Assembly (NCBI GenBank): GCA_001779925.1
Contig: MFEK01000014.1
Coordinates: 1,011-65,010, forward strand
Source of the DNA: Candidatus Doudnabacteria bacterium RIFCSPHIGHO2_01_FULL_46_14
GTDB lineage: Bacteria; Patescibacteriota; Doudnabacteria; UBA920; 2-01-FULL-46-14
Direction: 5' to 3'
DNA length: 64,000 bases
In this document: positions 1 to 64,000 of the stretch, piece by piece
How the letters are laid out: each line of letters opens with the position of its first letter
Position numbering within the stretch: the first letter of the stretch is position 1
Translations under genes and position numbers: made by a program
The notes under the pieces: generated by a model
What the model saw: the letters and a program-made list of their open reading frames with translations, nothing else
The model's database searches: none
Told to the model about the DNA's origin: nothing

Positions 1-14
1 ACATTGGAGCATAA

Positions 15-3000
15 ATGCATAAACCTAATAGATCTTTTTCACAAAAGGTCTTTGCTGCGGGTTTAGCAGTTACCACTGCTCTCTGGGCCTTTGGCGGCCT
101 GCTCACTGTAGCAGGAGCCGTTGAAGCGCACCCAGCAGGTACTCTCGTTCTCTCTGGAACGACTGTTTGGCATGTATCCGATGATGGAACCATGCGCCAT
201 GGAATTGATTCCCTGGCCAAATTCCTTAGCCATCGCTACAGTTTTGCCAACGTTGTCCCAGCCAATTCTGCTGACCTGGCTTTGCCAGACGGCGGACTTT
301 TGGGATGGGGTTCAGGCGTCCTGTTTAATGATGGTGGTACTGTCTATCAAGTTTCCGGCGGAACGAAGCATGGCTTCACTTCTGCCGCGGCCTTCACAGG
401 CTCTGGCTTCAGTTTTGGCAGCGTTGTTAACGCAAGCCTTGCTGGAGTTACAGCGGGATCAAACATTAGCGACGCATCCATGGCCCACATGGAAGGAACA
501 TTTGTTGTTTCCAGTGGGACCGTTTGGAGAGTTTCGGCCACTGGCCGACAAGGCGTCCCGCAACCGGGAGTCTTGTACTCCTGGGGCGCTGGTTTTGGCG
601 ATGTAGTGGCTGCTAACAGCGCTGACCTTGCTCTGGCAAACGAAGGAAACGCTTCCTTCCGCACCGGAACTTTGGTCAACGATTCCGGCACGCTCTTTGC
701 CGTAACCGCGACCACGAAGCGCGGATTTCCATCAGCTTCCTGCTACACTGGCTTTGGATTCAATTTTTCCACGCCGGTCGCAGGTTCAACTGCCGGTTTG
801 ACCGCCGGAGCTAATTACTGCGCTGACGCAGGCACTCCGACCCCTCCGGGTCCAACACCTCCGCCAGTATCAGCGGGAACAGTATCCGTATCACTCGCGT
901 CTGACACTCCGGCTGCCGGGACCATTGTTGAAAATGCGGCCCGGGTTGGCTTCACCAAAGTCAATTTCACAGCAGGAGCCTCTGACGTGATCATCGATTC
1001 CATGGTTGTGGAGCGCACTGGTATTTCCCAGGACTCCAACTTTACCGACATCATTCTTTTGGATGTCTCTGGCGGTGTTTCAGTCGGAGTTGCTTCCCAA
1101 ATCGGGAATGAAAAGACTCTTGGCTCAACCCACCAGGTAACCTTTGCTGATGACATTACAGTCAAAGCGGGGACAACCAAATCCATCATGCTTGCCGCCA
1201 ACATGTCCGGCACCTTGCAAGCTGGTGAAACCGCTGCCCTGCGATTGGTCAGTGCGACGCCTTCCGGCACAGCAACCGTTTCCGGAAGCTTGCCGATTAC
1301 AGGCAGCACCATGACCATGAATGGCACTCTTGCCATTGGAGCGGTTACTATCGCAGCTGGTTCTCAGAACCCAGCAGCCACGACTCAGCAGGTCGGTATC
1401 AATGATTACATTGTTTCCGGCGTCCGAGTCTCGGCTAACTCTGTGGAAGATATCGAAGTCCAGCAAATGCGCTTCTACCAAAACGGCACTGCTGCTGACG
1501 GCGATGTCAAAGACCTTGAGCTTATGGTTGATGGCGCAGTAATCGCCACGGTCAGCAAACCGACGAGCAAAGAAGCCACCTTCAAACTGGCTACCCCGAT
1601 CGTCATCAAGAAAGGCGAAAACAAAGAGTTCAATGTCCGCCTTGATATAGTCGACGGGTCTTCTCGAACAATCAGTTTTGATTTCGATAAGAAAACGGAT
1701 GTGGTAGCAATAGGCAAGACCTATGCTTATTACATGACTCCGACTTATCCGAACGCGACCTCTCCGTTCTTCAACGCTCCGAACACCACGATTGATTCAG
1801 GCGCTTTGACCTTCTCGAAGGGCGTAGTTGCTTCCCTCAATCTGGCCGAAGGAGTAAACAGTCAGGTTATCGGTGCTTTCAAAACCACTGTCCAAGGCGA
1901 GCCGGTCCAGGTGACCAGACTCGTTTTGAACCTGACCGTTACCGGAACAGGAAATGGCGCTGACCTCACCAACATTGTGGTCAAGGATTCTGCAGGAAAG
2001 GTAGTTGCCGGGCCGATTGACGGCGCGGACAATACCGGCCCTGACGCGGCCACCACAACCGATACGATAATTTTCCCAACGGGAACTAACACGTACACGG
2101 TGGTAGCGAACATGAACACGGATTTTGCCGGCAATGACACTGTCCAGGTCGGTGTTGATGATCCAGACAGCAAAGTCACTGCAAAAGGCACGGTAACTAA
2201 CCAAACCATCACCGCCAACCCAACCTCGACTGTCACTCTCGACACTCTGACGGTAAAGACCGGCTCGATCCTGGTTTCTACCTCCACGACACCGGCTGCG
2301 CAAAACGTACTTGTGGGACAAACCCAGTTTACGTTTGCCAACTTTGTCTTGGATGCCACTTCTTCCGGCGAGGATGTCCGGGTAACCGCTCTGGCGACCG
2401 TCCATAGGGCAGTCAACAGCGACCCGACCAACATCGCGAACCTTACTCTGTATGATGGCACGACAGCGCTTTCACCGATTATTCAGCCAAGCGGCACTGT
2501 CTCTCCTGCAACCTCGACCTTCTCCTTTACGAATCCGATCGTGATTACCAAGGGTAGTTCCAAAACCCTCACGCTCAAGGGAGACATTGTTTCCGGGGAT
2601 GCAGACTCTGATACCCACGCTTTTGGCTGTGAAGGCACAGGCTGTGTGACCGCCACTGGTGCGTCCACCAGCACGGCCATCACTCCGACCGTAACCAGTA
2701 GCACTGGACAAACAATGTCCATCGTCGCTTCCGGTACGTTCACAGTAGGCGCCTCGGGAACTAGCCCGACACAAGGCGCGAACATCACAGGCAATTCCAG
2801 CAAGGTTACTGTGGGCGAATTGCTCTTCACCGCCACTAATGAAGATATTGATTTGACTGAACTGCATCTCGGCGCTACTGCCGTCAACGGCGGCGCGCTT
2901 AACGATGAGTTCAGCATGGTCTATCTGTTCGCGGGTTCAACCCAGGTTGCTTCCGCGTCTCCGACCACGACTAACGTCATTACCTTCCAGAGCCTTGAAG

Positions 3001-3833
3001 GCAAATTCCGCATCTACAAGAACCCGGCTTCCGGACAAAACCTGCTCACCATCAAGGTTGATACTGCCGCTATAACCAACCAGGGCGGCGATGGCAACAC
3101 AGGTGATTCCGGGGACGGCGTAAGCCTAACGGTCGCTGCCGATGCGTATGCCGGTAAAGGCATTGCGTCCGGATCGACAATCTCTGCCGCCAACAAATCA
3201 GGCACCTTCGACGGTCAGCAATATACGGTCTACAAGACCCAGCCGACCTTTGCCAGGGTTCCTCTGTCAACCACTTTGGCTGACGGTGATTTGGGCGTGT
3301 TCGCCTTCTCATTGACCGCTGACGCAAAGGGTGATGTCGGCTTCTACAAGGCCGCCTTTGAGATTTCCACAACGGGTGTGAGCATAACCGACTTCAAACT
3401 CTATGAAGAGTACGGCACATCCAATCAGCAGGATCTCACCACCAACGCGGCGCGCCAATCATCGGGCGAGCTGGCTGCCGGAAGAGACTATATATCCATT
3501 CTCTTGGATACAGGCACTGATGGCGTAGGCCAGGGCGGAGAATTCCGCTTCGTCGGCGCCGGTGTTACTAAGACCTTCCAACTGCGCGGAACAGTGGCTA
3601 ATGCCAGTGCCGGCGACAGTATGAATGTGGTTCTTAGAAACGCCACAGGCGTTGGTACTCACCCAGGCGATGCTGAAACCGTCGCTGATGAGGAAACAGG
3701 CCATTTTGTCTGGTCAGACTTGCACTACGGAAACTCAACACCAACTGCGACCTACACGGCCGAGTGGTTCAATGGGTACCGCGTGCCAGGATTGTCCGCG
3801 ACTTCTACACAGCAATCGCTGTCAAAGTCCTAA
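15..3833 (+). CDS. Giant secreted Thr/Gly/Ser-rich cell-surface (S-layer/adhesin-like) protein, 1272 aa
   Basis: N-terminal signal peptide (MHKPNRSFSQKVFAAGLAVTTALWAFGGLLTVAGAVEA). Three tandem ~80-aa repeats near the N-terminus (GT.V.SGTVW.VS..G...G....LYSWG.GFG.VV.ANSADLAL), then a Pro-rich linker TPTPPGPTPPP. The remainder is a long low-complexity T/G/S/V-rich beta-type region. Single uninterrupted ORF; antisense ORFs in the track are spurious. Confidence 0.75.
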   Translation: MHKPNRSFSQKVFAAGLAVTTALWAFGGLLTVAGAVEAHPAGTLVLSGTTVWHVSDDGTMRHGIDSLAKFLSHRYSFANVVPANSADLALPDGGLLGWGSGVLFNDGGTVYQVSGGTKHGFTSAAAFTGSGFSFGSVVNASLAGVTAGSNISDASMAHMEGTFVVSSGTVWRVSATGRQGVPQPGVLYSWGAGFGDVVAANSADLALANEGNASFRTGTLVNDSGTLFAVTATTKRGFPSASCYTGFGFNFSTPVAGSTAGLTAGANYCADAGTPTPPGPTPPPVSAGTVSVSLASDTPAAGTIVENAARVGFTKVNFTAGASDVIIDSMVVERTGISQDSNFTDIILLDVSGGVSVGVASQIGNEKTLGSTHQVTFADDITVKAGTTKSIMLAANMSGTLQAGETAALRLVSATPSGTATVSGSLPITGSTMTMNGTLAIGAVTIAAGSQNPAATTQQVGINDYIVSGVRVSANSVEDIEVQQMRFYQNGTAADGDVKDLELMVDGAVIATVSKPTSKEATFKLATPIVIKKGENKEFNVRLDIVDGSSRTISFDFDKKTDVVAIGKTYAYYMTPTYPNATSPFFNAPNTTIDSGALTFSKGVVASLNLAEGVNSQVIGAFKTTVQGEPVQVTRLVLNLTVTGTGNGADLTNIVVKDSAGKVVAGPIDGADNTGPDAATTTDTIIFPTGTNTYTVVANMNTDFAGNDTVQVGVDDPDSKVTAKGTVTNQTITANPTSTVTLDTLTVKTGSILVSTSTTPAAQNVLVGQTQFTFANFVLDATSSGEDVRVTALATVHRAVNSDPTNIANLTLYDGTTALSPIIQPSGTVSPATSTFSFTNPIVITKGSSKTLTLKGDIVSGDADSDTHAFGCEGTGCVTATGASTSTAITPTVTSSTGQTMSIVASGTFTVGASGTSPTQGANITGNSSKVTVGELLFTATNEDIDLTELHLGATAVNGGALNDEFSMVYLFAGSTQVASASPTTTNVITFQSLEGKFRIYKNPASGQNLLTIKVDTAAITNQGGDGNTGDSGDGVSLTVAADAYAGKGIASGSTISAANKSGTFDGQQYTVYKTQPTFARVPLSTTLADGDLGVFAFSLTADAKGDVGFYKAAFEISTTGVSITDFKLYEEYGTSNQQDLTTNAARQSSGELAAGRDYISILLDTGTDGVGQGGEFRFVGAGVTKTFQLRGTVANASAGDSMNVVLRNATGVGTHPGDAETVADEETGHFVWSDLHYGNSTPTATYTAEWFNGYRVPGLSATSTQQSLSKS

Positions 3834-3872
3834 GACTCTCTTGATCTAGTCTCTCTTGAGACAGAAAGCAAT

Positions 3873-3910
3873 CCCCCCTCTTCTTGAAAGAAGAGGGGGG
3901 TTGTTTTTTT
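3873..3910 (+). terminator. Rho-independent terminator after the surface-protein gene
   Basis: Perfect GC hairpin CCCCCCTCTTCTT-gaaag-AAGAGGGGGG (3873-3900) followed by TTGTTTTTTT. Confidence 0.8.
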
Positions 3911-3940
3911 GTAAAAATTTTGTTAGATTATTTATTATAC

Positions 3941-4639
3941 ATGCGCAAATACATAAAGATAGTAATAATCATGCTAATAGCGGCTGGCGCTGTGTTTGCT
4001 TTCACCAGACTGAATAAACCTCAGAATGATGAGCCGGATATAGAGGCCATGAAAGACAGCATTGCCGCGGACCCGGCTGTCCGTGCTGACCATCTGAACG
4101 CCGAACAGATTGAACAACGGCTGGCGCAGTTCCGTACGGCCAGGGATCAGGTGGTGGCAGCCAATTTTGACTCTTTGCAAGGAATTAACGAGATCGCGCT
4201 TCTCAAACAGCAATTAGGCGATTTTGAGGGCGCGAGAATCGCCTGGGAATACGCGAACATCATCCGTCCGAAAAACTCTTTGTCGTTTTCCAACCTCGCG
4301 GCTCTTTATCATTTTGATCTGAAACAGTATGACAAGGCTGAGAAAAATTATCTCATCTCCATTGCCAATGATCCGGACGACATCCCGACTATCCGCAATT
4401 TTTTTGAGCTATATTATAATGCAATCAAGGATAATGCAAAAACGGAAGCCTTGCTTTTGAGATCAATACAGAACAACCCTGATCGCAGTGATTTGTATGC
4501 TCTGGCCGGCGGTTTTTATCGGGATACTGGCAACATTGGCAGAGCGCTTGAATATTTTAAAAAGAGTTTGGAAATCAGTCCAAACAATGAAGCTGTGAAA
4601 AATGAAATCATCCGGCTGGAAGCCCAAAATAAGCAGTAA
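3941..4639 (+). CDS. TPR-repeat protein with N-terminal membrane anchor
   Basis: ATG at 3941 (MRKYIKIVIIMLIAAGAVFAF = TM helix); the track's TTG start at 3884 lies inside the terminator hairpin. TPR-like periodicity (ALLKQQLGDFEGARIAWEYANI..., LYALAGGFYRDTGNIGRALEYFKKSLEI). Confidence 0.6.
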   Translation: MRKYIKIVIIMLIAAGAVFAFTRLNKPQNDEPDIEAMKDSIAADPAVRADHLNAEQIEQRLAQFRTARDQVVAANFDSLQGINEIALLKQQLGDFEGARIAWEYANIIRPKNSLSFSNLAALYHFDLKQYDKAEKNYLISIANDPDDIPTIRNFFELYYNAIKDNAKTEALLLRSIQNNPDRSDLYALAGGFYRDTGNIGRALEYFKKSLEISPNNEAVKNEIIRLEAQNKQ

Positions 4640-4641
4640 AA

Positions 4642-6078
4642 TCAGTTTGGTTTCAGATAAACCAGCCTTAGGACATTCCCAGAGTAATCGGTTCGAATAT
4701 TTTCCAGAATCGATTCTGGCAGGTTCAGTTTTTTGAATGCTTGCTGCTCGATGACGACATATGACCCCGCCGGAATGTTCTGTCCATTTTTGATGAGTTC
4801 AAAACTCCGTTTGTTGCTGTAAAAGCTGATCGTATCCCAATAGTCGTATTCAAAAGCGTAGATTTTTTCCACATCGGTTTTCGTTGCCAAAAAGCGGCCA
4901 ACACCTCTTTCATCTTCAGAAATAGACTGGTTCACAGCCAGCTGTTTTTGTTTATTAAATCCGACATAGAGGGCGTTGGTAAATCCCGCAGTGAGCAGAA
5001 GGAATATTACAAAATAATATTTAGTGATATGAACCGCCTTGGCGCGGGCTAAAGAATCTGTAGCTAGAAGGCCGAGAAACAGAGCCATGAAGGGAATTGC
5101 TGGGATGGTATAGTAGAAGAGCTTTGTTCCTGCAGCAGCAAAAACCGTAAAGATAAATACCGCACTGCAGCCGAGCGCAAGGGCTTCTTTTTTTCGGCCA
5201 TTTGTTTTTAGCAGAGCAGTAGGTAAAGCAAGCAAACCGAGGCCAAAAAGAGCAAACCAGGGAAATTCGAAAAGAAAAGAAAATTTGAAATAGTTCCAGT
5301 TGGAAACTGCTTGTCCTCCGCCGATGACATTTTCACCAAATCGGCCAAGTACATGGTGTATAAAATATTCCTGCCAAAAAGCGCTGCCAAATTTTACAGT
5401 TTCGTATAAATGCCACGGCAAAATGATCGCGAGTCCCGCAAACCCTCCGAGCCAGAAATATTTGTTCTTTAGCCAGGAAAAATTTTTGAAAATGATTGAC
5501 CAGATCAGAATAGCCGGAAAAGCATAAAATCCAATAATGCTTTTAAACATTATGCCGACAGCAACACCGATACCTATTCCGATCAGCCACTTTGGATTTT
5601 TTAAGCCGCAAAGAAATGAGTAAAAAGAAAACATAATTGCCACAGTAACCGGAACATCGAGGCGCACCTGCCGTCCGGCAACGATCAGCGCGCCCATAGT
5701 TAAAAACATCAGACCGGTAACCAGGCTCATGAATTTATCTTTTGTTATTTCCCAGGCTAGCAGCATGATCAAAATAATTCCGGCGATGGAGAACAGGCTC
5801 GAAGGCAGGCGCAGAGAGAATTCGTCGAGTCCAAACATTTTTGATGAAATCATAGCCAGCCAGAAATACAGCGGCGGCTTTTCAAACCAGGGATTTCCGA
5901 GATGTTTAAGGGTTAATGGATCGGTGCCGGAGACGGTTTCCCTCACAACTTTTGCATAAATCGCTTCGTCATAGTCCTGCAGCGCGGGCTTGCCGAGTCC
6001 TGTAAGAAAAATTATCGAAGCCAAAATTCCAACACCTAAAAAAGCCAAAAGATAGCGTTTTTCCGGACTAATTGGCAT
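4642..6078 (-). CDS. GT-C fold membrane glycosyltransferase, PMT/ArnT (GT39/GT83-like) family
   Basis: About 11 predicted TM helices. N-terminal loop motif YDEAIYA (the DE motif of the PMT/ArnT family). C-terminal soluble domain. Confidence 0.6.
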   Translation of the reverse strand: MPISPEKRYLLAFLGVGILASIIFLTGLGKPALQDYDEAIYAKVVRETVSGTDPLTLKHLGNPWFEKPPLYFWLAMISSKMFGLDEFSLRLPSSLFSIAGIILIMLLAWEITKDKFMSLVTGLMFLTMGALIVAGRQVRLDVPVTVAIMFSFYSFLCGLKNPKWLIGIGIGVAVGIMFKSIIGFYAFPAILIWSIIFKNFSWLKNKYFWLGGFAGLAIILPWHLYETVKFGSAFWQEYFIHHVLGRFGENVIGGGQAVSNWNYFKFSFLFEFPWFALFGLGLLALPTALLKTNGRKKEALALGCSAVFIFTVFAAAGTKLFYYTIPAIPFMALFLGLLATDSLARAKAVHITKYYFVIFLLLTAGFTNALYVGFNKQKQLAVNQSISEDERGVGRFLATKTDVEKIYAFEYDYWDTISFYSNKRSFELIKNGQNIPAGSYVVIEQQAFKKLNLPESILENIRTDYSGNVLRLVYLKPN

Positions 6079-7159
6079 GGTAAATCAGTTCTTGATAAAC
6101 ATTTTCTGTTTTTTCAATCATCCTTGCGAGCGTGAACTGCAAGGACTTTTGTTTGGCGTTTTCCCCAAGACGCCGGGCGAGAATAGGGTCGCTTAAAATT
6201 TTGATAACAGCCTCAGCGAGAGCTTGAGGATTTTTTGGCGGCACCAGGATTCCAACCGCAGTTTCCTCCCCCCCTGTGGGGGAGGTTAGGTGGGGGGTAA
6301 GCATCTCAGGAACCCCTCCCACATTCGTAGAAACAATCGGTAATCCCGCTCGCATAGCTTCGAGAATCGTGTAAGGAAAACCCTCTTTGATCGAGGAGCA
6401 GGCATAAATATCAAACGTGGGAAGCAGTTGTGCCGCATCTGATACGCCGCTCACGATTTTTAGCTGCGCATTTGGAAAGTCAGCTTCGACAATTTTAAAT
6501 GCGGCCCGCAGGGTTTTGAGATCTTTGGTCGGATAGTCATGGGCAATCGTGCCGATGGTGATTTTTCCCTCCCCAGGCGTGGGGAGGGTGGTCGTTAGGC
6601 CGGGAGAGGTCGCAATCCCATTATGAATCGTGACGAGCTTTTCCTGCTTGGACAATTTGTCGGCTATAGCTGATTTTCTGTCAAATTCAGAGACAGTAAT
6701 AATTTTATTTCGAAATATTGAAGCTAATTTTTCCGCCCAGAAATAAATTTGTCTCACTAGAAAAGAGTTCGGTTCTAAAAATGCAAAGCCGTGAGCTGTG
6801 AACAAGACTGGTTTTCCAGCCAGCCAGCCTGCAAAACTGCCGATCACTCCGGCTTTGCTCGAGTTGAGATGCACAATATCTGGATCAAGCTCCCTGATCA
6901 GTTTTTTTAATTCCCAAATCGCGAGAAAATCCTTTAATGGGTGAATATTTCTGACGAGATTTCGGACTTTGAAAACCCGATATCCCTGATTCCCCAAAAT
7001 TTTCGACAAAGTTTCCGCATCATTGCCAATGGCTGCGAGGATTTCGTATCGATTCTTGTCCAAATTTGTAGCCAGATCAAAAACATAGCGCTGAGCGCCG
7101 CCCATCTCGCCTTGGGTGATTATTATGAGAATTTTTATCTTTTTGCCATTTTGACTCAT
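6068..7159 (-). CDS. Glycosyltransferase family 4 (GT-B)
   Basis: GT4 C-terminal signature E..GFPYTILEAMRAGLPIVSTNVGGVPEML. Contains two in-frame GC-rich palindromic inserts. Overlaps the downstream GT-C gene by 11 bp. Confidence 0.8.
   Translation of the reverse strand: MSQNGKKIKILIIITQGEMGGAQRYVFDLATNLDKNRYEILAAIGNDAETLSKILGNQGYRVFKVRNLVRNIHPLKDFLAIWELKKLIRELDPDIVHLNSSKAGVIGSFAGWLAGKPVLFTAHGFAFLEPNSFLVRQIYFWAEKLASIFRNKIITVSEFDRKSAIADKLSKQEKLVTIHNGIATSPGLTTTLPTPGEGKITIGTIAHDYPTKDLKTLRAAFKIVEADFPNAQLKIVSGVSDAAQLLPTFDIYACSSIKEGFPYTILEAMRAGLPIVSTNVGGVPEMLTPHLTSPTGGEETAVGILVPPKNPQALAEAVIKILSDPILARRLGENAKQKSLQFTLARMIEKTENVYQELIYHAN
6263..6300. repeat. In-frame GC-rich palindromic element copy within GT4 gene 6068..7159
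   Basis: CCTCCCCCCTGTGGGGGAGGTTAGGTGGGGGG. Its reverse complement matches copy 10741-10770 (CCCCCACCTAACCTCTCCCCTCAAGGGGGAG). Encodes TPHLTSPTGGEE in the gene frame. Confidence 0.7.
6565..6590. repeat. Second in-frame GC palindrome within GT4 gene 6068..7159 (linker region)
   Basis: CCCTCCCCAGGCGTGGGGAGGG. Encodes LPTPGEGK on the minus strand. Confidence 0.6.
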
Positions 7160-7282
7160 GAGCTCAATTATCGTACAATAAATAGTAACTCCATTAGAAA
7201 TCTCTACTGAAATAATAAACTATATTACGTCTTTATGACAGCGCAGATTTCCAAATGGGGTTGAATAATAATCCAAGAAACC

Positions 7283-8113
7283 ATGCATGACAAGCATAAA
7301 ATCGGCATCGTGGGCGGTGGTGTGGTCGGCGGGGCAGTAAAGAACTTTTTCACGGAAGCCAAAGTCTACGATAAATATAAGAACCTTGATTCAATTGAAG
7401 AAGTAGCTTCCGCGCGCTTCATTTTTATCTGCGTGCCAACGCCCTTTGAAAATGGCCTGGATTTATCAATGGTGGACGACGCGGTAGCGAACGTTGTGTC
7501 TCACCTCGCGGACCCGGAAAATCAGCTTGTTGCTATCAAATCAACCGCCTGGCCGGGAACCACGCAAAGCTACCAAGATAAATATCCTGAGGCCAATTTT
7601 GCTTTTAATCCCGAGTTTCTTCGCGATAAAACTGCGAACGAAGATTTTATAAACAATGACCGGCAGATTGTGGGGTATACGAGCAAAACCAAAGACAGCC
7701 CCCTCGTGAAAGAGCTTTTGGAGATTCTACCGCGCGCGCCTTATGAAAAGATCATGCCCGCTGTAGACGCGGAAATGATTAAATATGCCGGCAATACTTT
7801 TTTGGCGCTTCAGGTGATTTTTGCCAATCAGGTTTTTGACATTTGTGAAGCTTCGGGGATCAGCTATGAGCAGGTGAAAGAAGCGGTGAAGGCGGACAAA
7901 CGAATTGGTAAAACGCACTGGGAGGTTTTTCATACAGAATCAAGCCTAGCCGCAAACATCAGTGATGCGTATCGCGGCTATGGAGGGAAATGTTTCCCCA
8001 AGGATATCAATTCGCTTATCCATGAAGGCCAAAAGATTGGAGTGGATGTGTCGCTCTTTGAGGTGGGCCGCGAGGTTAACCTCAAGCTAAATGGAGGCAA
8101 ATATGACAAATAA
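7283..8113 (+). CDS. UDP-glucose/GDP-mannose dehydrogenase-family protein, short form lacking the C-terminal UDP-binding domain
   Basis: GIVGGGVVG NAD fold; IKSTAWPGTT; FNPEFLRDKTANEDFINNDRQIVG; catalytic-Cys motif GYGGKCFPKD. Ends about 25 aa after that motif. Confidence 0.7.
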   Translation: MHDKHKIGIVGGGVVGGAVKNFFTEAKVYDKYKNLDSIEEVASARFIFICVPTPFENGLDLSMVDDAVANVVSHLADPENQLVAIKSTAWPGTTQSYQDKYPEANFAFNPEFLRDKTANEDFINNDRQIVGYTSKTKDSPLVKELLEILPRAPYEKIMPAVDAEMIKYAGNTFLALQVIFANQVFDICEASGISYEQVKEAVKADKRIGKTHWEVFHTESSLAANISDAYRGYGGKCFPKDINSLIHEGQKIGVDVSLFEVGREVNLKLNGGKYDK

Positions 8114-8909
8114 GCCTTCTTTCAAAATCGCCATTGTCGGCGGGGGAGCGGTCGGCAAGGCCATTTCGGCGTATTACGGGCGGGTAAAAATCTACGATAA
8201 ATATCATCCGGTGGATTCGCTTGATGAGGTCTGCGATGCTGATTATATCTTCGTGGCTGTGCCTACGCCATTCGATGATGCCAAAGGCCAGCCGGATTTA
8301 ACAGAAATGGATGATGTTCTGACAGTACTTGCCAAAAATATGAAACGGCCGGCCGAACAGGTGGTAATCATCAAATCAACAGTGTTTCCCGGAACAACCC
8401 ATGGTTATCAGGAGAAATTTCCCAGTCTAAATCTGATTTTCAATCCCGAGTTTTTAACGGAAAAGACAGCGGTTGAAGATTTCGCCAGGCCTGACAAACA
8501 GCTCGTGGGTTTCACATCCAAATCCGTCGAGTTTGCAGAAAAGGCGATGAGCATCCTGCCGCGGGCGCCTTACGAAAAGATCATGCATGCCAGGGCTGCA
8601 GAAATGACTAAATATGTTATCAATACCTACTATGCTTTTAAGGTTATATTCGGTAATTCTATTTATGATCTATGCCAGAAAACCGGCGCTGATTACGATC
8701 AGGTGCGAGAGGGTTTGGTGCGCGATAAGCGAATCATTGATTCTCATTTTGACGTTTTGCACGGCGGATATCGCGGTTACGGCGGCAAATGCCTGCCAAA
8801 AGATGTGAAGACCCTTGCCTGGTTTGGCAGCAAAAACGGCAAGCCCGTAAAATTTATCGAAACTATTATTAAACTGAACGAAAAACTGGCATGGCAAAAG
8901 CACTTGTAA
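8103..8909 (+). CDS. Second tandem UDP-glucose-dehydrogenase-family paralog, also a short form
   Basis: FKIAIVGGGAVG, IKSTVFPGTT, FNPEFLTEKTAVEDFARPDKQLVG, GYGGKCLPKD. ATG at 8103 gives a small overlap with the previous gene. Confidence 0.7.
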   Translation: MTNKPSFKIAIVGGGAVGKAISAYYGRVKIYDKYHPVDSLDEVCDADYIFVAVPTPFDDAKGQPDLTEMDDVLTVLAKNMKRPAEQVVIIKSTVFPGTTHGYQEKFPSLNLIFNPEFLTEKTAVEDFARPDKQLVGFTSKSVEFAEKAMSILPRAPYEKIMHARAAEMTKYVINTYYAFKVIFGNSIYDLCQKTGADYDQVREGLVRDKRIIDSHFDVLHGGYRGYGGKCLPKDVKTLAWFGSKNGKPVKFIETIIKLNEKLAWQKHL

Positions 8910-9805
8910 CCGGCGGCGCGGGGTTCATCGGCTCGCATATCGCGGATCGACTGATCAATGATGGTCATGAAGTAATCATTCTTGATAATTTTTCGACTGG
9001 CAAAAGAGAGAACGTAAATCCGAAAGCCAAACTCGTGGAATGTGATATTGCTGACTATGAGGTGATAGAGCCACATTTTGAAGGAGTAGAAGTAGTGTTT
9101 CATACGGCAGCGTTAGCGCGCATTACACCATCGGTGAAAGACCCCCTTCCTTCGCACGCCGCAAATGCCACAGGCACTCTGAATGTTTTGTGGGCGTCAA
9201 AAAATGCTGCCGTAAAAAAAGTTGTTTACTCCTCAACCTCTTCTATTTACGGCGACCAGGAGATTGAAGACTATCCACTCAGTGAAACTCTGGAGCCGCG
9301 ACCGGGCAGTGCTTATTCAGCGCAGAAATATATGGGTGAGTTGTATTGTAAATTATTTAATAAATTTTACAAGCTTGATACAGCAATCCTGCGGTACTTT
9401 AATGTTTATGGTCCACGCCAGCTCACAGAGGGCGCTTATGCAACAGTTATTGGTATATTTATCAAGCATCGCGAACAAGGGAAACCAATGACTATCGTGG
9501 CTGATGCAGGAGAAAGGCGCAGAGACTATACTCATATTTCAGATGTGGTGGAGGCCAACATTTTTGCATGGCATGCCCAGATTCCCAGAGGTGAATTGTT
9601 TAATATCGGCTGCGGTAAAAATTATAGTGTTAATGAAGTAGCTGCTATGATCGGCGGTCCCACGGAAAAAATTGATGCGCGTCCTTGGGAGTATCAAATT
9701 ACCTTAGCCGACAATTCTAAGGCAAAAGAATTACTCGGTTGGGAGCCGAAAATAAGTTTTGAAGAGGGGATTGCGGAATTAAAAAAAATACACAACCTGG
9801 AATGA
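8891..9805 (+). CDS. NAD-dependent nucleotide-sugar epimerase/dehydratase (extended SDR; UDP-GlcA decarboxylase / 4-epimerase-like)
   Basis: VTGGAGFIGSHIADRL Rossmann motif, catalytic YSAQKYMGE (YxxxK), about 304 aa. Confidence 0.8.
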   Translation: MAKALVTGGAGFIGSHIADRLINDGHEVIILDNFSTGKRENVNPKAKLVECDIADYEVIEPHFEGVEVVFHTAALARITPSVKDPLPSHAANATGTLNVLWASKNAAVKKVVYSSTSSIYGDQEIEDYPLSETLEPRPGSAYSAQKYMGELYCKLFNKFYKLDTAILRYFNVYGPRQLTEGAYATVIGIFIKHREQGKPMTIVADAGERRRDYTHISDVVEANIFAWHAQIPRGELFNIGCGKNYSVNEVAAMIGGPTEKIDARPWEYQITLADNSKAKELLGWEPKISFEEGIAELKKIHNLE

Positions 9806-9806
9806 C

Positions 9807-11015
9807 ATGGATAAGCCGCGCATTTTAATTTTCAGCATTGCATATGAGCCGCTGGTGGGCGGAGCAGAGCTGGCGATCAGGTACATTACTGATCGCATTT
9901 TTGATTATGAGTTTGATTTGATCACCGTGCGTTTCGACCGCGCGCATCCGAAACAAGAAAAAATCGGCAATGTCAATGTTTACCGGGTCGGTTTTGGCTC
10001 CAGACTGGGAAGGCTATTGTATCCGGCTTTCGCCCTTCGCCTCGCAAAAAAACTTCACAGCAAACAGAATTACCAAATCACCTGGGCAATAATGGCTGCA
10101 TACGCTTCTGCGGCAGCGCTCATGTTCCAAAGGCGTTTCCCGACTGTAAAATTTTTATTAACTCTTCAGGAAGGGGATACCATCGAACACATCCACAGTC
10201 GGGTAAAAGGATTTAAAAAGGTTTGGCAACAATCATTCAAAAAAGCTGACTATATACAGGTAATCAGTAAATTTTTGGCCCAATGGGCAGTCAAAGAAGG
10301 CGCGACTTGTCCGGTAGAGGTGGTGCCGAATGGGGTCGACTTAGAAAAATTCAAAATTCAAAACTCAAATGTCAAAATTGCAAATCAAAATTCAAAATTT
10401 ACTATCATCACAGCTTCGCGGTTAGTGCATAAGAATGGAATAGATATTTTGATTCATGCTGTTTCTAAACTTCAGACTTCAAACTTCCAACTTCAAATCC
10501 TCGGCGCTGGGCCAGAAGAAGCAAGATTGAAAAAACTAGCCGCAGATTTGAAAATCGCAGATCGCATTGAGTTCCTCGGCAACATTTCTCAGGAAGAGCT
10601 GCCTAAATATTTGTCGGAGTCGGACATTTTTGTGAGACCCTCACGCTCGGAAGGCTTAGGCACGGCTTTTTTGGAAGCTATGGCTGCAGGTTTGCCGATT
10701 ATTGGAACTCCTGTCGGCGGCATACCTGATTTCCTCCACCCCCACCTAACCTCTCCCCTCAAGGGGGAGAAAAATGCAGAGAAGTCCGGTATTATTCCCC
10801 TCCCTCGAGGGGAGGGTGAACCAAATGGATTATTTTGTAAAGCTGATGACCCCGCTGATCTAGCTGAGAAAATCAAAATACTGATGCAAGATTCCGACTT
10901 GAGAAAGAAATTAGGACAAAATGGGAAAAGACTAGTAGAAGAGCAATATTCCTGGGATATAGTGGACGGGAAGATGAAGGGGATTTTTAGTAAAATTTTA
11001 TATTTTAAATTGTAA
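9807..11015 (+). CDS. Glycosyltransferase family 4 with a 30-aa in-frame repeat-element insert
   Basis: GT4 motif EGLGTAFLEAMAAGLPIIGTPVGGIPDFL followed by the insert HPHLTSPLKGEKNAEKSGIIPLPRGEGEPN, then GLFCKADDP.LAEKI. Low-complexity linker KFKIQNSNVKIANQNSKF. Confidence 0.8.
   Translation: MDKPRILIFSIAYEPLVGGAELAIRYITDRIFDYEFDLITVRFDRAHPKQEKIGNVNVYRVGFGSRLGRLLYPAFALRLAKKLHSKQNYQITWAIMAAYASAAALMFQRRFPTVKFLLTLQEGDTIEHIHSRVKGFKKVWQQSFKKADYIQVISKFLAQWAVKEGATCPVEVVPNGVDLEKFKIQNSNVKIANQNSKFTIITASRLVHKNGIDILIHAVSKLQTSNFQLQILGAGPEEARLKKLAADLKIADRIEFLGNISQEELPKYLSESDIFVRPSRSEGLGTAFLEAMAAGLPIIGTPVGGIPDFLHPHLTSPLKGEKNAEKSGIIPLPRGEGEPNGLFCKADDPADLAEKIKILMQDSDLRKKLGQNGKRLVEEQYSWDIVDGKMKGIFSKILYFKL
10347..10400. 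repeat. A-rich CAAAAT-type low-complexity repeat inside GT4 linker (arm 1 of an inverted pair)
   Basis: AAAATTCAAAATTCAAAACTCAAATGTCAAAATTGCAAATCAAAATTCAAAATTT. Confidence 0.5.
10733..10822. repeat. In-frame GC-rich palindromic element (about 90 bp) within GT4 gene 9807..11015
   Basis: CCTCCACCCCCACCTAACCTCTCCCCTCAAGGGGGAG...CCCCTCCCTCGAGGGGAGGG. Two hairpins. Encodes HPHLTSPLKGEKNAEKSGIIPLPRGEGEP. Confidence 0.75.
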
Positions 11016-11048
11016 TTTTGCATTTTGATTTTTCAATTTTGAATTTCC
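11013..11048. repeat. Inverted copy (about 85% identical) of the 10347-10400 repeat, intergenic
   Basis: TAATTTTGCATTTTGATTTTTCAATTTTGAATTTCC is the reverse complement of AAATTCAAAATTGAAAAATCAAAATGCAAAATT. Confidence 0.5.
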
Positions 11049-11049
11049 T

Positions 11050-12723
11050 ATGACCAAGCTTCAAAAACAATTACTCGCCGGCATTTTATTGCTTGCAGCT
11101 GTGCTGATTTTTTTCCGGCTCACGCGGCACGACCCACTCGGCGATGACGCGCATTATTCTTTCCGCGCAATAGGTTATTTTGATTATCTTGGTTCCAAAG
11201 AGCAGACCACGCCCGTGCAGTGGTTCGGACACCGGCCAGCCTGGTCGTATCTGTCATTCCACGATCATCCGCCCCTGGTGTTTTTGATCCAGCATATTTT
11301 TTTTAGTATTTTCGGGGTGTCGTTGTTTGTGTCTCGTTTGCCGTCGGCCCTGGCCGCCCTGGGCTCGGTATTGGTCATATTTTTTATAGCCAAGCGCCTG
11401 GCTGGCCCCAAAGCCGGGCTGGCCGCCGCCCTGGCTTTGGCTGTAAACAATTATTTTATCTGGACCGGGCGAATCGCTCTTCTCGAAAGCGTCTTTATTT
11501 TTTTCCTGCTCCTGTCTTTTCTATATTTGCTGAAAACGTTTGAGGATTCGAAATATTTTATTCACACCGGTCTTTTTTTCGGCCTGAGCTTGCTTTCCAA
11601 ATATACCGTGCTGTTTATCCTGCCTGCGGTGCTTTTGTTTCTGGTCTGGAAGCACCGATGGATTTTTAAAAATAAAAGATTCTGGCAGGGAATGATGGTA
11701 TTTTTGGTTTTGTGCCTTCCCGTGGTGATTTATAATCTCATGATGTTCAAAACTCGGGGCCATTTCGACGTGCAGTTTGCGGATTTATTCGGGCAGGTTC
11801 ATAATGACTGGCCGAAACTCGCAATGCGAATCAGCAAACCTGATCCGAATTTTTTGGGCGTTTTGACCACGATAGCCGATGGTTTTTCTTGGCCTTATTT
11901 TGCGGCGTTTATTTTGAGCATTTTTTTCAGCCTGCATCTGGCCAGACGCGCTGCCGCAGTCTACCTTTTTGTTTTCGCGGCAGTGTCCTTGTTTTTCTTT
12001 TTTGCCTTTGCCGGCGGAGCTGTCCGGTGGATGGGAGTGCTGGCGCCTTTTGCGGCCCTGCTCGTTGGTTTGGCAGCTGCGGCGTTTGCAGAGCGTAAAA
12101 AATATCTTGCCGCCGCCGTAGCTATTCCGTTTGCCGTCTTTTCAATTTTTTATACATGGAACACCAATCATCTGAAGCGCCCGGTCGCAGGCCCGAATTG
12201 GTATGCCGGATTTCGTTTGGAAAATTACGGGTACAATCAGCTCGACAAGGAAATCTCAAAACTGCTCACTGGCAAAAAACCAACGCCGAAAATTAAATAC
12301 GCGACGACCCAATGGTGGTACCGCGATCTTGATGAAAAAGCAATCGAGTTCCCTATCATTAATCAAGGGGCAGGAGTTTTCGGCTCAGCGATTATCGTTG
12401 ATTCCGAGCACATCTGGTTTCCTATGTATTGGGCCAAAGAAAAATGGAAATTCTATCACCGATTTTCCATTAAAACCTCAAACGAGTTTTTGCAGGTTGT
12501 TGATGCTAAGGGCGGACTCGAGATTATCAATTTTGTGCAGTTTGATAAAATTTACTATTTTAAATCCGGCCCGCGGATCAGGGAGACCGCTGATTTGAAA
12601 TATGAGGGATCTGATCCGCTTTTTGAAGCGATTCTAAAAAAAGGGATCTTACCCAAAATCATTTATGACGACCAGGGCAATGAAGCGTTTTATATGTATG
12701 AAACAAGCGAGCTGGCCATATGA
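11050..12723 (+). CDS. GT-C fold membrane glycosyltransferase (PMT/ArnT-like), second paralog
   Basis: Polytopic membrane protein, N-terminal loop DDAHYSF (DE motif). Ends with TGA that is the first base triplet of junction element J1. Confidence 0.55.
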   Translation: MTKLQKQLLAGILLLAAVLIFFRLTRHDPLGDDAHYSFRAIGYFDYLGSKEQTTPVQWFGHRPAWSYLSFHDHPPLVFLIQHIFFSIFGVSLFVSRLPSALAALGSVLVIFFIAKRLAGPKAGLAAALALAVNNYFIWTGRIALLESVFIFFLLLSFLYLLKTFEDSKYFIHTGLFFGLSLLSKYTVLFILPAVLLFLVWKHRWIFKNKRFWQGMMVFLVLCLPVVIYNLMMFKTRGHFDVQFADLFGQVHNDWPKLAMRISKPDPNFLGVLTTIADGFSWPYFAAFILSIFFSLHLARRAAAVYLFVFAAVSLFFFFAFAGGAVRWMGVLAPFAALLVGLAAAAFAERKKYLAAAVAIPFAVFSIFYTWNTNHLKRPVAGPNWYAGFRLENYGYNQLDKEISKLLTGKKPTPKIKYATTQWWYRDLDEKAIEFPIINQGAGVFGSAIIVDSEHIWFPMYWAKEKWKFYHRFSIKTSNEFLQVVDAKGGLEIINFVQFDKIYYFKSGPRIRETADLKYEGSDPLFEAILKKGILPKIIYDDQGNEAFYMYETSELAI

Positions 12724-12806
12724 ACCGCGTTAGAAATTTTATTCAGCATATACTCAAAAATTTATGATTACATCAGCTATTAACCAAAAGGATTTCTAAC
12801 GGGGTG
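12721..12806 (+). repeat. MITE-like gene-junction element J1 (TIR ACCGCGTTAGAAAT / ATTTCTAACGGGGT)
   Basis: Left end TGAACCGCGTTAGAAAT supplies the stop of 11050..12723. Right end AAGGATTTCTAACGGGGTGAAAA supplies the SD and GTG start of 12804..13913. Confidence 0.8.
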
Positions 12807-13913
12807 AAAATTTTAATTTGTACCGGGATTTTTCCTCCTGACGTGGGCGGTCCGGCAACCTATTCGAAAATTCTTGCAGAAGAACTGGTTAAACATGGCC
12901 ACGCGGTTAAGGTAATTACTTATGCTGGTCGTATTTATCCCCCTTCCCTTGAGAGAAGGGGGACTCTGGGAGAGGCGGATTTTGAATTGATCCGAATTCA
13001 ACGCAGCCGATTCAAACCTCTGCATTATTTCAGATTTTACCGTACCGTTCTGAAACACGGCCGAGACGTTGATGTGATTTACGCTCAAGGTCCGGTTTCA
13101 GAAGGATATCCGGCTTGTCTGGCGGCTAAGAAATTAAATAAACCACTCGCAGTAAAGATAACAGGAGATTACTCCTGGGAGCAGGCGATGGGCCGGGGTT
13201 TAACCGACGAGCTGATTGATGCGTTTCAGAACCTCTCTTTCTACCCTCCAAGAATCCAACGAATGCGCAGAATCCAGAAACTAGTTTGCGATTATGCAAA
13301 TATAATAATCACGCCCTCAGAATATTTAAAAAAGGTTGTTAGCGGTTGGGGGGTAGATCCGGGGAAAATTAGAGTTATTTATAATTCGGTAGAGATGCCA
13401 GAATCAATAATTACGAATCAAGAATCAAGACAAAAGCTAGGAATCCCCAAAGACAAATTTCTAATAGTCTCTTCTGGACGCAATGTACCGTGGAAAGGAT
13501 TTGAATTATTGAAGGAAGTTATGGCAGAATTACAGAAAGATCATCCTGAGATGATGCTGAAAATCCTGCATGATGCGCCGCGCGGGCTGCTCCATGAATA
13601 TATCCGGGCGGCAGATCTGTATGTGCTAAACACCGGCTATGAGGGGTTATCCAATACTCTCGTGGAAGTTCTGCGCCATAGGATACCTGTAATCACCACC
13701 AACGTCGGCGGCAACCCGGAGATAATCAGGGATGGCGAAAATGGGCTACTCGTGGAATACAATAATATAGAGCAGTTGAAAGACGCAATTTTGAGATTGT
13801 ACTCTGACAAAGAATTACGTAATAAATTACGTAATTCTTCCGGCCTGGAAAAATTCGATCTCGCGCAGATGATCAGTAAAACCGAGGAGGTTCTCAAACA
13901 ATGCGCGTCCTAA
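12804..13913 (+). CDS. Glycosyltransferase family 4 (GTG start from junction element)
   Basis: GT4 C-terminal domain (EGLSNTLVEVLRHRIPVITTNVGGNPEII.DGENGLLV). N-terminal-domain loop carries an in-frame GC palindromic insert (IYPPSLERRGTLGEADFE). Confidence 0.8.
   Translation: MKILICTGIFPPDVGGPATYSKILAEELVKHGHAVKVITYAGRIYPPSLERRGTLGEADFELIRIQRSRFKPLHYFRFYRTVLKHGRDVDVIYAQGPVSEGYPACLAAKKLNKPLAVKITGDYSWEQAMGRGLTDELIDAFQNLSFYPPRIQRMRRIQKLVCDYANIIITPSEYLKKVVSGWGVDPGKIRVIYNSVEMPESIITNQESRQKLGIPKDKFLIVSSGRNVPWKGFELLKEVMAELQKDHPEMMLKILHDAPRGLLHEYIRAADLYVLNTGYEGLSNTLVEVLRHRIPVITTNVGGNPEIIRDGENGLLVEYNNIEQLKDAILRLYSDKELRNKLRNSSGLEKFDLAQMISKTEEVLKQCAS
12949..12987. repeat. In-frame GC palindromic element within GT4 gene 12804..13913
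   Basis: CCCCCTTCCCTTGAGAGAAGGGGGACTCTGGGAGAGG. Encodes PPSLERRGTLGEA. Confidence 0.6.
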
Positions 13914-14989
13914 TGATCAGCCTGGACAGGGGACTTTTGGGGGCGGCCGGGTCAGGGGATGTGGCCGAGCGCCATAAAAAATATGCGAGTCTGGCAGGCG
14001 CGCTGGATATTATTGTGTTTGCGTCTCCCAAATATTCACAGCTCACGCTGGCGCCGAATCTGCGGGTATTTCCTACGCGGTCCAGCAAATTCGCGCATTT
14101 TCACCGCGCCGCGGAACTCACAAAAAAATTATTGAAAGAGAATCAGTATGACCTTTTGGTAACCCAGGAATTCACCGCGCCGGCCGGGCTGAAGATCAAA
14201 AAATTTCTTGACATTCCCTGGATCATCAATATTCACAGCATGTTTTTTTCCACGCAGTGGCTGGGGTTTAATCTTATCTATTGGTATTTGTTTTTTCTCA
14301 TGAAAAAATCCATAAGATCCGCGGACGGCTTTCGGGTTACCAATGATGCGATCAGAAAAAAGCTGACTGATTGGGGGATTGCCAAGCCGATTTTGGTGCA
14401 ACCGACGCCAGTGAATATAGAAAAGTTTAAAATAGAAAGCGGAAAGTTCAAAGTTGAAAATCAAAATCCAATAGTGCTGTATGTCGGCAGATTGGAACCT
14501 GAAAAGAATGTTTCACTTTTGATACGGGCATTCAAAAAGCTCAAGGATGAAGCCCAATTGCAGATTGTCGGCAAAGGATCGCAGGAAAAAGAATTGAGAA
14601 GATTGGCCGCCGACGATTTGCGCGTGGAATTTTTCGGAGCGAAATCCTCGGATGAATTGCCGGAGATTTACCGCAGTGCAGACATTTTTGTTCTGCCTTC
14701 AAACTCAGAGAGTTTCGGCAAAGTGCTCATAGAAGCTGGCGCGGCAGGATGCGCCCTGGTTGCGACTGAAACTGCCGGCGCCAAAAGTATTTTGGAAAAT
14801 GATGAGGCGGGGATATTGGTACCGGTTGGGGATACTGCCGCTTTGACCCGCGTTCTGCAAAACCTCGTCGGTAAAAAATTTGAACGAGAGTATTGGGGGC
14901 AAAGAGCTAGGGAAATCTCAAAAAAATACAATGCGGAGACTGCAACCCAGCGGATCATTGATCTGTGGAAGGAGGTCGCGGCAAAATGA
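13901..14989 (+). CDS. Glycosyltransferase family 4
   Basis: ESFGKVLIEAGAAGCALVATETAGAKSIL.NDEAGILVP. 13-bp overlap with the upstream gene. Confidence 0.8.
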   Translation: MRVLMISLDRGLLGAAGSGDVAERHKKYASLAGALDIIVFASPKYSQLTLAPNLRVFPTRSSKFAHFHRAAELTKKLLKENQYDLLVTQEFTAPAGLKIKKFLDIPWIINIHSMFFSTQWLGFNLIYWYLFFLMKKSIRSADGFRVTNDAIRKKLTDWGIAKPILVQPTPVNIEKFKIESGKFKVENQNPIVLYVGRLEPEKNVSLLIRAFKKLKDEAQLQIVGKGSQEKELRRLAADDLRVEFFGAKSSDELPEIYRSADIFVLPSNSESFGKVLIEAGAAGCALVATETAGAKSILENDEAGILVPVGDTAALTRVLQNLVGKKFEREYWGQRAREISKKYNAETATQRIIDLWKEVAAK

Positions 14990-15570
14990 CATCTTGGGAA
15001 AAATTCTTTGACGAAAAAATCCGGGAGATAGCCAAGGAAAATTATATTGTGGACGTGGGCAGCGGCCTCAAATTCGGTAAGCACATGAAGCAATACGAAA
15101 CGTTATTTGCCGGAAAAAAGTTTTTGACGTTTGATAAGGAAGGCACTTATCGACCCGATATTGTCGGCGACATTCACGCGATCCCGCTTCCGGACGCTTC
15201 GGTAGACGCCGTGCTCTGCAACGCGGTTTTAGAGCATGTGGAAGAGCCGGGGAAAGCCGTCGCCGAGATACACAGAATCTTAAAGCCGGGCGGCAAGGCT
15301 TTTTTCTATGTCCCGTTTTTGTATCCTTATCATGCGGAAAAACGGATTTACAAGGATTTTTACAGATTCAGCAAAGATGGGGTAGAATACCTCCTGCGCA
15401 ATTTTTCTAAGCTGGAATATGTTCCGGTGCGCGGTTTTGCGGAAATGTGGCTGTATTTCCTGCCGTTTCGTCTTAACCGGCTTTTGAGCCCGGTCGGCCG
15501 CATCCTTGATTCGCTCCTAAAAAGAGGCGGCAACCAGACCTCAGGTTTTAATATTTTCGTTATCAAATGA
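14986..15570 (+). CDS. Class I SAM-dependent methyltransferase (Methyltransf_11-like)
   Basis: VDVGSG...; DAVLCNAVLEHVEEPGKAVAEIHRILKPGGKAFF. ATGA stop/start overlap with the upstream gene. Confidence 0.7.
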   Translation: MTSWEKFFDEKIREIAKENYIVDVGSGLKFGKHMKQYETLFAGKKFLTFDKEGTYRPDIVGDIHAIPLPDASVDAVLCNAVLEHVEEPGKAVAEIHRILKPGGKAFFYVPFLYPYHAEKRIYKDFYRFSKDGVEYLLRNFSKLEYVPVRGFAEMWLYFLPFRLNRLLSPVGRILDSLLKRGGNQTSGFNIFVIK

Positions 15571-16634
15571 AACTCCTTTTTATTACCAGAAAAGTCGACA
15601 TTAACGATCCCATGCAAGGATTTATCTTTTCATGGCTCAATAAATTTGCGTCAAAGCTCGAAAAGTTGTATGTAATTTGCCTGGAAACCGGCGCGGGCAA
15701 CGAGCTTTTGCTGGAAAAAAATATTGAGGTATATTCCATGGGCAAAGAGAAGGGCAAAAACCGTTTGCGGGAATTTTTCAATTATCTCATGTGGCTCAAA
15801 AAAACCGTGCCCCAGTCTGATGGGATCTTTGTGCACATGCATCCTGTGTATGCGATTATTGCTTGGCCGTTTGCGAAACTTTATCGCAAAAAATTAACTC
15901 TTTGGTACACGCACAAAGCCGTGGATCTGAAACTGCGCGTTGCGCATCTGCTCGTTGACATTGTATTTACCGCTTCCAAGGAAAGTTTTCGCATCAAGTC
16001 AAATAAAGTGAAAGAGATCGGTCATGGAATAGATGTTGAGCGATTATCACCTAACTCTCTATTTACAATGAAAAAGAATGGCCATAGGCTTGTATCATTT
16101 GGAAGGATTGCTCCTGTAAAGAAACTCGAAGTCTTGATTGAAGCGATGAATATTCTGATCAACAAAAGAAAATTGGACGTGACTTTGGACATTTTCGGCA
16201 ATGCAGCATTGCCTGCGGATGAAAAGTATAGACAATCGCTAAAGAATAAAATCGTTCAGTATGGATTCGGGAAAAAGGTTGAATTGCTGGACGCAATGCC
16301 ACACACACATCTTATGCAGGTTTTATCATCGTCCTATGATATAGTAATTAATCTTTCGGAAACCGGCAGCATTGATAAAGCGGTAGTTGAGGCCGCTTCT
16401 TGCGGTACGATTGTCATCACCACAAATGAGGCCTTTAAAAACCAACTGCCAAAAATTTCAGATAAGCTGTTTCTCGAGAGAAACGATCCCGAAAAGCTAG
16501 CCAGCAGGATTGCCGAGCTCGTTGCGCTCCCGCAAGACGAGAAAGACCGTTTAGGTGAAGCATTGCGCAATTGGGTTGCTACATCGCACAATTTAGAAAA
16601 TTTGGTTGAGAAAGTAATCGCTGCTTACAAATGA
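15567..16634 (+). CDS. Glycosyltransferase, GT4-like C-terminal domain
   Basis: LVSFGRIAPVKK...ETGSIDKAVVEAASCGTIVITTNEAFK. Terminal TGA is part of junction element J2. Confidence 0.65.
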   Translation: MKLLFITRKVDINDPMQGFIFSWLNKFASKLEKLYVICLETGAGNELLLEKNIEVYSMGKEKGKNRLREFFNYLMWLKKTVPQSDGIFVHMHPVYAIIAWPFAKLYRKKLTLWYTHKAVDLKLRVAHLLVDIVFTASKESFRIKSNKVKEIGHGIDVERLSPNSLFTMKKNGHRLVSFGRIAPVKKLEVLIEAMNILINKRKLDVTLDIFGNAALPADEKYRQSLKNKIVQYGFGKKVELLDAMPHTHLMQVLSSSYDIVINLSETGSIDKAVVEAASCGTIVITTNEAFKNQLPKISDKLFLERNDPEKLASRIAELVALPQDEKDRLGEALRNWVATSHNLENLVEKVIAAYK

Positions 16635-16717
16635 ATCCCGTTAGAAATCTATTTTTCCACAATAATTGCAAATTTTTATGAACTCTGCTATTAACTATAA
16701 GGATTTCTAACTGGGTG
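16632..16717 (+). repeat. MITE-like gene-junction element J2
   Basis: TGAATCCCGTTAGAAAT ... AAGGATTTCTAACTGGGTGAAAA. The interior shares AAATTTTTATGA..CTATTAAC..AAGG with J1. Confidence 0.8.
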
Positions 16718-17878
16718 AAAATTTTATTTGTGGCTTACAAATTCGGCACAGAAAAAGAAATCGGGGAGCATCTCGGTACCTACCATTATTTTATTGAAAC
16801 CCTGCGGCGCATGGTTGCCCTGGGGCATGAGGTTTCTGTTGCTGCGCCGTGGTTGTCTTTTAGGCGACGCGGCAGCGAGGATGTTGATGGGGTAAAAGTT
16901 TTGCGTTACTATCCACCTCTGTTTAACAGGCCGAAATCCCTGCTCGTAAACTGGATATTGCGTTCTTGGTATATTATGGCGACCAGCAGACGAATCCTCG
17001 ACCTTGATCGTAAACAACAGTGGGACGCGATTTGCGTGTGGCAGGCGCGCGAGACCGGCTTTGCCGTGGCGAAAATTGCTTCAAAGCTGCGCGCCCCTTT
17101 TATTTTCCGCCAGATCACGGCCTGGCAATGGCATTTTGAACGGATGAAGCGAGACCGGAAATTTCAGGAAAAATTCGCCAAAGCCATTTATGCTTCTGCC
17201 AAACAAATTATTTTTGTAAGCCGCGCTGCCGCTGATGCGGAACGAGCCTTGGGCTTGCCGGAGGAAAAAATCCGTATTATGGCCGTGGCCATTGAAACCG
17301 ACCTATTCAAGCCTGGAAATCAAAGCAAAAACGGCAATACCATTTTATTTGTCGGCCGAATCAATTTTGCGGAAAAAGGCATTGGCTATTTGCTGGATGC
17401 CATGCCAGAAGTACTGCGCCGACTGCCGGCAGCAAAGCTGGTGATTGTCGGCGGTGGTGGAGAGTCGCAGCGTTTGCTTGCTCAAATAAAAACCCTTGGT
17501 ATTGAAAATTCCGTGCGGGTTGTCGGGGAAAAGCCATTCAACGAGCTTCCTCAGTATTTGAACGCCTCTGATGTGATGGTTGTACCCTCCATATGGCTGG
17601 AGGCTTTCGGCCAGGTTACGATCATCGCCATGGCTTGCGGTGTGCCTGTGGTGACCTCTGACATTGGCGGAAGCGTCGAGATAAACTTGGACGGGCAAAC
17701 AGGCTTTGTGGTTCCCCGGGCTGATTCACACGCGCTTGCCGAGGCGATCCTCAAGATTTTGCGCGATCCGCAGCTTGCCAAAACGCTCGGGCAGAATGCC
17801 CGCAAACGGGTCGAGGAACATTACAGTTACGAGGTTCTGGTTAATAAATTTTTGAAACTGATTGGCGAACTCAAGTGA
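16715..17878 (+). CDS. Glycosyltransferase family 4 (GTG start; no palindromic insert)
   Basis: EAFGQVTIIAMACGVPVVTSDIGGSVEINLDGQTGFVVP. Canonical GT4 loop, useful for comparison with the insert-bearing paralogs. Confidence 0.8.
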   Translation: MKILFVAYKFGTEKEIGEHLGTYHYFIETLRRMVALGHEVSVAAPWLSFRRRGSEDVDGVKVLRYYPPLFNRPKSLLVNWILRSWYIMATSRRILDLDRKQQWDAICVWQARETGFAVAKIASKLRAPFIFRQITAWQWHFERMKRDRKFQEKFAKAIYASAKQIIFVSRAAADAERALGLPEEKIRIMAVAIETDLFKPGNQSKNGNTILFVGRINFAEKGIGYLLDAMPEVLRRLPAAKLVIVGGGGESQRLLAQIKTLGIENSVRVVGEKPFNELPQYLNASDVMVVPSIWLEAFGQVTIIAMACGVPVVTSDIGGSVEINLDGQTGFVVPRADSHALAEAILKILRDPQLAKTLGQNARKRVEEHYSYEVLVNKFLKLIGELK

Positions 17879-17975
17879 ATCCCGTTAGAAATCAGAAGCA
17901 GAAAATTAGAGGTAAATTATGATTAATTATGAAATGGATTCAGAAGAAAAAAAGACCCGAATTTCTAACGGGGTG
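17876..17975 (+). repeat. MITE-like gene-junction element J3
   Basis: TGAATCCCGTTAGAAAT ... CCGAATTTCTAACGGGGTGAATAAA. Confidence 0.8.
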
Positions 17976-18689
17976 AATAAAGCAGTTTTTATTACAGGAT
18001 GTTCAAGCGGCATCGGCGAACAAACCGCATACCAATTCGCGCGCCGCGGCTGGAAACTTGCTGTAAGTTATCATAGTAACCAGGATCAAGGAGAACGAGT
18101 CGTGCGCGAATGCCTGCGTCTCGGAGCTGCTGACGTACTGCTGGTTAAGCTGGAGCTGGTTTCTGATTCCAGCATTGACGATGCGGTGCGGCTGGTTGCG
18201 CGCAAATACGGGAAAATCGATACTTTGATAAATAATGCCGGGACCATAAGGCATAACCTTTTGGCAGATAAATCTTTCCAGGAAATCAGCGAGGAGCTCG
18301 CGGTAAATCTCGATGGCCCTATCAAATTGACTAAAACCTGCCTGCCCTATATCAAGGAGGGAATTATCAATGTCGGCAGCACTCTCGGTTTGACGGGAAA
18401 AAAGACATTATCAGTCTACAGCGCCAGCAAATTCGGTCTCCGCGGATTTACCAAAGCTTTAGCAAAAGAACTGCCGAATTTGCGAATCATTATGATAAAT
18501 CCGAGCCTTACCGCCACCAAGATGGGAAATGCCGGGGGACTGCCGCCCGTAAAGGTCGCCGAGATTATTTACAAAGCCGCAGTCAGCGAGATCGCGGTCC
18601 GTTCGGGAGATGATCTCAATGTGTTTGATTATCTGCGCCACCCAGTGATTCGTTTTTTAAAATACTTTTATAGAAAGATCCGGATATGA
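17973..18689 (+). CDS. SDR-family short-chain dehydrogenase/reductase
   Basis: GTG start inside the element right TIR gives MNKAVFITGCSSGIGEQTAY, the canonical SDR N-terminus. The track's ATG 17919 start would translate the element interior. YSASKFG active-site motif. Confidence 0.75.
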   Translation: MNKAVFITGCSSGIGEQTAYQFARRGWKLAVSYHSNQDQGERVVRECLRLGAADVLLVKLELVSDSSIDDAVRLVARKYGKIDTLINNAGTIRHNLLADKSFQEISEELAVNLDGPIKLTKTCLPYIKEGIINVGSTLGLTGKKTLSVYSASKFGLRGFTKALAKELPNLRIIMINPSLTATKMGNAGGLPPVKVAEIIYKAAVSEIAVRSGDDLNVFDYLRHPVIRFLKYFYRKIRI

Positions 18690-19702
18690 CGATTTGTTTT
18701 TTCGGCAATTACATTCCAGATTATCCGCGCATAGTAGTATTGAAAAAAGGATTTGCGGCCAATGGAGTGAAGGTTCTCGAATGCCACACCCGCAAAACCG
18801 GTGTTGCGAAATATATTGACCTCTGGCAGCAGCATCGTAAATTCAAAAATGATTATGATGTCCTGCTCGTCACCATGGGCGCTTATACTCTTGTGCCTTT
18901 CGCGCGCAGGCTGACCAAAAAAAAGCTCATCTTTGACGCGTTTGTGTCTCTGCAAATAACAGCCGATGATCGGGGTAAAGGCAGATTTATGGCAGATTTC
19001 TGGGATGCTTATGCCTGCCGGATCGCTGACCAGGTACTACTCGACACTAATGCGCAGATTGAATATTTTGTGGCGAGGTACAATCTGCCCCGCGTGAAAT
19101 TTACCCGCGTCCCTGCCTCCGCCGACCCAGATATCTTTTTCCCTACAAGCTACCAGCTACCCCCTACCCGCTCTTTTGTTGTCCACTGGCACGGCCACAT
19201 CGTCCCTTTTCACGGATTGGAAGCTGTGATTGAAGCCGCAAATAAATTAAAAGATCACAAAGATATCGAGTTTCGGATTACCACCAGGTTCAACAGTAAA
19301 TATCAAGCGATAAAAAAGCGCATACAAGAATTGAAATTAGAAAACGTCAATTTTTTCCCGGAAACATCTTACGCGGGATTGGCCAAAGCAATTAATGAAT
19401 CAGATGTTGTTCTGGGTGTGTTTGGCACCAAAAAAAAAGCCGAGGTGGTCATCCCTAACAAGATTTATGAAGCAGTGGCCTGCAAAAAACCAGTCATCAC
19501 CCGCGATTCGAAAGCGGTTAGAGAAGTGTTCGATGAAAACTCCATGAAACTGATTCGTCCTAACAACCCCGACGAATTAGCTACCGCGATTTTGGAATTG
19601 AAACAAAATGAAGCCAAACGAAACAGCCTTGCTGAAAACGCTAATGAAATTTATACAGCAAACTTGCTGCCTGGAGCGATAACCAAGCCTTTGCTAGAAT
19701 GA
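18686..19702 (+). CDS. Putative glycosyltransferase (GT-B-like), family uncertain
   Basis: 338 aa. C-terminal NKIYEAVACKKPVITRDSKAVREVF resembles a GT-B nucleotide-sugar binding region. No confident family match from sequence alone. Confidence 0.35.
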   Translation: MTICFFGNYIPDYPRIVVLKKGFAANGVKVLECHTRKTGVAKYIDLWQQHRKFKNDYDVLLVTMGAYTLVPFARRLTKKKLIFDAFVSLQITADDRGKGRFMADFWDAYACRIADQVLLDTNAQIEYFVARYNLPRVKFTRVPASADPDIFFPTSYQLPPTRSFVVHWHGHIVPFHGLEAVIEAANKLKDHKDIEFRITTRFNSKYQAIKKRIQELKLENVNFFPETSYAGLAKAINESDVVLGVFGTKKKAEVVIPNKIYEAVACKKPVITRDSKAVREVFDENSMKLIRPNNPDELATAILELKQNEAKRNSLAENANEIYTANLLPGAITKPLLE

Positions 19703-19735
19703 TTACGTAATTAATTACGTAATCAGTTACGTAAC
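19703..19735. promoter_or_regulatory. Three tandem TTACGTAA palindromic half-site repeats (candidate operator)
   Basis: TTACGTAA at 19703-19710, 19715-19722 and 19727-19734, immediately upstream of a small AbrB/MazE-like ORF. Confidence 0.4.
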
Positions 19736-19745
19736 TGGAGATAAG

Positions 19746-19922
19746 ATGGCAAGTAGAAAATTAGCCGACAAAAATGTAAGGAAACTCAGCCGCATGAGAG
19801 GTAAGTCTCTTGGTCTTACTCTTCCGATTGAGTTAGTCAACGGAATGGGATGGAAGGAAAAGCAGAAGGTGGTTGTGAAAAAACAGGGCAGGCATTTGAT
19901 CATCAAGGACTGGAAAGCGTAA
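19746..19922 (+). CDS. Small AbrB/MazE/SpoVT-like DNA-binding protein (58 aa), not in the ORF track
   Basis: MASRKLADKNVRKLSRMRGKSLGLTLPIELVNGMGWKEKQKVVVKKQGRHLIIKDWKA. Swapped-hairpin-like pattern (K.G.SL.LT.P.E......G.....V.V...G..L.I). Confidence 0.4.
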   Translation: MASRKLADKNVRKLSRMRGKSLGLTLPIELVNGMGWKEKQKVVVKKQGRHLIIKDWKA

Positions 19923-20096
19923 TGAAACAAAATTGCTCAAACCGTTTGCTGCCAATAAACTTGATTTTATGAACAACCTTAGAAAAAAACTTCAGTATAA
20001 ATCAAAACGAGAGCCAATTACATAAGGACGAAACCTCATGAACCTGCTCTCATCGTGAGCATGATATATTAGCAAAATTTTTATAGATTGTCAAGC

Positions 20097-21284
20097 ATGA
20101 AAATTTTTTACATTGCCAACGCCAGGATACCGACCGAAAAGGCGCACGGGATTCAGATAATGAAAATGTGCGAGGCTTTCGCGCGTCTGGGGCACGACGT
20201 AAAGCTGATAATTCCGAGTCGCGTTTCCCATATTGAGGAAGAGGCATTCGCGTACTATGGTATGACGAAAACTTTTGAGATTGTTTATTTGCCGTCGCTC
20301 GACCTCATCCGCTGGAGCGGATGGATTCCGAAAATATTTGCTTATTTGCAGAATTGGTCGTTTAGTAATTCCGTCCAGAAATTTTTGGATGACAATCAGG
20401 CAGATTTGCTTTACACCCGTGATGAGCTGACCGCCCTGTCATTGCCTAGAAACCTGGAAATTATTTTGGAAGTGCATAATGTTTCGAGGATTTTGCGAAA
20501 TAATACAGAGCGATTAAATAAACTGCAAAAAATAATTTCCATCACTGCGGGCCTGAAAAATGAACTGATGCGGCTGGGGTATGAGGCAAATAAGATTCAA
20601 GTCTTACCGGATGGGGTGGATTTGAAAAATTTCACCCTCCCCCAACCCCTCCCTGCCTCGCCGGCAGGCGGGCCCTCAAGGAAGGGGAATTCCTCCCCCT
20701 TGAGGGGGGAGGATAAAGGAGGGAGTGGTAAAAGAACTATAATGTATACAGGCAATTTTTTTGCCTGGAAAGGAGTCTACGTTTTAGCCGAGGCCACAAG
20801 ACTCTTACCAGAATATCAATTTGTATTTGTCGGCGGCTCGCCAGACGAACAGGAAAAATTTCAAGATTATATAAAAAGACAGTCATATAACGATCGTGAT
20901 ATAGCTGTCAAGAATATTAAGTTAACTGGACACGTACCGCATAATCAAATTCCTGAATATTTATCGCATGCAGATGTGCTGGTTCTGCCCAACTCGGGCA
21001 AAACCCCGATTTCAAGATATTACACCTCGCCTATGAAAATGTTTGAATATATGGCGGTTGGAAAGCCAATAGTGGCCTCGGACATGCCGTCGATTCGGGA
21101 AATCCTTAATGAATCTAATTCGATTCTTGTGAAACCAGACGATCCGCAGGCGCTGGCTCAGGGAATAAAAAAAGCGATCGAAGATTCTGAATTGGCAAAA
21201 AGAATCGCCGCACAAGCCTCGACAGACGCAAAAAAATACACCTGGCAAAACCGGGCAAAAGCCGTCATTGATTTAATGTCATAA
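20097..21284 (+). CDS. Glycosyltransferase family 4 with in-frame GC palindromic insert in the interdomain linker
   Basis: ATG at 20097 (MKIFYIANARIP). Insert encodes TLPQPLPASPAGGPSRKGNSSPLRGEDKGGSGK. C-terminal GT4 motif SPMKMFEYMAVGKPIVASDMPSIREIL. Confidence 0.8.
   Translation: MKIFYIANARIPTEKAHGIQIMKMCEAFARLGHDVKLIIPSRVSHIEEEAFAYYGMTKTFEIVYLPSLDLIRWSGWIPKIFAYLQNWSFSNSVQKFLDDNQADLLYTRDELTALSLPRNLEIILEVHNVSRILRNNTERLNKLQKIISITAGLKNELMRLGYEANKIQVLPDGVDLKNFTLPQPLPASPAGGPSRKGNSSPLRGEDKGGSGKRTIMYTGNFFAWKGVYVLAEATRLLPEYQFVFVGGSPDEQEKFQDYIKRQSYNDRDIAVKNIKLTGHVPHNQIPEYLSHADVLVLPNSGKTPISRYYTSPMKMFEYMAVGKPIVASDMPSIREILNESNSILVKPDDPQALAQGIKKAIEDSELAKRIAAQASTDAKKYTWQNRAKAVIDLMS
20631..20730. repeat. 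In-frame GC-rich palindromic element (about 100 bp) within GT4 gene 20097..21284
   Basis: TTCACCCTCCCCCAACCCCTCCC...CCTCCCCCTTGAGGGGGGAGG. Begins with the same TTTCACCCTCCCC as the intergenic copy at 26828. Confidence 0.75.
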
Positions 21285-21309
21285 AATTGGTAGAATAAAA
21301 GCCGAATTC

Positions 21310-22410
21310 ATGCATCAATACGGCATTGATATAAATACGCTGGAGAAATTCATTACCAAGCCCCAGGCAGAAGAAAAGGACTGGGGACGGTTTTGTGTGG
21401 CTGTGGATTTGCCGGAGTACCGCCTCGAGCAGTATGAGATTTCTGCCGGTAAATCTTGCGAGCTGCAGACTGCACGCGGGCATGAGGTCACGATTTTTGT
21501 GGAGAGCGGAGTAGTGCGCGTGGACGACATAGAACTTACAGCACAGGAACTGGTGTCCAGTGAAGGCAGGCTTGTTATCATGGCCAAGGAAGACTCGATT
21601 GTCTACGCGTTTCATGGGCCGGCAGAGTATGGCAGCGTGTATCATCAGAAATCTAAGACTTCTGATTTTCGTGACAAATATTGGGGCTCGATCGAAACTA
21701 TTGTGAGTCGCGATTACGCGGCCAAGAGGCTAGTCGTAAGAAAAGAGCGGCACGCGAGTTTTGAGTACCACTGCCGCAAATTGGAAAGTTATTTTATTCA
21801 TTCGGGTAAACTACTTCTCCGTAATAGAGCGGGTCGCGGCGAGGATCGGTATTTTGAACTCGAAAAAGGGACTGCGACGATCACGCCGCCGGGACTCATG
21901 CACCAGCGGGGGGGATTGGAGGACACTGTTATCATTGAAATCTCCACGCGCGACGAGGACGGTGATTCGTATCTTGTGGAGGACGGCGCAAAACTACCCA
22001 TGCCCCGCCTCCGCCAAGGCTACGGCGGGCTGGATCGAGGTTCAGAGGAATATAAGGGCCGCAGGATTTGTTTTGATATTGATGGAGTCCTGCGCACTCA
22101 GACAGACGGCGATTATGAGAATGCCCAGCCAATCAAAGAGGCGATTGATTTCATAAACAAACTTTATAACGAAGGCTTTTGGATCACCCTTTATACCTCG
22201 AGCTTTATGGGACGTGCCAAAAATGATCAAAAAGCCGCGTACGAGGCAGGATTTGCATTTAATAAAAAACAGCTGGCTGGTTGGGGCGTAAAATACCACG
22301 AGCTGTTTATGGGCAAGCCGCCGACAGATTTGTTAATCGATGATCGGGCGTTATTTTACAATCAAGATTGGGCAGTGATTGAAAAGGAAATTCGGAGCAA
22401 GCTTCAATAA
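21310..22410 (+). CDS. Bicupin - HAD-like phosphatase fusion protein
   Basis: Two cupin-type beta-barrel segments (…GHEVTIFVESGVVRVDD…; …SYFIHSGKLLL…GTATITPPGLMHQRGG…). C-terminal HAD-type domain with CFDIDGVL (DxDG) and GKPPTDLLIDDRA. Confidence 0.5.
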   Translation: MHQYGIDINTLEKFITKPQAEEKDWGRFCVAVDLPEYRLEQYEISAGKSCELQTARGHEVTIFVESGVVRVDDIELTAQELVSSEGRLVIMAKEDSIVYAFHGPAEYGSVYHQKSKTSDFRDKYWGSIETIVSRDYAAKRLVVRKERHASFEYHCRKLESYFIHSGKLLLRNRAGRGEDRYFELEKGTATITPPGLMHQRGGLEDTVIIEISTRDEDGDSYLVEDGAKLPMPRLRQGYGGLDRGSEEYKGRRICFDIDGVLRTQTDGDYENAQPIKEAIDFINKLYNEGFWITLYTSSFMGRAKNDQKAAYEAGFAFNKKQLAGWGVKYHELFMGKPPTDLLIDDRALFYNQDWAVIEKEIRSKLQ

Positions 22411-22411
22411 C

Positions 22412-23110
22412 ATGAATTTAGAAGAAGCCAATATTTTAAAAATTCTAGTCTGCGAGCAAAACCGGCGGCTCCCGGAAACCGGTCTCGTTATTTTGACTGA
22501 AGGCAATGTTTCGCAGATTTCCTCTAATCGCAGTTTCATTGTCATCAAACCTTCCGGCGTGGAATATCATGATCTGGCCCCGGAGAAAATGGTAGTGGTG
22601 GATATGTCTGGGAAGGTTGTTGAGGGGGATTTGCGTCCATCTGTTGACACCTTTACTCATCTGGAAATTTACAAAAAATACTCGCATATCGGGGGCATTA
22701 CCCATACCCACTCCTCGTTTGCCACAGTGTTCGCGCAGATGCACAAACCAGTGCCGGCTTATGGCACTACTCACGCTGATGCTTTTGGCCAGGAGATTCC
22801 GGTGACGCGTCCGCTTTCCGATGACGAAATCACCGGCAATCTGGAGATCAACACCGGTCGGGTCATTTGCGAGGTTCTCGATCAGCGTCACGCGCGATGC
22901 GTGCTGGTGGCGAGCCACGGTCCGTTCGTGTTCGGCAAAGACGCTAAAGAGTCAGTTGACTGCGCGGCCATGGCCGAACAGGTGGCTATGATGGCCATCC
23001 TCGGGCAGTATCGCAGCCCGATTCAAGAAGCGCTTCTCAAAAAACATTTCGAGCGCAAGCACGGCAAGGATAAATATTACGGGCAACAGTTGGACCATGA
23101 CAAAATATAA
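22412..23110 (+). CDS. Class II aldolase/adducin family protein (L-ribulose-5-phosphate 4-epimerase-like)
   Basis: ATG at 22412. VIKPSGVEYHDL....VVVDMSGKVVEG; SVDTFTHLEIYKKYSHIGGITHTHSSFAT zinc-ligand histidine pattern. Confidence 0.7.
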   Translation: MNLEEANILKILVCEQNRRLPETGLVILTEGNVSQISSNRSFIVIKPSGVEYHDLAPEKMVVVDMSGKVVEGDLRPSVDTFTHLEIYKKYSHIGGITHTHSSFATVFAQMHKPVPAYGTTHADAFGQEIPVTRPLSDDEITGNLEINTGRVICEVLDQRHARCVLVASHGPFVFGKDAKESVDCAAMAEQVAMMAILGQYRSPIQEALLKKHFERKHGKDKYYGQQLDHDKI

Positions 23111-23762
23111 AGGCATAATTTTCGATTTCAATGGCGTTTTACTCTGGGACATCCCGCTTCATGAAAAAGGATGGGATCGGTTTGCACGCAGGCATCGCGG
23201 CGCTGGCTTATCTGAGCATGATTGGGATCATTTGAACGCAAAGAGCACTTGGGACACTATAGAGTATTTGCTGGGAAAAAAATTAACCAGGGAAGAGCTT
23301 GATCATTATGAGGCGGAAAAAGAGCTAGGGTATCAGGAAGAGCTTGGCGCTGACCCTGTTTTGTCTGCGGGAGCGGTTAGCCTTCTTGATAATCTGAAAT
23401 CGCGAAATATTCCCATGGCGGTCGCCACCTCTTCGAGCAAAATTAATATAGATTTTTTCTTGCGCACGTTTGGCCTGGAGAAATGGTTTCCTCTGGATCG
23501 CATAGTATATTTTGACGGGACTTTTCCGGCAAAACCTCACCCGGAGATGTATTTGCGCGCGGCAAAGACCATTGGGCTCAATGCGGGAGATTGCGTTGTG
23601 GTGGAAGATGCGATTCAGGGGATTATCTCCGCCAAAGCCGCCGGCGCAGGAATGATAATTGGCCTTGAATCTACCAAAGATTCGAAAGCCCTGCTGGCCG
23701 CGGGTGCGGATCAGAGTATTAAAACGCTCGAAGAGATCAAGCCGGAAGAATTATTCGTATGA
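23097..23762 (+). CDS. HAD-superfamily hydrolase (beta-phosphoglucomutase-like subfamily IA)
   Basis: GIIFDFNGVL (DxD-like motif I), ATSS (motif II), VVVEDAIQGIISAKAAG (motif IV). Confidence 0.75.
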   Translation: MTKYKGIIFDFNGVLLWDIPLHEKGWDRFARRHRGAGLSEHDWDHLNAKSTWDTIEYLLGKKLTREELDHYEAEKELGYQEELGADPVLSAGAVSLLDNLKSRNIPMAVATSSSKINIDFFLRTFGLEKWFPLDRIVYFDGTFPAKPHPEMYLRAAKTIGLNAGDCVVVEDAIQGIISAKAAGAGMIIGLESTKDSKALLAAGADQSIKTLEEIKPEELFV

Positions 23763-24100
23763 ATTGGACGATTCTAATTTTGATCGGTAGCCAGCTGCTT
23801 TTCACCGCCAGCGACACTCTCGCTAGAAGTTATATGAAAGATCATGGGTTTCATTTGGCTACTTTCTTCGCGCCATGGTTTTTATTTTATCTTTTGCTCA
23901 GGATGCCTGCAGTTCTCGGGCAGCTATATATATTTTCCTCAATCGAACTCGGAAAAACCATGGCTTTGTTTGCGGTAGTGACAATAATATTATCAAATTT
24001 AATCGGTCTTTTGCTTCTTAAAGAAGTCCTTTCAGTTTCCGCTTATGTTGGAATAGCGCTCGCAATTACAGCGTTTATTGTGCTATATTTTAGTAAATAA
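23759..24100 (+). CDS. Small 4-TM membrane protein (SMR/EamA-like; ArnE/ArnF-type flippase candidate)
   Basis: 113 aa, four hydrophobic helices. Context with GT-C and ArnC-like genes. Confidence 0.4.
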   Translation: MNWTILILIGSQLLFTASDTLARSYMKDHGFHLATFFAPWFLFYLLLRMPAVLGQLYIFSSIELGKTMALFAVVTIILSNLIGLLLLKEVLSVSAYVGIALAITAFIVLYFSK

Positions 24101-24101
24101 T

Positions 24102-24842
24102 ATGAAATTATTTCTTGATTCAGCTAATTTGCAAGATATTGAGGAAGCCCTGCAGGGCGGGTTTATTCGCGGCGTCACTACCAATCCTTCACTTTTGGCC
24201 AAAGAGCCAAAGGGTAGTTATGTTGGCCATGCTCAAAAGATTATTGAGCTAATACAGAAACACGGGGAGAATTTATCTCTGAGCGTTGAGGTTTTTACAA
24301 ACGACCAAAAAGAAATGATTTCTCAGGCCAAAGATTTTGTGAAGCAATTAAATTACAAGCAATTAGCCATAAAAATCCCGGTCAGCTACAAAGGCCAGTC
24401 CAACCTGAATGTTATGCGAGAGCTGACCTCTGAAGGGATAATTGTTAATTGCACAGCCGCGATGACCCCGCTGCAGCTTATGATGGCCGCTGCAAGCGGA
24501 GCAAAATACGTGAGCTTGTTTTACAATCGCCTCAGGGACGCAGAAAATGAAGAAACCTACAAAGCAGAAAGAGAAGCGCTCATCAAAAATAAAGTTGTTG
24601 AGGAGGCAGACTATGACCCCAACAAAGTTTTACACGAGACTGTGCCGCTCTTGATGGATTATCCGGATTCGGAAATCATTGTCGGCAGTATCAGGACAGT
24701 GCTCGATGTCAAAGAATCCGCGCTCGCTGGCGGTCACATTGTTACTGCGTCATTGAAGATCCTCAAAGACGCACTAATGCATTTCAAAACCGATGACAGC
24801 GTGGATAAATTCCTCAAAGATTTTGAATCGTGGATTAAATAA
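24102..24842 (+). CDS. Transaldolase / fructose-6-phosphate aldolase family (short form)
   Basis: MKLFLDSANLQDIEEALQGGFIRGVTTNPSLLAKE, the canonical N-terminus of short transaldolases. ATG at 24102. Confidence 0.8.
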   Translation: MKLFLDSANLQDIEEALQGGFIRGVTTNPSLLAKEPKGSYVGHAQKIIELIQKHGENLSLSVEVFTNDQKEMISQAKDFVKQLNYKQLAIKIPVSYKGQSNLNVMRELTSEGIIVNCTAAMTPLQLMMAAASGAKYVSLFYNRLRDAENEETYKAEREALIKNKVVEEADYDPNKVLHETVPLLMDYPDSEIIVGSIRTVLDVKESALAGGHIVTASLKILKDALMHFKTDDSVDKFLKDFESWIK

Positions 24843-24844
24843 CT

Positions 24845-25741
24845 ATGGTAAACTCTAACGAAAAAATCGTAGTTTTGGGCGCGGATCACAATGGTGTGGC
24901 TCTGAAAGCTGAGGTGAAAAAGCTCCTCGCAGGCCAGGGTTATACTTGCGTGGATATCGGTCCCTTTACGGATGAACAAAAGGTTGATTATGTTGATTAC
25001 GCCAAGACTCTCGGGCAGATCATGCAGAATGGGGAAGCGCGCTGGGGGGTTCTAGTGTGCGGCACAGGTGTCGGGATGGATATTGTAGCCAACCGTTTTT
25101 CGAATGTTCGGGCTTCGCTGGCGCACAGCGTGGATGTGGCCCATAAAACGCGTGAGCACAATGATGCCAATGTGCTCTGCCTCGGTTCCTGGGTGAACAG
25201 CACTGAAGACAATCTGGAAATCGTTCGCGCGTGGTTTGGCGGGGCGTTTGGCGAAGGCCGGCATGTGAAGCGCGTGGAAAAGACGAAAGACCATGACAAA
25301 AGCAAGATTGTGTTTACAAATGGTGTTTTCGATATTCTTCATAAAGGGCATATTGATCTTTTGAAATGGGCAAAATCTTTGGGTGGCAAACTGGTGGTAG
25401 GTATTAACTCGGACCGGGCCACGCGCGAGCTCAAAGGTCCAGAGAGGCCGATTCATAATGAGAATGACCGCAAGGCAATCCTTGAGAGTCTGGGAATGGT
25501 TGATGAGGTTGTGATTTTTGATGATACAAAAACTGAGGGTATTATTGCGCAGGTTCAGCCAGATATCCTCGTGAAAGGCGCGGAATGGACCGCAGATGAG
25601 GTTAGAAAGCGCGATAATATTCCTGATAACATCGAGGTTAAAGTTTTTCAGCTGTCGCTCAACCCGGATTTTTGCATGGAAAAATATTCAACCACGAGCG
25701 TGGTGGAAAAGCTGAAGGGCGATAAACACGATCATGCCTAA
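24845..25741 (+). CDS. Fusion: RpiB/LacA/LacB-type sugar-phosphate isomerase + HldE-domain-II-like heptose-1-phosphate adenylyltransferase
   Basis: N-terminus: KIVVLGADHNGVALK...GVLVCGTGVGMDIVANR (RpiB fold). C-terminus: KIVFTNGVFDILHKGHIDLL...GINSDRATRELKGPERP...VDEVVIFDDTKTEGII...PDILVKG, matching E. coli HldE domain II motif by motif. Confidence 0.75.
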   Translation: MVNSNEKIVVLGADHNGVALKAEVKKLLAGQGYTCVDIGPFTDEQKVDYVDYAKTLGQIMQNGEARWGVLVCGTGVGMDIVANRFSNVRASLAHSVDVAHKTREHNDANVLCLGSWVNSTEDNLEIVRAWFGGAFGEGRHVKRVEKTKDHDKSKIVFTNGVFDILHKGHIDLLKWAKSLGGKLVVGINSDRATRELKGPERPIHNENDRKAILESLGMVDEVVIFDDTKTEGIIAQVQPDILVKGAEWTADEVRKRDNIPDNIEVKVFQLSLNPDFCMEKYSTTSVVEKLKGDKHDHA

Positions 25742-26585
25742 GGTTATTGTTGTCGGTGACCTCATTTTAGACATCTATCACTATGGCCATCCCCTCAAAG
25801 ATTCAGTTGAGGGGCTTCTTGCTATTGGTGAGGATAAAACTGAAGCATCTTTTGGCGGCGCAGGGCTATTGGTCCGCAATATTGTCCAGCTCGGCGGGCG
25901 GGTTGATTTCGTTACTGTTATTGGAAATGATGAGTTTGGCGACCTCGCGCAGAAATTTATCCGTCAAAACTTAAAGAAAACATTTTTTGTCGAAAATGGC
26001 CGCAAGACTACGGTCAAAGAGAGGTTTGTGGTGAATGGCAAAAAGGTTTTGAAATGGAATCATTTGGATAATCGGCCGCTCAATCCCGCAATTCAGAACA
26101 GAATTTTGCTTTACCTGGCAAAAAATATTAGAGGTTACGATAAACTTATCATTTCTGACTATCGCCATGGCCTCATTTCGCAGAGCTTTGCCCGCGCTCT
26201 GGTTGCACTCGGCAAAAAATTTAAAAAGCCGGTTTATGTTGATTCGCAGATCGCTCAAAGCAAAGGCAACCATGCCTGGTATAAAGGTGCTGATTTAATG
26301 TGTTTGAATGAATTGGAAGCAAAAAGCATCAAGGATGAGATCGACATTCCCAACATAATTTTGAAGCTAGGATCAAAAGGCTCGCTCGCAGTCATTGAAG
26401 GAAAGAAAATCCGCACACCGGCATTTAAGGTAAAGGTTGTAGACACTACTGGCGCTGGTGATGCGTTTTTTGCAGCGCTTGTGATCTCGAATTTTCCGCC
26501 AACTACCTCTGACTTGAAACGCGCCAACAAATGGGCAGCTTTGACCACAACAAAAATGGGCACCGAGCTTCCAAAAACCAGATAA
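25734..26585 (+). CDS. PfkB-family carbohydrate kinase, HldE-domain-I-like (heptose 7-phosphate kinase candidate)
   Basis: VIVVGDLILDIYHYG (compare HldE VMVVGDVMLDRYWYG). GGAGLLVRNIVQLGG. C-terminal VDTTGAGDAFFAAL anion-hole motif. Confidence 0.75.
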   Translation: MPKVIVVGDLILDIYHYGHPLKDSVEGLLAIGEDKTEASFGGAGLLVRNIVQLGGRVDFVTVIGNDEFGDLAQKFIRQNLKKTFFVENGRKTTVKERFVVNGKKVLKWNHLDNRPLNPAIQNRILLYLAKNIRGYDKLIISDYRHGLISQSFARALVALGKKFKKPVYVDSQIAQSKGNHAWYKGADLMCLNELEAKSIKDEIDIPNIILKLGSKGSLAVIEGKKIRTPAFKVKVVDTTGAGDAFFAALVISNFPPTTSDLKRANKWAALTTTKMGTELPKTR

Positions 26586-26633
26586 GAATCTGATATAATT
26601 GACAATCAAAACATTCAGGATTAGGATAATCAT

Positions 26634-26807
26634 ATGTCAGAAGACAAGCTGAGCAAAATTTTAGAAGTCGTTATCCACCTAAAAGATAAGATAGATAACG
26701 ATATGGTGACGAAAGACGAATTCGCAGAATTCAGGAGCGAGAACACTGCTCATATTGACGGTTTTATTAAGCTACATCAAACACTGGATACGTTGCGGGC
26801 GGGTTAG
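26634..26807 (+). CDS. Hypothetical small protein (57 aa), not in the ORF track
   Basis: ATG preceded by AGGA. MSEDKLSKILEVVIHLKDKIDNDMVTKDEFAEFRSENTAHIDGFIKLHQTLDTLRAG. No recognisable family. Confidence 0.25.
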   Translation: MSEDKLSKILEVVIHLKDKIDNDMVTKDEFAEFRSENTAHIDGFIKLHQTLDTLRAG

Positions 26808-26870
26808 GTAGGGGTGGTGAAAAGTTTCACCCTCCCCTTACCCCTCCCCTCAAGGGAGGGGAATAATGAG
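26803..26870. repeat. Full-length intergenic copy of the GC-rich poly-C/poly-G palindromic element
   Basis: GGGTTAGGTAGGGGTGGTGAAAAGTTTCACCCTCCCCTTACCCCTCCCCTCAAGGGAGGGGAATAATGAGG. Nested palindromes GGTGAAA/TTTCACC and CCCCTCCC/GGGAGGGG. The track ORF 26814..27005 is merely its translation. Confidence 0.75.
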
Positions 26871-27009
26871 GATTGCAAAAGGAGACCGTACAGATACAAT
26901 CAAAGCCTGCAATCTTATTTGGGGATGATAGGTCACAGCGATGGTTACGATCTCAGCATAGTCTTAAAGAATAACTTTTTCATACCTCGCGAGAAACGGA
27001 AATAACAAG

Positions 27010-27024
27010 TATAATGTCGGTATG
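27010..27024 (+). promoter_or_regulatory. Candidate leaderless promoter: TATAAT -10 box 6 nt upstream of the ATG
   Basis: gTATAATgtcggtATG. No SD and no room for a leader, so the transcript would start at or next to the start codon of the GT9 gene. Confidence 0.4.
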
Positions 27025-28026
27025 AAAATTCTTGTTGCTCAGCCCGGGAAAATCGGGGATTTGGTTTGTACTACGCCGCTTTTCCGCACACTTGCGGAAA
27101 ATTTCAAAGCGCCGGTGGATATTATTGCCGGGCCGTTTGCTCTGGATTTGCTCAAAGGCAATGATAGTGTTAGGGAAGTCTATTCGAGGAAGGTAGAGCC
27201 GGATATCCTGCGAAAAGAAAACTACACTCACATTCTCGTGCTCATGCCGAGTGTGGAGATTTGGGGACTCGCTAGAAAAGCGAGCATTTCGAATATCTGG
27301 AGCACGATTCATCCGAAAATGACCCGCCGTGAGCGGCTGTTTTCGTTTTTTTATCTGACTCGGAAATTTCCCTACAACTTCTCCTCTGCCCAGCAGCATT
27401 ATCTGCAGATGGGGCAGGCTCTGGGAGCCGCGAATCTGATTCAGAAGCGAGAGATTCGTTACGGCTCAGAGGACGAACAAAAGATAGCCGAGTTTTTGCG
27501 TGAGCAAAATCTGCAGGATAAAAAACTCGTTGGCATTTCCGTGACTGCAGGCAAGGATTTCAAAGAGTGGGGGAATCAAAATTACAAACAGCTCGTGGAT
27601 AAACTTAACAGCGAAAATTTTACGGTTATTGCTGTGGGCACCAAGGAAGAACGGCCAAAATTGGAGACGCTACAAAATTCACTTGCCCGCCAGGATATGT
27701 TTTTGAATGTAGCAGGGGATTTTAAACTCTCTGAATTTGCCGCGCTCGCCGTGAACTTTAGAGCCTTTATTGCCGCAGACACTGGGCCCCTGTATATTGC
27801 CGATGCGCTCGGCATCCCAGTTGTGGATCTCATGGGTCCCTGCTATTCTGGCGGACAAAAGCCTCTTGGCGAAAATGCCGTGCTAATCGGCGAATGCCTT
27901 AAACCAGAACACCCGAAATGCCGGATGATGGATAGCCCGAATTATTTAAAAGAAGAATTCCAGCGTTGCATGGCGGAAATCAGGTTTGAGGAAGTTTGGC
28001 AGGGTTTCCAAAGCTTAAAGCTATGA
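27022..28026 (+). CDS. Glycosyltransferase family 9 (heptosyltransferase-like)
   Basis: MKILVAQPGKIGDLVCTTPLFRTLAENFK.APVDII, the GT9 N-terminal signature (compare WaaC/WaaF: ..SSMGDV..T.PAL..L...P). Confidence 0.7.
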   Translation: MKILVAQPGKIGDLVCTTPLFRTLAENFKAPVDIIAGPFALDLLKGNDSVREVYSRKVEPDILRKENYTHILVLMPSVEIWGLARKASISNIWSTIHPKMTRRERLFSFFYLTRKFPYNFSSAQQHYLQMGQALGAANLIQKREIRYGSEDEQKIAEFLREQNLQDKKLVGISVTAGKDFKEWGNQNYKQLVDKLNSENFTVIAVGTKEERPKLETLQNSLARQDMFLNVAGDFKLSEFAALAVNFRAFIAADTGPLYIADALGIPVVDLMGPCYSGGQKPLGENAVLIGECLKPEHPKCRMMDSPNYLKEEFQRCMAEIRFEEVWQGFQSLKL

Positions 28027-29450
28027 TTACAGACGCAAAATCCATTCCTGCCGGAACGCAGATTAACACAGACATCTGCATTATCGGTTCTGGCGCGGCC
28101 GGTATTCCGCTTGCTTTGGAGTTTGAAAATTCGCGCACCCGCGCCTGCATTTTGGAGAGCGGGGGGTTTGAAGATGTTGTAGATTACAGTGATGTTTATC
28201 ATTTTATTTCCAGAGGCTTGCCAGTATCTTTGGATTCGAGGACACAAGGATTTGGCGGAACCACGCGCGCCTGGGCCGGCATTTGGAAGCCTCATGACGA
28301 GATAGATTTTCGGCTCCGTCCCTGGGTTAAATATTCGGGCTGGTCTGTCGCATTTCAGGAGTTGAGCGGCTATTATGACCGGGCCGCCCAATCAGTAGGC
28401 GCTTTTCCTTTGGAATTTTTTAATCCTCCGCTCGATGCCAAAACGTTAGAGGACAGCACTCTCAACACGACTCTGGTGCGTCTCATGAAACCTGAGGATT
28501 TGGATTTTGGCCGCAAATTTAAAAGCCGTTTTGAGAACGCAGACAATCTCCATGTTTATCTGCGCGCTGTGGTTACCAGTTTTGAAAGCAACCCCGGGCA
28601 CACCGAGGTACAAAGAGTCAGGATCGCGGCTCCGGGCAAAAAAGAATTTACGCTCACTGCAAAAATTTTCGTTTTGGCCGCTGGAGGAATCGAAAATGCC
28701 CGACTGCTTTTACTCTCCAATCTCGGCAACGAGCACGACCAGGTTGGACGTTATTATATGGACCACCCCAAAGGCAAGGTTGGCAGCGTTGCCCTCAATC
28801 ATGATATAAATATTGATTTAAATCAGTATTTTGGCGCGGAGGATTCAGCCGGCAAAGTTTTCGCCGGGTTGCGGCTTTCGGACAGATTGCAGGAGCAGAG
28901 GCAAGCACTCAATAGCTATGTACAGCTAAGCCCAGTTTACGAGCAGGAAGGTTTCATGGGAAAAACAGCTAGGAAAATTTTTGGCTTAAAGCGAAAAATG
29001 AAAAAAATCGAACTCAGAAATTTCATGGAACAGGAGCCCAATCCAGACAGCCGCATCACTCTCGGCGAGAAGTGCGACTCTCTTGGCTGTCCGCGCGCGG
29101 TGATTGATTGGCAGATTTCGGAAAAAGATAAAATTACCATGAAAACTCTGCATGAGGTTCTGCGCGATAAACTAGCAGGACTTGGGATTGGCAAGCTCGA
29201 AAGTCCTCTTCTCGAAAAAAATTTGCAAGATTGGCCCATCAAAACCGATGCCTCGCATCATATGGGAACAACGCGCATGGGCACAGATCCGCGGACATCA
29301 GTGGTTGATCCGAACTGCAAGATTCACAGTGTGGCAAATTTGTATGTTGCGGGCAGCAGCGTATTTCCTACCGGCGGGTATGCAAACCCAACAGCTACGA
29401 GCATTGCCCTGGCCTTGCGCTTGGCAGACCATTTGAAGAATCGAATATAG
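28023..29450 (+). CDS. GMC-family FAD-dependent oxidoreductase
   Basis: N-terminal GSGAAGIPLA FAD-binding fold. C-terminal HHMGTTRMG....VVD...KIHSVANLYVAGSSVFPTGGYANPTATSIALALR, the GMC C-terminal signature. Confidence 0.8.
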   Translation: MITDAKSIPAGTQINTDICIIGSGAAGIPLALEFENSRTRACILESGGFEDVVDYSDVYHFISRGLPVSLDSRTQGFGGTTRAWAGIWKPHDEIDFRLRPWVKYSGWSVAFQELSGYYDRAAQSVGAFPLEFFNPPLDAKTLEDSTLNTTLVRLMKPEDLDFGRKFKSRFENADNLHVYLRAVVTSFESNPGHTEVQRVRIAAPGKKEFTLTAKIFVLAAGGIENARLLLLSNLGNEHDQVGRYYMDHPKGKVGSVALNHDINIDLNQYFGAEDSAGKVFAGLRLSDRLQEQRQALNSYVQLSPVYEQEGFMGKTARKIFGLKRKMKKIELRNFMEQEPNPDSRITLGEKCDSLGCPRAVIDWQISEKDKITMKTLHEVLRDKLAGLGIGKLESPLLEKNLQDWPIKTDASHHMGTTRMGTDPRTSVVDPNCKIHSVANLYVAGSSVFPTGGYANPTATSIALALRLADHLKNRI

Positions 29451-29466
29451 AATTAGAATATTGATT

Positions 29467-30321
29467 ATGGAACGGAAAAAGAGAGTTTTGGTTATTGGGG
29501 CGGGTAAACGAGCGCAGGGAGCGATCATTCCAGCTCTTCTTGGCTTGTCTGCCGAGTATGAGATCGTGGCGGTTTACGCACGGAAAAAAAGGGAAATTAG
29601 GGTAATGGGGGAGCGGTTTACAATAATAGATAGTTTAGAGCAGGTGGATTTTTCTTCGCTTGATCTCATTATTGCGGCTGTCACCCTGGCAAGCGTGCCG
29701 GATGTTCTGCGGAAACTTACCAAATATGACGTGAGACATATCCGTATCATGCTCGATACCCCAGTGGTCAGGCCAAGGGATATTTTTAGTTTGCGAATGC
29801 TCAAGAATTTCCGGCACGCATCCGTAAGCGAGGATTCTATTGTCCTCGCGCCCTTTCTTGAAGCCAAAAGAGCAGGGGAAATTAGGGAAATGCGGTTTAT
29901 CCATAGCGGCTATCGTTACCACGCCCTCGCAGCTATGAAAATGATGACGGGAAACAATTACGTAAAAAGAGTGATCAATAAATACGCGAATGGCAAAATC
30001 GCGGAGCGGCATTTTTTGTTTCCGGGCGGCGCGCGTGGGGTCATCATTGAGCCCCGTGACTACAGCATTGGGAAACTGGAAATTGCAGGTTCAGCAGGCT
30101 TTTTCAATTATGAGTTTGCCGGTAAATCGATGGCGGATTTAAAAAATAAAAGCCTCGCGAAACTCATTGCTGACGAAGGCCTTGTTTATTCTGCGGCAGA
30201 CGGCGTTTATGATATGCTGGCCATCAGCTGCAGCGAAAAGCTTGGGAAGTTTTTTGATTTTCCAACGCGCCAATACTCGTTGTTATTATCGCTGATAAGA
30301 TTTATAATAGGTCATGGCTGA
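29467..30321 (+). CDS. Hypothetical protein with Gfo/Idh/MocA-like N-terminal Rossmann segment
   Basis: RVLVIGAGKRAQGAIIPAL...EIVAVYARKK. The rest is unassigned. Confidence 0.35.
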   Translation: MERKKRVLVIGAGKRAQGAIIPALLGLSAEYEIVAVYARKKREIRVMGERFTIIDSLEQVDFSSLDLIIAAVTLASVPDVLRKLTKYDVRHIRIMLDTPVVRPRDIFSLRMLKNFRHASVSEDSIVLAPFLEAKRAGEIREMRFIHSGYRYHALAAMKMMTGNNYVKRVINKYANGKIAERHFLFPGGARGVIIEPRDYSIGKLEIAGSAGFFNYEFAGKSMADLKNKSLAKLIADEGLVYSAADGVYDMLAISCSEKLGKFFDFPTRQYSLLLSLIRFIIGHG

Positions 30322-31258
30322 AAAAGTTTTTATCACCGGCGCCAGCGGATTTATAGGAGCAAATTTAATGCGGCGTTTATTGGCTGATGGCTTTGAGGTT
30401 ACTGCCGCTATCCGGCCGGGATCAAAAAATTTTTGGCGACTCGAGGACGTAACCGATCAAATCCGGATTCTACGGCTGGACCTGACGGACCAAAAAGATA
30501 CCGCAGAAAAGCTCGGACAAATAGGGCCAAATTACATTTTTCATCTCGCCGCCTACGGTGCTTACCCGGGGCAAATTGACAGCGAGCAAATGTGGAGAAC
30601 GAATTTATTTGCCGCGATAAATTTGATTGAGGCAGCCAAGGTTGTTGGCTTCCAAAAGATGATCATTGCCGGCAGCTCCTCGGAATATGGCAAGAAATCC
30701 GAGGCTATGAAAGAAAGCGACAGACTCGAACCCAGCACTATTTATGGGGTGAGCAAAGCCGCCTCCACTCTGTATTGTCAATATAGAGCCCGAGAGGAAA
30801 AATTACCGCTCGCGATTTTACGGCCGTTTTCTGTCTACGGACCGTGGGAAGAGCCAGGAAGGCTGGCGCCCCGATTGATTGGCCGGGCTTTGAAAAATGA
30901 GCCGCTGGAACTGGTGGGCAGTAAAACCGTGCGCGATTTTATATACATAGATGACGTGGTCGAGGCTTGCTTAAAAAGCATGAATGAAGATAAGATTAAC
31001 GGGCAGATTATGAATATTTGTTCGGGGATGCAGACTGAAATAGGAGAAATGGCTGAGCAGGTGGTCAGTATCACCGGCAGTAAATCGCGGGTCCAGCGCG
31101 GCAGTTATGAAGCGCGAAGCTTTGACACTGACATTTGGGTTGGTAATCCTGAAAAAACTAAAAAACTTCTCGGTTGGCAAGCCAGGGTCGCGCTCAAGGA
31201 AGGGATTCGCCAGACTGTTGAATGGTACAAATCCCATAAGCATTATTATGAACATTGA
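30314..31258 (+). CDS. NAD-dependent epimerase/dehydratase (extended SDR; NDP-sugar 4,6-dehydratase/epimerase candidate)
   Basis: KVFITGASGFIGANLMRRLLADG. YGVSKAAST (YxxxK). Confidence 0.75.
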   Translation: MAEKVFITGASGFIGANLMRRLLADGFEVTAAIRPGSKNFWRLEDVTDQIRILRLDLTDQKDTAEKLGQIGPNYIFHLAAYGAYPGQIDSEQMWRTNLFAAINLIEAAKVVGFQKMIIAGSSSEYGKKSEAMKESDRLEPSTIYGVSKAASTLYCQYRAREEKLPLAILRPFSVYGPWEEPGRLAPRLIGRALKNEPLELVGSKTVRDFIYIDDVVEACLKSMNEDKINGQIMNICSGMQTEIGEMAEQVVSITGSKSRVQRGSYEARSFDTDIWVGNPEKTKKLLGWQARVALKEGIRQTVEWYKSHKHYYEH

Positions 31259-32045
31259 TTATCGTCAATTGGAGCAGCACGCGCAAAACATCCGTCGTAA
31301 CGTCATTAAGATGGCTGTCCGCGCCAAATCCGCGCATCTGGGAGGAGTACTGTCCATAGTAGAAATTTTGACGGTGCTGTATTTTCAGATTTTGAAGATT
31401 GATCCGCAGGCCGCGCACGACCCTGACCGCGACCGTTTGATTTTCAGCAAGGGACACGCCGGACTGGCTTTGTACGCCGCTCTGGTAGAGAGAGGTTTCG
31501 CCGCTGAAGAGATTCTAGAAACTTTCTATAAAGACGATACAATGCTTACCGCTCATCCGACAAAGGACTGCATGCCGGGCGTGGAAACTACGACCGGTTC
31601 TCTCGGTCACGGTTTGCCTCTGGGAACAGGGCTTGCCTGGGCCGCTAAACACGACAACCAGCCGTTTCGAACGTTTGTCCTCATGAGCGACGGGGAGTGC
31701 GACGGAGGCTCGACCTGGGAAAGCATTTTGTTTGCCGGCCATCACCAGATGGATAACCTTATCGCCGTGGTTGATTACAACAAAATCCAGGGCTTCGGCA
31801 GAACAGCGGAAGTTTTGAATCTCGAACCATTCGTAAAAAAATGGGAGTCTTTCAACTGGGCAGTACAAGAAGTTGATGGTCACGACTTGGCCAAGCTTCA
31901 GGAAGTTCTTTCACAAGTTCCTTTCCAAACAGGAAAGCCCAGCGTGGTAATCGCCCATACTATAAAAGGTAAAGGCACAAGCCTTGAGGACACCCTGGAT
32001 TCTCATTATAAAATTCCGCCGGAATATGCGACCGACCTTCATTAA
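31248..32045 (+). CDS. Transketolase, N-terminal (ThDP pyrophosphate-binding) subunit of a split transketolase
   Basis: HLGGVLSIVEIL...DPDRDRLIFSKGHAGLALYAALVERGF; GSLGHGLPLGTGLAWAAK; MSDGECDGGSTWES. Confidence 0.8.
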   Translation: MNIDYRQLEQHAQNIRRNVIKMAVRAKSAHLGGVLSIVEILTVLYFQILKIDPQAAHDPDRDRLIFSKGHAGLALYAALVERGFAAEEILETFYKDDTMLTAHPTKDCMPGVETTTGSLGHGLPLGTGLAWAAKHDNQPFRTFVLMSDGECDGGSTWESILFAGHHQMDNLIAVVDYNKIQGFGRTAEVLNLEPFVKKWESFNWAVQEVDGHDLAKLQEVLSQVPFQTGKPSVVIAHTIKGKGTSLEDTLDSHYKIPPEYATDLH

Positions 32046-32955
32046 AACTTTGGTAGAACTGGCGCAAAAAGATGAACGAATCTTTTTACTGACCGGGGAT
32101 CTGGGCTACGCGGCGCTGGAGCCATTCCGGGAAAAATTTCCGAAACGATTTATCAACATGGGAGTTGCCGAACAAAATATGGCTGGTTTTGCGGCTGGCC
32201 TGGCCATGTCCGGCAAACTGCCGGTGGTTTACTCTATTGCCACTTTTGTGACGCTCAAGACGCTTGAGCAAGTCCGCAATGATATTTGTTATCAAAATCT
32301 AAATGTTAAAATCGTCGGGGTCGGGTCAGGCCTGACTTATTCTCAGTACGGGGCGACCCATCATTCACAGGAGGACATCGGCCTCATGCGCCTTTTACCC
32401 AATATGAAAGTAATCTGTCCCGGTGATCCCGTAGAGGTAGAGGCCGCAACGAGAGCGATGATGGCTGATCCGCAGCCCTGTTATCTGCGGATCGGATCGC
32501 GGGGCGAACCAGTACTGCATGAACCACCAATTGATTTTCAAATCGGCAAGGGGATCACGCTCCGGCCGGGAAAAGACATCGCGCTTGTGGCTACCGGCAA
32601 TATGCTAGAAAATACGATGAAAGCCGCAGAGCTGTTGCGCGGCAGCGGTTTATCGCCGCAAGTTGTAAGTATGCATACGGTCAAGCCGCTCGATGCGAAT
32701 TTATTGAAAGAGCTGTTCATAAATTTTCAGCAAGTATTCACGATCGAGGAACACAGTCAAATAGGCGGCTTTGGAAGCGCGGTCGCGGAACTGGCGGCTG
32801 AGCTTCATGACGGGCGGGCTAGTTTGCATCGAATCGCGCTGCCTGATCAGTTTCAGAAACTCGGTGCTTGGCTCGCGAGACTGCGTCAGGAAAACGGTTT
32901 GAGTCCGGAAGGGATTGCCGAAACCGTAAGAAAAATATATAATCAGACCTCATGA
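32025..32955 (+). CDS. Transketolase, C-terminal (pyrimidine-binding) subunit
   Basis: RFINMGVAEQNMAGFAAGLAMSGKLPVVYSIATF. Transketolase C-terminal-domain pattern. 21-bp overlap with the N-terminal subunit gene. Confidence 0.8.
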
Positions 32956-33920
32956 TTACAGATAAAAAAATCTCCGCGGTAATTGCCTGCTATATGGATG
33001 GCCAGTCCATTCCGGTTATGTATCAGCGTTTGACCGCAGTATTTCGTCAGGTAACGCCTTATTATGAAATAATTTTCGTTAACGACGGCAGTCTTGATGA
33101 TTCGGAAGAGATTTTAACCGCGCTCGCAAGTAAAGATAAGCGCGTAGTCGCGGTGAATCACGCCCGCAATTTCAGTTCCCAAAACGCTTTTCTTTCCGGA
33201 ATGCATGTTGCTACCGGTGATGCAGTGGTATTGCTCGATGGTGATTTACAGGATCCGCCGGAGATGATCCCGGATTTTGTCCGCAAATGGCTGGAAGGGT
33301 ATGATGTTGTTTACGGCGTCAGATCCAAACGGGAAGCGAGTTTGTTTCTGCGCGCGAGCTATAAACTCTTTTATCGGATTTTTCAAAAGCTGTCATATGT
33401 GCCGGTGCCGCTTGACGCAGGCGATTTTTCCTTACTCGACCGGAAAATCGTGAATGTTTTGGACGCGATGCCGGAGCGGGATATCTTTTTACGCGGATTG
33501 CGCGCCTGGGTCGGGTTTAAGCAAGTGGGGGTTTCTTATGTCCGGCCGGAGCGGATGTTTGGCCGCAGCAACAATAATCTGATAAAGAATTTTCGCTGGG
33601 CCAGAAAAGGGATTTTTTCATTTTCTTATGCTCCCCTGGAATGGGTTTCTTATGTTGCCGGGATAGTCACGGTTTTAGCAGCCCTCACTATCGTCGTTTA
33701 CGTAGCGCTCTTTTTTATTTACGGAGCTCCACAAGGATTTATCACCACCTTGGTCATCACTTTGTTTTTGGGCACCATACAACTGCTGGCATTGTCCGTG
33801 ATCGGCGAGTATGTGGCTAAGATCTTTGAAGAGGTCAAATCTCGTCCTAAATATATTGTGAAGAGCATATTTAATGATCCAAGAAATAAACCTCGCGATC
33901 CGGGTTTGCCAGAATCGTGA
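32952..33920 (+). CDS. GT2 polyprenyl-phosphate glycosyltransferase (ArnC/GtrB/DPM1-like) with C-terminal TM helices
   Basis: ISAVIACYMDGQSI; EIIFVNDGSLDDS; VLLDGDLQDPPEMIPDFV; two C-terminal TM helices. Confidence 0.8.
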   Translation: MITDKKISAVIACYMDGQSIPVMYQRLTAVFRQVTPYYEIIFVNDGSLDDSEEILTALASKDKRVVAVNHARNFSSQNAFLSGMHVATGDAVVLLDGDLQDPPEMIPDFVRKWLEGYDVVYGVRSKREASLFLRASYKLFYRIFQKLSYVPVPLDAGDFSLLDRKIVNVLDAMPERDIFLRGLRAWVGFKQVGVSYVRPERMFGRSNNNLIKNFRWARKGIFSFSYAPLEWVSYVAGIVTVLAALTIVVYVALFFIYGAPQGFITTLVITLFLGTIQLLALSVIGEYVAKIFEEVKSRPKYIVKSIFNDPRNKPRDPGLPES

Positions 33921-33948
33921 TATTATTGTATAATTTGAAGACTTAAAT

Positions 33949-35229
33949 ATGGATAACCAAGAGTTTAGACCCGGCATTGATCGGGTATTATATACTAAAG
34001 CGGTTTACGGGGAAGAAGAAATTGCCGCGGTTGCCAAGGCCCTTCGCGAGGGATGGCTTGGCAATGGGAAGTACACGGAAGAATTTGAGCAAAAGACCGC
34101 TGAGCTATATGGGAAGAAATACGGGCTGTTCGTCAACTCCGGCACTTCGGCCAACATGCTGGCCATGGAGATCGCCAAACTCCCCAAGGGCAGTGAAGTC
34201 ATTACCCAGGCCTGTACGTTTCCGGCAACTCTGTCTCCCATTGTTCAGCAGGGGTTCATCCCGGTGTTCGTTGATTCCAAGATCGGTTCCTATAACATTG
34301 ATTTAGATCAAATCGAGCCGGCAATTTCTGAAAATACGAAAGCCGTTTTTATTTCGCATGCCCTGGGTAACGTCAATCACATGCGCCGTTTGCGGGAGAT
34401 TTGCGATAAATATAAATTGCTGTTTATAGAGGATGCCTGCGACACGATCGGCTGTAAATTTGCTGGCCGGCCTACCGGCGAATATTCGGACATTACTACT
34501 GCGAGTTTCTATGCCGCGCACAATATCACCGCGGGCGGCGGCGGCGGCATGGTTATGGCGAGCGACCCGAAACTCATTTTAGAGGCGAGAATGCTTAACG
34601 ACTGGGGGAGAGCCATGCCTACCTCCGCGGACGAAAATCTGGGAGAGCGTTTTGCCGGCAAGCTGGCCGATACTGATTTTGACGCGAAATTTACTTTTAT
34701 CAAGCAAACCTACAATTTCAAAGCAGTGGAGATGCAAGCGGCATTCGGGCTGGAACAGCTGAAAAAATTGCCGCAGTTTAACGCCAGACGCGCCAGGAAT
34801 TTCCGGCGCCTTTATGATTTTTTTGATCAGCACCGAGAACATTTTTTGCTGCCGGAAATTTTGCCGCAAGCCGAAGTTTATCTGATTGCTTTTCCGGTGA
34901 CAATCAAACCGGAGTCTCCCATAAATCGCAAAGAGCTGATGCTGTTTCTCGAAGAAAACAAAATTCAAACCCGTCCTCTGTTTGCCGGCAATATCCTGCG
35001 GCATCCGGCATTCAAAAACATTACCAAGCGCGTTCACGGCCAAATGGTCAACTCTGACCTGGTTATGAAATATAGCTTCCTGATCGGGTGTCATCATGGC
35101 ATGACTGATAGCATGCTTGACTATATGCTGGGCATTTTCGAAAAGTTTTTGAAAATGATGGAAACCAGGAAAACGCAAAAGATTTTTGAACAAGTCGAGT
35201 TAATTGATTTAAGAGACGACATTCCGTGA
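33949..35229 (+). CDS. DegT/DnrJ/EryC1/StrS-family PLP-dependent sugar aminotransferase/dehydratase
   Basis: ALREGWLGNGKYTEEFEQKTAELYGKKYGLFVNSGTSANMLAM; FISHALGNV; GCHHGMTDSMLDYM. Confidence 0.8.
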   Translation: MDNQEFRPGIDRVLYTKAVYGEEEIAAVAKALREGWLGNGKYTEEFEQKTAELYGKKYGLFVNSGTSANMLAMEIAKLPKGSEVITQACTFPATLSPIVQQGFIPVFVDSKIGSYNIDLDQIEPAISENTKAVFISHALGNVNHMRRLREICDKYKLLFIEDACDTIGCKFAGRPTGEYSDITTASFYAAHNITAGGGGGMVMASDPKLILEARMLNDWGRAMPTSADENLGERFAGKLADTDFDAKFTFIKQTYNFKAVEMQAAFGLEQLKKLPQFNARRARNFRRLYDFFDQHREHFLLPEILPQAEVYLIAFPVTIKPESPINRKELMLFLEENKIQTRPLFAGNILRHPAFKNITKRVHGQMVNSDLVMKYSFLIGCHHGMTDSMLDYMLGIFEKFLKMMETRKTQKIFEQVELIDLRDDIP

Positions 35230-37046
35230 AGCTTTCCGATTATTTAGTTCAGTACCTTGTAGATTTGAATGTCAAGCACGTTTTTTTAGTTATTGGGGGA
35301 GCATGCGCGATTCTTGTTGACGCGATCGGTAAAAACAAGAATCTAAAATACGTTTGCACGCAGCACGAACAAAGCGCGGCCATGGCTGTGGATGCATATT
35401 CGCGCATGACGCAGAACTTCGGCGTGGCAGTCGTAACGTCCGGACCGGGAGCGACCAATCTCATTACCGGCATTTGCTGCGCTTATTTTGATTCGATCCC
35501 GTGTTTGTTTATTGGCGGCCAGGTGAACATTTGGGAAACAAAAGGGGACAAAAAGATCCGCCAGCTTGGTTTTCAGGAAACCGATATCATTGATATGGTT
35601 AAACCAATCACCAAATTTGCGGTTCTGGTCAAGGCGCCGGAAAAGATAAAATATTATTTGGAAAAGGCCGTGTATCTGGCTAAATCCGGCCGGCCGGGTC
35701 CTGTGTGGCTCGACATCCCCATGAATGTCCAGCAGGCTGAAATCGATCCCGACACTCTCGTGGGTTTTGATCCGTCTGAGCTTGGAGAAAAACCGGCAGA
35801 TGTGGCTCAGGAAACTATCTTTAAAATCTTAGCAGAGCTTAAAAAGGCCAAGCGGCCGGTGGTTATCGCCGGATCGGGGATCAAGCTTGGCAAAGCGCAA
35901 ATAGATTTTCTTGAATTTATTAAAAAATTCCGCGCTCCGGTTATTTCCACTTGGAGCGGCGTAGATATTTTACCCTATGATCACGAACTCTATATAGGGC
36001 AATTTGGAGTGTACGGAAATCGCGCGGCGAATTTCACCGTTCAAAACGCAGATCTTGTTCTCAGTCTCGGGTCGCGTCTTGATACCAGGCAGACAGGGGG
36101 GCAGCCAAAAACCTTTGCAAGAGCGGCCAAAAAGATTGTCGTGGATATTGACCGGGGCGAGCTGGAAAAAGACTGGGTAGTGGCGGACCTTCCCGTGTGC
36201 GCGAACGTTAAAGACGTGCTCACAAAACTCAATGATAGTCAGAATGAGACTTTGGAATTTCCAGATTGGCTTGTCAAAGCCAAAGAATGGAAGCAGCGCT
36301 ATCCGGCGGTTCTTCCCGAATTCTACGATCAGAAAGGCTCGGTCAATTCCTATGTTTTTGCCAAAACCTTATCAGAAAAACTCCAGCCGGGCGCGGTGGT
36401 GGTTGCGGACCAGGGGGGCAATCTGACCTGGACAATACAGGCTTTTCAGGTAAAAAACGGACAGCAGCTTTTTTCCGCGTTTGGCAACTCGCCCATGGGT
36501 TACGCTTTGCCCGCGGCCATTGGCGCGGCATTCGCGCGTCCGGGAGAGGCGATTATCTGCATTGACGGCGATTGCGGATTTCAGATGAACATTCAGGAAC
36601 TGCAGACAGTCAAATATTACAATCTGCCGATCAAAATATTTATTTTGAACAATCATTCATACGGCATTATCAAGCAGTTCCAGGAGATTTATTTTGAAGG
36701 ACGCTACACTGCAACTACGCCGGAGACTGGCTACAGCGTGCCGGATTTCATAAAGATCTCCGAGGCTTACGGCATTCCTACGATGACAATCTCTAATCAT
36801 CAGGAACTTTTGGGAAAACTTGACCAAATCCTGGAAGCTGAGGGACCGATTCTCTGCGACGTAATTCTTGACGAGAACCAGAAGCTTATTCCCAAGCTGG
36901 TCTCTGTAAGAAACACTGAAGGCCGCTACATCAGCAGGCCCATAGAAGATTTGTCTCCGCCCTTGTCGCGCGAAGAGCTCAAGGCCAACATGATCGTGAA
37001 AATGCTTGATGAAGAGAAAAGTGAAAAACCCACGGAGATAAACTAA
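35226..37046 (+). CDS. Thiamine-diphosphate enzyme, acetolactate-synthase-large-subunit-like (YerE-like branched-sugar synthase candidate)
   Basis: HEQSAAMAVDAYSRMTQNFGVAVVTSGPGATNLITGICCAYFDSIPCLFIGGQV (ThDP N-terminal domain). Central FAD-like domain. C-terminal GDCGFQMN...NN ThDP-binding motif. Confidence 0.75.
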   Translation: MKLSDYLVQYLVDLNVKHVFLVIGGACAILVDAIGKNKNLKYVCTQHEQSAAMAVDAYSRMTQNFGVAVVTSGPGATNLITGICCAYFDSIPCLFIGGQVNIWETKGDKKIRQLGFQETDIIDMVKPITKFAVLVKAPEKIKYYLEKAVYLAKSGRPGPVWLDIPMNVQQAEIDPDTLVGFDPSELGEKPADVAQETIFKILAELKKAKRPVVIAGSGIKLGKAQIDFLEFIKKFRAPVISTWSGVDILPYDHELYIGQFGVYGNRAANFTVQNADLVLSLGSRLDTRQTGGQPKTFARAAKKIVVDIDRGELEKDWVVADLPVCANVKDVLTKLNDSQNETLEFPDWLVKAKEWKQRYPAVLPEFYDQKGSVNSYVFAKTLSEKLQPGAVVVADQGGNLTWTIQAFQVKNGQQLFSAFGNSPMGYALPAAIGAAFARPGEAIICIDGDCGFQMNIQELQTVKYYNLPIKIFILNNHSYGIIKQFQEIYFEGRYTATTPETGYSVPDFIKISEAYGIPTMTISNHQELLGKLDQILEAEGPILCDVILDENQKLIPKLVSVRNTEGRYISRPIEDLSPPLSREELKANMIVKMLDEEKSEKPTEIN

Positions 37047-37050
37047 CATA

Positions 37051-37998
37051 ATGACCAATAAAAAAATTTCAGTAATAGTGATTTGTTATAATGACGGCGG
37101 CAGCGTGCAGGAAATGTACCGGCGCGTTACTGAAAGCATGCGTCAGATTACTGACAACTACGAGATCGTTTACGTCAATGACGCGAGTCCCGACAATGCT
37201 TATGAGCGCCTTAAGGTGCTTGCAGAAAAAGATAAGCGGCTCGTGGTTATAACGCATACCCGCAATTTCGGCGGTCAAAACGCTTATACCTCGGGACTCG
37301 AGTATTGCACGGGCGATGCGGCCATAACGCTTGACGGCGATATTCAGGACCCGCCGGAAATGTTTCCGAAGCTTGTAGAGAAATGGCTCGCTGGCTACGA
37401 AATCGTTTATGGCGACCGCGTGGAAAGAGAGGGGAGCATCATCCGTAGAATTTTTTATAAAATATTTTACAAAGTCTTCAGTGCCATGTCCGCAGTAAAA
37501 ATGCCGCTCAATGCCAGCGATTTTGCGCTCCTGGACCGTAAAGTGATCGATGCGCTAAAAAATATGCCCGAATCCGGCCGGTTTATCCGCGGTATGCGCG
37601 CCTGGACCGGGTTTAAAAGCATCGGCATTCCTTATAAGCGCTTGGCGCGGTTTTCCGGCCGCACCAACCTGACTTTTTTGGGCAACGTGCGCTGGGCCAG
37701 GCTCGCGATTTTTTCTTTTTCCGACCGCCCTTTGGAATGGATCTCGTATTTGGCGATGATCATGACATTTTTGGCCGCGTTAGGAATCGTTTTTTATATT
37801 ATATTTGCGATTTTCAATCCCGCCCCGTCCGGCTTTTTGACTATTCTCGTTTCCGTATTGTTTTTGGGAGCCATCCAGCTTTTATCCCTGAGCGCCATCG
37901 GCGAATACATTGCCCGAATTTTTGAAGAGGTCAAGAACCGCCCGAAATATATCCGCAGGGAGATACTAAATGATTACAAAGGAGAAATAAAAAAATGA
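37051..37998 (+). CDS. GT2 polyprenyl-phosphate glycosyltransferase (ArnC/GtrB-like), paralog of 32952..33920
   Basis: ISVIVICYNDGGSV; EIVYVNDASPDNA; ITLDGDIQDPPEMFPKLV; two C-terminal TM helices. Confidence 0.8.
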   Translation: MTNKKISVIVICYNDGGSVQEMYRRVTESMRQITDNYEIVYVNDASPDNAYERLKVLAEKDKRLVVITHTRNFGGQNAYTSGLEYCTGDAAITLDGDIQDPPEMFPKLVEKWLAGYEIVYGDRVEREGSIIRRIFYKIFYKVFSAMSAVKMPLNASDFALLDRKVIDALKNMPESGRFIRGMRAWTGFKSIGIPYKRLARFSGRTNLTFLGNVRWARLAIFSFSDRPLEWISYLAMIMTFLAALGIVFYIIFAIFNPAPSGFLTILVSVLFLGAIQLLSLSAIGEYIARIFEEVKNRPKYIRREILNDYKGEIKK

Positions 37999-39155
37999 AG
38001 CTCTCAAAGGCCGCGGAAAAACTCAAAGGCAGTCCCATGTTTCAGTTTTTGGCCAAAGCCCAAGAGCTGGAGCGACAGGGCCGGAAAATTTATCATTTTG
38101 AAATCGGCGATCCGGATTTTGATACGCCCGAGCATGTGAACCGCGCCGGCATAGAAGCCATAGAAAAAGGGGAGACGCACTATGTCAATTCCCTGGGCAT
38201 CCGCGAGCTGCGGGAGGCGATTTGCGAGGAAACCGAAAAAACTTTGGGCTTCAAACCCGACCTTGACCAGGTGGTGATCGCGCCGGCGATTTCTTTTATC
38301 TATTTTGTAACGCGCTGCGTGGCCGATCCCGGCGATGAGGTCATTGTGCCGGATCCGGGATTTTCTTCGTATTATTCCGCCTTCGACTTCATTGGCGTGA
38401 AATGGGTCAGCGTACCCCTGCGCGAGGAGAATGAGTTTCGTATGAATTCCAAGGATATTGAGGAGCGCATCACTCCAAAAACGAAACTCATCATTATTAA
38501 TTCGCCGCAAAATCCGACCGGCGCTGTCATGACGCGCGAAGAACTCGAAGAGGTTGGCAGGATCGCGGAGAAGCACGGCATTTATCTCTTAACAGACGAG
38601 ACCTACGGCAAGATGACTTATGAATATCCGCACTATTCGCCAGCCACACTTGATAAATGCCGCAAGCAGACCATTATTTTAAATAGTTTTTCTAAAACTT
38701 ACGCCATGACTGGCTGGCGCCTCGGTTGGGCCGTAGCGCCCAAAGAGTTGGTTATTAAGCTGGGACTCATGATCCAGACAATTATCTCTGCAGTGCCGCC
38801 GTTTATTCAGAAAGCCGGCATAGCCGCGCTCCGGGGGGACCAGTCGTTTATTACGAAAAGTTTAAAAGAATACCAAAGCCGCCGCGATGTCATGGTCAGG
38901 ATATTAAATGAAATGCCTGGCGTAAAATGCTTTAGCCCCAAAGGCGCATTTTACGTTTTTCCGAATATTACTGGCACTGGCATGACTAGCGAAGAGTTTA
39001 CCAATTTTGCCCTGGAAAAAGCCGGTGTAGTTTTGCTTCCCGGGACGACTTTCGGCCAGTACGGGGAAGGTTATGTGCGTCTTGTCTACGCCAATTCGCT
39101 CGCGAACATTGAAGAAGGGCTGACCAAGCTGAAACAGGCTCTATTGCAGAAATAG
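37995..39155 (+). CDS. Class I/II pyridoxal-phosphate-dependent aminotransferase (aspartate-aminotransferase-like)
   Basis: NSPQNPTGAVMTREEL; SFSKTYAMTGWRLGWAVAP (PLP-lysine region). Confidence 0.8.
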   Translation: MKLSKAAEKLKGSPMFQFLAKAQELERQGRKIYHFEIGDPDFDTPEHVNRAGIEAIEKGETHYVNSLGIRELREAICEETEKTLGFKPDLDQVVIAPAISFIYFVTRCVADPGDEVIVPDPGFSSYYSAFDFIGVKWVSVPLREENEFRMNSKDIEERITPKTKLIIINSPQNPTGAVMTREELEEVGRIAEKHGIYLLTDETYGKMTYEYPHYSPATLDKCRKQTIILNSFSKTYAMTGWRLGWAVAPKELVIKLGLMIQTIISAVPPFIQKAGIAALRGDQSFITKSLKEYQSRRDVMVRILNEMPGVKCFSPKGAFYVFPNITGTGMTSEEFTNFALEKAGVVLLPGTTFGQYGEGYVRLVYANSLANIEEGLTKLKQALLQK

Positions 39156-39200
39156 CACGTCTGAGTTAAACTGACTGGAAATCTAGAAGAGGAGGTTTTT

Positions 39201-39836
39201 ATGAAGTGGATTGTTGTGGTCGGGGCTTTAAGCAGTTTTGGGCAACCGATTTGCAAGAGGTTGTTTGATGCTGGATTTGGCATTTATGGAGTAGGCGTGC
39301 ATCTGAAAAAAGATGTGATTTATGATCCTGCAGTGTTCTCGTTCGACAGGGTTGACATCACCAATAGGGATGATACTGCCGAATTTTTCCGCGGGATCAG
39401 GAAAAAAGAGGTAGCGGGGCTCGTCAATGCTGCGCGGTTTGTACCATCGGTGTCAGATCCAGTTCGGCTAAATCTCGAAGTATCTGTAAGAATGTGGGAG
39501 ACCAATGTTCAGGGACTCGCTTATTTAGTCGACGAATTCATGTCTTCCGCAACGCGAAACCATTGGCCGCCTCCATTGACTGTGGTCGATATCGCTGATT
39601 GCGAACAAAGAGTTGGAGTGCATCCGCTTTTTTCGGCCGCAATGAGCGCAAGACGCAGGATGGGTTTTGAGTTGGCGGCCTTATATCAGAATCTGCGGAT
39701 TAAAACCATTATCCGTAAGGCCGAGGACACGCCGGAGCAGATCGCCGAAGCCGTGGAACTTCTGATGTTCGGGCAGTGCAAAGATTTCATCGGCGAATAC
39801 ACGCCAACACCAGATTCGGACTTTGCAACGAGATAG
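39201..39836 (+). CDS. Divergent SDR-like Rossmann protein
   Basis: VVVGALSSFGQPICKRLFDAGFGIYGV glycine-rich N-terminus. Canonical SD GAGGAGG upstream. Catalytic motifs are degenerate. Confidence 0.4.
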   Translation: MKWIVVVGALSSFGQPICKRLFDAGFGIYGVGVHLKKDVIYDPAVFSFDRVDITNRDDTAEFFRGIRKKEVAGLVNAARFVPSVSDPVRLNLEVSVRMWETNVQGLAYLVDEFMSSATRNHWPPPLTVVDIADCEQRVGVHPLFSAAMSARRRMGFELAALYQNLRIKTIIRKAEDTPEQIAEAVELLMFGQCKDFIGEYTPTPDSDFATR

Positions 39837-39909
39837 ACCATCAACGAGCCGGCAGAAGACCTTATTAGGACTTGCTGCCGGTTCAACATTTTTGCCATAA
39901 TAGCTTATT

Positions 39910-39996
39910 ATGAACCCCGTTAGAAATCTTAACTTCTTACGGCGGCGACAAATTAAATGATAAGCAAATAATTAAAATAGGATTTCTAACGGGGTG
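39910..39996 (+). repeat. MITE-like gene-junction element J4
   Basis: TATGAACCCCGTTAGAAAT ... ATAGGATTTCTAACGGGGTGAAAA. Here the element's TGA does not terminate an annotated gene. Confidence 0.8.
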
Positions 39997-40746
39997 AAAA
40001 TTTTTATAACTGGAGTATCTTCGGGAATAGGGCAGGAAACAGCCAGGCTTTTGATTTCCGCGGGGCATGAAGTTTGGGGCATAGCCAGAAGAAAGGATTT
40101 ACTGGATAAATTGGCGGATGAGCTGAATTCGCCGTATTTTTTTTATTCCCAGTGCGATGTGGCAATCGAGGAAGATGTAAATAACACTATTCAGCTTATG
40201 GCGGAGAAAAATTTTATGCCTGATGTTGCGGTGCTCAATAGCGCGATTTTTCCAAAAGATCTGAAGGACGGGTTTGATTTCAGTGCTTTTCGAAAGACCT
40301 TTGCCGTGAATTGCTTTGGCGCTTTAATCTGGGTAGAAAAGTTTTTGCCAAAATTTTTAGAAAGAGGCTCAGGAAAATTTTTGGCCATAGCTTCTACCTC
40401 TGCCTTCCGGCCTGATCCGGCAAGCGTTTCTCTGCCTGCCTCAAAAGCGGCTCTGTCCATGGCGTTTCGGAGCATGGGGCTACGTCATAATCAGTCTGGC
40501 GTGAAATTTACCATAGTGTATTTTGGGCCGGTGGCGACTGACATAGTTCCCGAGTTTCGCGATACAAAAGGCCTCGGCAAACTGTTTGTTATGAATCCGC
40601 AGACCGCCGCGCAGAAATTAGTAAAAGCGATTTTTGGTAATAGCGCTATTTATTATTTTCCGTTCTGGCTGACTCTGATTTTCCGCTTGACCTTGTTTTT
40701 GCCAGATCGCCTGTTTTCGGCATTGAGCAAGAAAATAAAGAGATAA
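39994..40746 (+). CDS. SDR-family oxidoreductase (GTG start from junction element)
   Basis: MKIFITGVSSGIGQETARLL; catalytic ...ASKAALSMAF. Confidence 0.75.
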   Translation: MKIFITGVSSGIGQETARLLISAGHEVWGIARRKDLLDKLADELNSPYFFYSQCDVAIEEDVNNTIQLMAEKNFMPDVAVLNSAIFPKDLKDGFDFSAFRKTFAVNCFGALIWVEKFLPKFLERGSGKFLAIASTSAFRPDPASVSLPASKAALSMAFRSMGLRHNQSGVKFTIVYFGPVATDIVPEFRDTKGLGKLFVMNPQTAAQKLVKAIFGNSAIYYFPFWLTLIFRLTLFLPDRLFSALSKKIKR

Positions 40747-40750
40747 AAAA

Positions 40751-40789
40751 GAAACCGGCGGAACATCACATCGGATGCCCACCGGTTAG
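40751..40789. terminator. Weak bidirectional terminator-like hairpin between convergent genes
   Basis: AACCGGCGG-n16-CCACCGGTT followed by AGTTTTGG. Imperfect stem. Confidence 0.3.
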
Positions 40790-40796
40790 TTTTGGT

Positions 40797-41354
40797 CTAA
40801 AGGGATTCATTTAAATTTCGATCATTGAACTCGAGGTTATACCAGACCAAAATCGCTTCGAGGAAGCCATAGTGATGCCGGAGCAGATCATAAGGAAGTG
40901 TGTAGACTGAATGCCACCAGAAACTCGGCGGCGGCTCATCTACAAGTTCGCATGCCAGTACTATGCCGTTTTCCGGTCCTCGTTCTGTCATGTTAAATAT
41001 CGAGGCGACAGGTTCTGCCCGATAGCGCAGCCGGGCGCCCCCCAATTCCCGTTTAACTCGCCGGACAGCATCTTCGTAACTATGGTCAGTTGCGCGGAGC
41101 ATACTTCCTGGTGATGCTGACCTGCCCCGCCATTCTGGAATGTCCGTCTCGGGACGCTTGTGCAATAACACCTCGCTTTTTAGTCCTCCTGAAGGACCAG
41201 CTCTGAGAAATACTGTCTCAATCGCGGTTAGCGCAACATGCGGCGCGATTGCATTGTAGAACTGCCGCGACCACGGTTGCTTGATTTTACCGAGCAGTTC
41301 CACGAGCTGGTTTTCCTGTTCCAAAGTTAATCCAGCAGTCACTTCGACCGCCAT
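40797..41354 (-). CDS. Hypothetical protein, possibly NUDIX-like
   Basis: 185 aa. SPGSMLRATDHSYEDAVRRVKRELG loosely resembles a Nudix box. Visibly GC-richer than neighbours. Confidence 0.3.
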   Translation of the reverse strand: MAVEVTAGLTLEQENQLVELLGKIKQPWSRQFYNAIAPHVALTAIETVFLRAGPSGGLKSEVLLHKRPETDIPEWRGRSASPGSMLRATDHSYEDAVRRVKRELGGARLRYRAEPVASIFNMTERGPENGIVLACELVDEPPPSFWWHSVYTLPYDLLRHHYGFLEAILVWYNLEFNDRNLNESL

Positions 41355-41382
41355 GGTTCCCTCCTAGTTGAAAAGTTGTCGG

Positions 41383-42159
41383 TTAAAACAGTGCGTTCTG
41401 GATGGCCAGACCGCCGTCAACGCGAATTTCGGCTCCGTTGATATAGCTGGCCTGGTCCGAAGCGAGAAACGCGCAGACGTCGGCAATATCTTTGGGAGCC
41501 CCAAGCCTACGAAGCGGGATTTTTCCCGAGAATTCCTTGATCTTGCTTTTTGAAAGGCCGCGGGTTATCCCAGTTGGGTAGATGGCCCCAGGGGCAACAG
41601 CGTTAGCCCGAAGCCCTGTTGGACCAAGCTCTAATGCCAGATTTCGCATGATCCCGACCATTCCGTGTTTGGATGCGTCATAGGCCGCTCCATTGGGAAA
41701 GGCCAGTGCGGTATGCACCGAGGTGATAAAGATCACTGATGCCGGTTTTTTGCCCCGACGCGCTTTCACAAAGCGGTCTGTAATGCGCATTGTCCCTCGG
41801 AGGTTAACGTCCATGATCGCGTTGAATGTCGTTAATGACAGGTCAATCCTTTTTTTCTCCCATGAGAACGGTTCATCGATTCCAGCGTTGTTTACGAGAA
41901 TGTCAAGCTTGCTCCAGGGGATTTGCTCAAAGTTTTGTGGTTTGAATTCCGGGTGAACGATGTTCACCTCGAGAGTTACGAGGTTTCTGGATTTCGTCTC
42001 GCGCGACAATGACTGCAAACCATCCAGATCTTTATCCAGAGCGATAACCCTGGCTCCTTCCCCGAGAAATTTTTTGACGATAGCACGGCCAATGCCGCTT
42101 GCTCCGCCGGTCACCAAAGCGGATTTTCCTTTGAGATTCATGATACCTCCATTGTACAT
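41383..42159 (-). CDS. SDR-family oxidoreductase (3-oxoacyl-ACP-reductase-like)
   Basis: LKGKSALVTGGASGIGRAI; NNAG; YDASKHGMVG catalytic YxxxK. Confidence 0.8.
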   Translation of the reverse strand: MYNGGIMNLKGKSALVTGGASGIGRAIVKKFLGEGARVIALDKDLDGLQSLSRETKSRNLVTLEVNIVHPEFKPQNFEQIPWSKLDILVNNAGIDEPFSWEKKRIDLSLTTFNAIMDVNLRGTMRITDRFVKARRGKKPASVIFITSVHTALAFPNGAAYDASKHGMVGIMRNLALELGPTGLRANAVAPGAIYPTGITRGLSKSKIKEFSGKIPLRRLGAPKDIADVCAFLASDQASYINGAEIRVDGGLAIQNALF

Positions 42160-42227
42160 TGAAAGATTAGATATTATAAGCCTTAAAACCGATCATTGTC
42201 AATGCTTGTCATGCTATAATTAAAGCA

Positions 42228-42400
42228 TGAACCCCGTTAGAAATTCTGGGTGATTGTGACGGGGTCGCATGATTAACCCCGTTAGATATATCTGTAATAA
42301 GTCCTCTAATACTGATTAATAATATGATAATAAGACAGAAATTAACGATAATATTCCATATATATCTAAGCGGGGTTAACCATTTATTTCTAACGGGGTG
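42228..42400 (+). repeat. Composite junction element J5: outer MITE-like element carrying a nested variant copy
   Basis: Outer TIRs ACCCCGTTAGAAAT (42231-42244) and ATTTCTAACGGGGTG (42386-42400). Inner element TIRs TTAACCCCGTTAGATATAT (42270-42288) and ATATATCTAAGCGGGGTTAAC (42361-42381). Confidence 0.75.
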
Positions 42401-43198
42401 AAAATTACTATCCTTGGAGCAGGCACTGACGCCTCAAATTTGCCAGGAATCGAGAACCGATTTCCGCCGGGATATTTTGTGGAGCTAGGGACAGAAAATA
42501 TTTTATTTGAATGTTCCGAGGGCGTAAGATTCAGGCTGGAACAGATGGGGCAAGATTATACTGCTATCAAGCATCTTGCCATTTCTCATTCCCATCCCGA
42601 CCACTATGTTTTGGTCCCGTTTTATCAGTCCATTCATAATAATCTTAACTGGAGCGGCCGCTATGATGAGCCGCACTTGCTGAATATCTATGCGCCGAAA
42701 AATATAACCAGAGAGTTTTGGGATATGTGGCGCATGCATCACCCCAATTTTCCAGAGGGTCTAAAAACTCCGAAATTGAATTTTATAACCATGCCAAGCG
42801 AGTGTAGGGTCGGCGATGCGAAATTATCCGGTTTTTCAGTTTACCATGGCAAAGGCCTCGTGCCTGCTGTCGCTTATAGATTGGAGGCTGGCGGTAAAGT
42901 TTTTGCGTATTCCGGGGACAGTGGAATTTGTGATGGTGTTATCGAGGCGGCGAGAAATGCTGATGTGTTTATCTGTGAAACCTCGGCAGGGATTGATGAT
43001 GAAAAAAGCGGCACTGTCTATGGCCATCTCAATCCGCGGCAAGCAGGGGAGGTAGCCAAGAGCGCGGGAGCCAAGCAAATTGTCTTTGTACATTACACTG
43101 GTCTTGATTCAGACGAAGCTATGATTGAAGACTGTAAAGTTTCGGGCTTCACTGGCAAGGTTGTTGTCGGCAAAGATTTTCAAGTTTTTGAAATATAG
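42398..43198 (+). CDS. MBL-fold metallo-hydrolase
   Basis: HLAISHSHPDHY (HxHxDH zinc motif). GTG start from junction element (MKITILGAG). Confidence 0.7.
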   Translation: MKITILGAGTDASNLPGIENRFPPGYFVELGTENILFECSEGVRFRLEQMGQDYTAIKHLAISHSHPDHYVLVPFYQSIHNNLNWSGRYDEPHLLNIYAPKNITREFWDMWRMHHPNFPEGLKTPKLNFITMPSECRVGDAKLSGFSVYHGKGLVPAVAYRLEAGGKVFAYSGDSGICDGVIEAARNADVFICETSAGIDDEKSGTVYGHLNPRQAGEVAKSAGAKQIVFVHYTGLDSDEAMIEDCKVSGFTGKVVVGKDFQVFEI

Positions 43199-43237
43199 AA
43201 TCACGCGATAACTCCTCGCAGGTTGTTTAAATGTACG

Positions 43238-43267
43238 CTATGTTAGCGTACTAGTACGCTAACATAG
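43238..43267. repeat. 30-bp perfect palindrome
   Basis: CTATGTTAGCGTAC-TA-GTACGCTAACATAG, with an internal nested palindrome GTACGCTA-TGT-TAGCGTAC. Confidence 0.7.
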
Positions 43268-43304
43268 TCTATAGAATTAGCTTCGATCGGAAATCGGGAG
43301 TTTT

Positions 43305-43332
43305 CAACGGCTCAACCGCCGTTGAGCCGTTG
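43305..43332. repeat. 28-bp palindrome (12-bp arms)
   Basis: CAACGGCTCAAC-CGCC-GTTGAGCCGTTG. No U-tract follows. Confidence 0.7.
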
Positions 43333-43427
43333 GCCAGTCAGACTGCCCCATTGACATATAGAGTAATTTTGCAGTAAATTTAGCTGTCTATAACGGACAG
43401 CAATTTTCGTTTCTGTAGGAGGAAACA

Positions 43428-44060
43428 ATGGGGAGATATGCTCTTGTCTGGGTTCCGAACGGATTCGACCCGAATGGCAAAGGATTGCACACAGATGTGT
43501 TCGGGCGTGCGGGCCTCGAGCTTGCTAGTGTCCGCTACAGAGAATTGAAATCCCAAGGCCGCGAAGTCATCTGGGTGTTTCAAAAATCAGAACTACATTT
43601 TGTCGGTTCTGAGAGGCGGCTCTGGGAGACGGCATGGGACGAATCGCTTCAGGCAGGCATTGAACGAAGCGACATTCGTCTTGCTGAATCGGAAAAGCTC
43701 AACGGCGTAGGCCAAGTCAACGCGCTTACTGATGGCGTAGCGATTGCTGCGTTTTTCAAAAACAATCCCGTGTATTTCATTGAGATTTTCAACTGTCCTG
43801 CCGAGGTTAGTGGATATTTTGTGAAGACTTACAAAGCCAGCGGAAGGTTCATCGCAGGATACTGCGACTACCGTTTTACAATCGTGCCTACTACGACGGT
43901 GCGAGTAAACAAGAAATGGTTGAGAATTTATCAGTTGCTTGAGGTCGTCACAACCATCGCAGCCCTGACCAAACCAACGTATCTTCTGTGGTATTGGTTT
44001 CGCTGCTGGAAAGATAGAGGTCGCAGTCAAGGATTTGTGCGAACACTTGAGGAGGTCTAA
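43428..44060 (+). CDS. Hypothetical protein (210 aa), no recognisable family
   Basis: Strong SD TAGGAGGaaacaATG. Visibly higher G+C than flanking genes. Possible C-terminal hydrophobic segment (IAALTKPTYLLWYWF). Confidence 0.5.
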   Translation: MGRYALVWVPNGFDPNGKGLHTDVFGRAGLELASVRYRELKSQGREVIWVFQKSELHFVGSERRLWETAWDESLQAGIERSDIRLAESEKLNGVGQVNALTDGVAIAAFFKNNPVYFIEIFNCPAEVSGYFVKTYKASGRFIAGYCDYRFTIVPTTTVRVNKKWLRIYQLLEVVTTIAALTKPTYLLWYWFRCWKDRGRSQGFVRTLEEV

Positions 44061-44698
44061 TGAACGAAAAACTTCTGATTGATTTCATTCAGGGGCTAAA
44101 TCTGGACGAGCTGCAAAAAGAAGTCCGCGCGGCATTTCTGATTAAGGCCTGTGATTATCTCGGCGATTTGCAGTATGCGTCAGCCGAAGAATTTCCCGGC
44201 GTGTTTCGCGCTCGGTGCAAGGTTGGATTGGGGTTGAATGGCGCAACTGAGGCAGTCACTGTTTATCGGGAGGGTAGTATTTTTTACGCCCAGTTCGTTC
44301 AACGGCCAAAAGACGATCCAGAATTTCCTGGAGAGCCGTGGCACACTCCTGGTAAAGGCGTGGCCAAAGGAGTGACCACTGCCCAAAGACTGCGGCAGAT
44401 CGCGCTTCCGGATGAATCAGGACTTGTGGCAAGCGAGCCGGAATTCGCCGGCGCAGTGGAGTACATCGGACCCGAGCGCGGAGCTGGAAAGAAACTCCCG
44501 GGTCACTGGATTTCCCTGATCTGGGTCAGGCGCTTGGCTCATCGGCCTGCGGATGGAACGTATCCAGGAGAATTCCACCCAGTCGGCGCGCCTCCGAAGC
44601 CGTGCATCTGGAGCCATAGAATGGCCATATTGCCAGTGGCTGCGAATTACCTGGAGACAGGACGGCCGATATACAAATTCGTGCGGCACGAGGTGTGA
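44060..44698 (+). CDS. Hypothetical protein (212 aa), no recognisable family
   Basis: Translationally coupled to the upstream gene (GAGGAGGtctaATGA overlap). Gly/Pro-rich C-terminal half. Confidence 0.5.
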   Translation: MNEKLLIDFIQGLNLDELQKEVRAAFLIKACDYLGDLQYASAEEFPGVFRARCKVGLGLNGATEAVTVYREGSIFYAQFVQRPKDDPEFPGEPWHTPGKGVAKGVTTAQRLRQIALPDESGLVASEPEFAGAVEYIGPERGAGKKLPGHWISLIWVRRLAHRPADGTYPGEFHPVGAPPKPCIWSHRMAILPVAANYLETGRPIYKFVRHEV

Positions 44699-44793
44699 TC
44701 GCATGGGCGGCAGTGATTTAGGATTGAGGGATGATCCGAATCACTGCTGCTTTTTGTTTGGCTTGAAAAACACGGATTTTTTTTATATACTAC

Positions 44794-45870
44794 ATGCTGG
44801 AACTACAAGGATTATTAACCCAAAAAAATATTAAGGTTTTAGTTACCGGCAATAGAGGATATATAGGTTCCGTGTTTACGGAACTGCTTTTGCAAAAAGG
44901 CCATGAAGTTATCGGATACGATGCGGGATTTTATGACGCGAACGCGCTGGCGGACCTGCCTAAACCAAACCGGCAAATCACCAAAGATATTCGCGACGCT
45001 TCTGCCGAAGATTTCGCCAACATAGAGGCCGTGGTCCATTTGGCGGCACTTTCCAATGATCCACTCGGGGACCTGGCACCTAACCTTACAGAGGAAATAA
45101 ACTTTACAGCCACGGTTCAGTTGGCCAAGCTTGCTTCCGTCGCGGGTATAAAACGATTCATCTACAGCTCGACTACGAGCATCTATGGAATAGCCAATAC
45201 GCAAACCGAGCTTGATGAAGATAGTGAAAAAAAACCGATAACCGTTTATGCCAAGGCTAAATGGGGCGCGGAGCAGGCGCTCCAAAAAATGGGTACAGAG
45301 AGTTTTACCGTGGTGTGTTTGAGGCCGTCCACGGTTTTCGGAGCCAGTCCCAGCATGCGTTGTGATATTGTGCTTAACAATCTGGTGGGTTGGGCTTACA
45401 CTACGGGTAGCATCGAAATCAAAAGCGATGGCACGCCTTGGCGGCCAATGGTGCACGTCCGAGACCTATCCCAGGCTTTTATTGCCGCGCTTGAAGCTCC
45501 TCAAGGATTAGTCGCGGGCGAGGCGTTCAATGTCGGAAGACCAGACGGCAATTTTACTGTTCGGCAGCTGGCAGAGGCGGCCGCGCGCGCGGTACCCGGA
45601 AGCAAACTGTATTTTGCCCAACATCAGGCTTTGGATTCGCGGACGTATCGCCTGAATTTTAAAAAAATCTTGACGGTATTGAAAGATTATTACCAGCCGC
45701 AGTGGGATATTGACCGTGGAGCCCGGGAGCTTGTGGATTTTTTTAAAAAAGTTAATTTTACCGAAGAACAATTTCACGGTCGCGTCTGCAACCGGCTCGC
45801 CCACATTAAATTTCTTATGGAAAACGGCCAGCTCGACGAAAATTTATATCATACAAATGAAGCTTCATAA
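44794..45870 (+). CDS. NAD-dependent NDP-sugar epimerase/dehydratase (extended SDR)
   Basis: KVLVTGNRGYIGSVFTELLLQKGHEVIGYD; YAKAKWGAE (YxxxK). Confidence 0.75.
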   Translation: MLELQGLLTQKNIKVLVTGNRGYIGSVFTELLLQKGHEVIGYDAGFYDANALADLPKPNRQITKDIRDASAEDFANIEAVVHLAALSNDPLGDLAPNLTEEINFTATVQLAKLASVAGIKRFIYSSTTSIYGIANTQTELDEDSEKKPITVYAKAKWGAEQALQKMGTESFTVVCLRPSTVFGASPSMRCDIVLNNLVGWAYTTGSIEIKSDGTPWRPMVHVRDLSQAFIAALEAPQGLVAGEAFNVGRPDGNFTVRQLAEAAARAVPGSKLYFAQHQALDSRTYRLNFKKILTVLKDYYQPQWDIDRGARELVDFFKKVNFTEEQFHGRVCNRLAHIKFLMENGQLDENLYHTNEAS

Positions 45871-46381
45871 AACCAATCTTGAGGGGGTTTATGTCGTCGA
45901 GCTTGAGCCCAAGGAAGACGAGCGCGGATCTTTTACCAGGATCTTTTGTCAAAACGAACTCTCTGGACAGGGGATTTCATTCAACATTGCCCAGTCAAAC
46001 CTGTCTATCAATAAACACAAGGGCATTTTGCGCGGCCTGCATTTTCAAAAACCGCCAAAAGCCGAAGACCGGATCGTGCAGTGTTTGAAAGGCGCGATTT
46101 ATGATGTGGCTCTCGACCTGCGGCCAGATTCGCCGACATACGGAAAATCGTTTGCCGCAGAGCTTTCCGAGTCCAACCCGAAATCAATGTATATCCCGAA
46201 AGGCGTGGCGCACGGCTTTCAAACTCTTGCGGATGACAGCCGCGTTCTTTATTTTATGTCCGAATTTTATTCGCCAGAGCATTATTTCGGAGTTCGGTGG
46301 GATGATCCGGCCCTTGGCCTCGACTGGCCGATAAAAAATCCTATTCTTTCTTCCCAAGATCAAAACTGGCCATATATATGA
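45857..46381 (+). CDS. RmlC-like cupin: NDP-4-dehydro-6-deoxyhexose 3,5-epimerase family
   Basis: ATG at 45857 (MKLHKTNLEGVYVVE...DERGSFTRIF...GILRGLHFQKPP...QCLKGAIYDVALDLR..SPTYGK). The track start at 45710 overlaps the previous gene in another frame. Confidence 0.8.
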   Translation: MKLHKTNLEGVYVVELEPKEDERGSFTRIFCQNELSGQGISFNIAQSNLSINKHKGILRGLHFQKPPKAEDRIVQCLKGAIYDVALDLRPDSPTYGKSFAAELSESNPKSMYIPKGVAHGFQTLADDSRVLYFMSEFYSPEHYFGVRWDDPALGLDWPIKNPILSSQDQNWPYI

Positions 46382-46449
46382 ACCCCGTTAGAAATGTCTG
46401 TAAATTTCAGCGAGCGGTGCATAATTAATAATTAATTTCTAACGGGGTG
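46379..46449 (+). repeat. MITE-like gene-junction element J6 (shortest copy)
   Basis: TGAACCCCGTTAGAAAT-gtctgtaaatttcagcgagcggtgcataattaataatta-ATTTCTAACGGGGTGAAAA. Confidence 0.8.
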
Positions 46450-47325
46450 AAAAAAATATTACTCATCGGCGCCACAGGGCAGCTAGGCAGCGCTATTTTA
46501 TCAGACACTCCCTCTTTTGGACTTGAGGTTGTTTATTTTCCCAAAGCCGAGCTGGACGCGGCCAACAACATTCAAGTAGAAGAAAAAATAAAAGCGACCG
46601 GGCCTGACATTCTCATTAACACTTCAGCCTACCATCTACTGCCGGAATGCGAAGAACATCCTGAGAAAGCCATGGAGGTCAATGTCGCGGCAGTGTACCG
46701 GATGGCCAAGTTGTGCAAGCAGTACGGCGTCACCTTTGTTAATTACTCTACCGATTACGTGTTTGATGGAGAGAAGGGGAGCTTGAACGCGGAAATTGAC
46801 CCGGTTCATCCTTTGCAGATTTATGGCATTTCCAAGGCTGCCGGTGAATTCGCAGTCATGGACGCGCATAAAGAAGGCAGTTTCATTATCCGCACCAGCG
46901 GGCTTTACGGCGGCCGAACAGGCAGCCGCAGCAAAGGCGGAAATTTTGTCTTGAATATCATCAAAGAAGCGCAAGGGAAAGACACGCTCGAGGTGGCCAG
47001 CGAACAGATTGTCAACCCGACCTATGCCGGACATTTAGGCGCCGCCAGCTTGCGGCTGCTTTCGAGCGGAGCCGCGCCCGGAATTTACCATTTGGCGAAC
47101 GAAGGGTATTGCAGTTGGGCGGAATTTGCCACTGAAGCTTTTCGCTTGGCTGGAAAACGGACGCGCGTAATACCGGTTGACCGGGGAGGAAAAAATGGTA
47201 TAATAACGAGACCTAAGTTCTCAGCGCTGGAAAATATCAAGGCAAAAAAACTCGGAATAAAGCTTCCTTCTTGGCAAGAGGGACTCGTTTCCTATTTTAA
47301 TTTTTTAAATTCGCCGACCAAGTAG
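46447..47325 (+). CDS. RmlD-like NDP-4-dehydrorhamnose reductase family
   Basis: MKKILLIGATGQLGSAIL; YGISKAAGE (YxxxK). GTG start from junction element. Confidence 0.8.
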   Translation: MKKILLIGATGQLGSAILSDTPSFGLEVVYFPKAELDAANNIQVEEKIKATGPDILINTSAYHLLPECEEHPEKAMEVNVAAVYRMAKLCKQYGVTFVNYSTDYVFDGEKGSLNAEIDPVHPLQIYGISKAAGEFAVMDAHKEGSFIIRTSGLYGGRTGSRSKGGNFVLNIIKEAQGKDTLEVASEQIVNPTYAGHLGAASLRLLSSGAAPGIYHLANEGYCSWAEFATEAFRLAGKRTRVIPVDRGGKNGIITRPKFSALENIKAKKLGIKLPSWQEGLVSYFNFLNSPTK

Positions 47326-47331
47326 TCAGTA

Positions 47332-48549
47332 ATGAAAAAGCATAATAAAAATTCCATGCTCCGTGTGCCGTATGCGCTCTCCGTGCATGGCCGCGAAGAA
47401 TCTCAGGCTGTTAGCCGGGTTATCGATGAACACCGGACAGCTCTTGGCATAGAAACTCGGTCCTTTGAGAAAGACGTGGCCAGGCTTTTCGGAAAAAAAT
47501 ACGGCATCATGGTCAACTCCGGTTCTTCAGCGAACCTTTTGGCGTTCGAGCTTTTAAATCTGCCTCGCGGTTCAGAGGTGATTACTCCGATTCTTACTTT
47601 CAACACCACGGTCAGCCCGATACTCCAGAAAGGGCTGGTGCCTGTGTTTGTGGACGTCAAGCCGAAAACTTTTCTCGCTGATCTTGACCAGATCGAAAAG
47701 AAAATTACCAAAAAGACCAAGGTTCTGATGATTCCCTCACTGATCGGCAATGTTCCGGATCTGCCGAAGCTCCAGCGGCTCGCGCGCAAGCATAAGCTTT
47801 TTTTGATTGAAGATTCCTGCGACACGCTCGGTGCCACGTTTAAAGGAAAGCCGACAGGCAGGTTTTCTGATATATCGACAACCAGTTTTTATGGGTCGCA
47901 TGTCATAAACGCGGCGGGAGGCGGCGGGATGATTTGCGTAAATGATCCGCGATGGCGGGACCGTTTGCTCATGCTGCGTGGCTGGGGCCGAACCTCCGCG
48001 TTGTTTGCCGATTCGGAAAAATTTTCAGAGAGATTTAAAATGAAGCTTGTTGGCGTTCCTTATGACGGGAAATTTATTTTTTCCGAGGTCGGCTACAATT
48101 TTCTGCCGCTGGAGATCAGCGCGGCTTTCGGACGGGTGCAGCTCAGGAAACTGCCGAAATTTACCAAAATTCGCCAGGGAAATTTTGCCGGTTTGCTGAA
48201 ATATTTCCGCCGTTGGGAGAAATATTTTGAACTGCCGGTGCAGACTCCCGGGACTCGGACCAACTGGATCGCTTTTCCGCTCGTGATCCGGGCCGGCGCG
48301 CCTTTTTCCCGCATCGAGATTGTAAAATTTTTGGAAACGCGTAATATTCAAACCAGGCCGGTTTTTTCCGGGAACATTCTGCGCCAGCCAGCATATGTCA
48401 GGCTCGCGAAATCCAAGGGCCTCGCAAAATTTCCTGTTGCTGACAGGATCATGAGAAACGCGTTCGTGGTCGGTTGTCATCATGGGCTGACGGAGCGCCA
48501 TCTGCGGCGTCTCAAGCATGTATTTGACCAGTTTTTGAAAGCTTTATGA
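47332..48549 (+). CDS. DegT/DnrJ/EryC1/StrS-family PLP-dependent sugar aminotransferase (second copy)
   Basis: YGIMVNSGSSANLLAFE; LIEDSCDTLGATFKGKPTG; VGCHHGLTERHL. Stop TGA is part of J7. Confidence 0.8.
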   Translation: MKKHNKNSMLRVPYALSVHGREESQAVSRVIDEHRTALGIETRSFEKDVARLFGKKYGIMVNSGSSANLLAFELLNLPRGSEVITPILTFNTTVSPILQKGLVPVFVDVKPKTFLADLDQIEKKITKKTKVLMIPSLIGNVPDLPKLQRLARKHKLFLIEDSCDTLGATFKGKPTGRFSDISTTSFYGSHVINAAGGGGMICVNDPRWRDRLLMLRGWGRTSALFADSEKFSERFKMKLVGVPYDGKFIFSEVGYNFLPLEISAAFGRVQLRKLPKFTKIRQGNFAGLLKYFRRWEKYFELPVQTPGTRTNWIAFPLVIRAGAPFSRIEIVKFLETRNIQTRPVFSGNILRQPAYVRLAKSKGLAKFPVADRIMRNAFVVGCHHGLTERHLRRLKHVFDQFLKAL

Positions 48550-48633
48550 ACCCCGCGTTAGAAATTTCCGATTACAACGGTATAACTATAATTATGAAAA
48601 TAATATTAACTCAAAAGGATTTCTAACGGGGTG
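48547..48633 (+). repeat. MITE-like gene-junction element J7
   Basis: TGAACCCCGCGTTAGAAAT ... AAGGATTTCTAACGGGGTGAAAA. Confidence 0.8.
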
Positions 48634-49395
48634 AAAACTATCATACTTTGCGGCGGTAAAGGCACGCGCATGAAAGAGGAGACCGAGTTCAAACCGAAGC
48701 CGCTCGTGGAGATCGGCGGTCGGCCCATTCTCTGGCATATTATGAAAATTTACGCTCATTATGGTTTTCGGGAATTTATCTTGGCCTTGGGATATAAAGG
48801 CGAAATGATCATTGATTATTTCCTGAAGCATAAATATTTGCTGAATGATTTTACGCTTGACACTGGCACGGGCAGTGTGGAGTTTCATGACGAAAATCAT
48901 GACAATTTGAAAATCACTTTTGTGGATACGGGTGCCGAATCTTTGACCGGCGAGCGGATTATGCGCGTAAAGAAATATCTGGACGGCGATCAGTTTATGG
49001 TGACCTACGGCGACGGAGTGAGCGACATTGACATCAAAGCCCTGGTGGATTTTCACAATAAACAGAATAAAATCGGCACGATCTCCGGCGTGCAGCTCCA
49101 GACAAAATACGGATTAATTAATGTTGACGAAACCGGTTTGGTGAAAAATTTTCGCCAAAAACCCCTGCTTTCTGATTACGTCAGCGGGGGGTTTATGGTG
49201 TTTAACAAAAAAGCCTTGGACTATATTAATACGGGTTGGATTGAAAGCTCTTTGGAAAAGCTGGCCGATGAAGGCCAACTCGCCATGCATAAACACGATG
49301 GTTTTTGGAAAGCCGTTGATACCTACAATGAGCTGACGGAGCTCAATAAATTGTGGGAAGATGGCAGACCCTGGGCAGTGTGGGAGAAAAATTAG
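48631..49395 (+). CDS. rfbF: Glucose-1-phosphate cytidylyltransferase
   Basis: MKTIILCGGKGTRMKEETEFKPKPLVEIGGRPILWHIMKIYAHYGFREFILALGYKGEMI, canonical RfbF/DdhA N-terminus. GTG start from junction element. Confidence 0.85.
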   Translation: MKTIILCGGKGTRMKEETEFKPKPLVEIGGRPILWHIMKIYAHYGFREFILALGYKGEMIIDYFLKHKYLLNDFTLDTGTGSVEFHDENHDNLKITFVDTGAESLTGERIMRVKKYLDGDQFMVTYGDGVSDIDIKALVDFHNKQNKIGTISGVQLQTKYGLINVDETGLVKNFRQKPLLSDYVSGGFMVFNKKALDYINTGWIESSLEKLADEGQLAMHKHDGFWKAVDTYNELTELNKLWEDGRPWAVWEKN

Positions 49396-50114
49396 ACAGA
49401 TTTTTTTTTGAGCCAGCGAAACCAGGAACCAAAGATAAAAAACAAGAACAAAAAAGCCCATTTCACCAACTGGTACCAGTGGGCCGTGCCAGTAGATTCG
49501 CCGACGCGCGGGCGATAGGTCACCGGAATCTCCACAAACGGGATGCCTTCCCGGACCACCAGGAGCATCATCTCCAGAGTGAAAATAGCACCGCCTTCCC
49601 GCCATTGGGATTTGACGCGCTCTACCGCTTCGCGCCGCAGCAAGCGATAATTGCAGCCCACGTCTGACAAAGTAGTGGTGTTGAATAGGACCTCGATCAC
49701 TTTGGCTTCCAGCACATTTGCCCATTTTCTCCAGTAGCCCATAGCCGCCCCGGAAAGAATAGTGAAGCGGCTGGTTCTGGTGCCAAACACAACCGGCAAA
49801 TCTTTCCCGAAAACAAGCAGCTTTTCTAAATCACGCGCCGTGTAAGTGGCATCCGGTTCGCAGATAATGATATAGTCGCCTCGGGCGGCGAGCATTCCTG
49901 TTTGCGCAGAATATCCAAAGTGCTGTTTGGGACCGTGAATGATTCGCGCCTTGGTTTTTTTGACTTCTTCTTCAGTGCCTGGTTCGGCACTGTGATGAAC
50001 CACCAACACTTCGTCCACAAAACCGGTGGCAAAAAACTCTTCGATAACGCCGCGGATTGAATTTTTTTCTCGATAAGTCGGAAGAATAACAGAGACCATT
50101 TTTCCATGATACAT
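49392..50114 (-). CDS. GT2 glycosyltransferase (DPM1-like polyprenol-phosphate glycosyltransferase), no TM tail
   Basis: VSVILPTYREKNSI; DEVLVVHHSAEPGT; convergent with rfbF (4-bp overlap). Confidence 0.75.
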   Translation of the reverse strand: MYHGKMVSVILPTYREKNSIRGVIEEFFATGFVDEVLVVHHSAEPGTEEEVKKTKARIIHGPKQHFGYSAQTGMLAARGDYIIICEPDATYTARDLEKLLVFGKDLPVVFGTRTSRFTILSGAAMGYWRKWANVLEAKVIEVLFNTTTLSDVGCNYRLLRREAVERVKSQWREGGAIFTLEMMLLVVREGIPFVEIPVTYRPRVGESTGTAHWYQLVKWAFLFLFFIFGSWFRWLKKKSV

Positions 50115-50158
50115 ACCAGGCAGTATACAATATTTTTTATTTTTGCGATAATTAAGCC

Positions 50159-50632
50159 ATGTCTAAACATAAGCGGCTGGAAAATCTGGCGCGGGAATTG
50201 ACCGGCATCGCGCGGCCAAAGCAGGATGTCCCCCAGCTGATTTTTGACGCTCTTACGACCTTTATGCCAATGGTCGCCGTGGAGATAGTGGTTGTAAACA
50301 GGAGGGGCGAGATGCTTCTAATTTGGAGAGAGGATCGATATTGGCACGGCTGGCATTTTCCAGGAGGGTTGCTGCGGTTTGGCGAGAGTTTTGAAGAACG
50401 CCTGCAAAAGACAGCCCAGCACGAGCTTGGGGTAAAGATCAAAAGCCATAGATTTTTAATGCCGAAAAACTATGGTCGGCATGAGCGCGGCCATGATGTT
50501 TCTCTGATTTATGTGTGCGAGTTGGCCGGTCCTCCCAAACACGGCAAATTTTTCAAAACCATGCCGCGTGAAATCATCACGGTTCATAAATCTCTGTGGC
50601 AGGAGGTTCGAAAAAATATTTCTAAAAAATAG
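50159..50632 (+). CDS. NUDIX hydrolase
   Basis: GWHFPGGLLRFGESFEERLQKTAQHELGV fits the Nudix box G.{5}E.{7}REuxEExGu. Confidence 0.65.
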   Translation: MSKHKRLENLARELTGIARPKQDVPQLIFDALTTFMPMVAVEIVVVNRRGEMLLIWREDRYWHGWHFPGGLLRFGESFEERLQKTAQHELGVKIKSHRFLMPKNYGRHERGHDVSLIYVCELAGPPKHGKFFKTMPREIITVHKSLWQEVRKNISKK

Positions 50633-52693
50633 ATGAAATATTTATTCGAAAAACTTGCCAGCATTAACCGATACGGACTGGTAATCCCAGGCATTGCCCT
50701 GGCTACAGTTGTTTATTATCAGTTCGCTTATTTTGTTTTCATCTATACTAACGCTCAAGCACATCGGATCGTGCCTGATTTTTTTGATTTTACGCAAATG
50801 GTGTTCCTACCGGAGCCATACGAGACTATCGGCTATTTTTTGGGCTTTTTGATTATCCCATTTCTGGGATTGCTTACTGCCTCCTTGTTTAATTTTTTGG
50901 TAGATAAAAACTATATTAGGCGCGAATTTGTGCAAAAATGGCCGATTGCCCTAGTAGTTTGCGCTTTGGCTTTTCTGTCGTACAAAATCGCGCTGCACCT
51001 ATTGTGGTTTGATGTATGGCATGAAACCGAACCGCCCGGAGACTTGAAACTGCAATTAATGCTGCTTTCTAGCATGGGCATCGGCCTGCTTCTCTACTGG
51101 CGAAGTTTTGATATCTCCCGACTCTTCGCCTGGGCAGAGAAACTGCCATGGGGGAAAATCCGTCCGATTTTATTTTTGTTTCTCGCCTTGCTTCTACTCT
51201 CGCCGAATTTCCCTTTTGATTACCATCACTACACTGACCAGATTGCTCCGGCCAATGATTTGCTCCACAGTAAGCAGTTTCTGAACCGCGATGGAACCTA
51301 CAGCCATTATGGTTTGCTGAATACATATTTTTGGTATGCTTTATTTAGCTTTGTTCCGATTTCTTATCAGGCAGCGTCTTTGGCGGTAATGCTCGCGGCA
51401 GTTGCTTGGTTTTTTGCCTGGTATTTTATTTTTCGTAACTGGCTGAAATCTGAAGCCATTGCCGCGCTCGCGACTCTGGTTATGATTGTTTTTTTCACTG
51501 TGCCCAAACTCGAGTTTGATTCGATTTATGGAGCGCCTTCCGCTACGCCGTTCCATCAGTTAGGGTTTTTGGTGGTGGCTTTGCTGTGGCTTAGATTTGC
51601 ACTGCAAAGTCAGAGTATCCGCACCGTGAATCTGATTTTAATGAGTACTGCTGTTGCCGCATTTTGGTACGTGGATACAGGTTTGTATGTGGTGGCTAGT
51701 ACGCTCGGCGTGTTTGCGTTTTGGAATTTTTTTTCTGATGGGCCGCTTGCACGCAGGATAAAAGATTTTTTGTGGATAGCAGTCAAACTAGTTTTAATGA
51801 TTTGCGGCCTGGTTGCTGCCTATTCTGTGTGGCAATTTTTTCGGTTCGGCGCGTGGCCAGATTGGCCACTTTTGTATTTTCCAGCGCTCGTTTATCAGAG
51901 CGGCTACATGATGGTGCCGCTGCCAAGCTATGGGTTTTATTTAGTTTTTATTTTTATCTTTTTAGTTTCCTTGGGTTATTTGCTTTGGAAAGCCTACAGG
52001 GAAAGCGAAAAGCTGCCAGAACTTGTCTTTCCTTTATTTTTGACACTGTTTGGGGTTTTGCAAATGCTTTATTACATCACCCGTTCGCATACCACCAACC
52101 TTGCCCCGCGCGTCTCGTTTTTTTTGGTGGCCATTATTGCTTGGTGGTGGACACTTCTAAAAAATGATCGTGAAACAAAGCGCAATATTTATGTGGCTTT
52201 TTCCAGCGTCCTAGCTGGTATACTCATCTTTGTGGCCCTTGCTGGCGCCTACAAATTTCGGAACGCTTTTTCCAGCCGCAATTATAACATAGCCGGCAAT
52301 TATAGGTCAGAATTTGTGGGTCGTGCGGATGTTTATGGCGGTAACGCAGATATTCTCGAGGATATCGCGATTCTAAAGAGCGACTACAATTCGATTGAGC
52401 GGCCCGCGGTTTTCCACTGGTGGGATTCAAAAATATTTATAGATTTAGAGAAGACCAATCATCTGCCGATTTTTTTGTTTCAATCAATCCTCTTAAAATC
52501 AGAGGTAGACCCGATAGTGGCAAAGATTCGAGAGGATAAGCCGCAGTATGTATTTATTGCCCGTAAAGATGTGCCCGCTGTATACGGTTTTGAAGTGTTT
52601 TTTGATAAATTGGATTATTTTTATGATGGCATCAAGGATCTATATATTGTTGATCGGCAGTTGAAAACTATGAATGTTTTGAAATTAAAATAA
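50633..52693 (+). CDS. Large polytopic membrane protein with C-terminal soluble domain (putative polysaccharide polymerase / GT-C-like)
   Basis: 686 aa, more than 12 hydrophobic helices, hydrophilic tail of about 160 aa. No confident family. Confidence 0.4.
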   Translation: MKYLFEKLASINRYGLVIPGIALATVVYYQFAYFVFIYTNAQAHRIVPDFFDFTQMVFLPEPYETIGYFLGFLIIPFLGLLTASLFNFLVDKNYIRREFVQKWPIALVVCALAFLSYKIALHLLWFDVWHETEPPGDLKLQLMLLSSMGIGLLLYWRSFDISRLFAWAEKLPWGKIRPILFLFLALLLLSPNFPFDYHHYTDQIAPANDLLHSKQFLNRDGTYSHYGLLNTYFWYALFSFVPISYQAASLAVMLAAVAWFFAWYFIFRNWLKSEAIAALATLVMIVFFTVPKLEFDSIYGAPSATPFHQLGFLVVALLWLRFALQSQSIRTVNLILMSTAVAAFWYVDTGLYVVASTLGVFAFWNFFSDGPLARRIKDFLWIAVKLVLMICGLVAAYSVWQFFRFGAWPDWPLLYFPALVYQSGYMMVPLPSYGFYLVFIFIFLVSLGYLLWKAYRESEKLPELVFPLFLTLFGVLQMLYYITRSHTTNLAPRVSFFLVAIIAWWWTLLKNDRETKRNIYVAFSSVLAGILIFVALAGAYKFRNAFSSRNYNIAGNYRSEFVGRADVYGGNADILEDIAILKSDYNSIERPAVFHWWDSKIFIDLEKTNHLPIFLFQSILLKSEVDPIVAKIREDKPQYVFIARKDVPAVYGFEVFFDKLDYFYDGIKDLYIVDRQLKTMNVLKLK

Positions 52694-52699
52694 TCTGAT

Positions 52700-53449
52700 A
52701 TGGACCTCGATGTCTTTGAAAAAAATTATCAGCTGGAAAATCGGTACTGGTGGTATCTGGCGAGAAGCTACGTTTTTGATAAATTACTTTCCCGTTTTTT
52801 TCCGAACTCTACGGGAAAACAAATTATAGATATTGGCTGCGGTTCAGGCGGCGTCATTCCCATGCTTTCGAAACACGGCCAGGTTCTGGGGCTCGATATT
52901 GAGCCGCTCGCGCTGGAATTTTGCCGCAGTAAAGGATTTGAGAATGTGGCCTTGATGAAAGGATATTATGACACTGGTCTGCCGTCTGAATCGGCAGATC
53001 TGGTGGCTTTGTTCGATGTGTTGGAGCATTTTGAAGACGACGAACGTGCGCTTGCCGAAACCAATCGCATTCTCAAACCGGGCGGACATGCTTTGATCAG
53101 CGTACCGGCTTTCAAATTTTTATGGAGCGAGCTTGATGATGCTGCCCACCATTTCCGCAGATATACAAGACAGGATATGGAGCAAAAACTCGCACGCCAC
53201 GGCTTTGAGATAATCAAATCAAGCTACCTGTTCTTTTTTGTTTTCCCGTTGGTGTTCATCCACAAGCTTTTCGGCATGGGCAAAAAACGCGAGAATCCCA
53301 AGTTTCGCTATCAGGAGTTTCCTTCACTCCTCAACAAAGCTCTAGTCATTCCTTCCAAGCTCGAAGCATTTCTCCTCAATTTCCTCCGGTTCCCAATCGG
53401 TTCCACGCTTGTTGTCTTGGCGCGAAAAAAAGATTATAATTTACACTAA
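52700..53449 (+). CDS. Class I SAM-dependent methyltransferase
   Basis: IIDIGCGSGGVIPMLSKHGQVLGLDIEP (motif I); LKPGGHALISVP. Confidence 0.75.
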   Translation: MDLDVFEKNYQLENRYWWYLARSYVFDKLLSRFFPNSTGKQIIDIGCGSGGVIPMLSKHGQVLGLDIEPLALEFCRSKGFENVALMKGYYDTGLPSESADLVALFDVLEHFEDDERALAETNRILKPGGHALISVPAFKFLWSELDDAAHHFRRYTRQDMEQKLARHGFEIIKSSYLFFFVFPLVFIHKLFGMGKKRENPKFRYQEFPSLLNKALVIPSKLEAFLLNFLRFPIGSTLVVLARKKDYNLH

Positions 53450-53454
53450 CAACC

Positions 53455-53835
53455 ATGAAAATCACAAGAAACATAAAGCCCGAGGTAGTTGAGGACAGAG
53501 GAAACATTACGCGTATTCTGGATGTCGAGGAGCCTCTCCATAGCGTGCTTTATGTCACGTCCAAGGCTGGATCAACCCGGTCAAACCATTACCATAAAGA
53601 AGATACGCATTACTGCTACATTATTTCCGGAAAAGCCCAGTGGCATGAACGAGCGGTCGATGGCGGGCAAATAGAAAAAGAAATTTTGAACGCCGGCGAT
53701 ATGGTGGAAACTCCGCCGATGACCATTCATGCTGTAAAATTTTTGGAAGACACAGTTTTTCTCGCATTCTCGACACAGCCGCGCAACCAGGAGCACTATG
53801 AGGACGATACAGTACGCGTCAAATTGATCGAATAG
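53455..53835 (+). CDS. Cupin-domain protein (WxcM/FdtA-like sugar isomerase cupin candidate)
   Basis: 126 aa; RSNHYHKEDTHYCYIISGKAQWHERAVDG...GDMVETPPMTIHAVKF two-His cupin motifs. Confidence 0.55.
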   Translation: MKITRNIKPEVVEDRGNITRILDVEEPLHSVLYVTSKAGSTRSNHYHKEDTHYCYIISGKAQWHERAVDGGQIEKEILNAGDMVETPPMTIHAVKFLEDTVFLAFSTQPRNQEHYEDDTVRVKLIE

Positions 53836-53837
53836 CT

Positions 53838-54719
53838 ATGGGCACGCTTGGTTTCGGAGTAATTGGCACCGGCCGGTTTGGTCAACATTATACGAGGCTC
53901 CTTCGGGAAATCCAGGGAGTCTTTTTACTTGCAACTGCCAGCCAACATGAGAATAATTCGGAGGCTTTACTTGAAAATCCAGATATAGACTGCGTAGTGA
54001 TCGCCAGTCCCGCGGCTACGCATTTTGAGTACATCAAGAAAGCATTAAAAAACGGTAAACATGTGCTCGTGGAAAAACCTATGGTGACAAGCGCTGCCGA
54101 GGCCGAGGAAATAAAAATTCTAATAGCAAAAAGCGGCAAGATATTCATGGTCGCGCATCAATATTTATATAACGATTACATTCGAGCACTTAAAGCGCGA
54201 ATCGAAAGCGGCGATCTGGGGGAAGGGGCAAATATTAACGCAGAGCATTTGTATCCCGGGCCGATTCGGCAGGACGTGGGAGTGTTTTGGGATGCGGCCC
54301 CGCATGAAATGGCGATAATTGATTATCTTTTTGGACCAAGCAGGGTAATCTACGCTCAAGGCATTGCCAGAAAAGTTTCCGGCGCGCCAGTGGATGATTA
54401 TGTTTCTGTGGATGTGCAGTTTGAAAACAAAGTGTTTGCCTCCCTCCTTTATAATAGCGCCAGCCTGCAAAAAACCCATCGGATTGTTTTGACAGCATCC
54501 AAAGGGACGGCAATTTATGATGACATGGCCGATGATAAGCTAAAATTCAATCTGGGCAAAGAGCCGGTAATTGAAAAGATCAGTGCACGGGAGCCGTTGC
54601 GCAGTGAGCTTGAGCATTTTACTTCATGCGTTCGTAACAATACACTGCCGCTGACGGATATTGACCACGGCTTGCGGGTCATAAAGAATCTGGAAATGGT
54701 TTACGAACACCTCAATTGA
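53838..54719 (+). CDS. Gfo/Idh/MocA-family NAD(P)-dependent oxidoreductase
   Basis: LGFGVIGTGRFGQHYTRLL; DCVVIASPAATHFEYIKKALKNGKHVLVEKP, the family's conserved EKP motif. Confidence 0.8.
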   Translation: MGTLGFGVIGTGRFGQHYTRLLREIQGVFLLATASQHENNSEALLENPDIDCVVIASPAATHFEYIKKALKNGKHVLVEKPMVTSAAEAEEIKILIAKSGKIFMVAHQYLYNDYIRALKARIESGDLGEGANINAEHLYPGPIRQDVGVFWDAAPHEMAIIDYLFGPSRVIYAQGIARKVSGAPVDDYVSVDVQFENKVFASLLYNSASLQKTHRIVLTASKGTAIYDDMADDKLKFNLGKEPVIEKISAREPLRSELEHFTSCVRNNTLPLTDIDHGLRVIKNLEMVYEHLN

Positions 54720-54741
54720 GGTTAACGTTTTAGTTATCCAC

Positions 54742-54770
54742 TTGACAATAGGTGAACGAGCGTTCATCAT
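54742..54770 (+). promoter_or_regulatory. Promoter with Cheo-type LexA/DinR (SOS) box
   Basis: -35 TTGACA (54742-54747). Palindrome TGAACGAGCGTTCA (54753-54766) fits GAAC-N4-GTTC. ATG of the helicase gene at 54777. Confidence 0.5.
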
Positions 54771-54776
54771 TTATTT

Positions 54777-56441
54777 ATGACGCAAGTGCAAGCTCTGGCG
54801 ATTTTAAAAACCGGAGCGAATGTTTTTTTGACTGGGGAACCAGGGGCCGGTAAAACTCACATTGTCAATGAATATGTCGCGTATCTGCGCAGACGGGGGA
54901 TAACGCCAGCCATCACTGCCTCAACCGGCATTGCCGCCACACACATAAGCGGTATGACCATCCATTCCTGGAGCGGCATTGGCATCAAAACCCACCTTGA
55001 TAAATACGACCTTGACCGTATTGCCTCAACCGAGCGAGTGGTGAGACGCATTGAAAACACATCTGTTCTGATCATTGACGAGATTTCTATGTTATCTTCC
55101 GGGACGTTGTCTATGGTGGATGCGATTTGTCGCGATGTGCGGCGCTCTCCAGATCAAGCGTTCGGCGGCCTGCAAACTATTTTCGTTGGCGATTTTTTCC
55201 AACTGCCTCCAGTTTCAGAAAACTCGGATCACGGCTTCGCTTACGAGTCTCCTGCCTGGAGCGCTGCCGATCCCACGGTTTGTTATTTGACTGAACAGTT
55301 CCGTCAGGATGACGAGGATTTTTTGACTCTGCTCAAAGCCATTCGCGCCAATACTTTCAACAGCGATCACGAGCGGTATATGCTGTCACGAAAAAAACAG
55401 GTGAGCGAAGTCTCTGAATCCATCCCGCGATTTTTCCCGCACAATGCCCAGGTTGACCGGGTGAATGAGGATAGGCTCAGCAAGCTTGCTGGAGACCCAA
55501 AAATATTTGCCATGTCTACGAAAGGCGCTGCAGCACTCGTGGAATCACTCAAGAAAGGCTGTTTGTCGCCAGAGAATTTACAGCTCAAGGTTGGCGCGGC
55601 CGTGATGTTTACGAAAAATGTGCAGAAACAAGGTTTTGTGAATGGCACGCTGGGCACTATCAAAGATTTCAACACCACTACAGGTCTGCCGATCGTGAAG
55701 ATGAGAAGCGGCCGAACCGTCACAGTGGAACCAGCGGAATGGTCATTGCAAGAAAACGGCCGCGTGCGGGCGAGTATCACACAGCTTCCGCTGCGCCTGG
55801 CATGGGCCATCACTGTGCATAAAAGCCAGGGCATGAGTCTTGATGAAGCGGCCATGGATCTCTCAAACGTGTTTGAATACGGCCAAGGCTATGTAGCGCT
55901 GTCGCGCGTCCGCCGCCTCTCGGGCCTGCATATTTTCGGCTGGAACGCGCGCACCTTTCAGGTGCATCCGGAGATTTTGGCAAGCGACAACCAGTTCCGC
56001 AGCGCATCTGCTACGGCCGAAATAGCGTTAAATAGCATGCCTGCAGAAACACTTCAAAAAGCTCATGACGATTTTGCCGCGCGCTGCGGCGGGCATCCGG
56101 AATCTGCCGAAGATTCTCCCGGAGAAGAGCTCTCTGCGCTCGATACCTATGGCATTACCCTCGCATACTGGAACGAAAACAAGACTCTCGCTGAGATTGC
56201 CACTGTGCGCGAGCTCAAGGAGGAAACGATTTTGTCGCACATCGAAAAACTCGCGAACACAGGCAAGATTGCCAAAACCGACATCTCTCGCCTCCTTACC
56301 CCAGCGCTCGACCAGGCTCTGCCGGAAATCCACGCCGCGTTCCGCGAGCTTGGCCATGACAAACTCTCGCCCATCAACGCCCATTTTTCCGGCCGCTATC
56401 CCTACGACAGCCTGCGCATCGCGCGCATGCTTTTGAAATAA
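54777..56441 (+). CDS. PIF1/RecD-like superfamily-1 DNA helicase
   Basis: Walker A LTGEPGAGKTH; ASTGIAATHISGMTIHSWSGIG; Walker B LIIDEISML; QFRQ; KSQG; SRV motif. Typical PIF1-like layout. Confidence 0.7.
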   Translation: MTQVQALAILKTGANVFLTGEPGAGKTHIVNEYVAYLRRRGITPAITASTGIAATHISGMTIHSWSGIGIKTHLDKYDLDRIASTERVVRRIENTSVLIIDEISMLSSGTLSMVDAICRDVRRSPDQAFGGLQTIFVGDFFQLPPVSENSDHGFAYESPAWSAADPTVCYLTEQFRQDDEDFLTLLKAIRANTFNSDHERYMLSRKKQVSEVSESIPRFFPHNAQVDRVNEDRLSKLAGDPKIFAMSTKGAAALVESLKKGCLSPENLQLKVGAAVMFTKNVQKQGFVNGTLGTIKDFNTTTGLPIVKMRSGRTVTVEPAEWSLQENGRVRASITQLPLRLAWAITVHKSQGMSLDEAAMDLSNVFEYGQGYVALSRVRRLSGLHIFGWNARTFQVHPEILASDNQFRSASATAEIALNSMPAETLQKAHDDFAARCGGHPESAEDSPGEELSALDTYGITLAYWNENKTLAEIATVRELKEETILSHIEKLANTGKIAKTDISRLLTPALDQALPEIHAAFRELGHDKLSPINAHFSGRYPYDSLRIARMLLK

Positions 56442-56592
56442 ATAAGATTAGCTTGCCCGCCTCGTCATAGCTTTTTGACCGTCCGAAGCCTTGGCGGAGG
56501 TGGAAGGGGAGGGTGATAATAATATGGCCAATAGAAAATCCAGCGAACAAAATATTCGCCATGGAGAGGTTTTTGTTTATATGAAAAAGAAA

Positions 56593-56624
56593 AACAGCGC
56601 GATTGCTATGGCAATCGCGCTGTT
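56593..56624 (-). terminator. Hairpin terminator serving the minus-strand gene (possibly bidirectional)
   Basis: AACAGCGCGATTGC-tatg-GCAATCGCGCTGTT. On the minus strand it is followed by a T-rich run (TTTTTCTTTTTC). Confidence 0.5.
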
Positions 56625-56627
56625 TCG

Positions 56628-56984
56628 TTAGAGAATGTGGGTGATATTCTCGAGGAGGGCTTTCTCCAGTTTTTTCCTGGAAAAGAGGGGGAAATGTTCC
56701 GGGAGTTCGTCGTCGAGCGCTCTATTGATGGCGTCAGCGATTCGTTGATCCCGAGGTCCGGTGTTTTTCATTTTTCGTTCAATGTATCCGTGGATTTCAA
56801 TATGATCCCCGCGATACTCGTCGTTGCCCCGACCTTCATCGCAGGCATCAAGCAACCGTTTCCACTGCCCATCTTCTAGCTCGTCAGCTACGTCATCGAT
56901 CAAACCATGAAAGATAATGACGTGCATTCCTTCACGAAGCCTTCTATCTAAAATCATCATCACGGCGTCCACATTTCCGCTCAT
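56628..56984 (-). CDS. Hypothetical acidic protein (118 aa)
   Basis: Clean ORF convergent with the helicase. No recognisable motifs. Rich in D/E. Confidence 0.4.
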   Translation of the reverse strand: MSGNVDAVMMILDRRLREGMHVIIFHGLIDDVADELEDGQWKRLLDACDEGRGNDEYRGDHIEIHGYIERKMKNTGPRDQRIADAINRALDDELPEHFPLFSRKKLEKALLENITHIL

Positions 56985-57241
56985 CCTTATCCTCCTGTTT
57001 TGATTGCGTTAAAGGAGAAATACTAGCAGAAATTCGCCTTCCTGTCAACACTTCCTGCCAACGGCTATCATTGCCTTAACCGTGAGACTGACTGCGAGTA
57101 TAAAGGCTTGGAAGTTTATAATTTTGTATACGAGAGATACCCTGGCCCAATTAAAGTTAAATAATTACATATTTAATTAGGTAATTCCCGGGGCAGGGGT
57201 GTGATTCCTGACTCTCAATCAGAATCCCAGCTCAACCAACG

Positions 57242-57271
57242 CGTAGTACAATTCTACCGAATTGTACTACG
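57242..57271. promoter_or_regulatory. 30-bp palindromic operator candidate upstream of arsR-family gene
   Basis: CGTAGTACAATTC-TACC-GAATTGTACTACG. Confidence 0.55.
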
Positions 57272-57296
57272 TTTAGTTTTATGCTATGGTGGAGGT

Positions 57297-57569
57297 ATGA
57301 AACGCTGGACGCAAATTTTTAAAGCTTTGGCTAATATGAACCGGTTGAAGATCATAGCATTGCTGGCTGACCGAATGCCGCTTACTGTCACGGAGATTGC
57401 TGACGAGCTTGGCATTTCTTTTCGGGCAACGTCGCGGCATTTGTTGCTTCTCAGCAGCCTGGATATTCTCGTGAGCCAAGGCAAGGACGGACATGTTTAT
57501 TATGGTTACAATAGCAGCATGCCTGTGGACATTAAAAAGATTGTCGAGCTTTTCCTTCACAACCTTTAA
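57297..57569 (+). CDS. ArsR/SmtB-family HTH transcriptional regulator
   Basis: MKRWTQIFKALANMNRLKIIALLADRMPLTVTEIADELGISFRATSRHLLLL, the classic ArsR N-terminus and HTH. SD GGTGGAGG. Confidence 0.8.
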   Translation: MKRWTQIFKALANMNRLKIIALLADRMPLTVTEIADELGISFRATSRHLLLLSSLDILVSQGKDGHVYYGYNSSMPVDIKKIVELFLHNL

Positions 57570-57577
57570 TATATACG

Positions 57578-57607
57578 CGTTGTACAATTCGGTAGAATTG
57601 TACAACG
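57578..57607. promoter_or_regulatory. Second near-identical palindromic operator candidate downstream of arsR-family gene / upstream of GT2 operon
   Basis: CGTTGTACAATTC-GGTA-GAATTGTACAACG. Same arms as the 57242 site (one A/T difference) with the centre inverted. Confidence 0.55.
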
Positions 57608-57674
57608 TATTCCCGCGGGTGCGGGTTGCATATCGTGCTTGAAAAAGAGCTTTTTTGATGGTATAGTAAAAGTC

Positions 57675-58409
57675 ATGGAATTGACTGTCTTAATCCCAGC
57701 CTACAATGAAGCGGGCCGTTTACCTGCTACTTTAAAGAAAGTTTTTGGGCAGCTTCAGGGGAATTTTTCCATGGGCAGTTACGAAGTTTTGGTAGCCAAT
57801 GATGGAAGCCGTGACAATACTGCCGCAATTGTTTCTGAATTGGTCTCAGTTTATCCTGGACTGCGGCTGCTTGATTACAAAATAAACCGGGGTCGCGGGG
57901 AGGTATGCAAAGCTGCGGTTGGCGAGGCGCAAGGAAAATACATTTTGATTTCTGATGCGGACGGCAGTACTGATGTAAAATTTATCCGTTCGTTTTTTGA
58001 TTTTTTGGAAAGACATCTGGAGGTGGACATTCTCACTGGCAGCCGCGATATTGTGGACGCGAAAATCCTTACGCCCCAGCCGGTACTGCGCGTATTTTTT
58101 AACAAAGTTTTTTTACTCATGGCTAAGGCGTTGTTTGGCTGGCCAATGCACGACCGGGTCAATGGTTTTAAGATGTTCCGCCGTGATGCGGCCCTTGATA
58201 TTTATCCGCACCAGACAGAAAAGAGTTTTTTTGCCGAGGCGGAGCTCATTTTTATTGCTGACCAGCGCGGCTGGGAGGTAAAAGAGCTGCCTATCGAATG
58301 GACGGATGACCGTGATTCGCGCGTTAAACCTTTTCGCGAAGCCTGGCGCTCATTTTGGGGAATGTTTCGCATTGTCTGGCGGGGTAAAACCGGATTTTAT
58401 AATAAATAA
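57675..58409 (+). CDS. GT2 glycosyltransferase (DPM1/GtrB-like catalytic domain, no TM tail)
   Basis: LTVLIPAYNEAGRL; EVLVANDGSRDNT; ILISDADGST. Start could alternatively be ATG 57639. Confidence 0.75.
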   Translation: MELTVLIPAYNEAGRLPATLKKVFGQLQGNFSMGSYEVLVANDGSRDNTAAIVSELVSVYPGLRLLDYKINRGRGEVCKAAVGEAQGKYILISDADGSTDVKFIRSFFDFLERHLEVDILTGSRDIVDAKILTPQPVLRVFFNKVFLLMAKALFGWPMHDRVNGFKMFRRDAALDIYPHQTEKSFFAEAELIFIADQRGWEVKELPIEWTDDRDSRVKPFREAWRSFWGMFRIVWRGKTGFYNK

Positions 58410-60236
58410 ATGCAGTTATCAATAATCATCCCAGCTTATAACGAAGAAAACCGCCTGGCCCTGACCTTGGACCGGATTTTTGAATATTTGGCCGTGCATT
58501 ACCAGGGCGATTATGAGGTGATTATTGCGGATGATGGTTCCACAGACCGCACCGTGGAAATTGTTGCCGCTTATATGAAACGCCATCCGGAACTCAGGCT
58601 TTTAAAATTCGCCGCAAACCGAGGCCGGGGCGCCGCAGTCCGCAGCGCGGTTTCTGAGGCCAAAGGCGATTTTATCCTTGAGACTGATGCGGACGGCAGT
58701 ACAAATGAGCATGCGATCATTGCTTTTTTGAGCTATTTGGCCAAGCACCAGGACACCGATGTTTTGGTTGGTTCGCGCAATATTGAGGGCTCGCGTGTGC
58801 TTTCACCTCAGCCTGTATTGCGGGTGATGCTTGGCTACGCGTTTTTATTTTTGGCCAAGTTTTTGTACGGCTGGCCGCTCGTGGACCGGCAAAACCGCTT
58901 CAAGATGTTCCGACGTGAGGCGGCATTCGATATTTTTCGTTGCCAAAAAGACAATGGATTTTTGGCGGAAGCAGAAATCGTCTACATCGCAGAAAAACGC
59001 GGCTGGCAGGTAAAAGAATTGCCGATTTTGTGGACCGAATACAAAGGCTCGCACGTGCGGCCGTTTCGTGATTCGTGGCGTTCGCTGATCGGCATGTTTC
59101 AGATATTGCTGAGGAGCCATCGAGGCGAGTATTCTCAAAATATTTCTGTCTCGCAAAAGCCGAAAGCAGAAGCTGCGGCAAAAAACGAATTTGTCAGCGT
59201 GCTCATCACTGGCGGCTGCGGGTTTATCGGTTCCAATTTTGTCCGTTATTTTTATCACAATCATCCGCGCGCCAAGATCGTAAATCTTGATCTTTTAACC
59301 TATGCTGGAAATATCGCGAACCTGCGCGATCTTCAAGATTTGGAATCGCTTCTGCCGGAAGCGCGGCGCCGGTATTCTTTTGTGCAAGGCGATATTTGCG
59401 ATCCGCAGCTTTTGGAGGAGCTATTTGCCAAAAATCATTTTGATTTGGTGGTGCATTTTGCTGCCGAGTCGCATGTGGACCGTTCGATATTTAACATGGG
59501 TGATTTTGTGCGCACTAACATCGAGGGGACGCGGATTTTGGCGGAGACGGCACGCCGGCACGCCATCAAGCGGTTTGTTAATATTTCTACCGATGAGGTT
59601 TATGGCTCGATAAAGGATGGCTACGCATCCGAAGAGTGGACTCTCCGGCCTTCCAATCCTTACTCTGCATCTAAGGCCGGAGCAGATCTGCTCGTGCAGG
59701 CTTATATTCGCACTCATGACCTGCCGGCCATCATCATTCGCGGCTCAAACAATTACGGCCCGTTCCAATATCCGGAAAAGCTTATTCCCTTGGCGATCAC
59801 CAATCTTTTAGAGGGGAAAAAGATCCCGGTGCACGGCTATGGCATTCATGTACGCAGCTGGTTGCATGTCCTGGATTTTTGTCGGGCAATTGACGCGATA
59901 GCCAGCGGCAATCCCCAGCATCGAATCTATAATGTGGCTGGCGAGGAAAAAACCAACCATGACGTCTTAGAGCTCATTGCCAGATACCTAGGCAAGAGCC
60001 TTGCGGATCATAGGTTTCATGTTAATGACCGCCCGGGCGCGGATCATCGTTACGCCGTGGACGCAATTCGTTTGGAAAAAGAGTTTGGCAAATTGTCTAT
60101 GCACCAGCCGTTTGAGCAGCAAATCGGCAAGATCGTGCAGTGGTATATTGATAACGCTGATTGGTGGCGCGAGATTCGCCTCAAGGAAGGGTTCACTAGA
60201 GCTTATGAACGACAATCAAAAGGACAGTGGAGTTAG
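58410..60236 (+). CDS. Fusion protein: N-terminal GT2 glycosyltransferase + C-terminal dTDP-glucose 4,6-dehydratase (RmlB) domain
   Basis: N-terminus paralogous to 57675 (LSIIIPAYNEENRL; EVIIADDGSTDRT; ILETDADGST). C-terminus VLITGGCGFIGSNFV...LTYAGN...HFAAESHVDRS...ISTDEVYG...YSASKAGADLLV...NNYGP.QYPEKLIPL, strong motif-by-motif RmlB match. Confidence 0.8.
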   Translation: MQLSIIIPAYNEENRLALTLDRIFEYLAVHYQGDYEVIIADDGSTDRTVEIVAAYMKRHPELRLLKFAANRGRGAAVRSAVSEAKGDFILETDADGSTNEHAIIAFLSYLAKHQDTDVLVGSRNIEGSRVLSPQPVLRVMLGYAFLFLAKFLYGWPLVDRQNRFKMFRREAAFDIFRCQKDNGFLAEAEIVYIAEKRGWQVKELPILWTEYKGSHVRPFRDSWRSLIGMFQILLRSHRGEYSQNISVSQKPKAEAAAKNEFVSVLITGGCGFIGSNFVRYFYHNHPRAKIVNLDLLTYAGNIANLRDLQDLESLLPEARRRYSFVQGDICDPQLLEELFAKNHFDLVVHFAAESHVDRSIFNMGDFVRTNIEGTRILAETARRHAIKRFVNISTDEVYGSIKDGYASEEWTLRPSNPYSASKAGADLLVQAYIRTHDLPAIIIRGSNNYGPFQYPEKLIPLAITNLLEGKKIPVHGYGIHVRSWLHVLDFCRAIDAIASGNPQHRIYNVAGEEKTNHDVLELIARYLGKSLADHRFHVNDRPGADHRYAVDAIRLEKEFGKLSMHQPFEQQIGKIVQWYIDNADWWREIRLKEGFTRAYERQSKGQWS

Positions 60237-61458
60237 AACGGTCGGCAATTGCCGAATCTGCCGTTCCACTGCGCTTGCGGAATTTTTTAATTTAGGCGAG
60301 CAGCCGCTGGCTAATTCGTTTTTGAAAGCAGAGGATCTGGAAAAACAGGAGCCGTATTATCCGCTGCGCGTGCTGTTTTGCGAAAGCTGCAATCTGATTC
60401 AGCTCGGCGAGGTTGTAAACCCGGAGCTGATGTTTGGCGATTATGTATATTTTTCCTCGGGCATGCCGGCAAGCGCGCATTTCCGGACTTACGCGGAAAA
60501 TATTGTCAAAAGATTTGTGAGCCGTTCGGAGGATCTGTTTGTGGAGATTGGCAGCAACGACGGGCATTTTTTGTCAGTGGTCAAGGAGACGCACGCGAAT
60601 ATCCTGGGCATTGATCCGGCAAAAAATATTGCCGCAGTGGCCAACAAAAAAGGAATAAAGACTATTCCGGATTTTTTTGGAGCGCGCGTTGCCGCAGATA
60701 CGGCGGCGCAGTATGGACTGGCCAAGGTGATTTTGGGAAATAATGTGGTGGCGCATATTGACGATCACCATGATCTGGCTGCCGGAGTCGATAAGCTTTT
60801 GGCGCCGGACGGCGTATTTATTTTTGAGGCGCCGTACCTCGTGGACATGTTTGAGAATCTGACGTTTGATACGATTTATCATGAGCATCTGTCGTATCTG
60901 GCGGTGCGGCCGATGATCAAACTGCTCGATCAATACAATCTCGAAATTTTTGACGTCGAAATCCATCCCATCCAGGGCCAATCCATCCGGGTTTTTGCCG
61001 GCAGAAAAGGCGTTCGGCCCGTCCAGGGTTCGGTGACCGGCCTCATCAATAAAGAGTTGGCCATGAAATTGGATCAAATTGCCAGCTATTTCAAACTGGC
61101 TGAGAAGATAGAGAATTTAAAAAAAGAAGTGAAGGATTTGGTAAATGATTTAAAAGCGCGGGGGAAAAGGATTATCGGTTATGGCGCACCGGCAAAAGGC
61201 AACACGCTGTTGAATTATTATCGCATTGGCGCGGATATTTTGGATTACGCCACCGAGGAGCTTCCCTCAAAGATCGGTCTTTACACTCCGGGTACGCACA
61301 TTCCAGTCGTTCACGTTTCCGAGTTCAGGGACAATCCGCCTGATTACGCGTTTTTTCTGGCCTGGAATTACCGCGATGCCGTTTTTGAGAAAGAGATGGA
61401 TTTTCGGCGGAAAGGCGGAAAATTTATAATGCCTGTGGGAGAGGTTAGAATGTTATGA
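60206..61458 (+). CDS. NDP-sugar C-methyltransferase (TylC3/EvaC-like; Zn-ribbon + class I MTase + C-methyltransferase C-terminal domain)
   Basis: ATG at 60206. CRICRS...CESCN zinc-ribbon; VEIGSNDGHFL (motif I); C-terminal domain typical of sugar 3-C-methyltransferases. Confidence 0.7.
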
Positions 61459-63755
61459 GGCTGAAAGTCTTTTTAGTTTTTATTGTCGCCGTCGCTTTGC
61501 CGCTGCTGCCGCAGATTTCCGGCCGCTTCACTTTCGCTAACGGTGATGTTTTGAACCTGCATCTGCCAACTCTGCAATTTTACGCTGATTCTCTGAAAGC
61601 CGGGCAGAGTTTTTTTTGGAATCCTTATACTTTGGGAGGCTTCCCGTCGTTTGCCAGCACGGCTGGGGGACTACTGTCTCCTTTAAATCTGGCGCTATTC
61701 AGTTTTTTGCCGATGCTTAACGCTCATATTTTGGCGATTGTATTTAATTTGGCACTAGCCGGATTTTTTACCGCGATTTTTTTGAAGCGCTTGGGACTGT
61801 CTTTCTGGCCGCAAATTTTCGGGGGAATGATTTTTGTTTTCAGCCAGTGGTTCATAGTCAGCGATTTGGGAATTGTAAATAGCTTTCCGGTTTTACCGCT
61901 ACTCTTCATTGTTCTTTGGGAAGCGCAGAATAAAAAATTACCCGTGGTTTTGGGAGGATTACTGCTTGGCTTCATGTGGTTTGCCGCTCACTATAACTGG
62001 ATTTTTATGATTTTGGCGTCCGGTATGGCTTTTGCTCTCTACCTGGGGCCGAAGGTTGTTGGAAAATACTTGCTCATGAATTTGATCGGAGGAGTAATCG
62101 CCATCCCTCAGATTTATTCTGCTTTTATTTACAGCCAGTTATCGGCGCGCACCGCGGTGAGTTTTTTGGAAGCGCAGGGCGGAGGGCTGGCGGTATTTGA
62201 TCTGCCGAAATTGTTTTTGCCTTTTTTAAGATTTTCTTTTTTGAGTAACGCCGAGGCCCTGATTTATATCGGGCTGGTGCCGCTCTGTTTTTTAGCGCTG
62301 GGTTTCTTTGTGAAAAACAAAGCCGCGAATTTTTTTAAAATTCTGTTCGTGCTCAGTTTAATCCTATCAGTTAAATATTCCCCTTTATTTTGGATTTTGA
62401 ATAAACTGCCGGTGTTTGAAAATTTCCGCGGGCCTTCACGATGGATGTTTGTGGGATTTTTTGCCGCAAGCGTTTTGGCGGCTTATAGCCTAGAGGAATT
62501 GCCGAAGCTGGAAATAAAATCCTGGCTCGGAAGAATTTTTTATTGGGTCGGCGTCTCTGTTCTAACTCTCGCCCTGCTTATTTCTATGGTGATCGGGCTT
62601 TTTGGGCAAAGATTGCAAGCTTGGCTGATTGTTTTTTTTGACGTCAATTTTTATGCGAGGACGTCCCAAATTTTACCTGCCCAGCATTACCATCAGGTAG
62701 TGCGGAATATGTTCGAGGAGGTGAGGTCGGCTTTTGCCATGTCAAACTTGAAATTTTTGTTTTCTGCATTGTTTTTGTTTTTAGGGATATTGGTGATAAA
62801 GGCTGTCTTCAATAAAAAAGAGATTAAACCCAAATATTTGGTTTTGTTCTCGATAGCTAATTTCCTGCTCGTTTTCGGTTTTTATCACGCGAATTTACCT
62901 GTTAAAACATGGGCCCGCCAGCCCGAAACCGCGCAGATCCTGCAGTCCCGGCCAGGAAAGGCCGTTTCGTTTCTGCCCGGGATTTTTGAATGGCAAAAAC
63001 TCTCCGTGCCATATGGATATAATCCTGAGGAAACTTTCTATTTCCAATCGGAAATCCTGGCGCCCAATCTGAATGTTTTGTATCAAATTCCTTCCTTGGA
63101 TGGATACGAAAATTTGATGCCGAGAAGATCGGCGAGAATTCTATCGCTATTGGGAAGTGACCGGGCAACTACTGGGGAAAAACTGTCTGAATTTTCCATC
63201 CCGTCCGAAGAAAAATTAAATATCTTTTTACAAAAAAAAACACTTTTGGATAAACTGGGGATTAGGACAGTGATTTCAGCTTTGCCGTTCCCGGGGGACG
63301 AGTTTAGCAAGATTTCTGAACATACGGCGACAACGCACGCCATTCCCATATATGTCTATGAAAACTCCGATGCCCGTCCCGTTCTATACGCAGCAGAGAA
63401 AATTGTAAAAATTAGTCCGGATGAGACCGCGGCTTTTAGTTTGATTCAAACACTGGCTGCCGACACTGACCTTTTGGAATGCGATCCTTGCCCTGGTTTC
63501 AGCCCGAGTCCGGTTCAGGATTTGAAAGTTCTGGCAAAAACCAATGATTCAATTCAGTTCCAGGTTCAGTCACAGGGTGATGCTTTGATTGTGTTTGGAC
63601 AAACTAATCTTCCTGGATGGCAGGCCGCAGTTGATGGGGTGCGAACGGAAATTTTTACCGTCAATTCGCTTTATATGGGAGTGGTCGCGCCGGCCGGGCA
63701 GCACATTGTGGAGTTTAAATACCGTCTGCTACAGTTGTTAAAAAGGGGAAATTAG
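61455..63755 (+). CDS. Large polytopic membrane protein (YfhO-like / GT-C-like) with C-terminal soluble domain
   Basis: 766 aa. More than 12 TM helices in the first 500 aa. Hydrophilic C-terminal beta-rich domain. Confidence 0.4.
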   Translation: MRLKVFLVFIVAVALPLLPQISGRFTFANGDVLNLHLPTLQFYADSLKAGQSFFWNPYTLGGFPSFASTAGGLLSPLNLALFSFLPMLNAHILAIVFNLALAGFFTAIFLKRLGLSFWPQIFGGMIFVFSQWFIVSDLGIVNSFPVLPLLFIVLWEAQNKKLPVVLGGLLLGFMWFAAHYNWIFMILASGMAFALYLGPKVVGKYLLMNLIGGVIAIPQIYSAFIYSQLSARTAVSFLEAQGGGLAVFDLPKLFLPFLRFSFLSNAEALIYIGLVPLCFLALGFFVKNKAANFFKILFVLSLILSVKYSPLFWILNKLPVFENFRGPSRWMFVGFFAASVLAAYSLEELPKLEIKSWLGRIFYWVGVSVLTLALLISMVIGLFGQRLQAWLIVFFDVNFYARTSQILPAQHYHQVVRNMFEEVRSAFAMSNLKFLFSALFLFLGILVIKAVFNKKEIKPKYLVLFSIANFLLVFGFYHANLPVKTWARQPETAQILQSRPGKAVSFLPGIFEWQKLSVPYGYNPEETFYFQSEILAPNLNVLYQIPSLDGYENLMPRRSARILSLLGSDRATTGEKLSEFSIPSEEKLNIFLQKKTLLDKLGIRTVISALPFPGDEFSKISEHTATTHAIPIYVYENSDARPVLYAAEKIVKISPDETAAFSLIQTLAADTDLLECDPCPGFSPSPVQDLKVLAKTNDSIQFQVQSQGDALIVFGQTNLPGWQAAVDGVRTEIFTVNSLYMGVVAPAGQHIVEFKYRLLQLLKRGN

Positions 63756-63757
63756 TC

Positions 63758-64000
63758 ATGTTTTCACATAAAGCTCGGTTGGAGAAAGTTGCCAGCCATC
63801 CTTTTGCCAGGGATGTAGGGATTTTGCAAATTTCTGCGGTGTTCTCCAGAGCGATCGCGGTTTTGACCGCTTTTATTCTTGCGAGGATACTCGGGCCTGA
63901 ACAATATGGATTTTACGCGCTGGTGATCGCTCTGGCCGGCACAATCAATGTTTTTCAGGAGTTCGGGGTGGGCCAGGGTGCGGTCAATCTTCTGGCGCGG
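63758..64000 (+). CDS. Polysaccharide flippase-like (MOP/Wzx family), 5' partial at window edge
   Basis: Hydrophobic N-terminus; RILGPEQYGFYALVIALAGTINVFQEFGVGQGAVNLLAR resembles the Wzx/PST N-terminal region. Truncated by the window end. Confidence 0.45.
   Translation, partial: MFSHKARLEKVASHPFARDVGILQISAVFSRAIAVLTAFILARILGPEQYGFYALVIALAGTINVFQEFGVGQGAVNLLAR

Follow-up and report, generated by a model that had tools for sequence, protein, structure and literature searches.

The window analysed here, that is, the whole stretch of 64,000 nt, corresponds to positions 1,011-65,010 of the forward strand of contig MFEK01000014.1 (assembly GCA_001779925.1), from the CPR organism Candidatus Doudnabacteria bacterium RIFCSPHIGHO2_01_FULL_46_14. 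Two of its glycosyltransferase genes, GT4-A (9807..11015, plus strand, 402 aa, Glyco_transf_4 and Glycos_transf_1) and GT4-B (6068..7159, minus strand, 363 aa, GT4/Glycos_transf_1), carry CCCCACCTAACCTC[T/C]CCC followed by a G/C hairpin directly after the GGxP[DE] motif, in a shared orientation and in the frame that encodes PHLTSP. The loop of GT4-A reads GGIPDFL-HPHLTSPLKGEKNAEKSGIIPLPRGEGEP-NGLF (DNA 10733-10822) and that of GT4-B, on the minus strand, GGVPEML-TPHLTSPTGGEE-TAVGILV (DNA 6263-6300). The 19-mer CCCCACCTAACCTCTCCCC is found exactly at 10740-10758 (+) and with two mismatches at 6277-6295 (-); with up to three mismatches tolerated, chance alone would give 0.01 matches, and two or more were obtained in 0 of 100 shuffles. 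The DNA, the translations and BLASTP, in which both loops are aligned to each other, thus confirm the claim of the initial annotation that one repeat lies in the homologous loop of two GT4 paralogues with equal orientation and frame. The agreement in frame and orientation is in itself weak evidence, because the v3 sub-type of the repeat, to which both copies belong, has two open forward frames and one open reverse frame.

GT4-A and GT4-B share 31% protein identity (BLASTP), and their codon-aligned DNA is 42% identical overall, rising to 77-80% at the insert only. These values rule out that the genes are recent duplicates, a situation for which the initial annotation had expected high DNA identity throughout, and its proposal of an insertion stands. 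In the AF2 model of GT4-A (pLDDT 89.8), the sole low segments are the linker (residues 181-190) and the insert (residues 311-340), the latter modelled at pLDDT 54-71.

Copies of the repeat were scored with a covariance model, R1 (bits and E values), which replaced a workable nhmmer profile built from five window copies. The 90-nt insert of GT4-A was found to consist of two units in inverted orientation. The first, A1, is of the v3 type, spans 10730..10775 on the plus strand (45.6 bits, E 1.3e-10) and reads CACCCCCACC-TAA-CCTCTCCC-CTCAA-GGGGGAGA, translated as HPHLTSPLKGEK. The second, A2, is a partial unit on the minus strand (10790..10823, 21.6 bits) with the hairpin CCCCTCCC-TCGA-GGGGAGGG at 10798-10816, translated as IIPLPRGEGE, and is 96% complementary to positions 26842-26867. 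The loop of A2 reads CTCGAG and not CTTGAG, so that a TGA otherwise present in the GT4-A frame is absent. Together, A1 and A2 form a REPIN-like doublet, and the 104-nt region folds into a single long hairpin (-41 kcal/mol, z -2.3). In GT4-B, by contrast, there is a single v3-type unit, B1 (6260..6306, minus strand, 36.5 bits, E 3.6e-8), with an 8-bp stem and the sequence ACCCCCCACC-TAA-CCTCCCCC-ACA-GGGGGGGAGG.

Other copies were found elsewhere in the window. GT4-D (20088..21284) carries in its linker an inverted doublet at 20626..20734, translated as FTLPQPLPASPAGGPSRKGNSSPLRGEDKGGSGK (fold -58.8 kcal/mol, z -3.0), which is made up of D1 (20626-20688, plus strand, 17.4 bits), with a nested GC palindrome at 20654-20673, and D2 (20687-20734, minus strand, 53.7 bits). 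The highest score belongs to E, a full-length v1-type unit that lies between a pfkB kinase gene and a GT9 gene (26821..26866, plus strand, 58 bits, E 6e-14) and has a G-rich inverted partner tract ahead of it (about 26801-26822). Three degenerate units, all on the minus strand, complete the set: one downstream of the ORF 54777..56441 and intergenic (56472..56522, 17.1 bits, E 0.0056), and two weak ones, in the interdomain linker of GT4-B (SPGLTTTLPTPGEGK; 6562..6597, hairpin CCCTCCCC..GGGGAGGG, 12 bits, E 0.13) and in an N-terminal loop of GT4-C (gene 12804..13913; unit 12934..12985, hairpin 12940-12961, translated as IYPPSLERRGTLGEA, 8.9 bits, E 0.84). In total, R1 places seven sites in the 64 kb, five of them intragenic, and four window copies besides A1 and B1 are of the v1 type. 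GT-B genes occupy 14% of the window and hold all five intragenic sites (P about 9e-4).

The unit measures about 41 nt and comprises (T)TCAC with an 8-nt C-rich tract, a linker of 3-5 nt and an 8-bp G/C stem closed by the loop CTCAA. Copies stand alone or are paired as inverted doublets of 90-110 nt, which were observed in GT4-A and GT4-D and also at four loci elsewhere (L019, L047, L051 and L081). In some copies, a second small palindrome is nested within the hairpin loop. A search of genome contigs with a pattern for the hairpin only returned at least 116 stretches from many phyla and, although the upstream tract had been left out of the pattern, it is conserved among the matches listed. Within the alignment of units, 99.5% of the stem cells are paired and two pairs are compensatory; in alignment A3, of 49 units, TTAAT or TAA precedes the stem, with CAC and the C-rich tract further upstream. 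This tract co-varies with the stem variants and mirrors the 5′ arm of the stem: set against the purine arm in parallel register at shift 0, it agrees in 79 of 93 cases, compared with 0-4 of 93 for each other register. The alternatives that the tract repeats the 5′ arm directly, or is antiparallel-complementary to the purine arm, both fail (0-4 of 93). The strict triplex rule is followed in part, as one variable position is T.A or C.G in 46 of the 49 units and the other is mostly A opposite A.

Among the matches listed, 18-28% of the units lie in long ORFs, compared with 66-81% of random positions, and the intragenic fraction differs between groups (6 of 10 CPR sites versus 12 of 110 units of other phyla, Fisher P 7e-4). 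The repeat is mostly intergenic outside the CPR and often in frame in CPR genes. Other in-ORF copies from CPR or metagenome-assembled genomes lie in putative CarA, TsaD, KsgA, Tgt, MutS and HypF proteins, named by eye from the translations; the in-ORF copies elsewhere occur in long intact ORFs, at various positions, in several frames and in both orientations.

Searches for a known counterpart gave little. In the window and six element-bearing loci, Rfam returned no family at gathering score except one tRNA, and its sub-threshold matches, around 26700-27000, are at chance level. The repeat has no match in the phage collection and a single one, in an unannotated Nostoc record, in the plasmid collection. 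A full-text literature search with the DNA core and the encoded peptides gave nothing relevant, and no description of the repeat was found in the literature on CPR and palindromic repeats. Additionally, the 1296 ORFs located within 2.5 kb of the loci (at least 116) were compared all against all by BLASTP, which revealed no recurrent neighbour gene, the largest family being present at 7 loci, and no transposase linked to the repeat was seen in ORFs within 2.5 kb of the listed loci. The repeat is a small element common to many bacterial phyla, for which we found no prior description.

Several known systems share some of these characteristics. SDRs, from Nostoc and other cyanobacteria, are reportedly hairpin repeats of 21-27 nt that insert into each other and into genes (the description is attributed to Elhai et al. 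2008). Compared on the basis of such descriptions, they resemble the present repeat in the nested insertion in the hairpin loop, and the lone plasmid match is to Nostoc. REPs, mobilised by RAYT (TnpA-REP) transposases, are 21-65 nt long and carry GT[AG]G on the 5′ side of the hairpin foot, at a distance of 0-2 nt (PMC6006769). The likeness to REPs and REPINs extends to size, a conserved sequence 5′ of the hairpin, inverted doublets with a long fold and the lack of target duplication; the repeat is also a short, many-copy hairpin, often in doublets (about 41 nt, seven sites in 64 kb), and it is mostly extragenic outside the CPR, as REPs are, whereas five of the seven window sites are in genes. 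However, the GTAG or GTGG hallmark is absent from the stem foot in the 49 units of A3, and no cognate RAYT flanked by copies was seen in the fetched loci among neighbours within 2.5 kb of the listed loci. REP families are, in addition, species-specific and co-evolve with one RAYT, whereas one consensus of the present repeat extends across phyla. MITEs, which sometimes form in-frame fusions with host ORFs (PMC10969869), are likewise short, dispersed and non-autonomous, but their hallmark of terminal inverted repeats with a target-site duplication was not found at the junction described below, and a single unit is far below typical MITE length.

A close analogy is with the Rickettsia palindromic elements (RPEs), dispersed palindromic repeats found in frame within unrelated Rickettsia genes (PMC10969869). 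In both cases, the peptide is tolerated by the host protein and the genome is small and gene-dense. In-frame insertion into unrelated ORFs with an intact host protein was observed here in GT4-A, B, C and D and, by eye, in others. By analogy, the in-gene repeat resembles RPEs, although, compared by description, these are about 100-150 bp long and restricted to Rickettsia, whereas the present repeat is G/C-rich, extends over many phyla and measures about 41 nt, or 90-110 nt in doublet form.

Regarding the history of the two loops, the orthologues of GT4-A, which come from Candidatus Doudnabacteria and Parcubacteria, have the canonical loop GGIPDFLxDGETGLF in about 50 of 66 cases, and about 48 of 62 orthologues of GT4-B have the canonical GGIPEAIxDGxEGLLV. 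Judged from these sequences, the canonical xDGxxG loop is the ancestral state, and inheritance of the insert from the common ancestor of GT4-A and GT4-B is ruled out by its predominance. The phylogeny of paralogues with and without the insert, suggested in the initial annotation, was approached with NJ trees, and the distribution is patchy in both families. There are 10 filled members and at least eight state changes in the B family, in which the nearest neighbour of the window gene (P0123) is canonical, and 13 filled members and at least ten state changes in the A family; as the trees are shallowly resolved, these counts of independent gains may be too high. The insert of GT4-A was clearly inherited inside its own sub-lineage (P0002 and P0004). 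In a syntenic 21-kb Doudnabacteria locus (L126), both genes are canonical and R1 gives no match at E<=1. A third paralogue family is filled at the equivalent loop in another genome, L006 (CGNPEII-TSLPSPPHEGGTEGGLSA-NGIL); the counterpart in the window, GT4-C, is canonical at this loop. The inserts are identical, where covered, in four independent metagenome assemblies of the organism (L001-L004). At this assembly level, the G7 run of B1 is also invariant, and a phase-variable homopolymer or strain polymorphism was rejected.

One pair of B-family orthologues, the filled P0136 and the empty P0135, has 78% nucleotide identity outside gaps. The empty member reads ATC ACT-GAT GGC CAA AAT-GGC and the filled one ATC ACT-105 nt-GGA; the insert, a doublet, thus replaces 12 native nt. 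The target duplications that the initial annotation had proposed to look for are absent from this junction. Because native sequence was replaced without duplication, the junction is at odds with a clean cut-and-paste event.

Taken together, we consider it probable that the PHLTSP segments are separately arrived copies of a dispersed non-coding palindromic repeat, kept in tolerant loops. Copies would have reached GT4-A and GT4-B separately, neither by descent from their ancestor nor from one paralogue to the other. In a CPR genome short of intergenic space, many copies would land in genes, and a copy would survive only where the frame was kept, no stop codons were introduced and the site tolerated additional residues. 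Within a GT-B protein, such tolerance would be found internally at two main sites, the interdomain linker and the loop that follows GGxP[DE], and it is here that internal indels are chiefly concentrated in both the A and the B family. With so few tolerant sites, the GGxP[DE] loop would be occupied repeatedly in paralogues and orthologues, and the likeness of the element end (TCAC/GGTGAA) to the purine-rich xDGxxG codons may additionally bias the target. Structural tolerance, which the initial annotation did not include, is a simpler cause than site preference or conversion. The data show directly how the unit is built, that it belongs to a dispersed family, that the canonical loop is ancestral, one filled and empty site pair, a patchy distribution and a position in a low-confidence loop. 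Since no transposase or recurrent neighbour gene was found within 2.5 kb of the listed loci, we infer mobility from the distribution of the copies only; the route of movement and the number of independent events are likewise inferred.

Alternatively, the recurrent hits could be due to the DNA of the loop and not to tolerance of the protein, if the element or its copying machinery preferred DNA like its own 5′ end (TCAC/GGTGAA), as supplied by xDGE/xDGxxG codons. We regard this as unlikely, although it would account for the filling of the loop in three paralogue families and for the concentration of window sites in GT-B genes, for which tolerance alone may not be a sufficient cause. The (T)TCAC(C) end does coincide with native sequence in the B family (ATC ACT), the GT4-D linker (AAT TTC) and the A loop (GGT GAA), and the lack of target duplication, together with the conserved short sequence 5′ of the hairpin, recalls single-strand HUH systems (IS200/IS605, REP; PMC6006769). 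However, the coincidence of native TCAC, TTC or GGTGAA with the unit end, which would suit an IS200/IS605-type process (insertion 3′ of a particular tetra- or pentanucleotide, with a subterminal hairpin and no target duplication), concerns four junctions only and may be due to chance, TCAC is far too frequent to specify one loop, and no TnpA or other HUH transposase was noticed in the general neighbour survey of the fetched loci. The element is also present in several unrelated housekeeping proteins (putative, by eye), at various positions and frames, and unrelated, non-element inserts in the loop after GGxP[DE] of the orthologues P0048, P0152 and P0009 suggest tolerance. Some site preference, as the initial annotation had suspected, is possible, but the DNA encoding GGxP[DE] is not the target, as the junctions lie at the xDGxxG codons that follow it.

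It is less probable still that the segment is kept for a function, such as an mRNA hairpin that slows translation near domain boundaries, a structure in DNA or RNA to which a host factor binds, or a flexible loop rich in Pro and Gly that alters the glycosyltransferase, and that selection explains its recurrence. The hairpins are intact in coding copies, the unit is conserved between phyla with three-way co-variation, and the inserts are unchanged among the four assemblies. Moreover, although window GT4-A and P0002 share 68% protein identity, about 21 nt of their A2 hairpin are the same, and third-codon-position identity at conserved residues of this pair is 0.79 in the insert and 0.50 outside, an excess that hints at nucleotide-level constraint or homogenisation and not at passive decay. 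By contrast, most orthologues are without the insert, the encoded peptides are of very different lengths and sequences, the model has low confidence at the segment and, in other phyla, copies of the unit are mostly intergenic. Finally, gene conversion between GT4-A and GT4-B, also put forward in the initial annotation, is very improbable, despite the identical position, orientation and frame and a v3 sub-type shared by A1 and B1, as opposed to the v1 type of four other window copies, because the flanks (57-63% identical in the best-conserved block, 42% overall) are too diverged for homologous exchange, the agreement of A1 with B1 (32/36) is no closer than that of either unit with the cross-phylum v3 consensus (34/37 and 32/35, respectively), so that conversion is not needed, B lacks the second unit of the A doublet, and P0136 carries a doublet while the A-orthologue on its contig is canonical.

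Returning to separately arrived copies kept in tolerant loops, a broader, and doubtful, extension is conceivable. The mirror-co-varying tract has the strand order expected for an intramolecular pyrimidine-purine-pyrimidine triplex, and such a structure might be recognised by machinery that is widely shared or has spread horizontally and that inserts the element beside TCAC-like sequences and into hairpin loops. In gene-dense CPR genomes, new protein loops could then arise from the element to a significant extent. The GGxP[DE] loop is filled in at least three glycosyltransferase families, and several housekeeping enzymes have apparently been reached (by eye). For annotation, segments of CPR proteins that are rich in Pro and Gly, for instance HPHLTSPLKGE or SPSPNPSPQGRG, should be taken as repeat-derived and not as functional motifs. 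Near identity across phyla, compensatory stems, a mirror tract, nested insertions and the lack of a known mobilising enzyme make the element worth studying. Rickettsia offers the best-documented case of genes colonised in frame by palindromic repeats, and the case of Doudnabacteria and the CPR would add another group with reduced genomes in which protein loops are shaped by repeat insertion.

The loop that follows the GGxP[DE] turn is extended in two family-4 glycosyltransferases of the window. In GT4-A (9807..11015, plus strand), the translation reads ...PVGGIPDFL-HPHLTSPLKGEKNAEKSGIIPLPRGEGEP-NGLFCK..., and in GT4-B (6068..7159, minus strand), ...NVGGVPEML-TPHLTSPTGGEE-TAVGILVPP.... The DNA core CCCCACCTAACCTCTCCCC is located at 10740-10758 on the plus strand and again, with two mismatches, at 6277-6295 on the minus strand (0.01 matches with up to three mismatches are expected by chance). 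A G/C hairpin directly follows the core in both genes, and the two loops were mutually aligned by BLASTP. The core match and this alignment bear out the proposal of the initial annotation that one element occupies homologous loops of both genes, and orientation and frame are identical, as it had claimed. Protein identity is 31% and confined to the C-terminal domain (BLASTP), while the codon-aligned DNA is 42% identical overall, reaching 77-80% only in two 10-codon windows that cover the insert. Consequently, the genes are not recent duplicates, a possibility that the annotation itself had raised and that would imply high DNA identity throughout. All other metagenome assemblies of this organism that span the inserts have them unchanged, and no phase variation was visible at the assembly level. 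The hairpin of the GT4-B copy contains a run of seven Gs (6268-6274; minus-strand gene), a length prone to slippage, which is unchanged in the three other assemblies covering it.

The inserts are composed of a hairpin repeat of about 41 nt, here called the unit, which occupies seven sites in the window, five intragenic and two intergenic. The 90-nt insert of GT4-A consists of two units in inverted orientation, A1 (10730-10775, plus strand; variant v3) and A2 (approximately 10790-10823, minus strand; 96% complementary to the intergenic stretch 26842-26867), which fold into a single long hairpin (-41 kcal/mol, z -2.3). The GT4-B loop carries one unit, B1, also of variant v3. Weak sites are found in the GT4-B linker and in an N-terminal loop of GT4-C, and the GT4-D linker holds an inverted doublet, one unit of which contains a further, nested GC palindrome. 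The intergenic sites are 26821-26866, the best copy in the window, and 56472-56522. In two orthologues (P0002 and P0136), the first hairpin contains in its loop another small palindrome of a different kind, and unit D1 of GT4-D shows the same; small palindromes insert into one another. At 20654-20673, at 10043-10063 of locus L005 and in the linkers of P0070 and P0081, the loop/stem region of the main unit contains a different, small GC palindrome (TGCCTCGCCGGCAGGCGGGC, or CGCCTGCCGGACGGGCAGGCA read as RLPDGQA).

Other repeats are present in the same region. A second family lies between genes (12717-12812, 16628-16723, 17872-17981, 39907-40002, 42224-42406, 46375-46455 and 48618-48639), with a left arm GAAYCCCGTTAGAAAT and a right arm ATTTCTAACGGGGTGAAAA spaced by 60-160 nt. 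In 7/7 copies, the right-arm GTG serves as start codon for the ORF that follows, or is in frame with that ORF, and the arms pair in RNA folds, a pairing that would bury the start region. An A-rich repeat (AAATTCAAAATTCAAAA...) reads as KFKIQNSNVKIANQNSK in the GT4-A linker (10342-10400), with a similar copy in the linker of the GT4 gene 13901..14989 (14418-14471) and an inverted one right after the GT4-A stop codon (10993-11046; 54-nt arms, 81% complementary); the same linker of the orthologues shows the variants KFKIQNSKFKI or NFQFSISNFQS. The palindromic motif ATTACGTAAT occurs in tandem (ATTACGTAATNAATTACGTAAT) at two gene boundaries of the glycosyltransferase cluster (13814-13835 and 19702-19735). 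Additionally, the N-terminal and central domains of UDP-glucose/GDP-mannose dehydrogenase are matched by two neighbouring genes that overlap (7283-8113 and 8091-8909; about 275 aa each), an arrangement kept in the related loci L001 and L007.

The unit is not restricted to this organism. When a single genome of each species was scanned for the hairpin core alone (CYCCCCTCRAGGGRGRGRAAW), at least 116 stretches were recovered, with about 17 expected by chance according to our own estimate. The matches listed include Nitrospirota, Dehalococcoidia, Atribacterota, Elusimicrobiota, Deltaproteobacteria, Planctomycetota, Omnitrophota, Rickettsiales MAGs, Melainabacteria and several CPR groups, among others. 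Although outside the search pattern, about 22 nt upstream of the hairpin are conserved, and the layout is (T)TCAC, a C-rich 8-mer, TTAAT/TAA, an 8-bp stem, a CTCAA loop and AAA/AAT. There are three main variants, with upstream tract and purine arm being, respectively, CCCTCCCC and GGGAGGGG in v1, CCCTCACC and GGGAGAGG in v2, and CCCCCACC and GGGGGAGG in v3, which includes A1 and B1. Stem cells are paired in 99.5%, and two positions vary on both sides. The C-rich tract reads as a mirror of the 5′ stem arm and varies together with the stem (alignment A3; loci L008-L123): in 79/93 units, non-C positions of the tract line up with the As of the purine arm in parallel register, compared with 0-4/93 in any other register or orientation and a mean of 27 (maximum 42) in shuffles. 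One variable position follows T.A / C.G in 46/49, and the other usually has A opposite A, not T. Judging from the sequence, this strand order would fit that required by an intramolecular triplex, but the covariation may also reflect shared descent, as there are only about three large sub-families. No Rfam family matches the unit, no gene family was found to recur in the ORFs around the matches listed, phage records gave no match, and plasmid records gave a single, unannotated one in Nostoc.

Orthologues of both genes come from Candidatus Doudnabacteria and other Parcubacteria. Because the loop reads GGIPDFLxDGETGLF in about 50/66 orthologues of GT4-A and GGIPEAIxDGxEGLLV in about 48/62 of GT4-B, the canonical short loop is the ancestral state in both families, and vertical inheritance of the insert from the ancestor of the paralogues is rejected. 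In neighbour-joining trees that left out the loop columns, insert-bearing (filled) orthologues are scattered, and parsimony gives minima of 8 state changes for the 10 filled members of family B and 10 for the 13 of family A, counts that lean upward because the trees are poorly resolved. P0123, the nearest neighbour of GT4-B, has TDGRE at the loop. The filled P0136 (TPHLTSPT...IPLPSWEGQGEGAT) falls into a group with P0134 and P0135, both canonical. Protein identity between P0136 and P0135 is 82% and DNA identity, gaps excluded, 78%; 105 nt of the former replace 12 nt (GAT GGC CAA AAT) of the empty allele (...ATG ATC ACT|GAT GGC CAA AAT|GGC ATT...). Another small GC-rich insertion, RARPLTPERSDGG, forms a second additional segment of P0136 and is absent from P0135 (L005 10001-11278 vs L124 569-1708). 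The syntenic locus L126 (21 kb), from another Doudnabacteria genome, has both genes with canonical loops, and the element model found nothing in it at E<=1. In GCA_030700065, the B-orthologue is filled and the A-orthologue of the same contig empty; in GCA_023246055, the same loop is filled in a third family of paralogues (CGNPEII-TSLPSPPHEGGTEGGLSA-NGIL), the loop of its window counterpart, GT4-C, being canonical. The GT4-A insert is common to its closest relatives, P0002 and P0004, so its inheritance in this sub-lineage goes back some time. Parts of diversity-generating retroelements (reverse transcriptase, bAvd) adjoin or neighbour the GT4-B orthologue in three related loci (L007 11127-12526, L126 5628-5978 and L005 942-1841); none was found at the corresponding place in the window.

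The recurrence of one loop is probably explained by structural tolerance, inserts being kept where the GT4 protein accepts extra residues, mainly in the linker and the loop. The AlphaFold model of GT4-A is confident (pLDDT 89.8) except in two segments of low pLDDT, the insert (residues 311-340) and the linker (181-190), which is repeat-derived as well. Internal sites with at least five extra residues are few in both orthologue alignments, with linker and loop predominating, and some orthologues (e.g., P0048, P0152 and P0009) carry unrelated inserts at the same loop. As tolerant internal sites number perhaps 3-5, two paralogues filled at one loop are unremarkable. Similarly, only three frames of the v3 consensus are open, two of them forward (HPHLTSPLKGEE and SPPPNLPPQGGG) and one reverse, so the prior for a shared frame and orientation is about 1 in 2 or 3. 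The insertion-site preference suggested by the initial annotation is possible, as a bias toward targets resembling the 5′ end of the unit: at four junctions, this end is provided by native codons (ATC ACT in the B family, AAT TTC in the GT4-D linker and, on the other strand, GGT GAA in the DGE of GT4-A), and 5/5 intragenic sites of the window fall in GT-B genes, which represent 14% of it (P ~9e-4). However, TCAC is too frequent, and the junctions too few, to decide on such a bias, which ranks behind structural tolerance. Gene conversion between the paralogues, also suggested, is unlikely, as the flanks are too diverged and the process is superfluous when the cross-phylum v3 consensus is at least as close to A1 and to B1 (34/37 and 32/35) as these are to each other (32/36).

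In general, the unit avoids genes or is purged from them, since 18-28% of units among the matches listed lie inside long ORFs, compared with 66-81% of random positions in the same loci. Among the CPR matches listed, 6/10 sites are in ORFs, versus 12/110 units elsewhere (Fisher P 7e-4). From translations read by eye only, the CPR host ORFs resemble CarA, TsaD, KsgA, Tgt, aminopeptidase N and a thioredoxin-like protein, and the non-CPR ones MutS, HypF and others. Copies in ORFs occur in both orientations and several frames, with the peptides SPSPNPSPQGRG, SPPPNLPPQGGG, HPHLASPLKGEE, IPPPRGGRLGGG and SPPLRGGDEGEGE, and HPHLTSP-type peptides are also present in the P0130 linker and in a Tgt-like ORF of another CPR genome.

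Purely passive decay of the coding copies is argued against by their unbroken hairpins, by nucleotide identity and by a change in the A2 loop. Over about 21 nt of the A2 hairpin, GT4-A and P0002 have the same sequence, although their proteins are just 68% identical, and at conserved residues the identity of third codon positions is 0.79 within the insert (19/24) and 0.50 outside it (245 residues). The A2 loop is CTCGAG, compared with CTTGAG in other copies, and its reading frame is therefore free of the TGA that CTTGAG would give.

No published description of the unit was found in a literature search, nor any paper with the DNA core or the encoded peptides in a full-text search. The unit resembles REP/REPIN elements in architecture (PMC6006769) but, unlike REPs, it has neither the GTAG foot nor a species-specific sequence, and the loci examined showed no RAYT gene; by these defining features, it would not be classed as a REP. 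Rickettsia palindromic elements have been described to behave as selfish dispersed repeats (PMC10969869), and the unit resembles them in this behaviour and in its in-frame palindromic copies within genes. The phenomenon is thus of a known kind: in-frame palindromic repeats like those of Rickettsia, with a REP/REPIN-like architecture.

Follow-up and report, generated by a model that had tools for sequence, protein, structure and literature searches.

The 64,000-bp stretch of Candidatus Doudnabacteria DNA analysed here (the window) carries polysaccharide genes, several of which begin at copies of one short repeat. Sixteen matches to the end motif ACCCCGTTAGAAAT (at most two mismatches) occur in the window, compared with 0.42 expected, and none of 100 shuffles of the window reached this number. 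The matches pair into seven elements, between 65 and 167 bp long, which bears out the seven repeats, and their positions, noted in a sequence-only reading of this DNA; a decayed copy comes in addition. Each of the seven is flanked by a direct TGAA repeat and ends in 13-bp inverted repeats, CCCCGTTAGAAAT and ATTTCTAACGGGG; that reading had recognised the inverted ends but gave them as 14 bp long, the fourteenth pair being the T...A of the flanking TGAA. All seven copies share one orientation (forward strand) and lie exactly on gene starts.

Copy 1 (12721..12808; TGAA at 12721-12724, an 80-bp element at 12725-12804 and TGAA at 12805-12808) lies between a PMT-family glycosyltransferase gene, whose stop TGA occupies 12721-12723, and a GT4 gene with its GTG at 12804. 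Copy 2 (16632..16719; TGAA 16632-16635, 80-bp element 16636-16715, TGAA 16716-16719) joins a GT1 gene (stop 16632-16634) to a GT4 gene (GTG 16715), and copy 3 (17876..17977; TGAA 17876-17879, 94-bp element 17880-17973, TGAA 17974-17977) joins a GT4 gene (stop 17876-17878) to an SDR gene (GTG 17973), where the original start was GTG because base -1 is G. Copy 4 (39911..39998; TGAA 39911-39914, 80-bp element 39915-39994, TGAA 39995-39998) sits on the start of an SDR gene (GTG 39994); its TGA is not a gene stop, since the preceding gene has already ended 75 bp before it. In a divergent intergenic region, copy 5 (42228..42402; TGAA 42228-42231, 167-bp composite element 42232-42398, TGAA 42399-42402) occupies the start of a metallo-beta-lactamase-fold gene (GTG 42398). 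Nested within it on the same strand (42273..42379) is a 99-bp variant (42277-42375) with the ends CCCCGTTAGATATAT and ATATATCTAAGCGGGG and its own TTAA direct repeats, which is direct evidence of transposition. Copy 6 (46379..46451; TGAA 46379-46382, 65-bp element 46383-46447, TGAA 46448-46451) separates rmlC (dTDP-sugar epimerase, stop 46379-46381) from rmlD (GTG 46447), and copy 7 (48547..48635; TGAA 48547-48550, 81-bp element 48551-48631, TGAA 48632-48635), with a 2-nt insertion in its left end, separates a DegT-type aminotransferase gene (stop 48547-48549) from a nucleotidyltransferase gene (GTG 48631). A probable decayed eighth copy (7189..7260, forward strand; CTCCATTAGAAAT ... ATTTCCAAATGGGG), whose flanks are no longer identical, lies in a divergent intergenic region upstream of UDP-glucose-dehydrogenase-like genes.

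As had been proposed, five of the seven copies have the stop codon of the upstream ORF in their left TGA (ORF ends 12723, 16634, 17878, 46381 and 48549), and the GTG made of the element's last G and the following TG is the downstream start in all seven, with Pfam coverage and an orthologue N-terminus in agreement. Specifically, Pfam domains of the downstream proteins align from residues 2-4, leaving no space for an alternative start, and orthologues of one of these proteins have their N-terminus, MKI..., at the same position. The description of a MITE-like family sitting exactly on gene junctions holds. The AAGGA inside the right end, taken for a conserved ribosome-binding motif, is present in three of the seven copies, with TAGGA in a fourth.

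Target-site duplication and spread across genomes

The same reading had understood the repeat as a cassette that donates a stop and a start, and here the relatives speak differently. Gene order is conserved in the syntenic relatives L126-L129, in which TGAA stands only once at junction 2; the empty site orthologous to copy 2 reads ...AAATGAAAAT..., and empty orthologous junctions read ...AAA-TGAA-AAT..., already an ATGA stop/start overlap. Because these junctions hold a single TGAA, the TGA and the TG of the GTG are host sequence duplicated at insertion, and the element itself contributes only its terminal G, which takes the place of the A in the original ATG, plus AAGGA in some copies. The reverse case also exists: the SDR/GT1 junction of the window is a plain ATGA, and L129 carries a 282-bp element there.

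Across genomes, identical 4-bp flanks accompany 78 of 136 copies, compared with 2 of 136 in a shifted control; against a strict duplication, the flanking repeats are off by one base in 20 of the 136 and by more in 38. The flank spectrum is led by TGAA (32) and TAAA (29), followed by TCAA, CAAG and others, and, of 77 sites that could be reconstructed, 70 have a purine at -1. Insertion duplicates 4 bp of the target, with the consensus R|TRAA, and the two copies of this duplication provide the stop TGA and the TG of the new GTG. In the window operon, all copies entered an (A/G)TGAA start codon, five of the seven being ATGA stop/start overlaps. The left TGAA thereby preserves the upstream stop, while the right TGAA and the element's terminal G rebuild a GTG start in the original frame, so that the host genes survive; sequence comparison shows each of these steps.

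At the junctions compared, relatives differ by the element alone and not in gene content. This bears on integron attC-like or REP/REPIN-type sites, served by a tyrosine integrase or a RAYT (HUH) transposase, which would mark cassette boundaries. Size and symmetry are indeed similar, and the position between genes of a variable polysaccharide cluster would suit such sites. However, the polarity GTT...AAC is the reverse of that of attC, whose consensus is RYYYAAC...GTTRRRY, the 4-bp duplication is variable, no integrase or RAYT gene was seen at the loci examined, and the same ends recur in more than ten phyla, unlike species-specific REPs. The likeness to attC that had been pointed out is superficial, and we consider this explanation hardly credible.

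A scan of GTDB genomes placed the same ends at no fewer than 119 loci in those phyla. The host genes adjoining the copies are unrelated from genome to genome, and the interior is hypervariable, ranging from almost none (copies of 29-38 bp in all) to about 150 bp. Among TGAA-flanked copies in other genomes, A or G stands at -1 in 32 of 32, and about 28 of the 32 lie on the start of a long ORF; copies with TAAA flanks, roughly one half of the total, lie between genes or at 3' ends. The view that copies elsewhere keep to gene junctions thus stands for the start-bound TGAA class and not for the TAAA class. A crude neutral model predicts about 19-39% of copies at starts, compared with about 88% observed in the TGAA class; this enrichment could reflect purifying selection and not targeting. 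One insertion is common to two Desulfobacterota species (L012 and L020), indicating long persistence.

Full-length relatives with a GIY-YIG gene

No full-length copy was found in the window or the next 10 kb of its contig. The close relative L129 carries two identical 282-bp copies with TGAA flanks at different, non-homologous sites of one contig. Each encodes a 93-aa ORF that matches the Pfam GIY-YIG domain (E = 1.9e-13). Its start codon is the captured host ATG; the frame continues across the left end (MNPVR...) and closes with a TAA within the right end (...KDF*), which leaves 4 nt to the restored start of the host gene. AAGGA is here also the Lys-Asp codon pair at the C-terminus of the protein of full-length relatives. 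There are at least 1204 homologous protein clusters, the best 120 of which are 70-84% identical; NPVR[SN] lies at the N-terminus or close to it in about half of these 120, and most have ...FFFA-x-(D/G)-F as their C-terminus. Catalytic-type residues are invariant among the homologues and the protein sequence is strongly conserved. Both ends were present, 281-285 bp apart (one 319 bp), at 75 of 80 metagenomic homologue loci, most of them with matching 4-bp flanks. When flanked by TGAA or TGAG, full-length copies lie on a host start codon in 25 of 26 cases; read in ORF orientation, the flank is TGAA 20 times and TTCA never.

The termini of the window copies are identical over 16-18 nt to those of one full-length subfamily (L158/L159/L175/L176), and their mini-ORFs mimic both termini of the nuclease, MNPVRN... 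being encoded at the left end and, in copies 1, 2 and 7, ...KDF* at the right. Copy 1 holds two relay mini-ORFs, MNRVRNFIQHILKNL and MITSAINQKDF, linked by an ATGA overlap, the second ending at the TAA at 12797, and copy 7 holds a single 26-codon ORF (MNPALEIS...TQKDF*) that opens with the captured ATG (48546) and closes with the TAA of the right end. However, only 16-25 terminal nt of the window copies align to the nuclease gene and their interiors do not, so that the case for descent by internal deletion is built on the ends and the mini-ORFs. A further point against is that full-length copies were found only in Patescibacteria-type records, whereas short copies also occur in Planctomycetota, Desulfobacterota and other phyla. 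Taken together, we think it probable (roughly 0.8) that the window repeats are non-autonomous MITEs whose full-length kin are units of about 283 bp, made of one 86-93-aa GIY-YIG gene between inverted ends of 13-16 bp. Our literature search returned no description of this kind of element and no publication on the family, and Rfam gave no match to it, in line with the earlier impression that it is not a described class.

The GIY-YIG protein would most likely make the staggered cuts that move both full-length and miniature copies, although we know of no precedent for a 93-aa GIY-YIG domain alone excising and integrating DNA. Closest by sequence and fold are UPF0213/YhbQ-type small GIY-YIG proteins and Slx1, the nearest solved structures being the UPF0213 protein BH0048 and the Slx1 nuclease domain: 1zg2 gave a profile match at E = 2.9e-6 and is also the top Foldseek hit, and Slx1 chains reach a TM of 0.55-0.61 (query-normalised). 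Slx1 is, according to structure entry titles, a cutter of branched DNA, which would fit an element nuclease that, by analogy, might act on a cruciform arising from the inverted ends. Slx1, for its part, depends on Slx4 and possesses a RING domain in addition; the literature search returned no paper describing mobility, terminal inverted repeats or a target duplication for UPF0213/YhbQ proteins or Slx1.

The piggyBac end sequence, CCCTAGAAAGATA, invites comparison with the left end of the window elements. The piggyBac TIRs are about 13-14 bp long with CCC/GGG as first three bases and come with a 4-bp TTAA duplication (PMC10140906), and IS1380 is the prokaryotic relative of piggyBac (PMC10140906; PMC5718144). 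The repeats could accordingly be MITEs of the ordinary kind that belong to a DDE insertion sequence, such as one of this lineage, with the GIY-YIG ORF a passenger or unrelated: they have piggyBac-like TIRs with CC... ends, a 4-bp duplication, and a similar TRAA target with occasional TTAA flanks. Unlike in piggyBac and IS1380, however, the target is TRAA or TATG, not TTAA, and about 1 Mb of loci yielded no DDE/DDD transposase enclosed by such ends, the sole protein-coding form found being the 281-285-bp unit (one 319 bp). Its conserved ORF, moreover, begins and ends inside both ends at 75 of 80 independent loci, a fit too tight for a passenger. We therefore regard DDE parentage as quite improbable and the resemblance as a lead only.

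GIY-YIG homing endonucleases such as I-TevI and the Seg proteins are likewise nucleases of this fold encoded by selfish genes, but their DNA-binding domain is long, as is their specific target, and they leave neither inverted ends nor a duplication. It is very unlikely that the nuclease gene here is a free-standing homing endonuclease gene, spreading into homologous empty alleles through double-strand-break repair and not by transposition, with the short copies as decayed relics. In favour of such a gene are the GIY-YIG domain, a weak NCBIfam match to group I intron endonucleases (E = 1.8e-5, below cut-off) and a report of GIY-YIG ORFs at scattered insertions, other than introns, in CPR rRNA genes (PMC11270868). 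In contrast, the 93-aa protein is a bare catalytic domain that has no DNA-binding extension, copies adjoin dozens of unrelated genes with only 4-5 bp of sequence in common, identical copies occupy two non-homologous sites of one contig, and terminal inverted repeats with 4-bp flanking duplications are not products of homing.

Translation of host genes across the insertion

In full-length copies, the nuclease ORF would borrow the displaced host ATG together with the host ribosome-binding site and, judging from this architecture, be translated from host signals; translation of the host gene would then follow by termination-reinitiation or begin at an in-frame ATG within the element. Such an ATG is present at the gene-facing end in 28 of 40 copies, compared with 5 of 40 at the opposite end; copy 3 has an internal ATG (17919) that shares the frame of the SDR gene (...RISNGV-NKAVFITG). 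In the mRNA, both ends of the element are predicted to pair as a 13-18-bp stem that runs from 1 nt past the upstream stop to the start codon. Predicted stems range from -16 to -57 kcal/mol (z -1.8 to -5.3), with an MFE of -17.7 kcal/mol in copy 1, an 18-bp stem of -27.9 kcal/mol in copy 4 (z = -5.05) and -23.9 kcal/mol in copy 6 (z = -4.2). Operons and RNA phages know translational coupling by secondary structure, in which a stem hides the downstream initiation region. The stem predicted here would likewise hide that region, begins right after the upstream stop and would be opened by the terminating ribosome, but it is brought by a mobile element.

Along the lines of the sequence-only reading, one may see in this a regulatory linker selected by the host, a portable stop/hairpin/RBS/start cassette that couples or tunes translation of polysaccharide genes, with mobility secondary. 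The common orientation of the seven window copies exactly on starts, a stem spanning the SD and start region, the bias of in-frame ATGs towards the gene-facing end and the persistent insertion of L012 and L020 would all agree with it. Nevertheless, we consider it unlikely, for both the stop and the TG of the start belong to the target and not to the element, and relatives possess the same operon without the element, its genes overlapping by a plain ATGA. Nor would a linker predict unrelated neighbours across genomes, TAAA-flanked intergenic or 3' positions for about half of the copies, interiors varying from almost none to about 150 bp, or a full-length form encoding a predicted nuclease.

As probable MITEs of a GIY-YIG element, the repeats resemble bacterial MITEs (Correia/NEMIS, ERIC, RUP, BOX) and Rickettsia palindromic elements (RPEs), which likewise are short, have terminal inverted repeats and target duplication, occur in many copies, are transcribed with neighbouring genes and can supply or overlap stop codons. 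They differ from known MITEs in that the partner with the same ends is the GIY-YIG unit and not a DDE or HUH transposase gene, that copies with TGAA flanks insert at start codons in exact register and restore them, and that the same 13-bp ends extend over so many phyla. BOX repeats encode the 3'-end stop codon of 36 pneumococcal CDSs (PMC3049150), and RPEs can be read in frame (PMC10969869). As a separate observation, the GT4 gene of L129 has an in-frame, RPE-like insertion of 35 aa.

Seven elements in a glycosylation cluster

A search of the window for ACCCCGTTAGAAAT, allowing up to two mismatches, returned 16 matches against 0.42 expected. These matches pair as inverted repeats into seven elements of 65 to 167 bp, with left TGAA flanks that begin at positions 12721, 16632, 17876, 39911, 42228, 46379 and 48547 (copies 1 to 7), confirming the family proposed by the sequence-only reading; a decayed eighth copy lies at 7189-7260. 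The 13-bp ends are perfect in copies 4, 5 and 6 and carry one or two mismatches in copies 1, 2 and 3, and copy 7 has a 2-nt insertion in its left end. None of the copies contains a complete gene for a mobility protein; they code for mini-ORFs of 8 to 26 codons at most. The elements are embedded in a large glycosylation cluster (PMT-type, GT1/GT4, SDR, rmlCD and DegT genes), whose closest named homologues belong to Patescibacteria such as Doudnabacteria, at 60-63% identity. The window sequence itself has matches in metagenome assemblies only, and six metagenomic contigs that contain it are 99.96-100% identical, with the elements present in all. Copies 1 to 7 are confined to 36 kb of glycosylation operons (12721-48635), with the decayed copy upstream. 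No copies were found in the approximately 25 kb that follow copy 7 (window positions 48636-64000 and the next 10 kb of the contig), a stretch that also holds glycosyltransferase genes. This clustering could be explained by local hopping or by the density of ATGAA overlaps.

We then examined how the elements abut their neighbors. The ORF ends agree that a TGA abutting the left end is the upstream stop codon in five copies, and the ORF openings that the GTG at the right end is the downstream start codon in all seven. In the Pfam domains of the downstream genes (short-chain dehydrogenase, RmlD, nucleotidyltransferase and GT4), profile positions 1-3 align onto residues 2-4. Moreover, the GT4 protein encoded from 16715 has 115 homologues, of which nearly all full-length ones start with MKI/MKL/MRI..VAYKFG at the same position. 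Both the domain coverage and the homologous N-termini thus identify the GTGs as real starts. Two ORFs of the cluster deserve separate mention. At 7283-8909, two adjacent, overlapping ORFs of 276 and 272 aa match UDP-glucose/GDP-mannose dehydrogenase domains (Pfam run on the first ORF, precomputed gene-call matches for both); since the split pair also occurs in two relatives that share the window's gene order (L126 and L129), it looks more like two short paralogues conserved in tandem than like a pseudogene with a frameshift. The ORF at 39201-39836, upstream of copy 4, covers the N-terminal ~120 of 195 positions of the short-chain dehydrogenase model, below the Pfam cut-off, and may be a truncated paralogue of the SDR gene beyond copy 4.

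Target duplication and position relative to genes

All seven window copies are bracketed by TGAA, in the arrangement (A/G)TGAA-CCCCGTTAGAAAT ... ATTTCTAACGGGG-TGAA. Because the six window-bearing contigs are all filled, empty sites had to be taken from relatives at ~67-72% identity, namely the syntenic loci L126-L128 (GT4 72% identical) and L129 (NCBI GCA_964349925.1, 67%). Their GT1|GT4 junctions, ...CAGAAATGAAAATCGGC... and ...TTTAAATGAAGCTTTG..., are ATGA stop/start overlaps with a single TGAA and no element. What the window has in addition is the element and 4 bp. Given the single TGAA at the empty sites, the idea that the element donates both the stop and the start does not hold, since both are duplicated host sequence. 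Comparison of filled and empty sites shows that the left TGAA preserves the upstream stop. The right TGAA adjoins the terminal G of the element, so that ATG-AAA becomes G|TG-AAA, which accounts for the seven GTG starts and for the next codon always being AAA or AAT. The genes are thus spared, with the stop/start overlap duplicated and the start rebuilt. The reverse case is found at the SDR|GT1 junction, a plain ATGA in the window and in L126-L128 that reads ...CCGA-TGAA-[282 bp]-TGAA-GATATT... in L129. L126-L128 carry no copy, and the five copies of L129 are at other junctions. Nested in copy 5 is another element, which has variant ends and TTAA repeats of its own. Taken together, identical copies, a nested copy and filled and empty orthologous sites show, as far as sequence can, that the mobility is recent.

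To describe the spread of the family, we scanned one genome per GTDB species for exact CGTTAGAAAT-N39-69-ATTTCTAACNGGG. At least 119 loci match, all of them in MAGs, and they place the same 13-bp ends in more than 10 phyla, with many Patescibacteria lineages, Planctomycetota, Desulfobacterota, Omnitrophota, Elusimicrobia, KSB1, Nitrospiraceae and others represented. The interiors are highly diverse, from almost nothing (29-38-bp copies) to ~150 bp. Identical 4-bp flanks border 78 of 136 copies and 20 more differ by one base, compared with 2/136 in a control shifted by 2 bp. TGAA (32 copies) and TAAA (29) lead the spectrum, followed by TCAA, CAAG, CTCA, CCCA and others, and a purine precedes the duplication in 70 of 77 reconstructed sites, giving the target R|TRAA. 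At the level of these alignments, insertion with a 4-bp duplication into R|TRAA and regeneration of the start codon is established. The possibility that solo ends are the termini of long insertion sequences was rejected, as all proved to be very short (~35 bp) or diverged copies. Minimal copies of ~29-38 bp are barely more than two ends (e.g. CCCCGTTAGAAATCCAATTTCTAACGGGG; L098:~4380-4430, L068:~4730-4775 and L130:3962-3990), and it appears that an element needs no more than its ends to persist, and perhaps to move.

The base before the duplication is A or G in all 32 copies with TGAA on both sides, so that a TGAA-flanked site reads as a start codon. About 28 of these 32 coincide exactly with the first codon of a long ORF; the genes are unrelated and include ones with tsaD-like, pth-like and pilin-like N-termini. 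By a crude census, ~19% of non-genic RTGAA sites in the same loci, and 39% in the window, fall on ORF starts, and the start bias therefore exceeds site availability. It may reflect either targeting or purifying selection, which are inseparable here. The TAAA-flanked copies are never on starts; they occupy intergenic DNA, the position directly 3' of a tRNA gene or the final codons of a gene. Thus, the expectation that copies elsewhere would also mark gene boundaries stands for the TGAA class but not for the TAAA class. One copy directly 3' of a tRNA gene (L097:~2780-2870) reads ...CTCGCTATCCGCA|TAAA|TCCCGTTAGAAAT. Orientation relative to the gene is non-random: an in-frame ATG lies 2-14 codons upstream at the gene-facing end in 28 of 40 cases, versus 5 of 40 at the far end. 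The gene-facing ATGs yield N-terminal extensions of the form M-x(n)-ISNGV, and gene callers are liable at these sites to predict such spurious extensions or to miss GTG starts. A link to one gene family was rejected by an all-against-all ORF comparison across 119 loci, which revealed no common neighbor. Separately, a 101-bp copy with TTTA flanks lies inside the orthologous GT4 gene of L129 (10596-10696; NCBI GCA_964349925.1, contig CAYGIP010000004.1), where it is translated in frame without a stop and adds 35 residues (TPLEARYPANG...KLLTG), an in-frame, stop-free insertion like those of the Rickettsia palindromic elements.

Full-length relatives with a GIY-YIG gene

Five elements lie within 15 kb of L129. 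Identical 282-bp copies with TGAA flanks occupy 11965-12246 and 14291-14572, each with a 93-aa ORF that spans the entire element. The ORF starts at the flanking (A/G)TG, runs through the left end as ATG AAC CCC GTT AGA AGT (MNPVRS) and stops at a TAA inside the right end (...AAG GAC TTC TAA CGGGG|TGAA). Its product is a GIY-YIG catalytic domain (PF01541, E = 1.9e-13, 50.9 bits vs a cut-off of 22.6). Across the homologues, the Tyr, Gly, Arg, Glu and Asn residues characteristic of the fold do not vary. The solved UPF0213 protein BH0048 (1zg2) matches by profile at E = 2.9e-6 and is the top Foldseek match (probability 1.00), and the full-length relatives are UPF0213/YhbQ-like both by sequence and by fold similarity to BH0048. 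Homologous proteins form at least 1204 clusters. Among the best 120 of these, lengths are 84-109 aa (mostly 86-93) at 68-84% identity, about half carry NPVR[SN] at or near the N-terminus, most end in ...FFFA-x-(D/G)-F, and every entry with an organism name is from Patescibacteria.

An alignment-based metagenome scan found 347 relatives. In 75 of the 80 loci kept, both ends are present 281-285 bp apart (one at 319 bp), and most have matching 4-bp flanks. Among 26 distinct full-length insertions with TGAA or TGAG flanks, 25 fall on the start codon of a host ORF that runs on for 130-370 codons, and the duplication reads TGAA in the orientation of the ORF in 20 and the complement TTCA in none. A second full-length class duplicates TATG, the right copy being the host ATG, with an internal MWYVY as the start of the nuclease ORF. 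In many subfamilies the last codons are ...CAT/TAT GAC TTC TAA, whose +1 frame (ATG ACT TCT AAC GGG GTG) supplies an ATG for a new host protein start (MTSNGV...) that overlaps the nuclease stop. These comparisons show a predicted nuclease ORF that is conserved and co-extensive with the element. TAAA-flanked full-length copies (L134, L137, L140, L141 and L145) interrupt a long host ORF 5-10 codons from its start. Their nuclease ORF continues from the host N-terminus in a register that differs from the TGAA class, and the host ORF resumes in the ISNG frame from an ATG overlapping the last nuclease codons. In some cases (proteins P0213, P0218 and P0222, loci L186 and L205) a right end (...TSNGV-WYVY...) stands ahead of the GIY-YIG gene itself, one element having landed on the nuclease start codon of another.

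The window copies share 16-18 terminal nt with one full-length subfamily (L158/L159/L175/L176), and for copies 1 and 2 the stretch in common with a 78-bp copy in L129 reaches 25 nt. Their interiors do not align to the nuclease gene, the alignment being limited to the terminal 16-25 nt. The coding remnants fit the full-length layout: the mini-ORFs begin with a captured ATG/GTG followed by NPVRN-like codons; copies 1 and 2 have a 15-16-codon ORF, an ATGA overlap and a second ORF ending ...KDF* at the right-end TAA; copy 7 has a single 26-codon ORF from ATG to the right-end TAA; and the second ORF of copy 3 continues in frame into the SDR gene. The ...KDF* remnants imply that the AAGGA taken for a Shine-Dalgarno motif is also the Lys-Asp codon pair of the nuclease C-terminus, and the motif may act in both capacities. 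The window and the next 10 kb of the contig hold no full-length copy. The metagenome that contains the window sequence also contains full-length copies (JGI 3300025323, Ga0209542 contigs), a link at the level of the metagenome.

Classification and proposed mechanism

Judged by sequence, the window copies are MITEs in every respect: they are short, have terminal inverted repeats, duplicate a target that is single at empty sites, are dispersed, vary in presence between relatives, and share their ends with a longer coding element (the 281-285-bp units, with one of 319 bp). What sets the family apart from bacterial MITEs described so far is the kind of partner it has, its start-codon register and its phylogenetic breadth. 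Derivation from IS1380/piggyBac was attractive for the CCC ends and the 4-bp T..A duplication. It was dropped as the main reading because no DDE/DDD transposase ORF lies between the ends, in the window or at ~200 loci; the sole ORF found there is the GIY-YIG gene. The catalytic domain of GIY-YIG homing endonucleases is present in the full-length relatives and not in the window copies. A usual homing endonuclease gene was rejected, since the 86-93-aa protein is the catalytic domain only, with no separate DNA-binding domain, and the insertion sites share only R|TRAA or TATG instead of a long specific target. Integron attC sites have an R''-L''...L'-R' layout, with RYYYAAC first and GTTRRRY last, and are linked to an integrase; here the order is GTTAGAA...TTCTAAC on both strands and the window has no integrase gene, so we rejected this assignment. 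REP/REPIN sequences have no target duplication, are species-specific and are associated with an HUH (RAYT) gene. They too were rejected, given the 4-bp duplication, the same ends in more than 10 phyla and no RAYT gene seen.

The Rfam 15 covariance models gave no match in the whole window at the gathering score; at an E-value threshold, the stretch spanning copies 4 and 5 gave one chance-level match that overlaps neither copy. We found no paper on the end sequence, and a literature search on MITEs, start codons, CPR and GIY-YIG returned no description of the family. Among papers outside subscription journals, none was found that connects GIY-YIG proteins in prokaryotes with MITEs, target duplications or terminal inverted repeats. 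Within that scope, the family appears, as first proposed, to be an undescribed mobile MITE-like family at gene junctions. Patescibacteria have been predicted to be donors of a GIY-YIG catalytic-domain gene, along with other repair genes, to other bacteria by horizontal transfer (PMC12455944).

The best-supported interpretation is that the window copies are MITEs of a tiny GIY-YIG element living on start codons. The parent element may be a new class of transposon. In its full form, to which we assign a probability slightly below one half (about 0.45), the ~283-bp unit of two 13-16-bp inverted ends and an 86-93-aa GIY-YIG gene would be an autonomous transposon of a new mechanistic class. A bare GIY-YIG nuclease, rather than a DDE, HUH, serine, tyrosine or Cas1 enzyme, would be its transposase; with no promoter or RBS of its own, it would land in register on a host start, use the host initiation signals and return the ribosome to the host gene, and the short window copies would be its MITEs. 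The nuclease would be translated from the host's own initiation region, and the host gene by reinitiation 4 nt past the TAA or from an overlapping, element-borne ATG. The predicted RNA stems have minimum free energies of -16 to -28 kcal/mol (-57 for the nested copy) and z of -1.8 to -5.3. In the mRNA, the ends would pair as a 13-18-bp stem from one nt past the upstream stop to the start codon, and a terminating ribosome could melt it, preserving coupling. The GIY-YIG protein would make staggered cuts, possibly on a cruciform of the two ends, which by analogy would fit its kinship to Slx1: its closest solved relatives are the Slx1 nuclease domain, which processes branched DNA, and UPF0213 BH0048. 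It is tempting to speculate that cutting and religation with 4-nt cohesive ends would account for both the duplication and precise excision.

If the GIY-YIG protein does move these elements, it would be a new enzyme class for prokaryotic transposition, and the element would amount to a minimal selfish gene, in which the transposon ends are at once the first and last codons of a single small nuclease domain. IS200 is among the smallest known insertion sequences; to our knowledge, an autonomous unit of ~283 bp, less than half that size, would be the smallest known autonomous mobile element. Through its start-codon register, the family illustrates how mobile DNA can colonize genomes that have almost no intergenic space, such as those of Patescibacteria. 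The elements are also markers of recent insertion in glycosylation operons, and there could be interest in developing a small nuclease of this kind, with defined ends and a 4-bp target, into a tool. Identical 13-bp ends in so many phyla of uncultured bacteria raise the question of how the family spreads. Phages were rejected as the vector, since 2.9 million viral contigs contained one short copy and no full-length one. Two different Desulfobacterota MAGs carry the same copy, with an 87-bp interior, at the same syntenic position (L012:~6000-6091 and L020:~5240-5333); its flanks have diverged (TGGA/GGAA vs TGAA/TGAA), and it is an old insertion retained through speciation.

Follow-up and report, generated by a model that had tools for sequence, protein, structure and literature searches.

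Genes and domains of the cassette

A run of plus-strand genes between 21310 and 28026 of the window, that is, the whole 64-kb stretch of DNA analysed, encodes sugar-phosphate enzymes and a glycosyltransferase (Table 1). The original prediction described the genes at 24102-28026 as a non-canonical ADP-heptose-type module lacking GmhA. All of its open reading frames (ORFs) were recovered with the expected coordinates, strand and domain identities, and the Pfam models for RpiB, CTP_transf_like, PfkB and Glyco_transf_9 matched every ORF in which they were anticipated. The absence of GmhA also holds within the 64-kb window, where a search for SIS/GmhA among ORFs of at least 70 aa (E ≤ 10, HMMER filters off) returned nothing. 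Overlooked at that stage were the bicupin in 21310-22410, the AraD-like gene and the conservation of the cassette across phyla. A split transketolase lies near the module in this window.

Table 1. Genes of the cassette in the window and the matches on which their assignments are based
Feature	Position	Strand	Evidence
Bicupin (~1-240)::AfhF-like HAD-IIIA phosphatase (~250-366)	21310..22410	+	HMM and solved relatives
AraD-like class II aldolase/epimerase, probable start 22412	22379..23110	+	Pfam Aldolase_II, E 2.1e-43
HAD-IA (beta-phosphoglucomutase-like) hydrolase	23097..23762	+	Pfam Hydrolase/HAD_2, E 1e-26
Small membrane protein, 113 aa, inside the cassette	23759..24100	+	Weak SMR/EbrB-like NCBIfam match, E 0.005
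Short (subfamily-5) transaldolase, ~35-aa insertion	24102..24842	+	Pfam TAL_FSA, E 1.7e-38
RpiB-like (9-150)::HldC/HldE-II-like nucleotidyltransferase (157-290) fusion	24845..25741	+	Pfam, NCBIfam, alignments
HldA/HldE-I-like PfkB kinase	25734..26585	+	Pfam PfkB, E 8.9e-26
GT9 glycosyltransferase (heptosyltransferase family)	27022..28026	+	Pfam Glyco_transf_9, 79.3 bits (cutoff 22)

The N-terminal 240 aa of the first protein are also part of the module and form a bicupin, in which the cupin metal site is complete and there are invariant basic residues. This bicupin is a candidate metal-dependent sugar-phosphate isomerase. That dioxygenases and decarboxylases also match this fold, and that the best PDB profile match is an oxalate decarboxylase, counts against the reading that we favor below. 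With 34 representatives at E ≤ 1e-30 among 1.84 billion, the bicupins are a very small family, and at the loci inspected they almost always co-occur with the fusion of RpiB and nucleotidyltransferase (NT) domains. The C-terminal HAD-IIIA domain is of the "EcbF-BcbF capsule phosphatase" type, and its closest characterized relative is AfhF (9iqw, 30% identity), experimentally characterized as a D-arabinose-1,5-diphosphate phosphatase (PMC13326640). This domain is a candidate for the distal phosphatase of a sugar-1,n-bisphosphate.

The nearest solved relatives of the putative transaldolase are the transaldolases 1vpx, 3s0c and 3r8r (E ~1e-27), with FSA reaching just ~1e-9. The alignment places Glu in "SVEVF", Phe in "SLFYNR" and Lys in "AIKIPVS", the first two of which we take to be Tal-type residues, and the enzyme is proposed to make the ketose-phosphate backbone. 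For the PfkB protein, proposed to be an anomeric (O1) kinase, the best NCBIfam model is rfaE_dom_I (141.8 bits, far under the cutoff of 345) and the best solved relative is the Burkholderia heptose-7-P kinase HldA (4e84, E 2.9e-15). The GT9 protein is closest to WaaF (1psw) among solved structures and matches the NCBIfam heptosyltransferase II and III models under their cutoffs. Its donor motif reads DTGPLY, and the canonical His is retained in 19 of 26 cassette GT9s; we propose that it transfers an ADP-activated sugar.

As predicted, HldE-like kinase and adenylyltransferase domains are both present but split, the latter being fused to RpiB. Pfam assigns residues 9-146 of the fusion to LacAB_rpiB (E 2e-44) and 157-288 to CTP_transf_like (E 1.7e-23). 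The NT domain finds its best match among solved proteins in 5x9q (E 4.9e-25). It retains the HxGH, NSD, RP, VKG and (Y)STT motifs, STT being a described hallmark (PMC11573728), and scores 143.6 bits against rfaE_dom_II (TIGR02199), under the cutoff of 181.5. Since kinase and NT both fall below the NCBIfam HldE equivalog cutoffs, their substrates may differ from those of HldE in kind, beyond detail.

The RpiB domain exceeds the cutoff of the NCBIfam RpiB subfamily model PRK05571 (156.3 versus 135 bits) and, in an end-to-end alignment with solved RpiBs, retains the catalytic residues D14, H15, C72, T74, H105, N106, R139, H140 and R143. N16, K101 and W116 are family-specific and present in 35/35 fusions. 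Position 116 is Arg or Lys in 74 of 79 ordinary RpiBs; in the fusions, W116 stands where MtRpiB has Arg113, a phosphate ligand that LacAB, a hexose-phosphate enzyme, does not use either (PMC3755991). Lys46, which resembles Arg39 of LacB, occurs in only 24/35 fusions, another point against the favored reading. Together with a canonical gmhA elsewhere, a grouping with the ribose-5-phosphate isomerases of central metabolism would speak against a pathway variant, and for the grouping the outcome is divided: by HMM score the domain goes with RpiB and not with LacA, LacB or DerI, but the fusions form a distinct sub-clade, alongside which the rest of the cassette was nearly always present in the loci examined.

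Conservation and spread

Among 20 non-redundant, fully covered metagenome loci anchored on the bicupin, PfkB and the transaldolase occurred in all, the RpiB::NT fusion, HAD-IIIA and GT9 in 19 each, and GmhA in none. Nine distinct loci anchored on the fusion all encoded PfkB, the bicupin, the transaldolase and a HAD protein, and eight encoded GT9; the bicupin is thus as constant as RpiB. The PfkB gene directly follows the fusion gene in most loci. By hand count, the longest contig of at least 31 of 63 fusion clusters (contigs ≥5 kb) was identical in size to that of a bicupin cluster. Parts of the cassette are further linked by gene fusions, namely, RpiB::NT, NT::PfkB, NT::RpiB::NT, bicupin::HAD-IIIA, bicupin::HAD_2 (P0226) and bicupin::Tal (P0221). 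The locus with NT::PfkB (L112), whose NT is of the cassette type, is a natural variant with bicupin::HAD, the transaldolase and GT9, and RpiB is absent from it.

Other genes are less constant. The AraD-like protein (PRK08193, L-ribulose-5-P 4-epimerase, 269.5 bits; cutoff 257) is accessory, occurring in 4/20 non-redundant loci and in several gene neighborhoods from CPR and DPANN. The HAD-IA hydrolase is accessory in this window; in three loci (L114, L170 and L173) this type is the sole HAD phosphatase, without HAD-IIIA. The 113-aa membrane protein had no match in a Pfam search and was not found as a conserved member of other cassettes. Transketolase, found in 2/20 loci, is no conserved member either.

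Hosts of the cassette comprise ultra-small CPR bacteria, a Woesearchaeota archaeon (L001) and soil Acidobacteria of the Acidobacteriaceae, the last including isolate AB60 as well as contigs of up to 3.4 Mb. In one case (L085) the cassette lies inside a Wzi/Wza/Wzz capsule locus. In one acidobacterial locus type (L153/154/156) its neighbors are an MsbA-like gene and a gene for a canonical HldE of 514 aa. The domain calls and the lack of GmhA from all 20 loci support a non-canonical ADP-heptose-type activation module, and co-occurrence across phyla argues for a dedicated rather than a housekeeping one. That a dedicated transaldolase is required is argued from conservation alone. A further point against the favored reading is that, in CPR genomes, the transaldolase and RpiB of the cassette might double as the sole pentose-phosphate enzymes of the organism.

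A proposed route and its alternatives

We propose that 21310-28026 is a self-contained, horizontally spread cassette by which an ADP-activated higher-carbon aldose would be made and transferred without GmhA, a reading to which we give a probability of roughly 0.6. The catalytic steps, their order and the sugar are predicted from homology and gene context. The transaldolase would extend an aldose phosphate by a transferred dihydroxyacetone unit, yielding a C7 (from erythrose-4-P) or C8 (from pentose-5-P) ketose phosphate; C8 formation from pentose-5-P is reportedly carried out by LmbR in lincomycin biosynthesis. A non-SIS aldose-ketose isomerase would convert this product to an aldose phosphate, the HldA-like PfkB kinase would add a phosphate at O1, and the AfhF-like HAD phosphatase would take off the distal one. 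The HldC-like NT domain would then form the ADP-sugar, or possibly another NDP-sugar, for transfer by GT9 onto a cell-surface glycan. Most likely, one of the two isomerase-type domains provides the transaldolase with its aldose acceptor and the second isomerizes what the transaldolase makes, and we lean slightly toward the bicupin rather than RpiB as the GmhA analog. We know of no pathway that accounts for paired isomerases in one route. The extra second NT in many acidobacterial cassettes has no explanation in this scheme. The product is probably a C7 or C8 sugar other than ordinary ADP-manno-heptose, since W116 alters the RpiB phosphate site in every fusion and a canonical HldE stands beside some cassettes; this favors the earlier suggestion that the pathway acts on a different sugar phosphate.

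The alternative suggestion, that RpiB has replaced GmhA, is not established, with the bicupin equally constant (9/9) and L112 devoid of RpiB. Here, RpiB would isomerize transaldolase-made sedoheptulose-7-P (S7P) to heptose-7-P, kinase, HAD and NT would yield ADP-heptose for GT9, and the bicupin would be an accessory epimerase or isomerase. We regard this as possible but doubtful. Its isomerase is fused to NT in 19/20 loci, as GmhA is in tridomain isomerase/kinase/NT enzymes (PMC11573728). Trp in place of the phosphate-binding Arg, with the invariant N16 and K101, fits a longer substrate, and the canonical donor motif of heptosyltransferases is retained in most GT9s of the cassette. However, to our knowledge, characterized RpiB/LacAB enzymes all yield 2R aldoses (ribose, allose, galactose), so that the product would be gluco- and not manno-configured like the 2S heptose made by GmhA; the ketoses that they accept are 3R,4R or 3S,4S, whereas S7P is 3S,4R. 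Moreover, Acidobacteriaceae have S7P as an ordinary metabolite, so that a transaldolase dedicated to it would be superfluous, L112 keeps NT, kinase, transaldolase, bicupin::HAD and GT9 without RpiB, and the constant bicupin has no role. Least probable to us is a set of non-oxidative pentose-phosphate genes (tal, rpiB, araD and split transketolase) within a glycan locus, with NT, kinase and GT9 as an ordinary ADP-heptose branch served by a gmhA elsewhere. The RpiB score, the complete catalytic residues, the name "ribose 5-phosphate isomerase B" given to the fusion by several sources, the nearby transketolase and a SIS_2 gene 3 kb upstream of one cassette (L108) would agree with this, as would the dependence of small CPR genomes on the pentose-phosphate pathway (PMC9166423). 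Yet the gene set stays together in CPR, DPANN archaea and multi-megabase Acidobacteriaceae, its tiny bicupin family almost always accompanies the fusion in the loci examined, the RpiB signature substitutions are universal among the fusions, and transketolase is not conserved.

Two further alternatives draw on known systems. A pentose route like the phage Afh system, which we consider improbable, would run from R5P to Ru5P by RpiB, to D-arabinose-5-P by the bicupin (PMI/lyxose-isomerase-like), to the 1,5-bisphosphate by the kinase, to arabinose-1-P by the HAD and to NDP-arabinose by NT. AfhF is the nearest characterized relative of the HAD domain, and two isomerases with an expected opposite C2 specificity would work in sequence; but the transaldolase of all 20 loci is left without a role, the pentose-phosphate-binding Arg is gone from RpiB, and the kinase, NT and GT9, being of heptose-type families, differ from AfhE and Aat, which the phage system uses. 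An octose route, drawn by analogy, is likewise possible but doubtful: RpiB or the bicupin would supply a pentose-5-phosphate (R5P, A5P or Lyx5P), the transaldolase octulose-8-P and the other isomerase octose-8-P, from which kinase, phosphatase and NT would form an ADP-octose for transfer by GT9. Each constant member would have a function in it, the dedicated transaldolase and the two isomerases among them, and coexistence with canonical HldE favors a product other than ADP-manno-heptose. On the other hand, we know of no report of an octose in the surface glycans of these groups, the kinase, NT and GT9 are nearest to heptose enzymes, and an RpiB supplying just R5P would leave its altered phosphate site unexplained. 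The precedent is lincosamide clusters, in which LmbR (transaldolase), LmbN (isomerase), LmbP (kinase), LmbK (phosphatase) and LmbO (nucleotidyltransferase) lead to GDP-octose (PMC12945683). The cassette has the transaldolase family alone in common with these enzymes and differs in the other families, so that the analogy is a functional one only.

Composition and distribution of the cassette

The window amounts to a long locus for glycan biosynthesis, on one strand and rich in GT4s, GT2s, PMT_2/GT-C proteins, SDRs, and aminotransferases. Its RpiB fusion matches a protein of a Candidatus Doudnabacteria (CPR) MAG at 100% identity. The open reading frames (ORFs) listed in the original prediction are real, lie head to tail on the plus strand, and carry the domains named for them, as judged by HMM searches. 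They include a transaldolase (Tal), a fusion of an RpiB-like isomerase domain with a nucleotidyltransferase domain (RpiB::NT), a PfkB kinase, and a GT9 glycosyltransferase; together with a bicupin::HAD-IIIA protein, of which the original prediction named the HAD part, they are here called the cassette. GmhA, the SIS-domain sedoheptulose-7-phosphate isomerase of the standard ADP-heptose route, had been claimed to be missing, and this held for the 64-kb window: a SIS profile search with HMMER filters off returned no SIS/GmhA match in any ORF of at least 70 aa, even at E ≤ 10.

Features of the window, with positions, strands, and basis of assignment
Feature	Position	Strand	Basis or remark
1272-aa ORF	15-3833		No Pfam match; 53% GC in this stretch vs 44-50% in most of the window
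PMT_2/GT-C protein	4642-6078	-	
Tandem ~275-aa ORFs	7283-8113 and 8091-8909		NAD-binding and central UDP-glucose/GDP-mannose dehydrogenase domains, without the C-terminal domain
PMT_2/GT-C protein	11050-12723		
Bicupin::HAD-IIIA	21310-22410	+	
113-aa membrane protein	23759-24100		Weak SMR/EbrB-like match; inside the cassette
Tal	24102-24842	+	Pfam TAL_FSA, E 1.7e-38
RpiB::NT fusion	24845-25741	+	LacAB_rpiB, residues 9-146 (E 2e-44); CTP_transf_like, residues 157-288 (E 1.7e-23)
PfkB kinase	25734-26585	+	PfkB, E 8.9e-26
Gap, kinase to GT9	26586-27021		436 bp; promoter-like site 26599-26627 (10/12 matches); 57-aa ORF by gene callers
GT9	27022-28026	+	Glyco_transf_9, 79.3 bits (cutoff 22)
SDR epimerase/dehydratase	30314-31258		
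Split transketolase	N-terminal half to 32045; C-terminal half 31984-32955		
GT2	32952-33920		
DegT-type PLP enzyme	33949-35229		
Acetolactate-synthase-type ThDP enzyme	35226-37046		

Exact-protein look-ups of fusion homologs yielded nine distinct genomic contexts (the window and loci L001, L081, L083, L085, L170, L171, L172, and L173). A PfkB kinase gene neighbors the fusion in all nine, directly following it in most, and a TAL_FSA gene is always nearby, as is a gene for a protein of about 240 aa, often HAD-fused, with no Pfam match or only a faint cupin match. This protein is a homolog of the bicupin of the window; GT9 was found in eight of the nine contexts. A metagenome scan anchored on the bicupin, and hence independent of RpiB, gave 80 loci, of which 20 had enough flanking sequence after de-duplication. 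PfkB and Tal were present in all 20 of these non-redundant loci, RpiB::NT and GT9 in 19 each, and HAD-IIIA in 19, the remaining locus having HAD-IA. AraD (4/20) and transketolase (2/20) were rare, the latter being no conserved member of the cassette, and GmhA was found in none of the 20. The single SIS_2 (GmhA-like) gene found near any cassette (L108, 297-935) belongs to the same glycan cluster as the fusion and sits 3 kb upstream of it, separated by a GT4, an ORF without Pfam match, and an FkbM methyltransferase.

Among the hosts are CPR bacteria, a Woesearchaeota archaeon (L001, the one useful locus among the matches listed in a profile search of genome contigs with the fusion alignment), and Acidobacteriaceae, where the named matches are Acidobacteria bacterium AB60 and Terracidiphilus, on contigs of up to 3.4 Mb. 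The L085 cassette sits in a capsule locus of Gram-negative type, alongside Wzi, Wza, Wzz, and MurJ. In one Acidobacteriaceae locus type (L153/154/156), the cassette adjoins genes for an ABC transporter resembling MsbA and for a canonical bifunctional HldE of 514 aa. Neither a PADLOC search nor a search of viral contigs gave a match.

Downstream of the cassette, the window holds a second sugar-modification module (30314-37046), whose enzymes suggest two-carbon branch chemistry on a nucleotide sugar. Its GT2, the small membrane protein inside the cassette, and the two PMT_2/GT-C proteins may together resemble a system for lipid-linked sugar transfer of the Arn type. The tandem short dehydrogenase ORFs may have arisen by duplication of a truncated form, or represent an unusual short type of the enzyme. 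An Rfam search of the whole window found no family. In one CPR-type cassette, a NUDIX hydrolase gene (L173, 9857-10300), which could encode an ADP-sugar pyrophosphatase, lies between kinase and bicupin.

The candidate isomerases and activating enzymes

The RpiB domain of the fusion has the complete fold of the RpiB/LacAB superfamily (RpiB/AlsB, LacA/LacB, DerI), can be aligned with solved RpiBs over its full length, and has RpiB as its best HMM match. The RpiB subfamily model PRK05571 (NCBIfam) scores 156.3 bits on the N-terminal half of the fusion (cutoff 135), and the RpiB equivalog TIGR01120 falls just below its cutoff (137.5 vs 138.65 bits). Public annotations of the fusion read "ribose 5-phosphate isomerase B," "RpiB/LacA/LacB family sugar-phosphate isomerase," or "rfaE nucleotidyltransferase"; the name "FAD synthase," attached to the homolog P0115, can be rejected, considering 18.7 bits for FAD_syn vs 143.6 for rfaE_dom_II. 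We compared 35 non-redundant fusions, 47-73% identical to the window protein, with 79 canonical single-domain RpiBs from among the matches listed in the genome-contig profile search. D14, H15, C72, T74, H105, N106, R139, H140, and R143 are invariant in all 35 fusions and align with the solved RpiBs, so that the Cys/Thr/His/Asn/Asp-His catalytic set and the GRHxxR phosphate-binding helix are kept. Unlike other members of the superfamily, the domain is always NT-fused and inside the cassette in the loci examined, and it has gained N16, K101, and W116 as invariants (35/35), where ordinary RpiBs have Ala/Gly, Leu/Met, and Arg/Lys (74/79), respectively.

The active site of RpiB is located at the dimer interface. 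W116 replaces the beta5/alpha5 phosphate-binding Arg in every fusion and corresponds to Arg113 of MtRpiB and Arg110 of the E. coli enzyme, with equivalences to MtRpiB and LacB taken from alignment offsets and published residue numbers. Arg113 of MtRpiB is a phosphate ligand for pentose phosphate; in LacAB, which acts on hexose phosphates, this Arg is not used and LacB Arg39 serves instead, in a pocket about 3 Å longer (PMC3755991). At the position equivalent to LacB Arg39, 24 of the 35 fusions have Lys46 and the others Ser. A full LacAB-like switch is thus only half true, W116 being universal and the compensating Lys not. We infer from these alignments that the substrate of the RpiB domain is probably altered and possibly longer.

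The bicupin provides a second candidate isomerase. Its AF2 model has a pLDDT of 90.8, and its second barrel contains a complete metal site, whose residues E/H152, H154, E159, and H198 line up with the OxdC metal ligands (His-His-Glu-His); many members read HFH, the canonical HxH, at this site. R121, K123, K139, and K157 are invariant and R140 nearly so. Cupin-type sugar(-phosphate) isomerases (PMI, cPGI, D-lyxose isomerase, IolB/KduI) share the cupin barrel and the His/His(Glu)/Glu/His metal site, although sequence resemblance to D-lyxose isomerase, cupin PGI, and PMI is weak. The most economical reading of these features is that the bicupin would act as an aldose-ketose isomerase on a phosphosugar. 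The family is small (of 1.84 billion cluster representatives, 34 match it at E ≤ 1e-30 and 75 at E ≤ 1e-10) and occurs alone, as bicupin::HAD-IIIA in the window, as bicupin::HAD_2, or as bicupin::Tal. The HAD-IIIA domain matches the EcbF-BcbF/AfhF type, and no GmhB model is among its NCBIfam matches.

The NT half of the fusion is closest to HldE domain II (TIGR02199), at 143.6 bits vs a cutoff of 181.5, and forms a clade of its own, apart from stand-alone and HldE-type NTs; the E. coli GmhA and HldE-II sequences that served as seeds or references were approximate. Its best solved relative, 5x9q, was deposited as a "putative cytidylyltransferase" and is presumably HldC of B. pseudomallei. The HxGH, NSD, RP, and VKG motifs are retained, as is a C-terminal (Y)STT, and the STT motif is the hallmark that Tang et al. 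(PMC11573728) described for heptose nucleotidyltransferases. The longer architectures RpiB::NT::NT and NT::RpiB::NT also occur, and a stand-alone second NT lies beside GT9 in 8 of the 20 bicupin-anchored loci. Such a second HldC-like NT is found beside GT9 in many Acidobacteriaceae-type cassettes (L128-L169; e.g., L153, 11876-12478, minus strand); in protein P0071 it is joined as NT::RpiB::NT, with an FLEGRSTT motif, linked to NTP promiscuity (PMC11573728), in the first NT.

For the kinase, the closest model is HldE domain I (rfaE_dom_I, NCBIfam; 141.8 bits vs a cutoff of 345) and the best solved relative is the Burkholderia heptose-7-phosphate kinase HldA (4e84, E 2.9e-15); ribokinases match it in the C-terminal ATP region only. 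The transaldolase is of the true type rather than FSA, its closest solved relatives being 1vpx, 3s0c, and 3r8r (FSA, ~1e-9), and it carries an insertion of about 35 aa. Its alignment contains the Glu in "SVEVF," the Phe in "SLFYNR," and the Lys in "AIKIPVS," which we take to be functional transaldolase residues. GT9 has WaaF as its nearest solved relative and stays under the NCBIfam equivalog cutoffs for HepI, II, and III. The canonical DSGxMH donor motif is kept in 19 of 26 cassette GT9s, and in the other seven, those of the window and of the CPR-type loci L091, L097, L112, L114, L115, and L171, its His is replaced by Tyr (DTGP[LVI]Y or DSGPLY). We rejected the idea that this exchange marks a new donor sugar, as it is confined to seven CPR-type cassettes.

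Proposed route and its product

In the proposed route, Tal would generate a ketose phosphate, which a non-SIS isomerase would convert to an aldose phosphate; PfkB would then phosphorylate O1, HAD would remove the distal phosphate, NT would form an ADP-sugar, and GT9 would transfer the ADP-activated sugar. Because both isomerase candidates are near-obligatory, the likeliest arrangement has one on each side of Tal, the pre-Tal enzyme converting a central ketose phosphate to an unusual aldose acceptor and the post-Tal enzyme acting on the Tal product. That the GmhA-like post-Tal enzyme is the bicupin has close to an even chance in our view. This assignment is favored by a cassette without RpiB (L112), by the existence of the bicupin::Tal fusion, and by stereochemistry: as far as is known, Tal products all share the 3S,4R configuration of fructose-6-phosphate, and PMI-type and lyxose-isomerase-type cupins handle 3S,4R. 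The opposite assignment, with RpiB in this position, is a lesser though serious possibility, favored by the fusion to NT, as for GmhA in tridomain enzymes, and by the remodeled phosphate site; some other arrangement of isomerases seems rather unlikely. The original prediction was partly supported: it was right in describing a non-canonical, GmhA-less module, probably for a different sugar, but its proposal of RpiB as a substitute for GmhA appears premature in light of the rival bicupin and L112. The L112 cassette (9893-13144) has the order bicupin::HAD, Tal, NT::PfkB (481 aa), with a ROK-family gene after it; upstream are GT9, B12-binding radical-SAM, inositol-monophosphatase-family, and AAA_33 kinase genes. 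Its kinase-fused NT scores 204.8 bits on the cassette-type model vs 173.9 on the stand-alone-type model.

Concerning the sugar, a C7 product fits the heptose-type kinase, NT, and GT9, and a C8 product, formed by an LmbR-like extension of a pentose phosphate, would by analogy best account for a Tal dedicated to the cassette and for its second isomerase. An Afh-type pentose route, named after the phage UDP-D-arabinose pathway, to whose phosphatase AfhF the HAD-IIIA domain is homologous (30% identity), would leave Tal without a role. A housekeeping pentose-phosphate operon, to which RpiB annotations of the fusion would point, is rejected on the conservation of the cassette across phyla and its presence in large Acidobacteriaceae genomes, as free-living hosts with genomes of such size would have no need of a second RpiB and Tal for housekeeping. 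Likewise, a genome with a standard HldE would need no further complete set of activating enzymes for one and the same sugar, and the co-occurrence of canonical HldE thus suggests a product other than plain ADP-manno-heptose. Taken as a whole, we assign a probability of roughly 0.35 to the reading that the cassette encodes a previously unknown route, in which Tal performs chain extension and two non-SIS isomerases, a longer-substrate RpiB derivative and a metal-dependent bicupin, replace GmhA, yielding a new sugar, an ADP-octose or a non-manno ADP-heptose, that decorates surface glycans of CPR, DPANN, and Acidobacteriaceae.

ADP-heptose-type metabolites are building blocks of the bacterial envelope and potent innate-immune agonists, and the current surveys of their biosynthetic enzymes that we know of recognize GmhA-based routes only. 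With the cassette, these would be joined by a route that does without GmhA and assembles its carbon backbone itself. Genomes with such a route would come out as heptose-negative in standard pathway models such as KEGG, or the fusion would be mis-annotated as housekeeping RpiB. The cassette would also illustrate how an RpiB scaffold can be retuned in nature to something other than ribose-5-phosphate, and would give a lead to the almost unknown surface chemistry of CPR and DPANN cells, directly testable in the cultured Acidobacteriaceae that carry it.

Relation to known nucleotide-sugar pathways

The four-step activation logic and GT9 transfer are already known. Literature searches (RpiB and heptose; cupin, sedoheptulose, and heptose; CPR and heptosyltransferase) found no description of an RpiB-derived domain and/or a bicupin taking the place of GmhA, nor of a built-in transaldolase, an AfhF-type phosphatase, or the RpiB::NT architecture in such a pathway. 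The reference is the canonical ADP-L-glycero-beta-D-manno-heptose pathway (GmhA, HldE or HldA and HldC, GmhB, HldD; WaaC/WaaF), which follows the same logic from an aldose phosphate via an anomeric PfkB kinase, a HAD phosphatase, and an HxGH NT to GT9, and whose HldA, HldC, and WaaF are homologous to the cassette kinase, NT, and GT9. In contrast to it, the place of SIS-type GmhA is taken in the cassette by a dedicated transaldolase, an RpiB-like domain, and a bicupin. The phosphatase matches the AfhF/EcbF-BcbF type rather than GmhB, the NT belongs to a separate clade and is fused to RpiB, and kinase and NT remain under the HldE equivalog cutoffs.

Multidomain NDP-heptose enzymes (kinase/NT and GmhA/kinase/NT; Tang et al. 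2024, summarized in PMC11573728) likewise combine an isomerase with a heptose-type NT and share the C-terminal xSTT motif with the cassette NT. They differ in that the fused isomerase of the cassette has the RpiB fold instead of SIS, its kinase stands alone outside L112 (NT::PfkB), and motif position 5 is Tyr and not Arg/Cys; RpiB::NT is absent from the three NT architectures that Tang et al. catalogued (PMC11573728).

In the phage Afh pathway, which serves DNA arabinosylation, AfhF strips the distal phosphate from a sugar-1,n-bisphosphate, and the four-step logic is common to both systems. However, the phage uses a SIS arabinose-5-phosphate isomerase and a bifunctional enzyme, AfhE, that belongs to another NT family, has no transaldolase, and transfers its pentose product to DNA.

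To our knowledge, the lincosamide GDP-octose pathway is the sole described nucleotide-sugar route with a dedicated transaldolase for its ketose phosphate. There, the transaldolase LmbR builds the ketose phosphate, and the isomerase LmbN, the kinase LmbP, the phosphatase LmbK, and the nucleotidyltransferase LmbO follow (PMC12945683), in a sequence like that proposed for the cassette. The Tal-type enzyme found in 20/20 loci would be the counterpart of LmbR in role, but the lincosamide pathway makes a GDP-sugar for antibiotic biosynthesis in Streptomyces and has no GT9. LmbN is a SIS protein, the RpiB, bicupin, PfkB, and CTP_transf_like families of the cassette are not, and, apart from the transaldolase, the enzyme families of the cassette presumably differ from those of the Lmb pathway.
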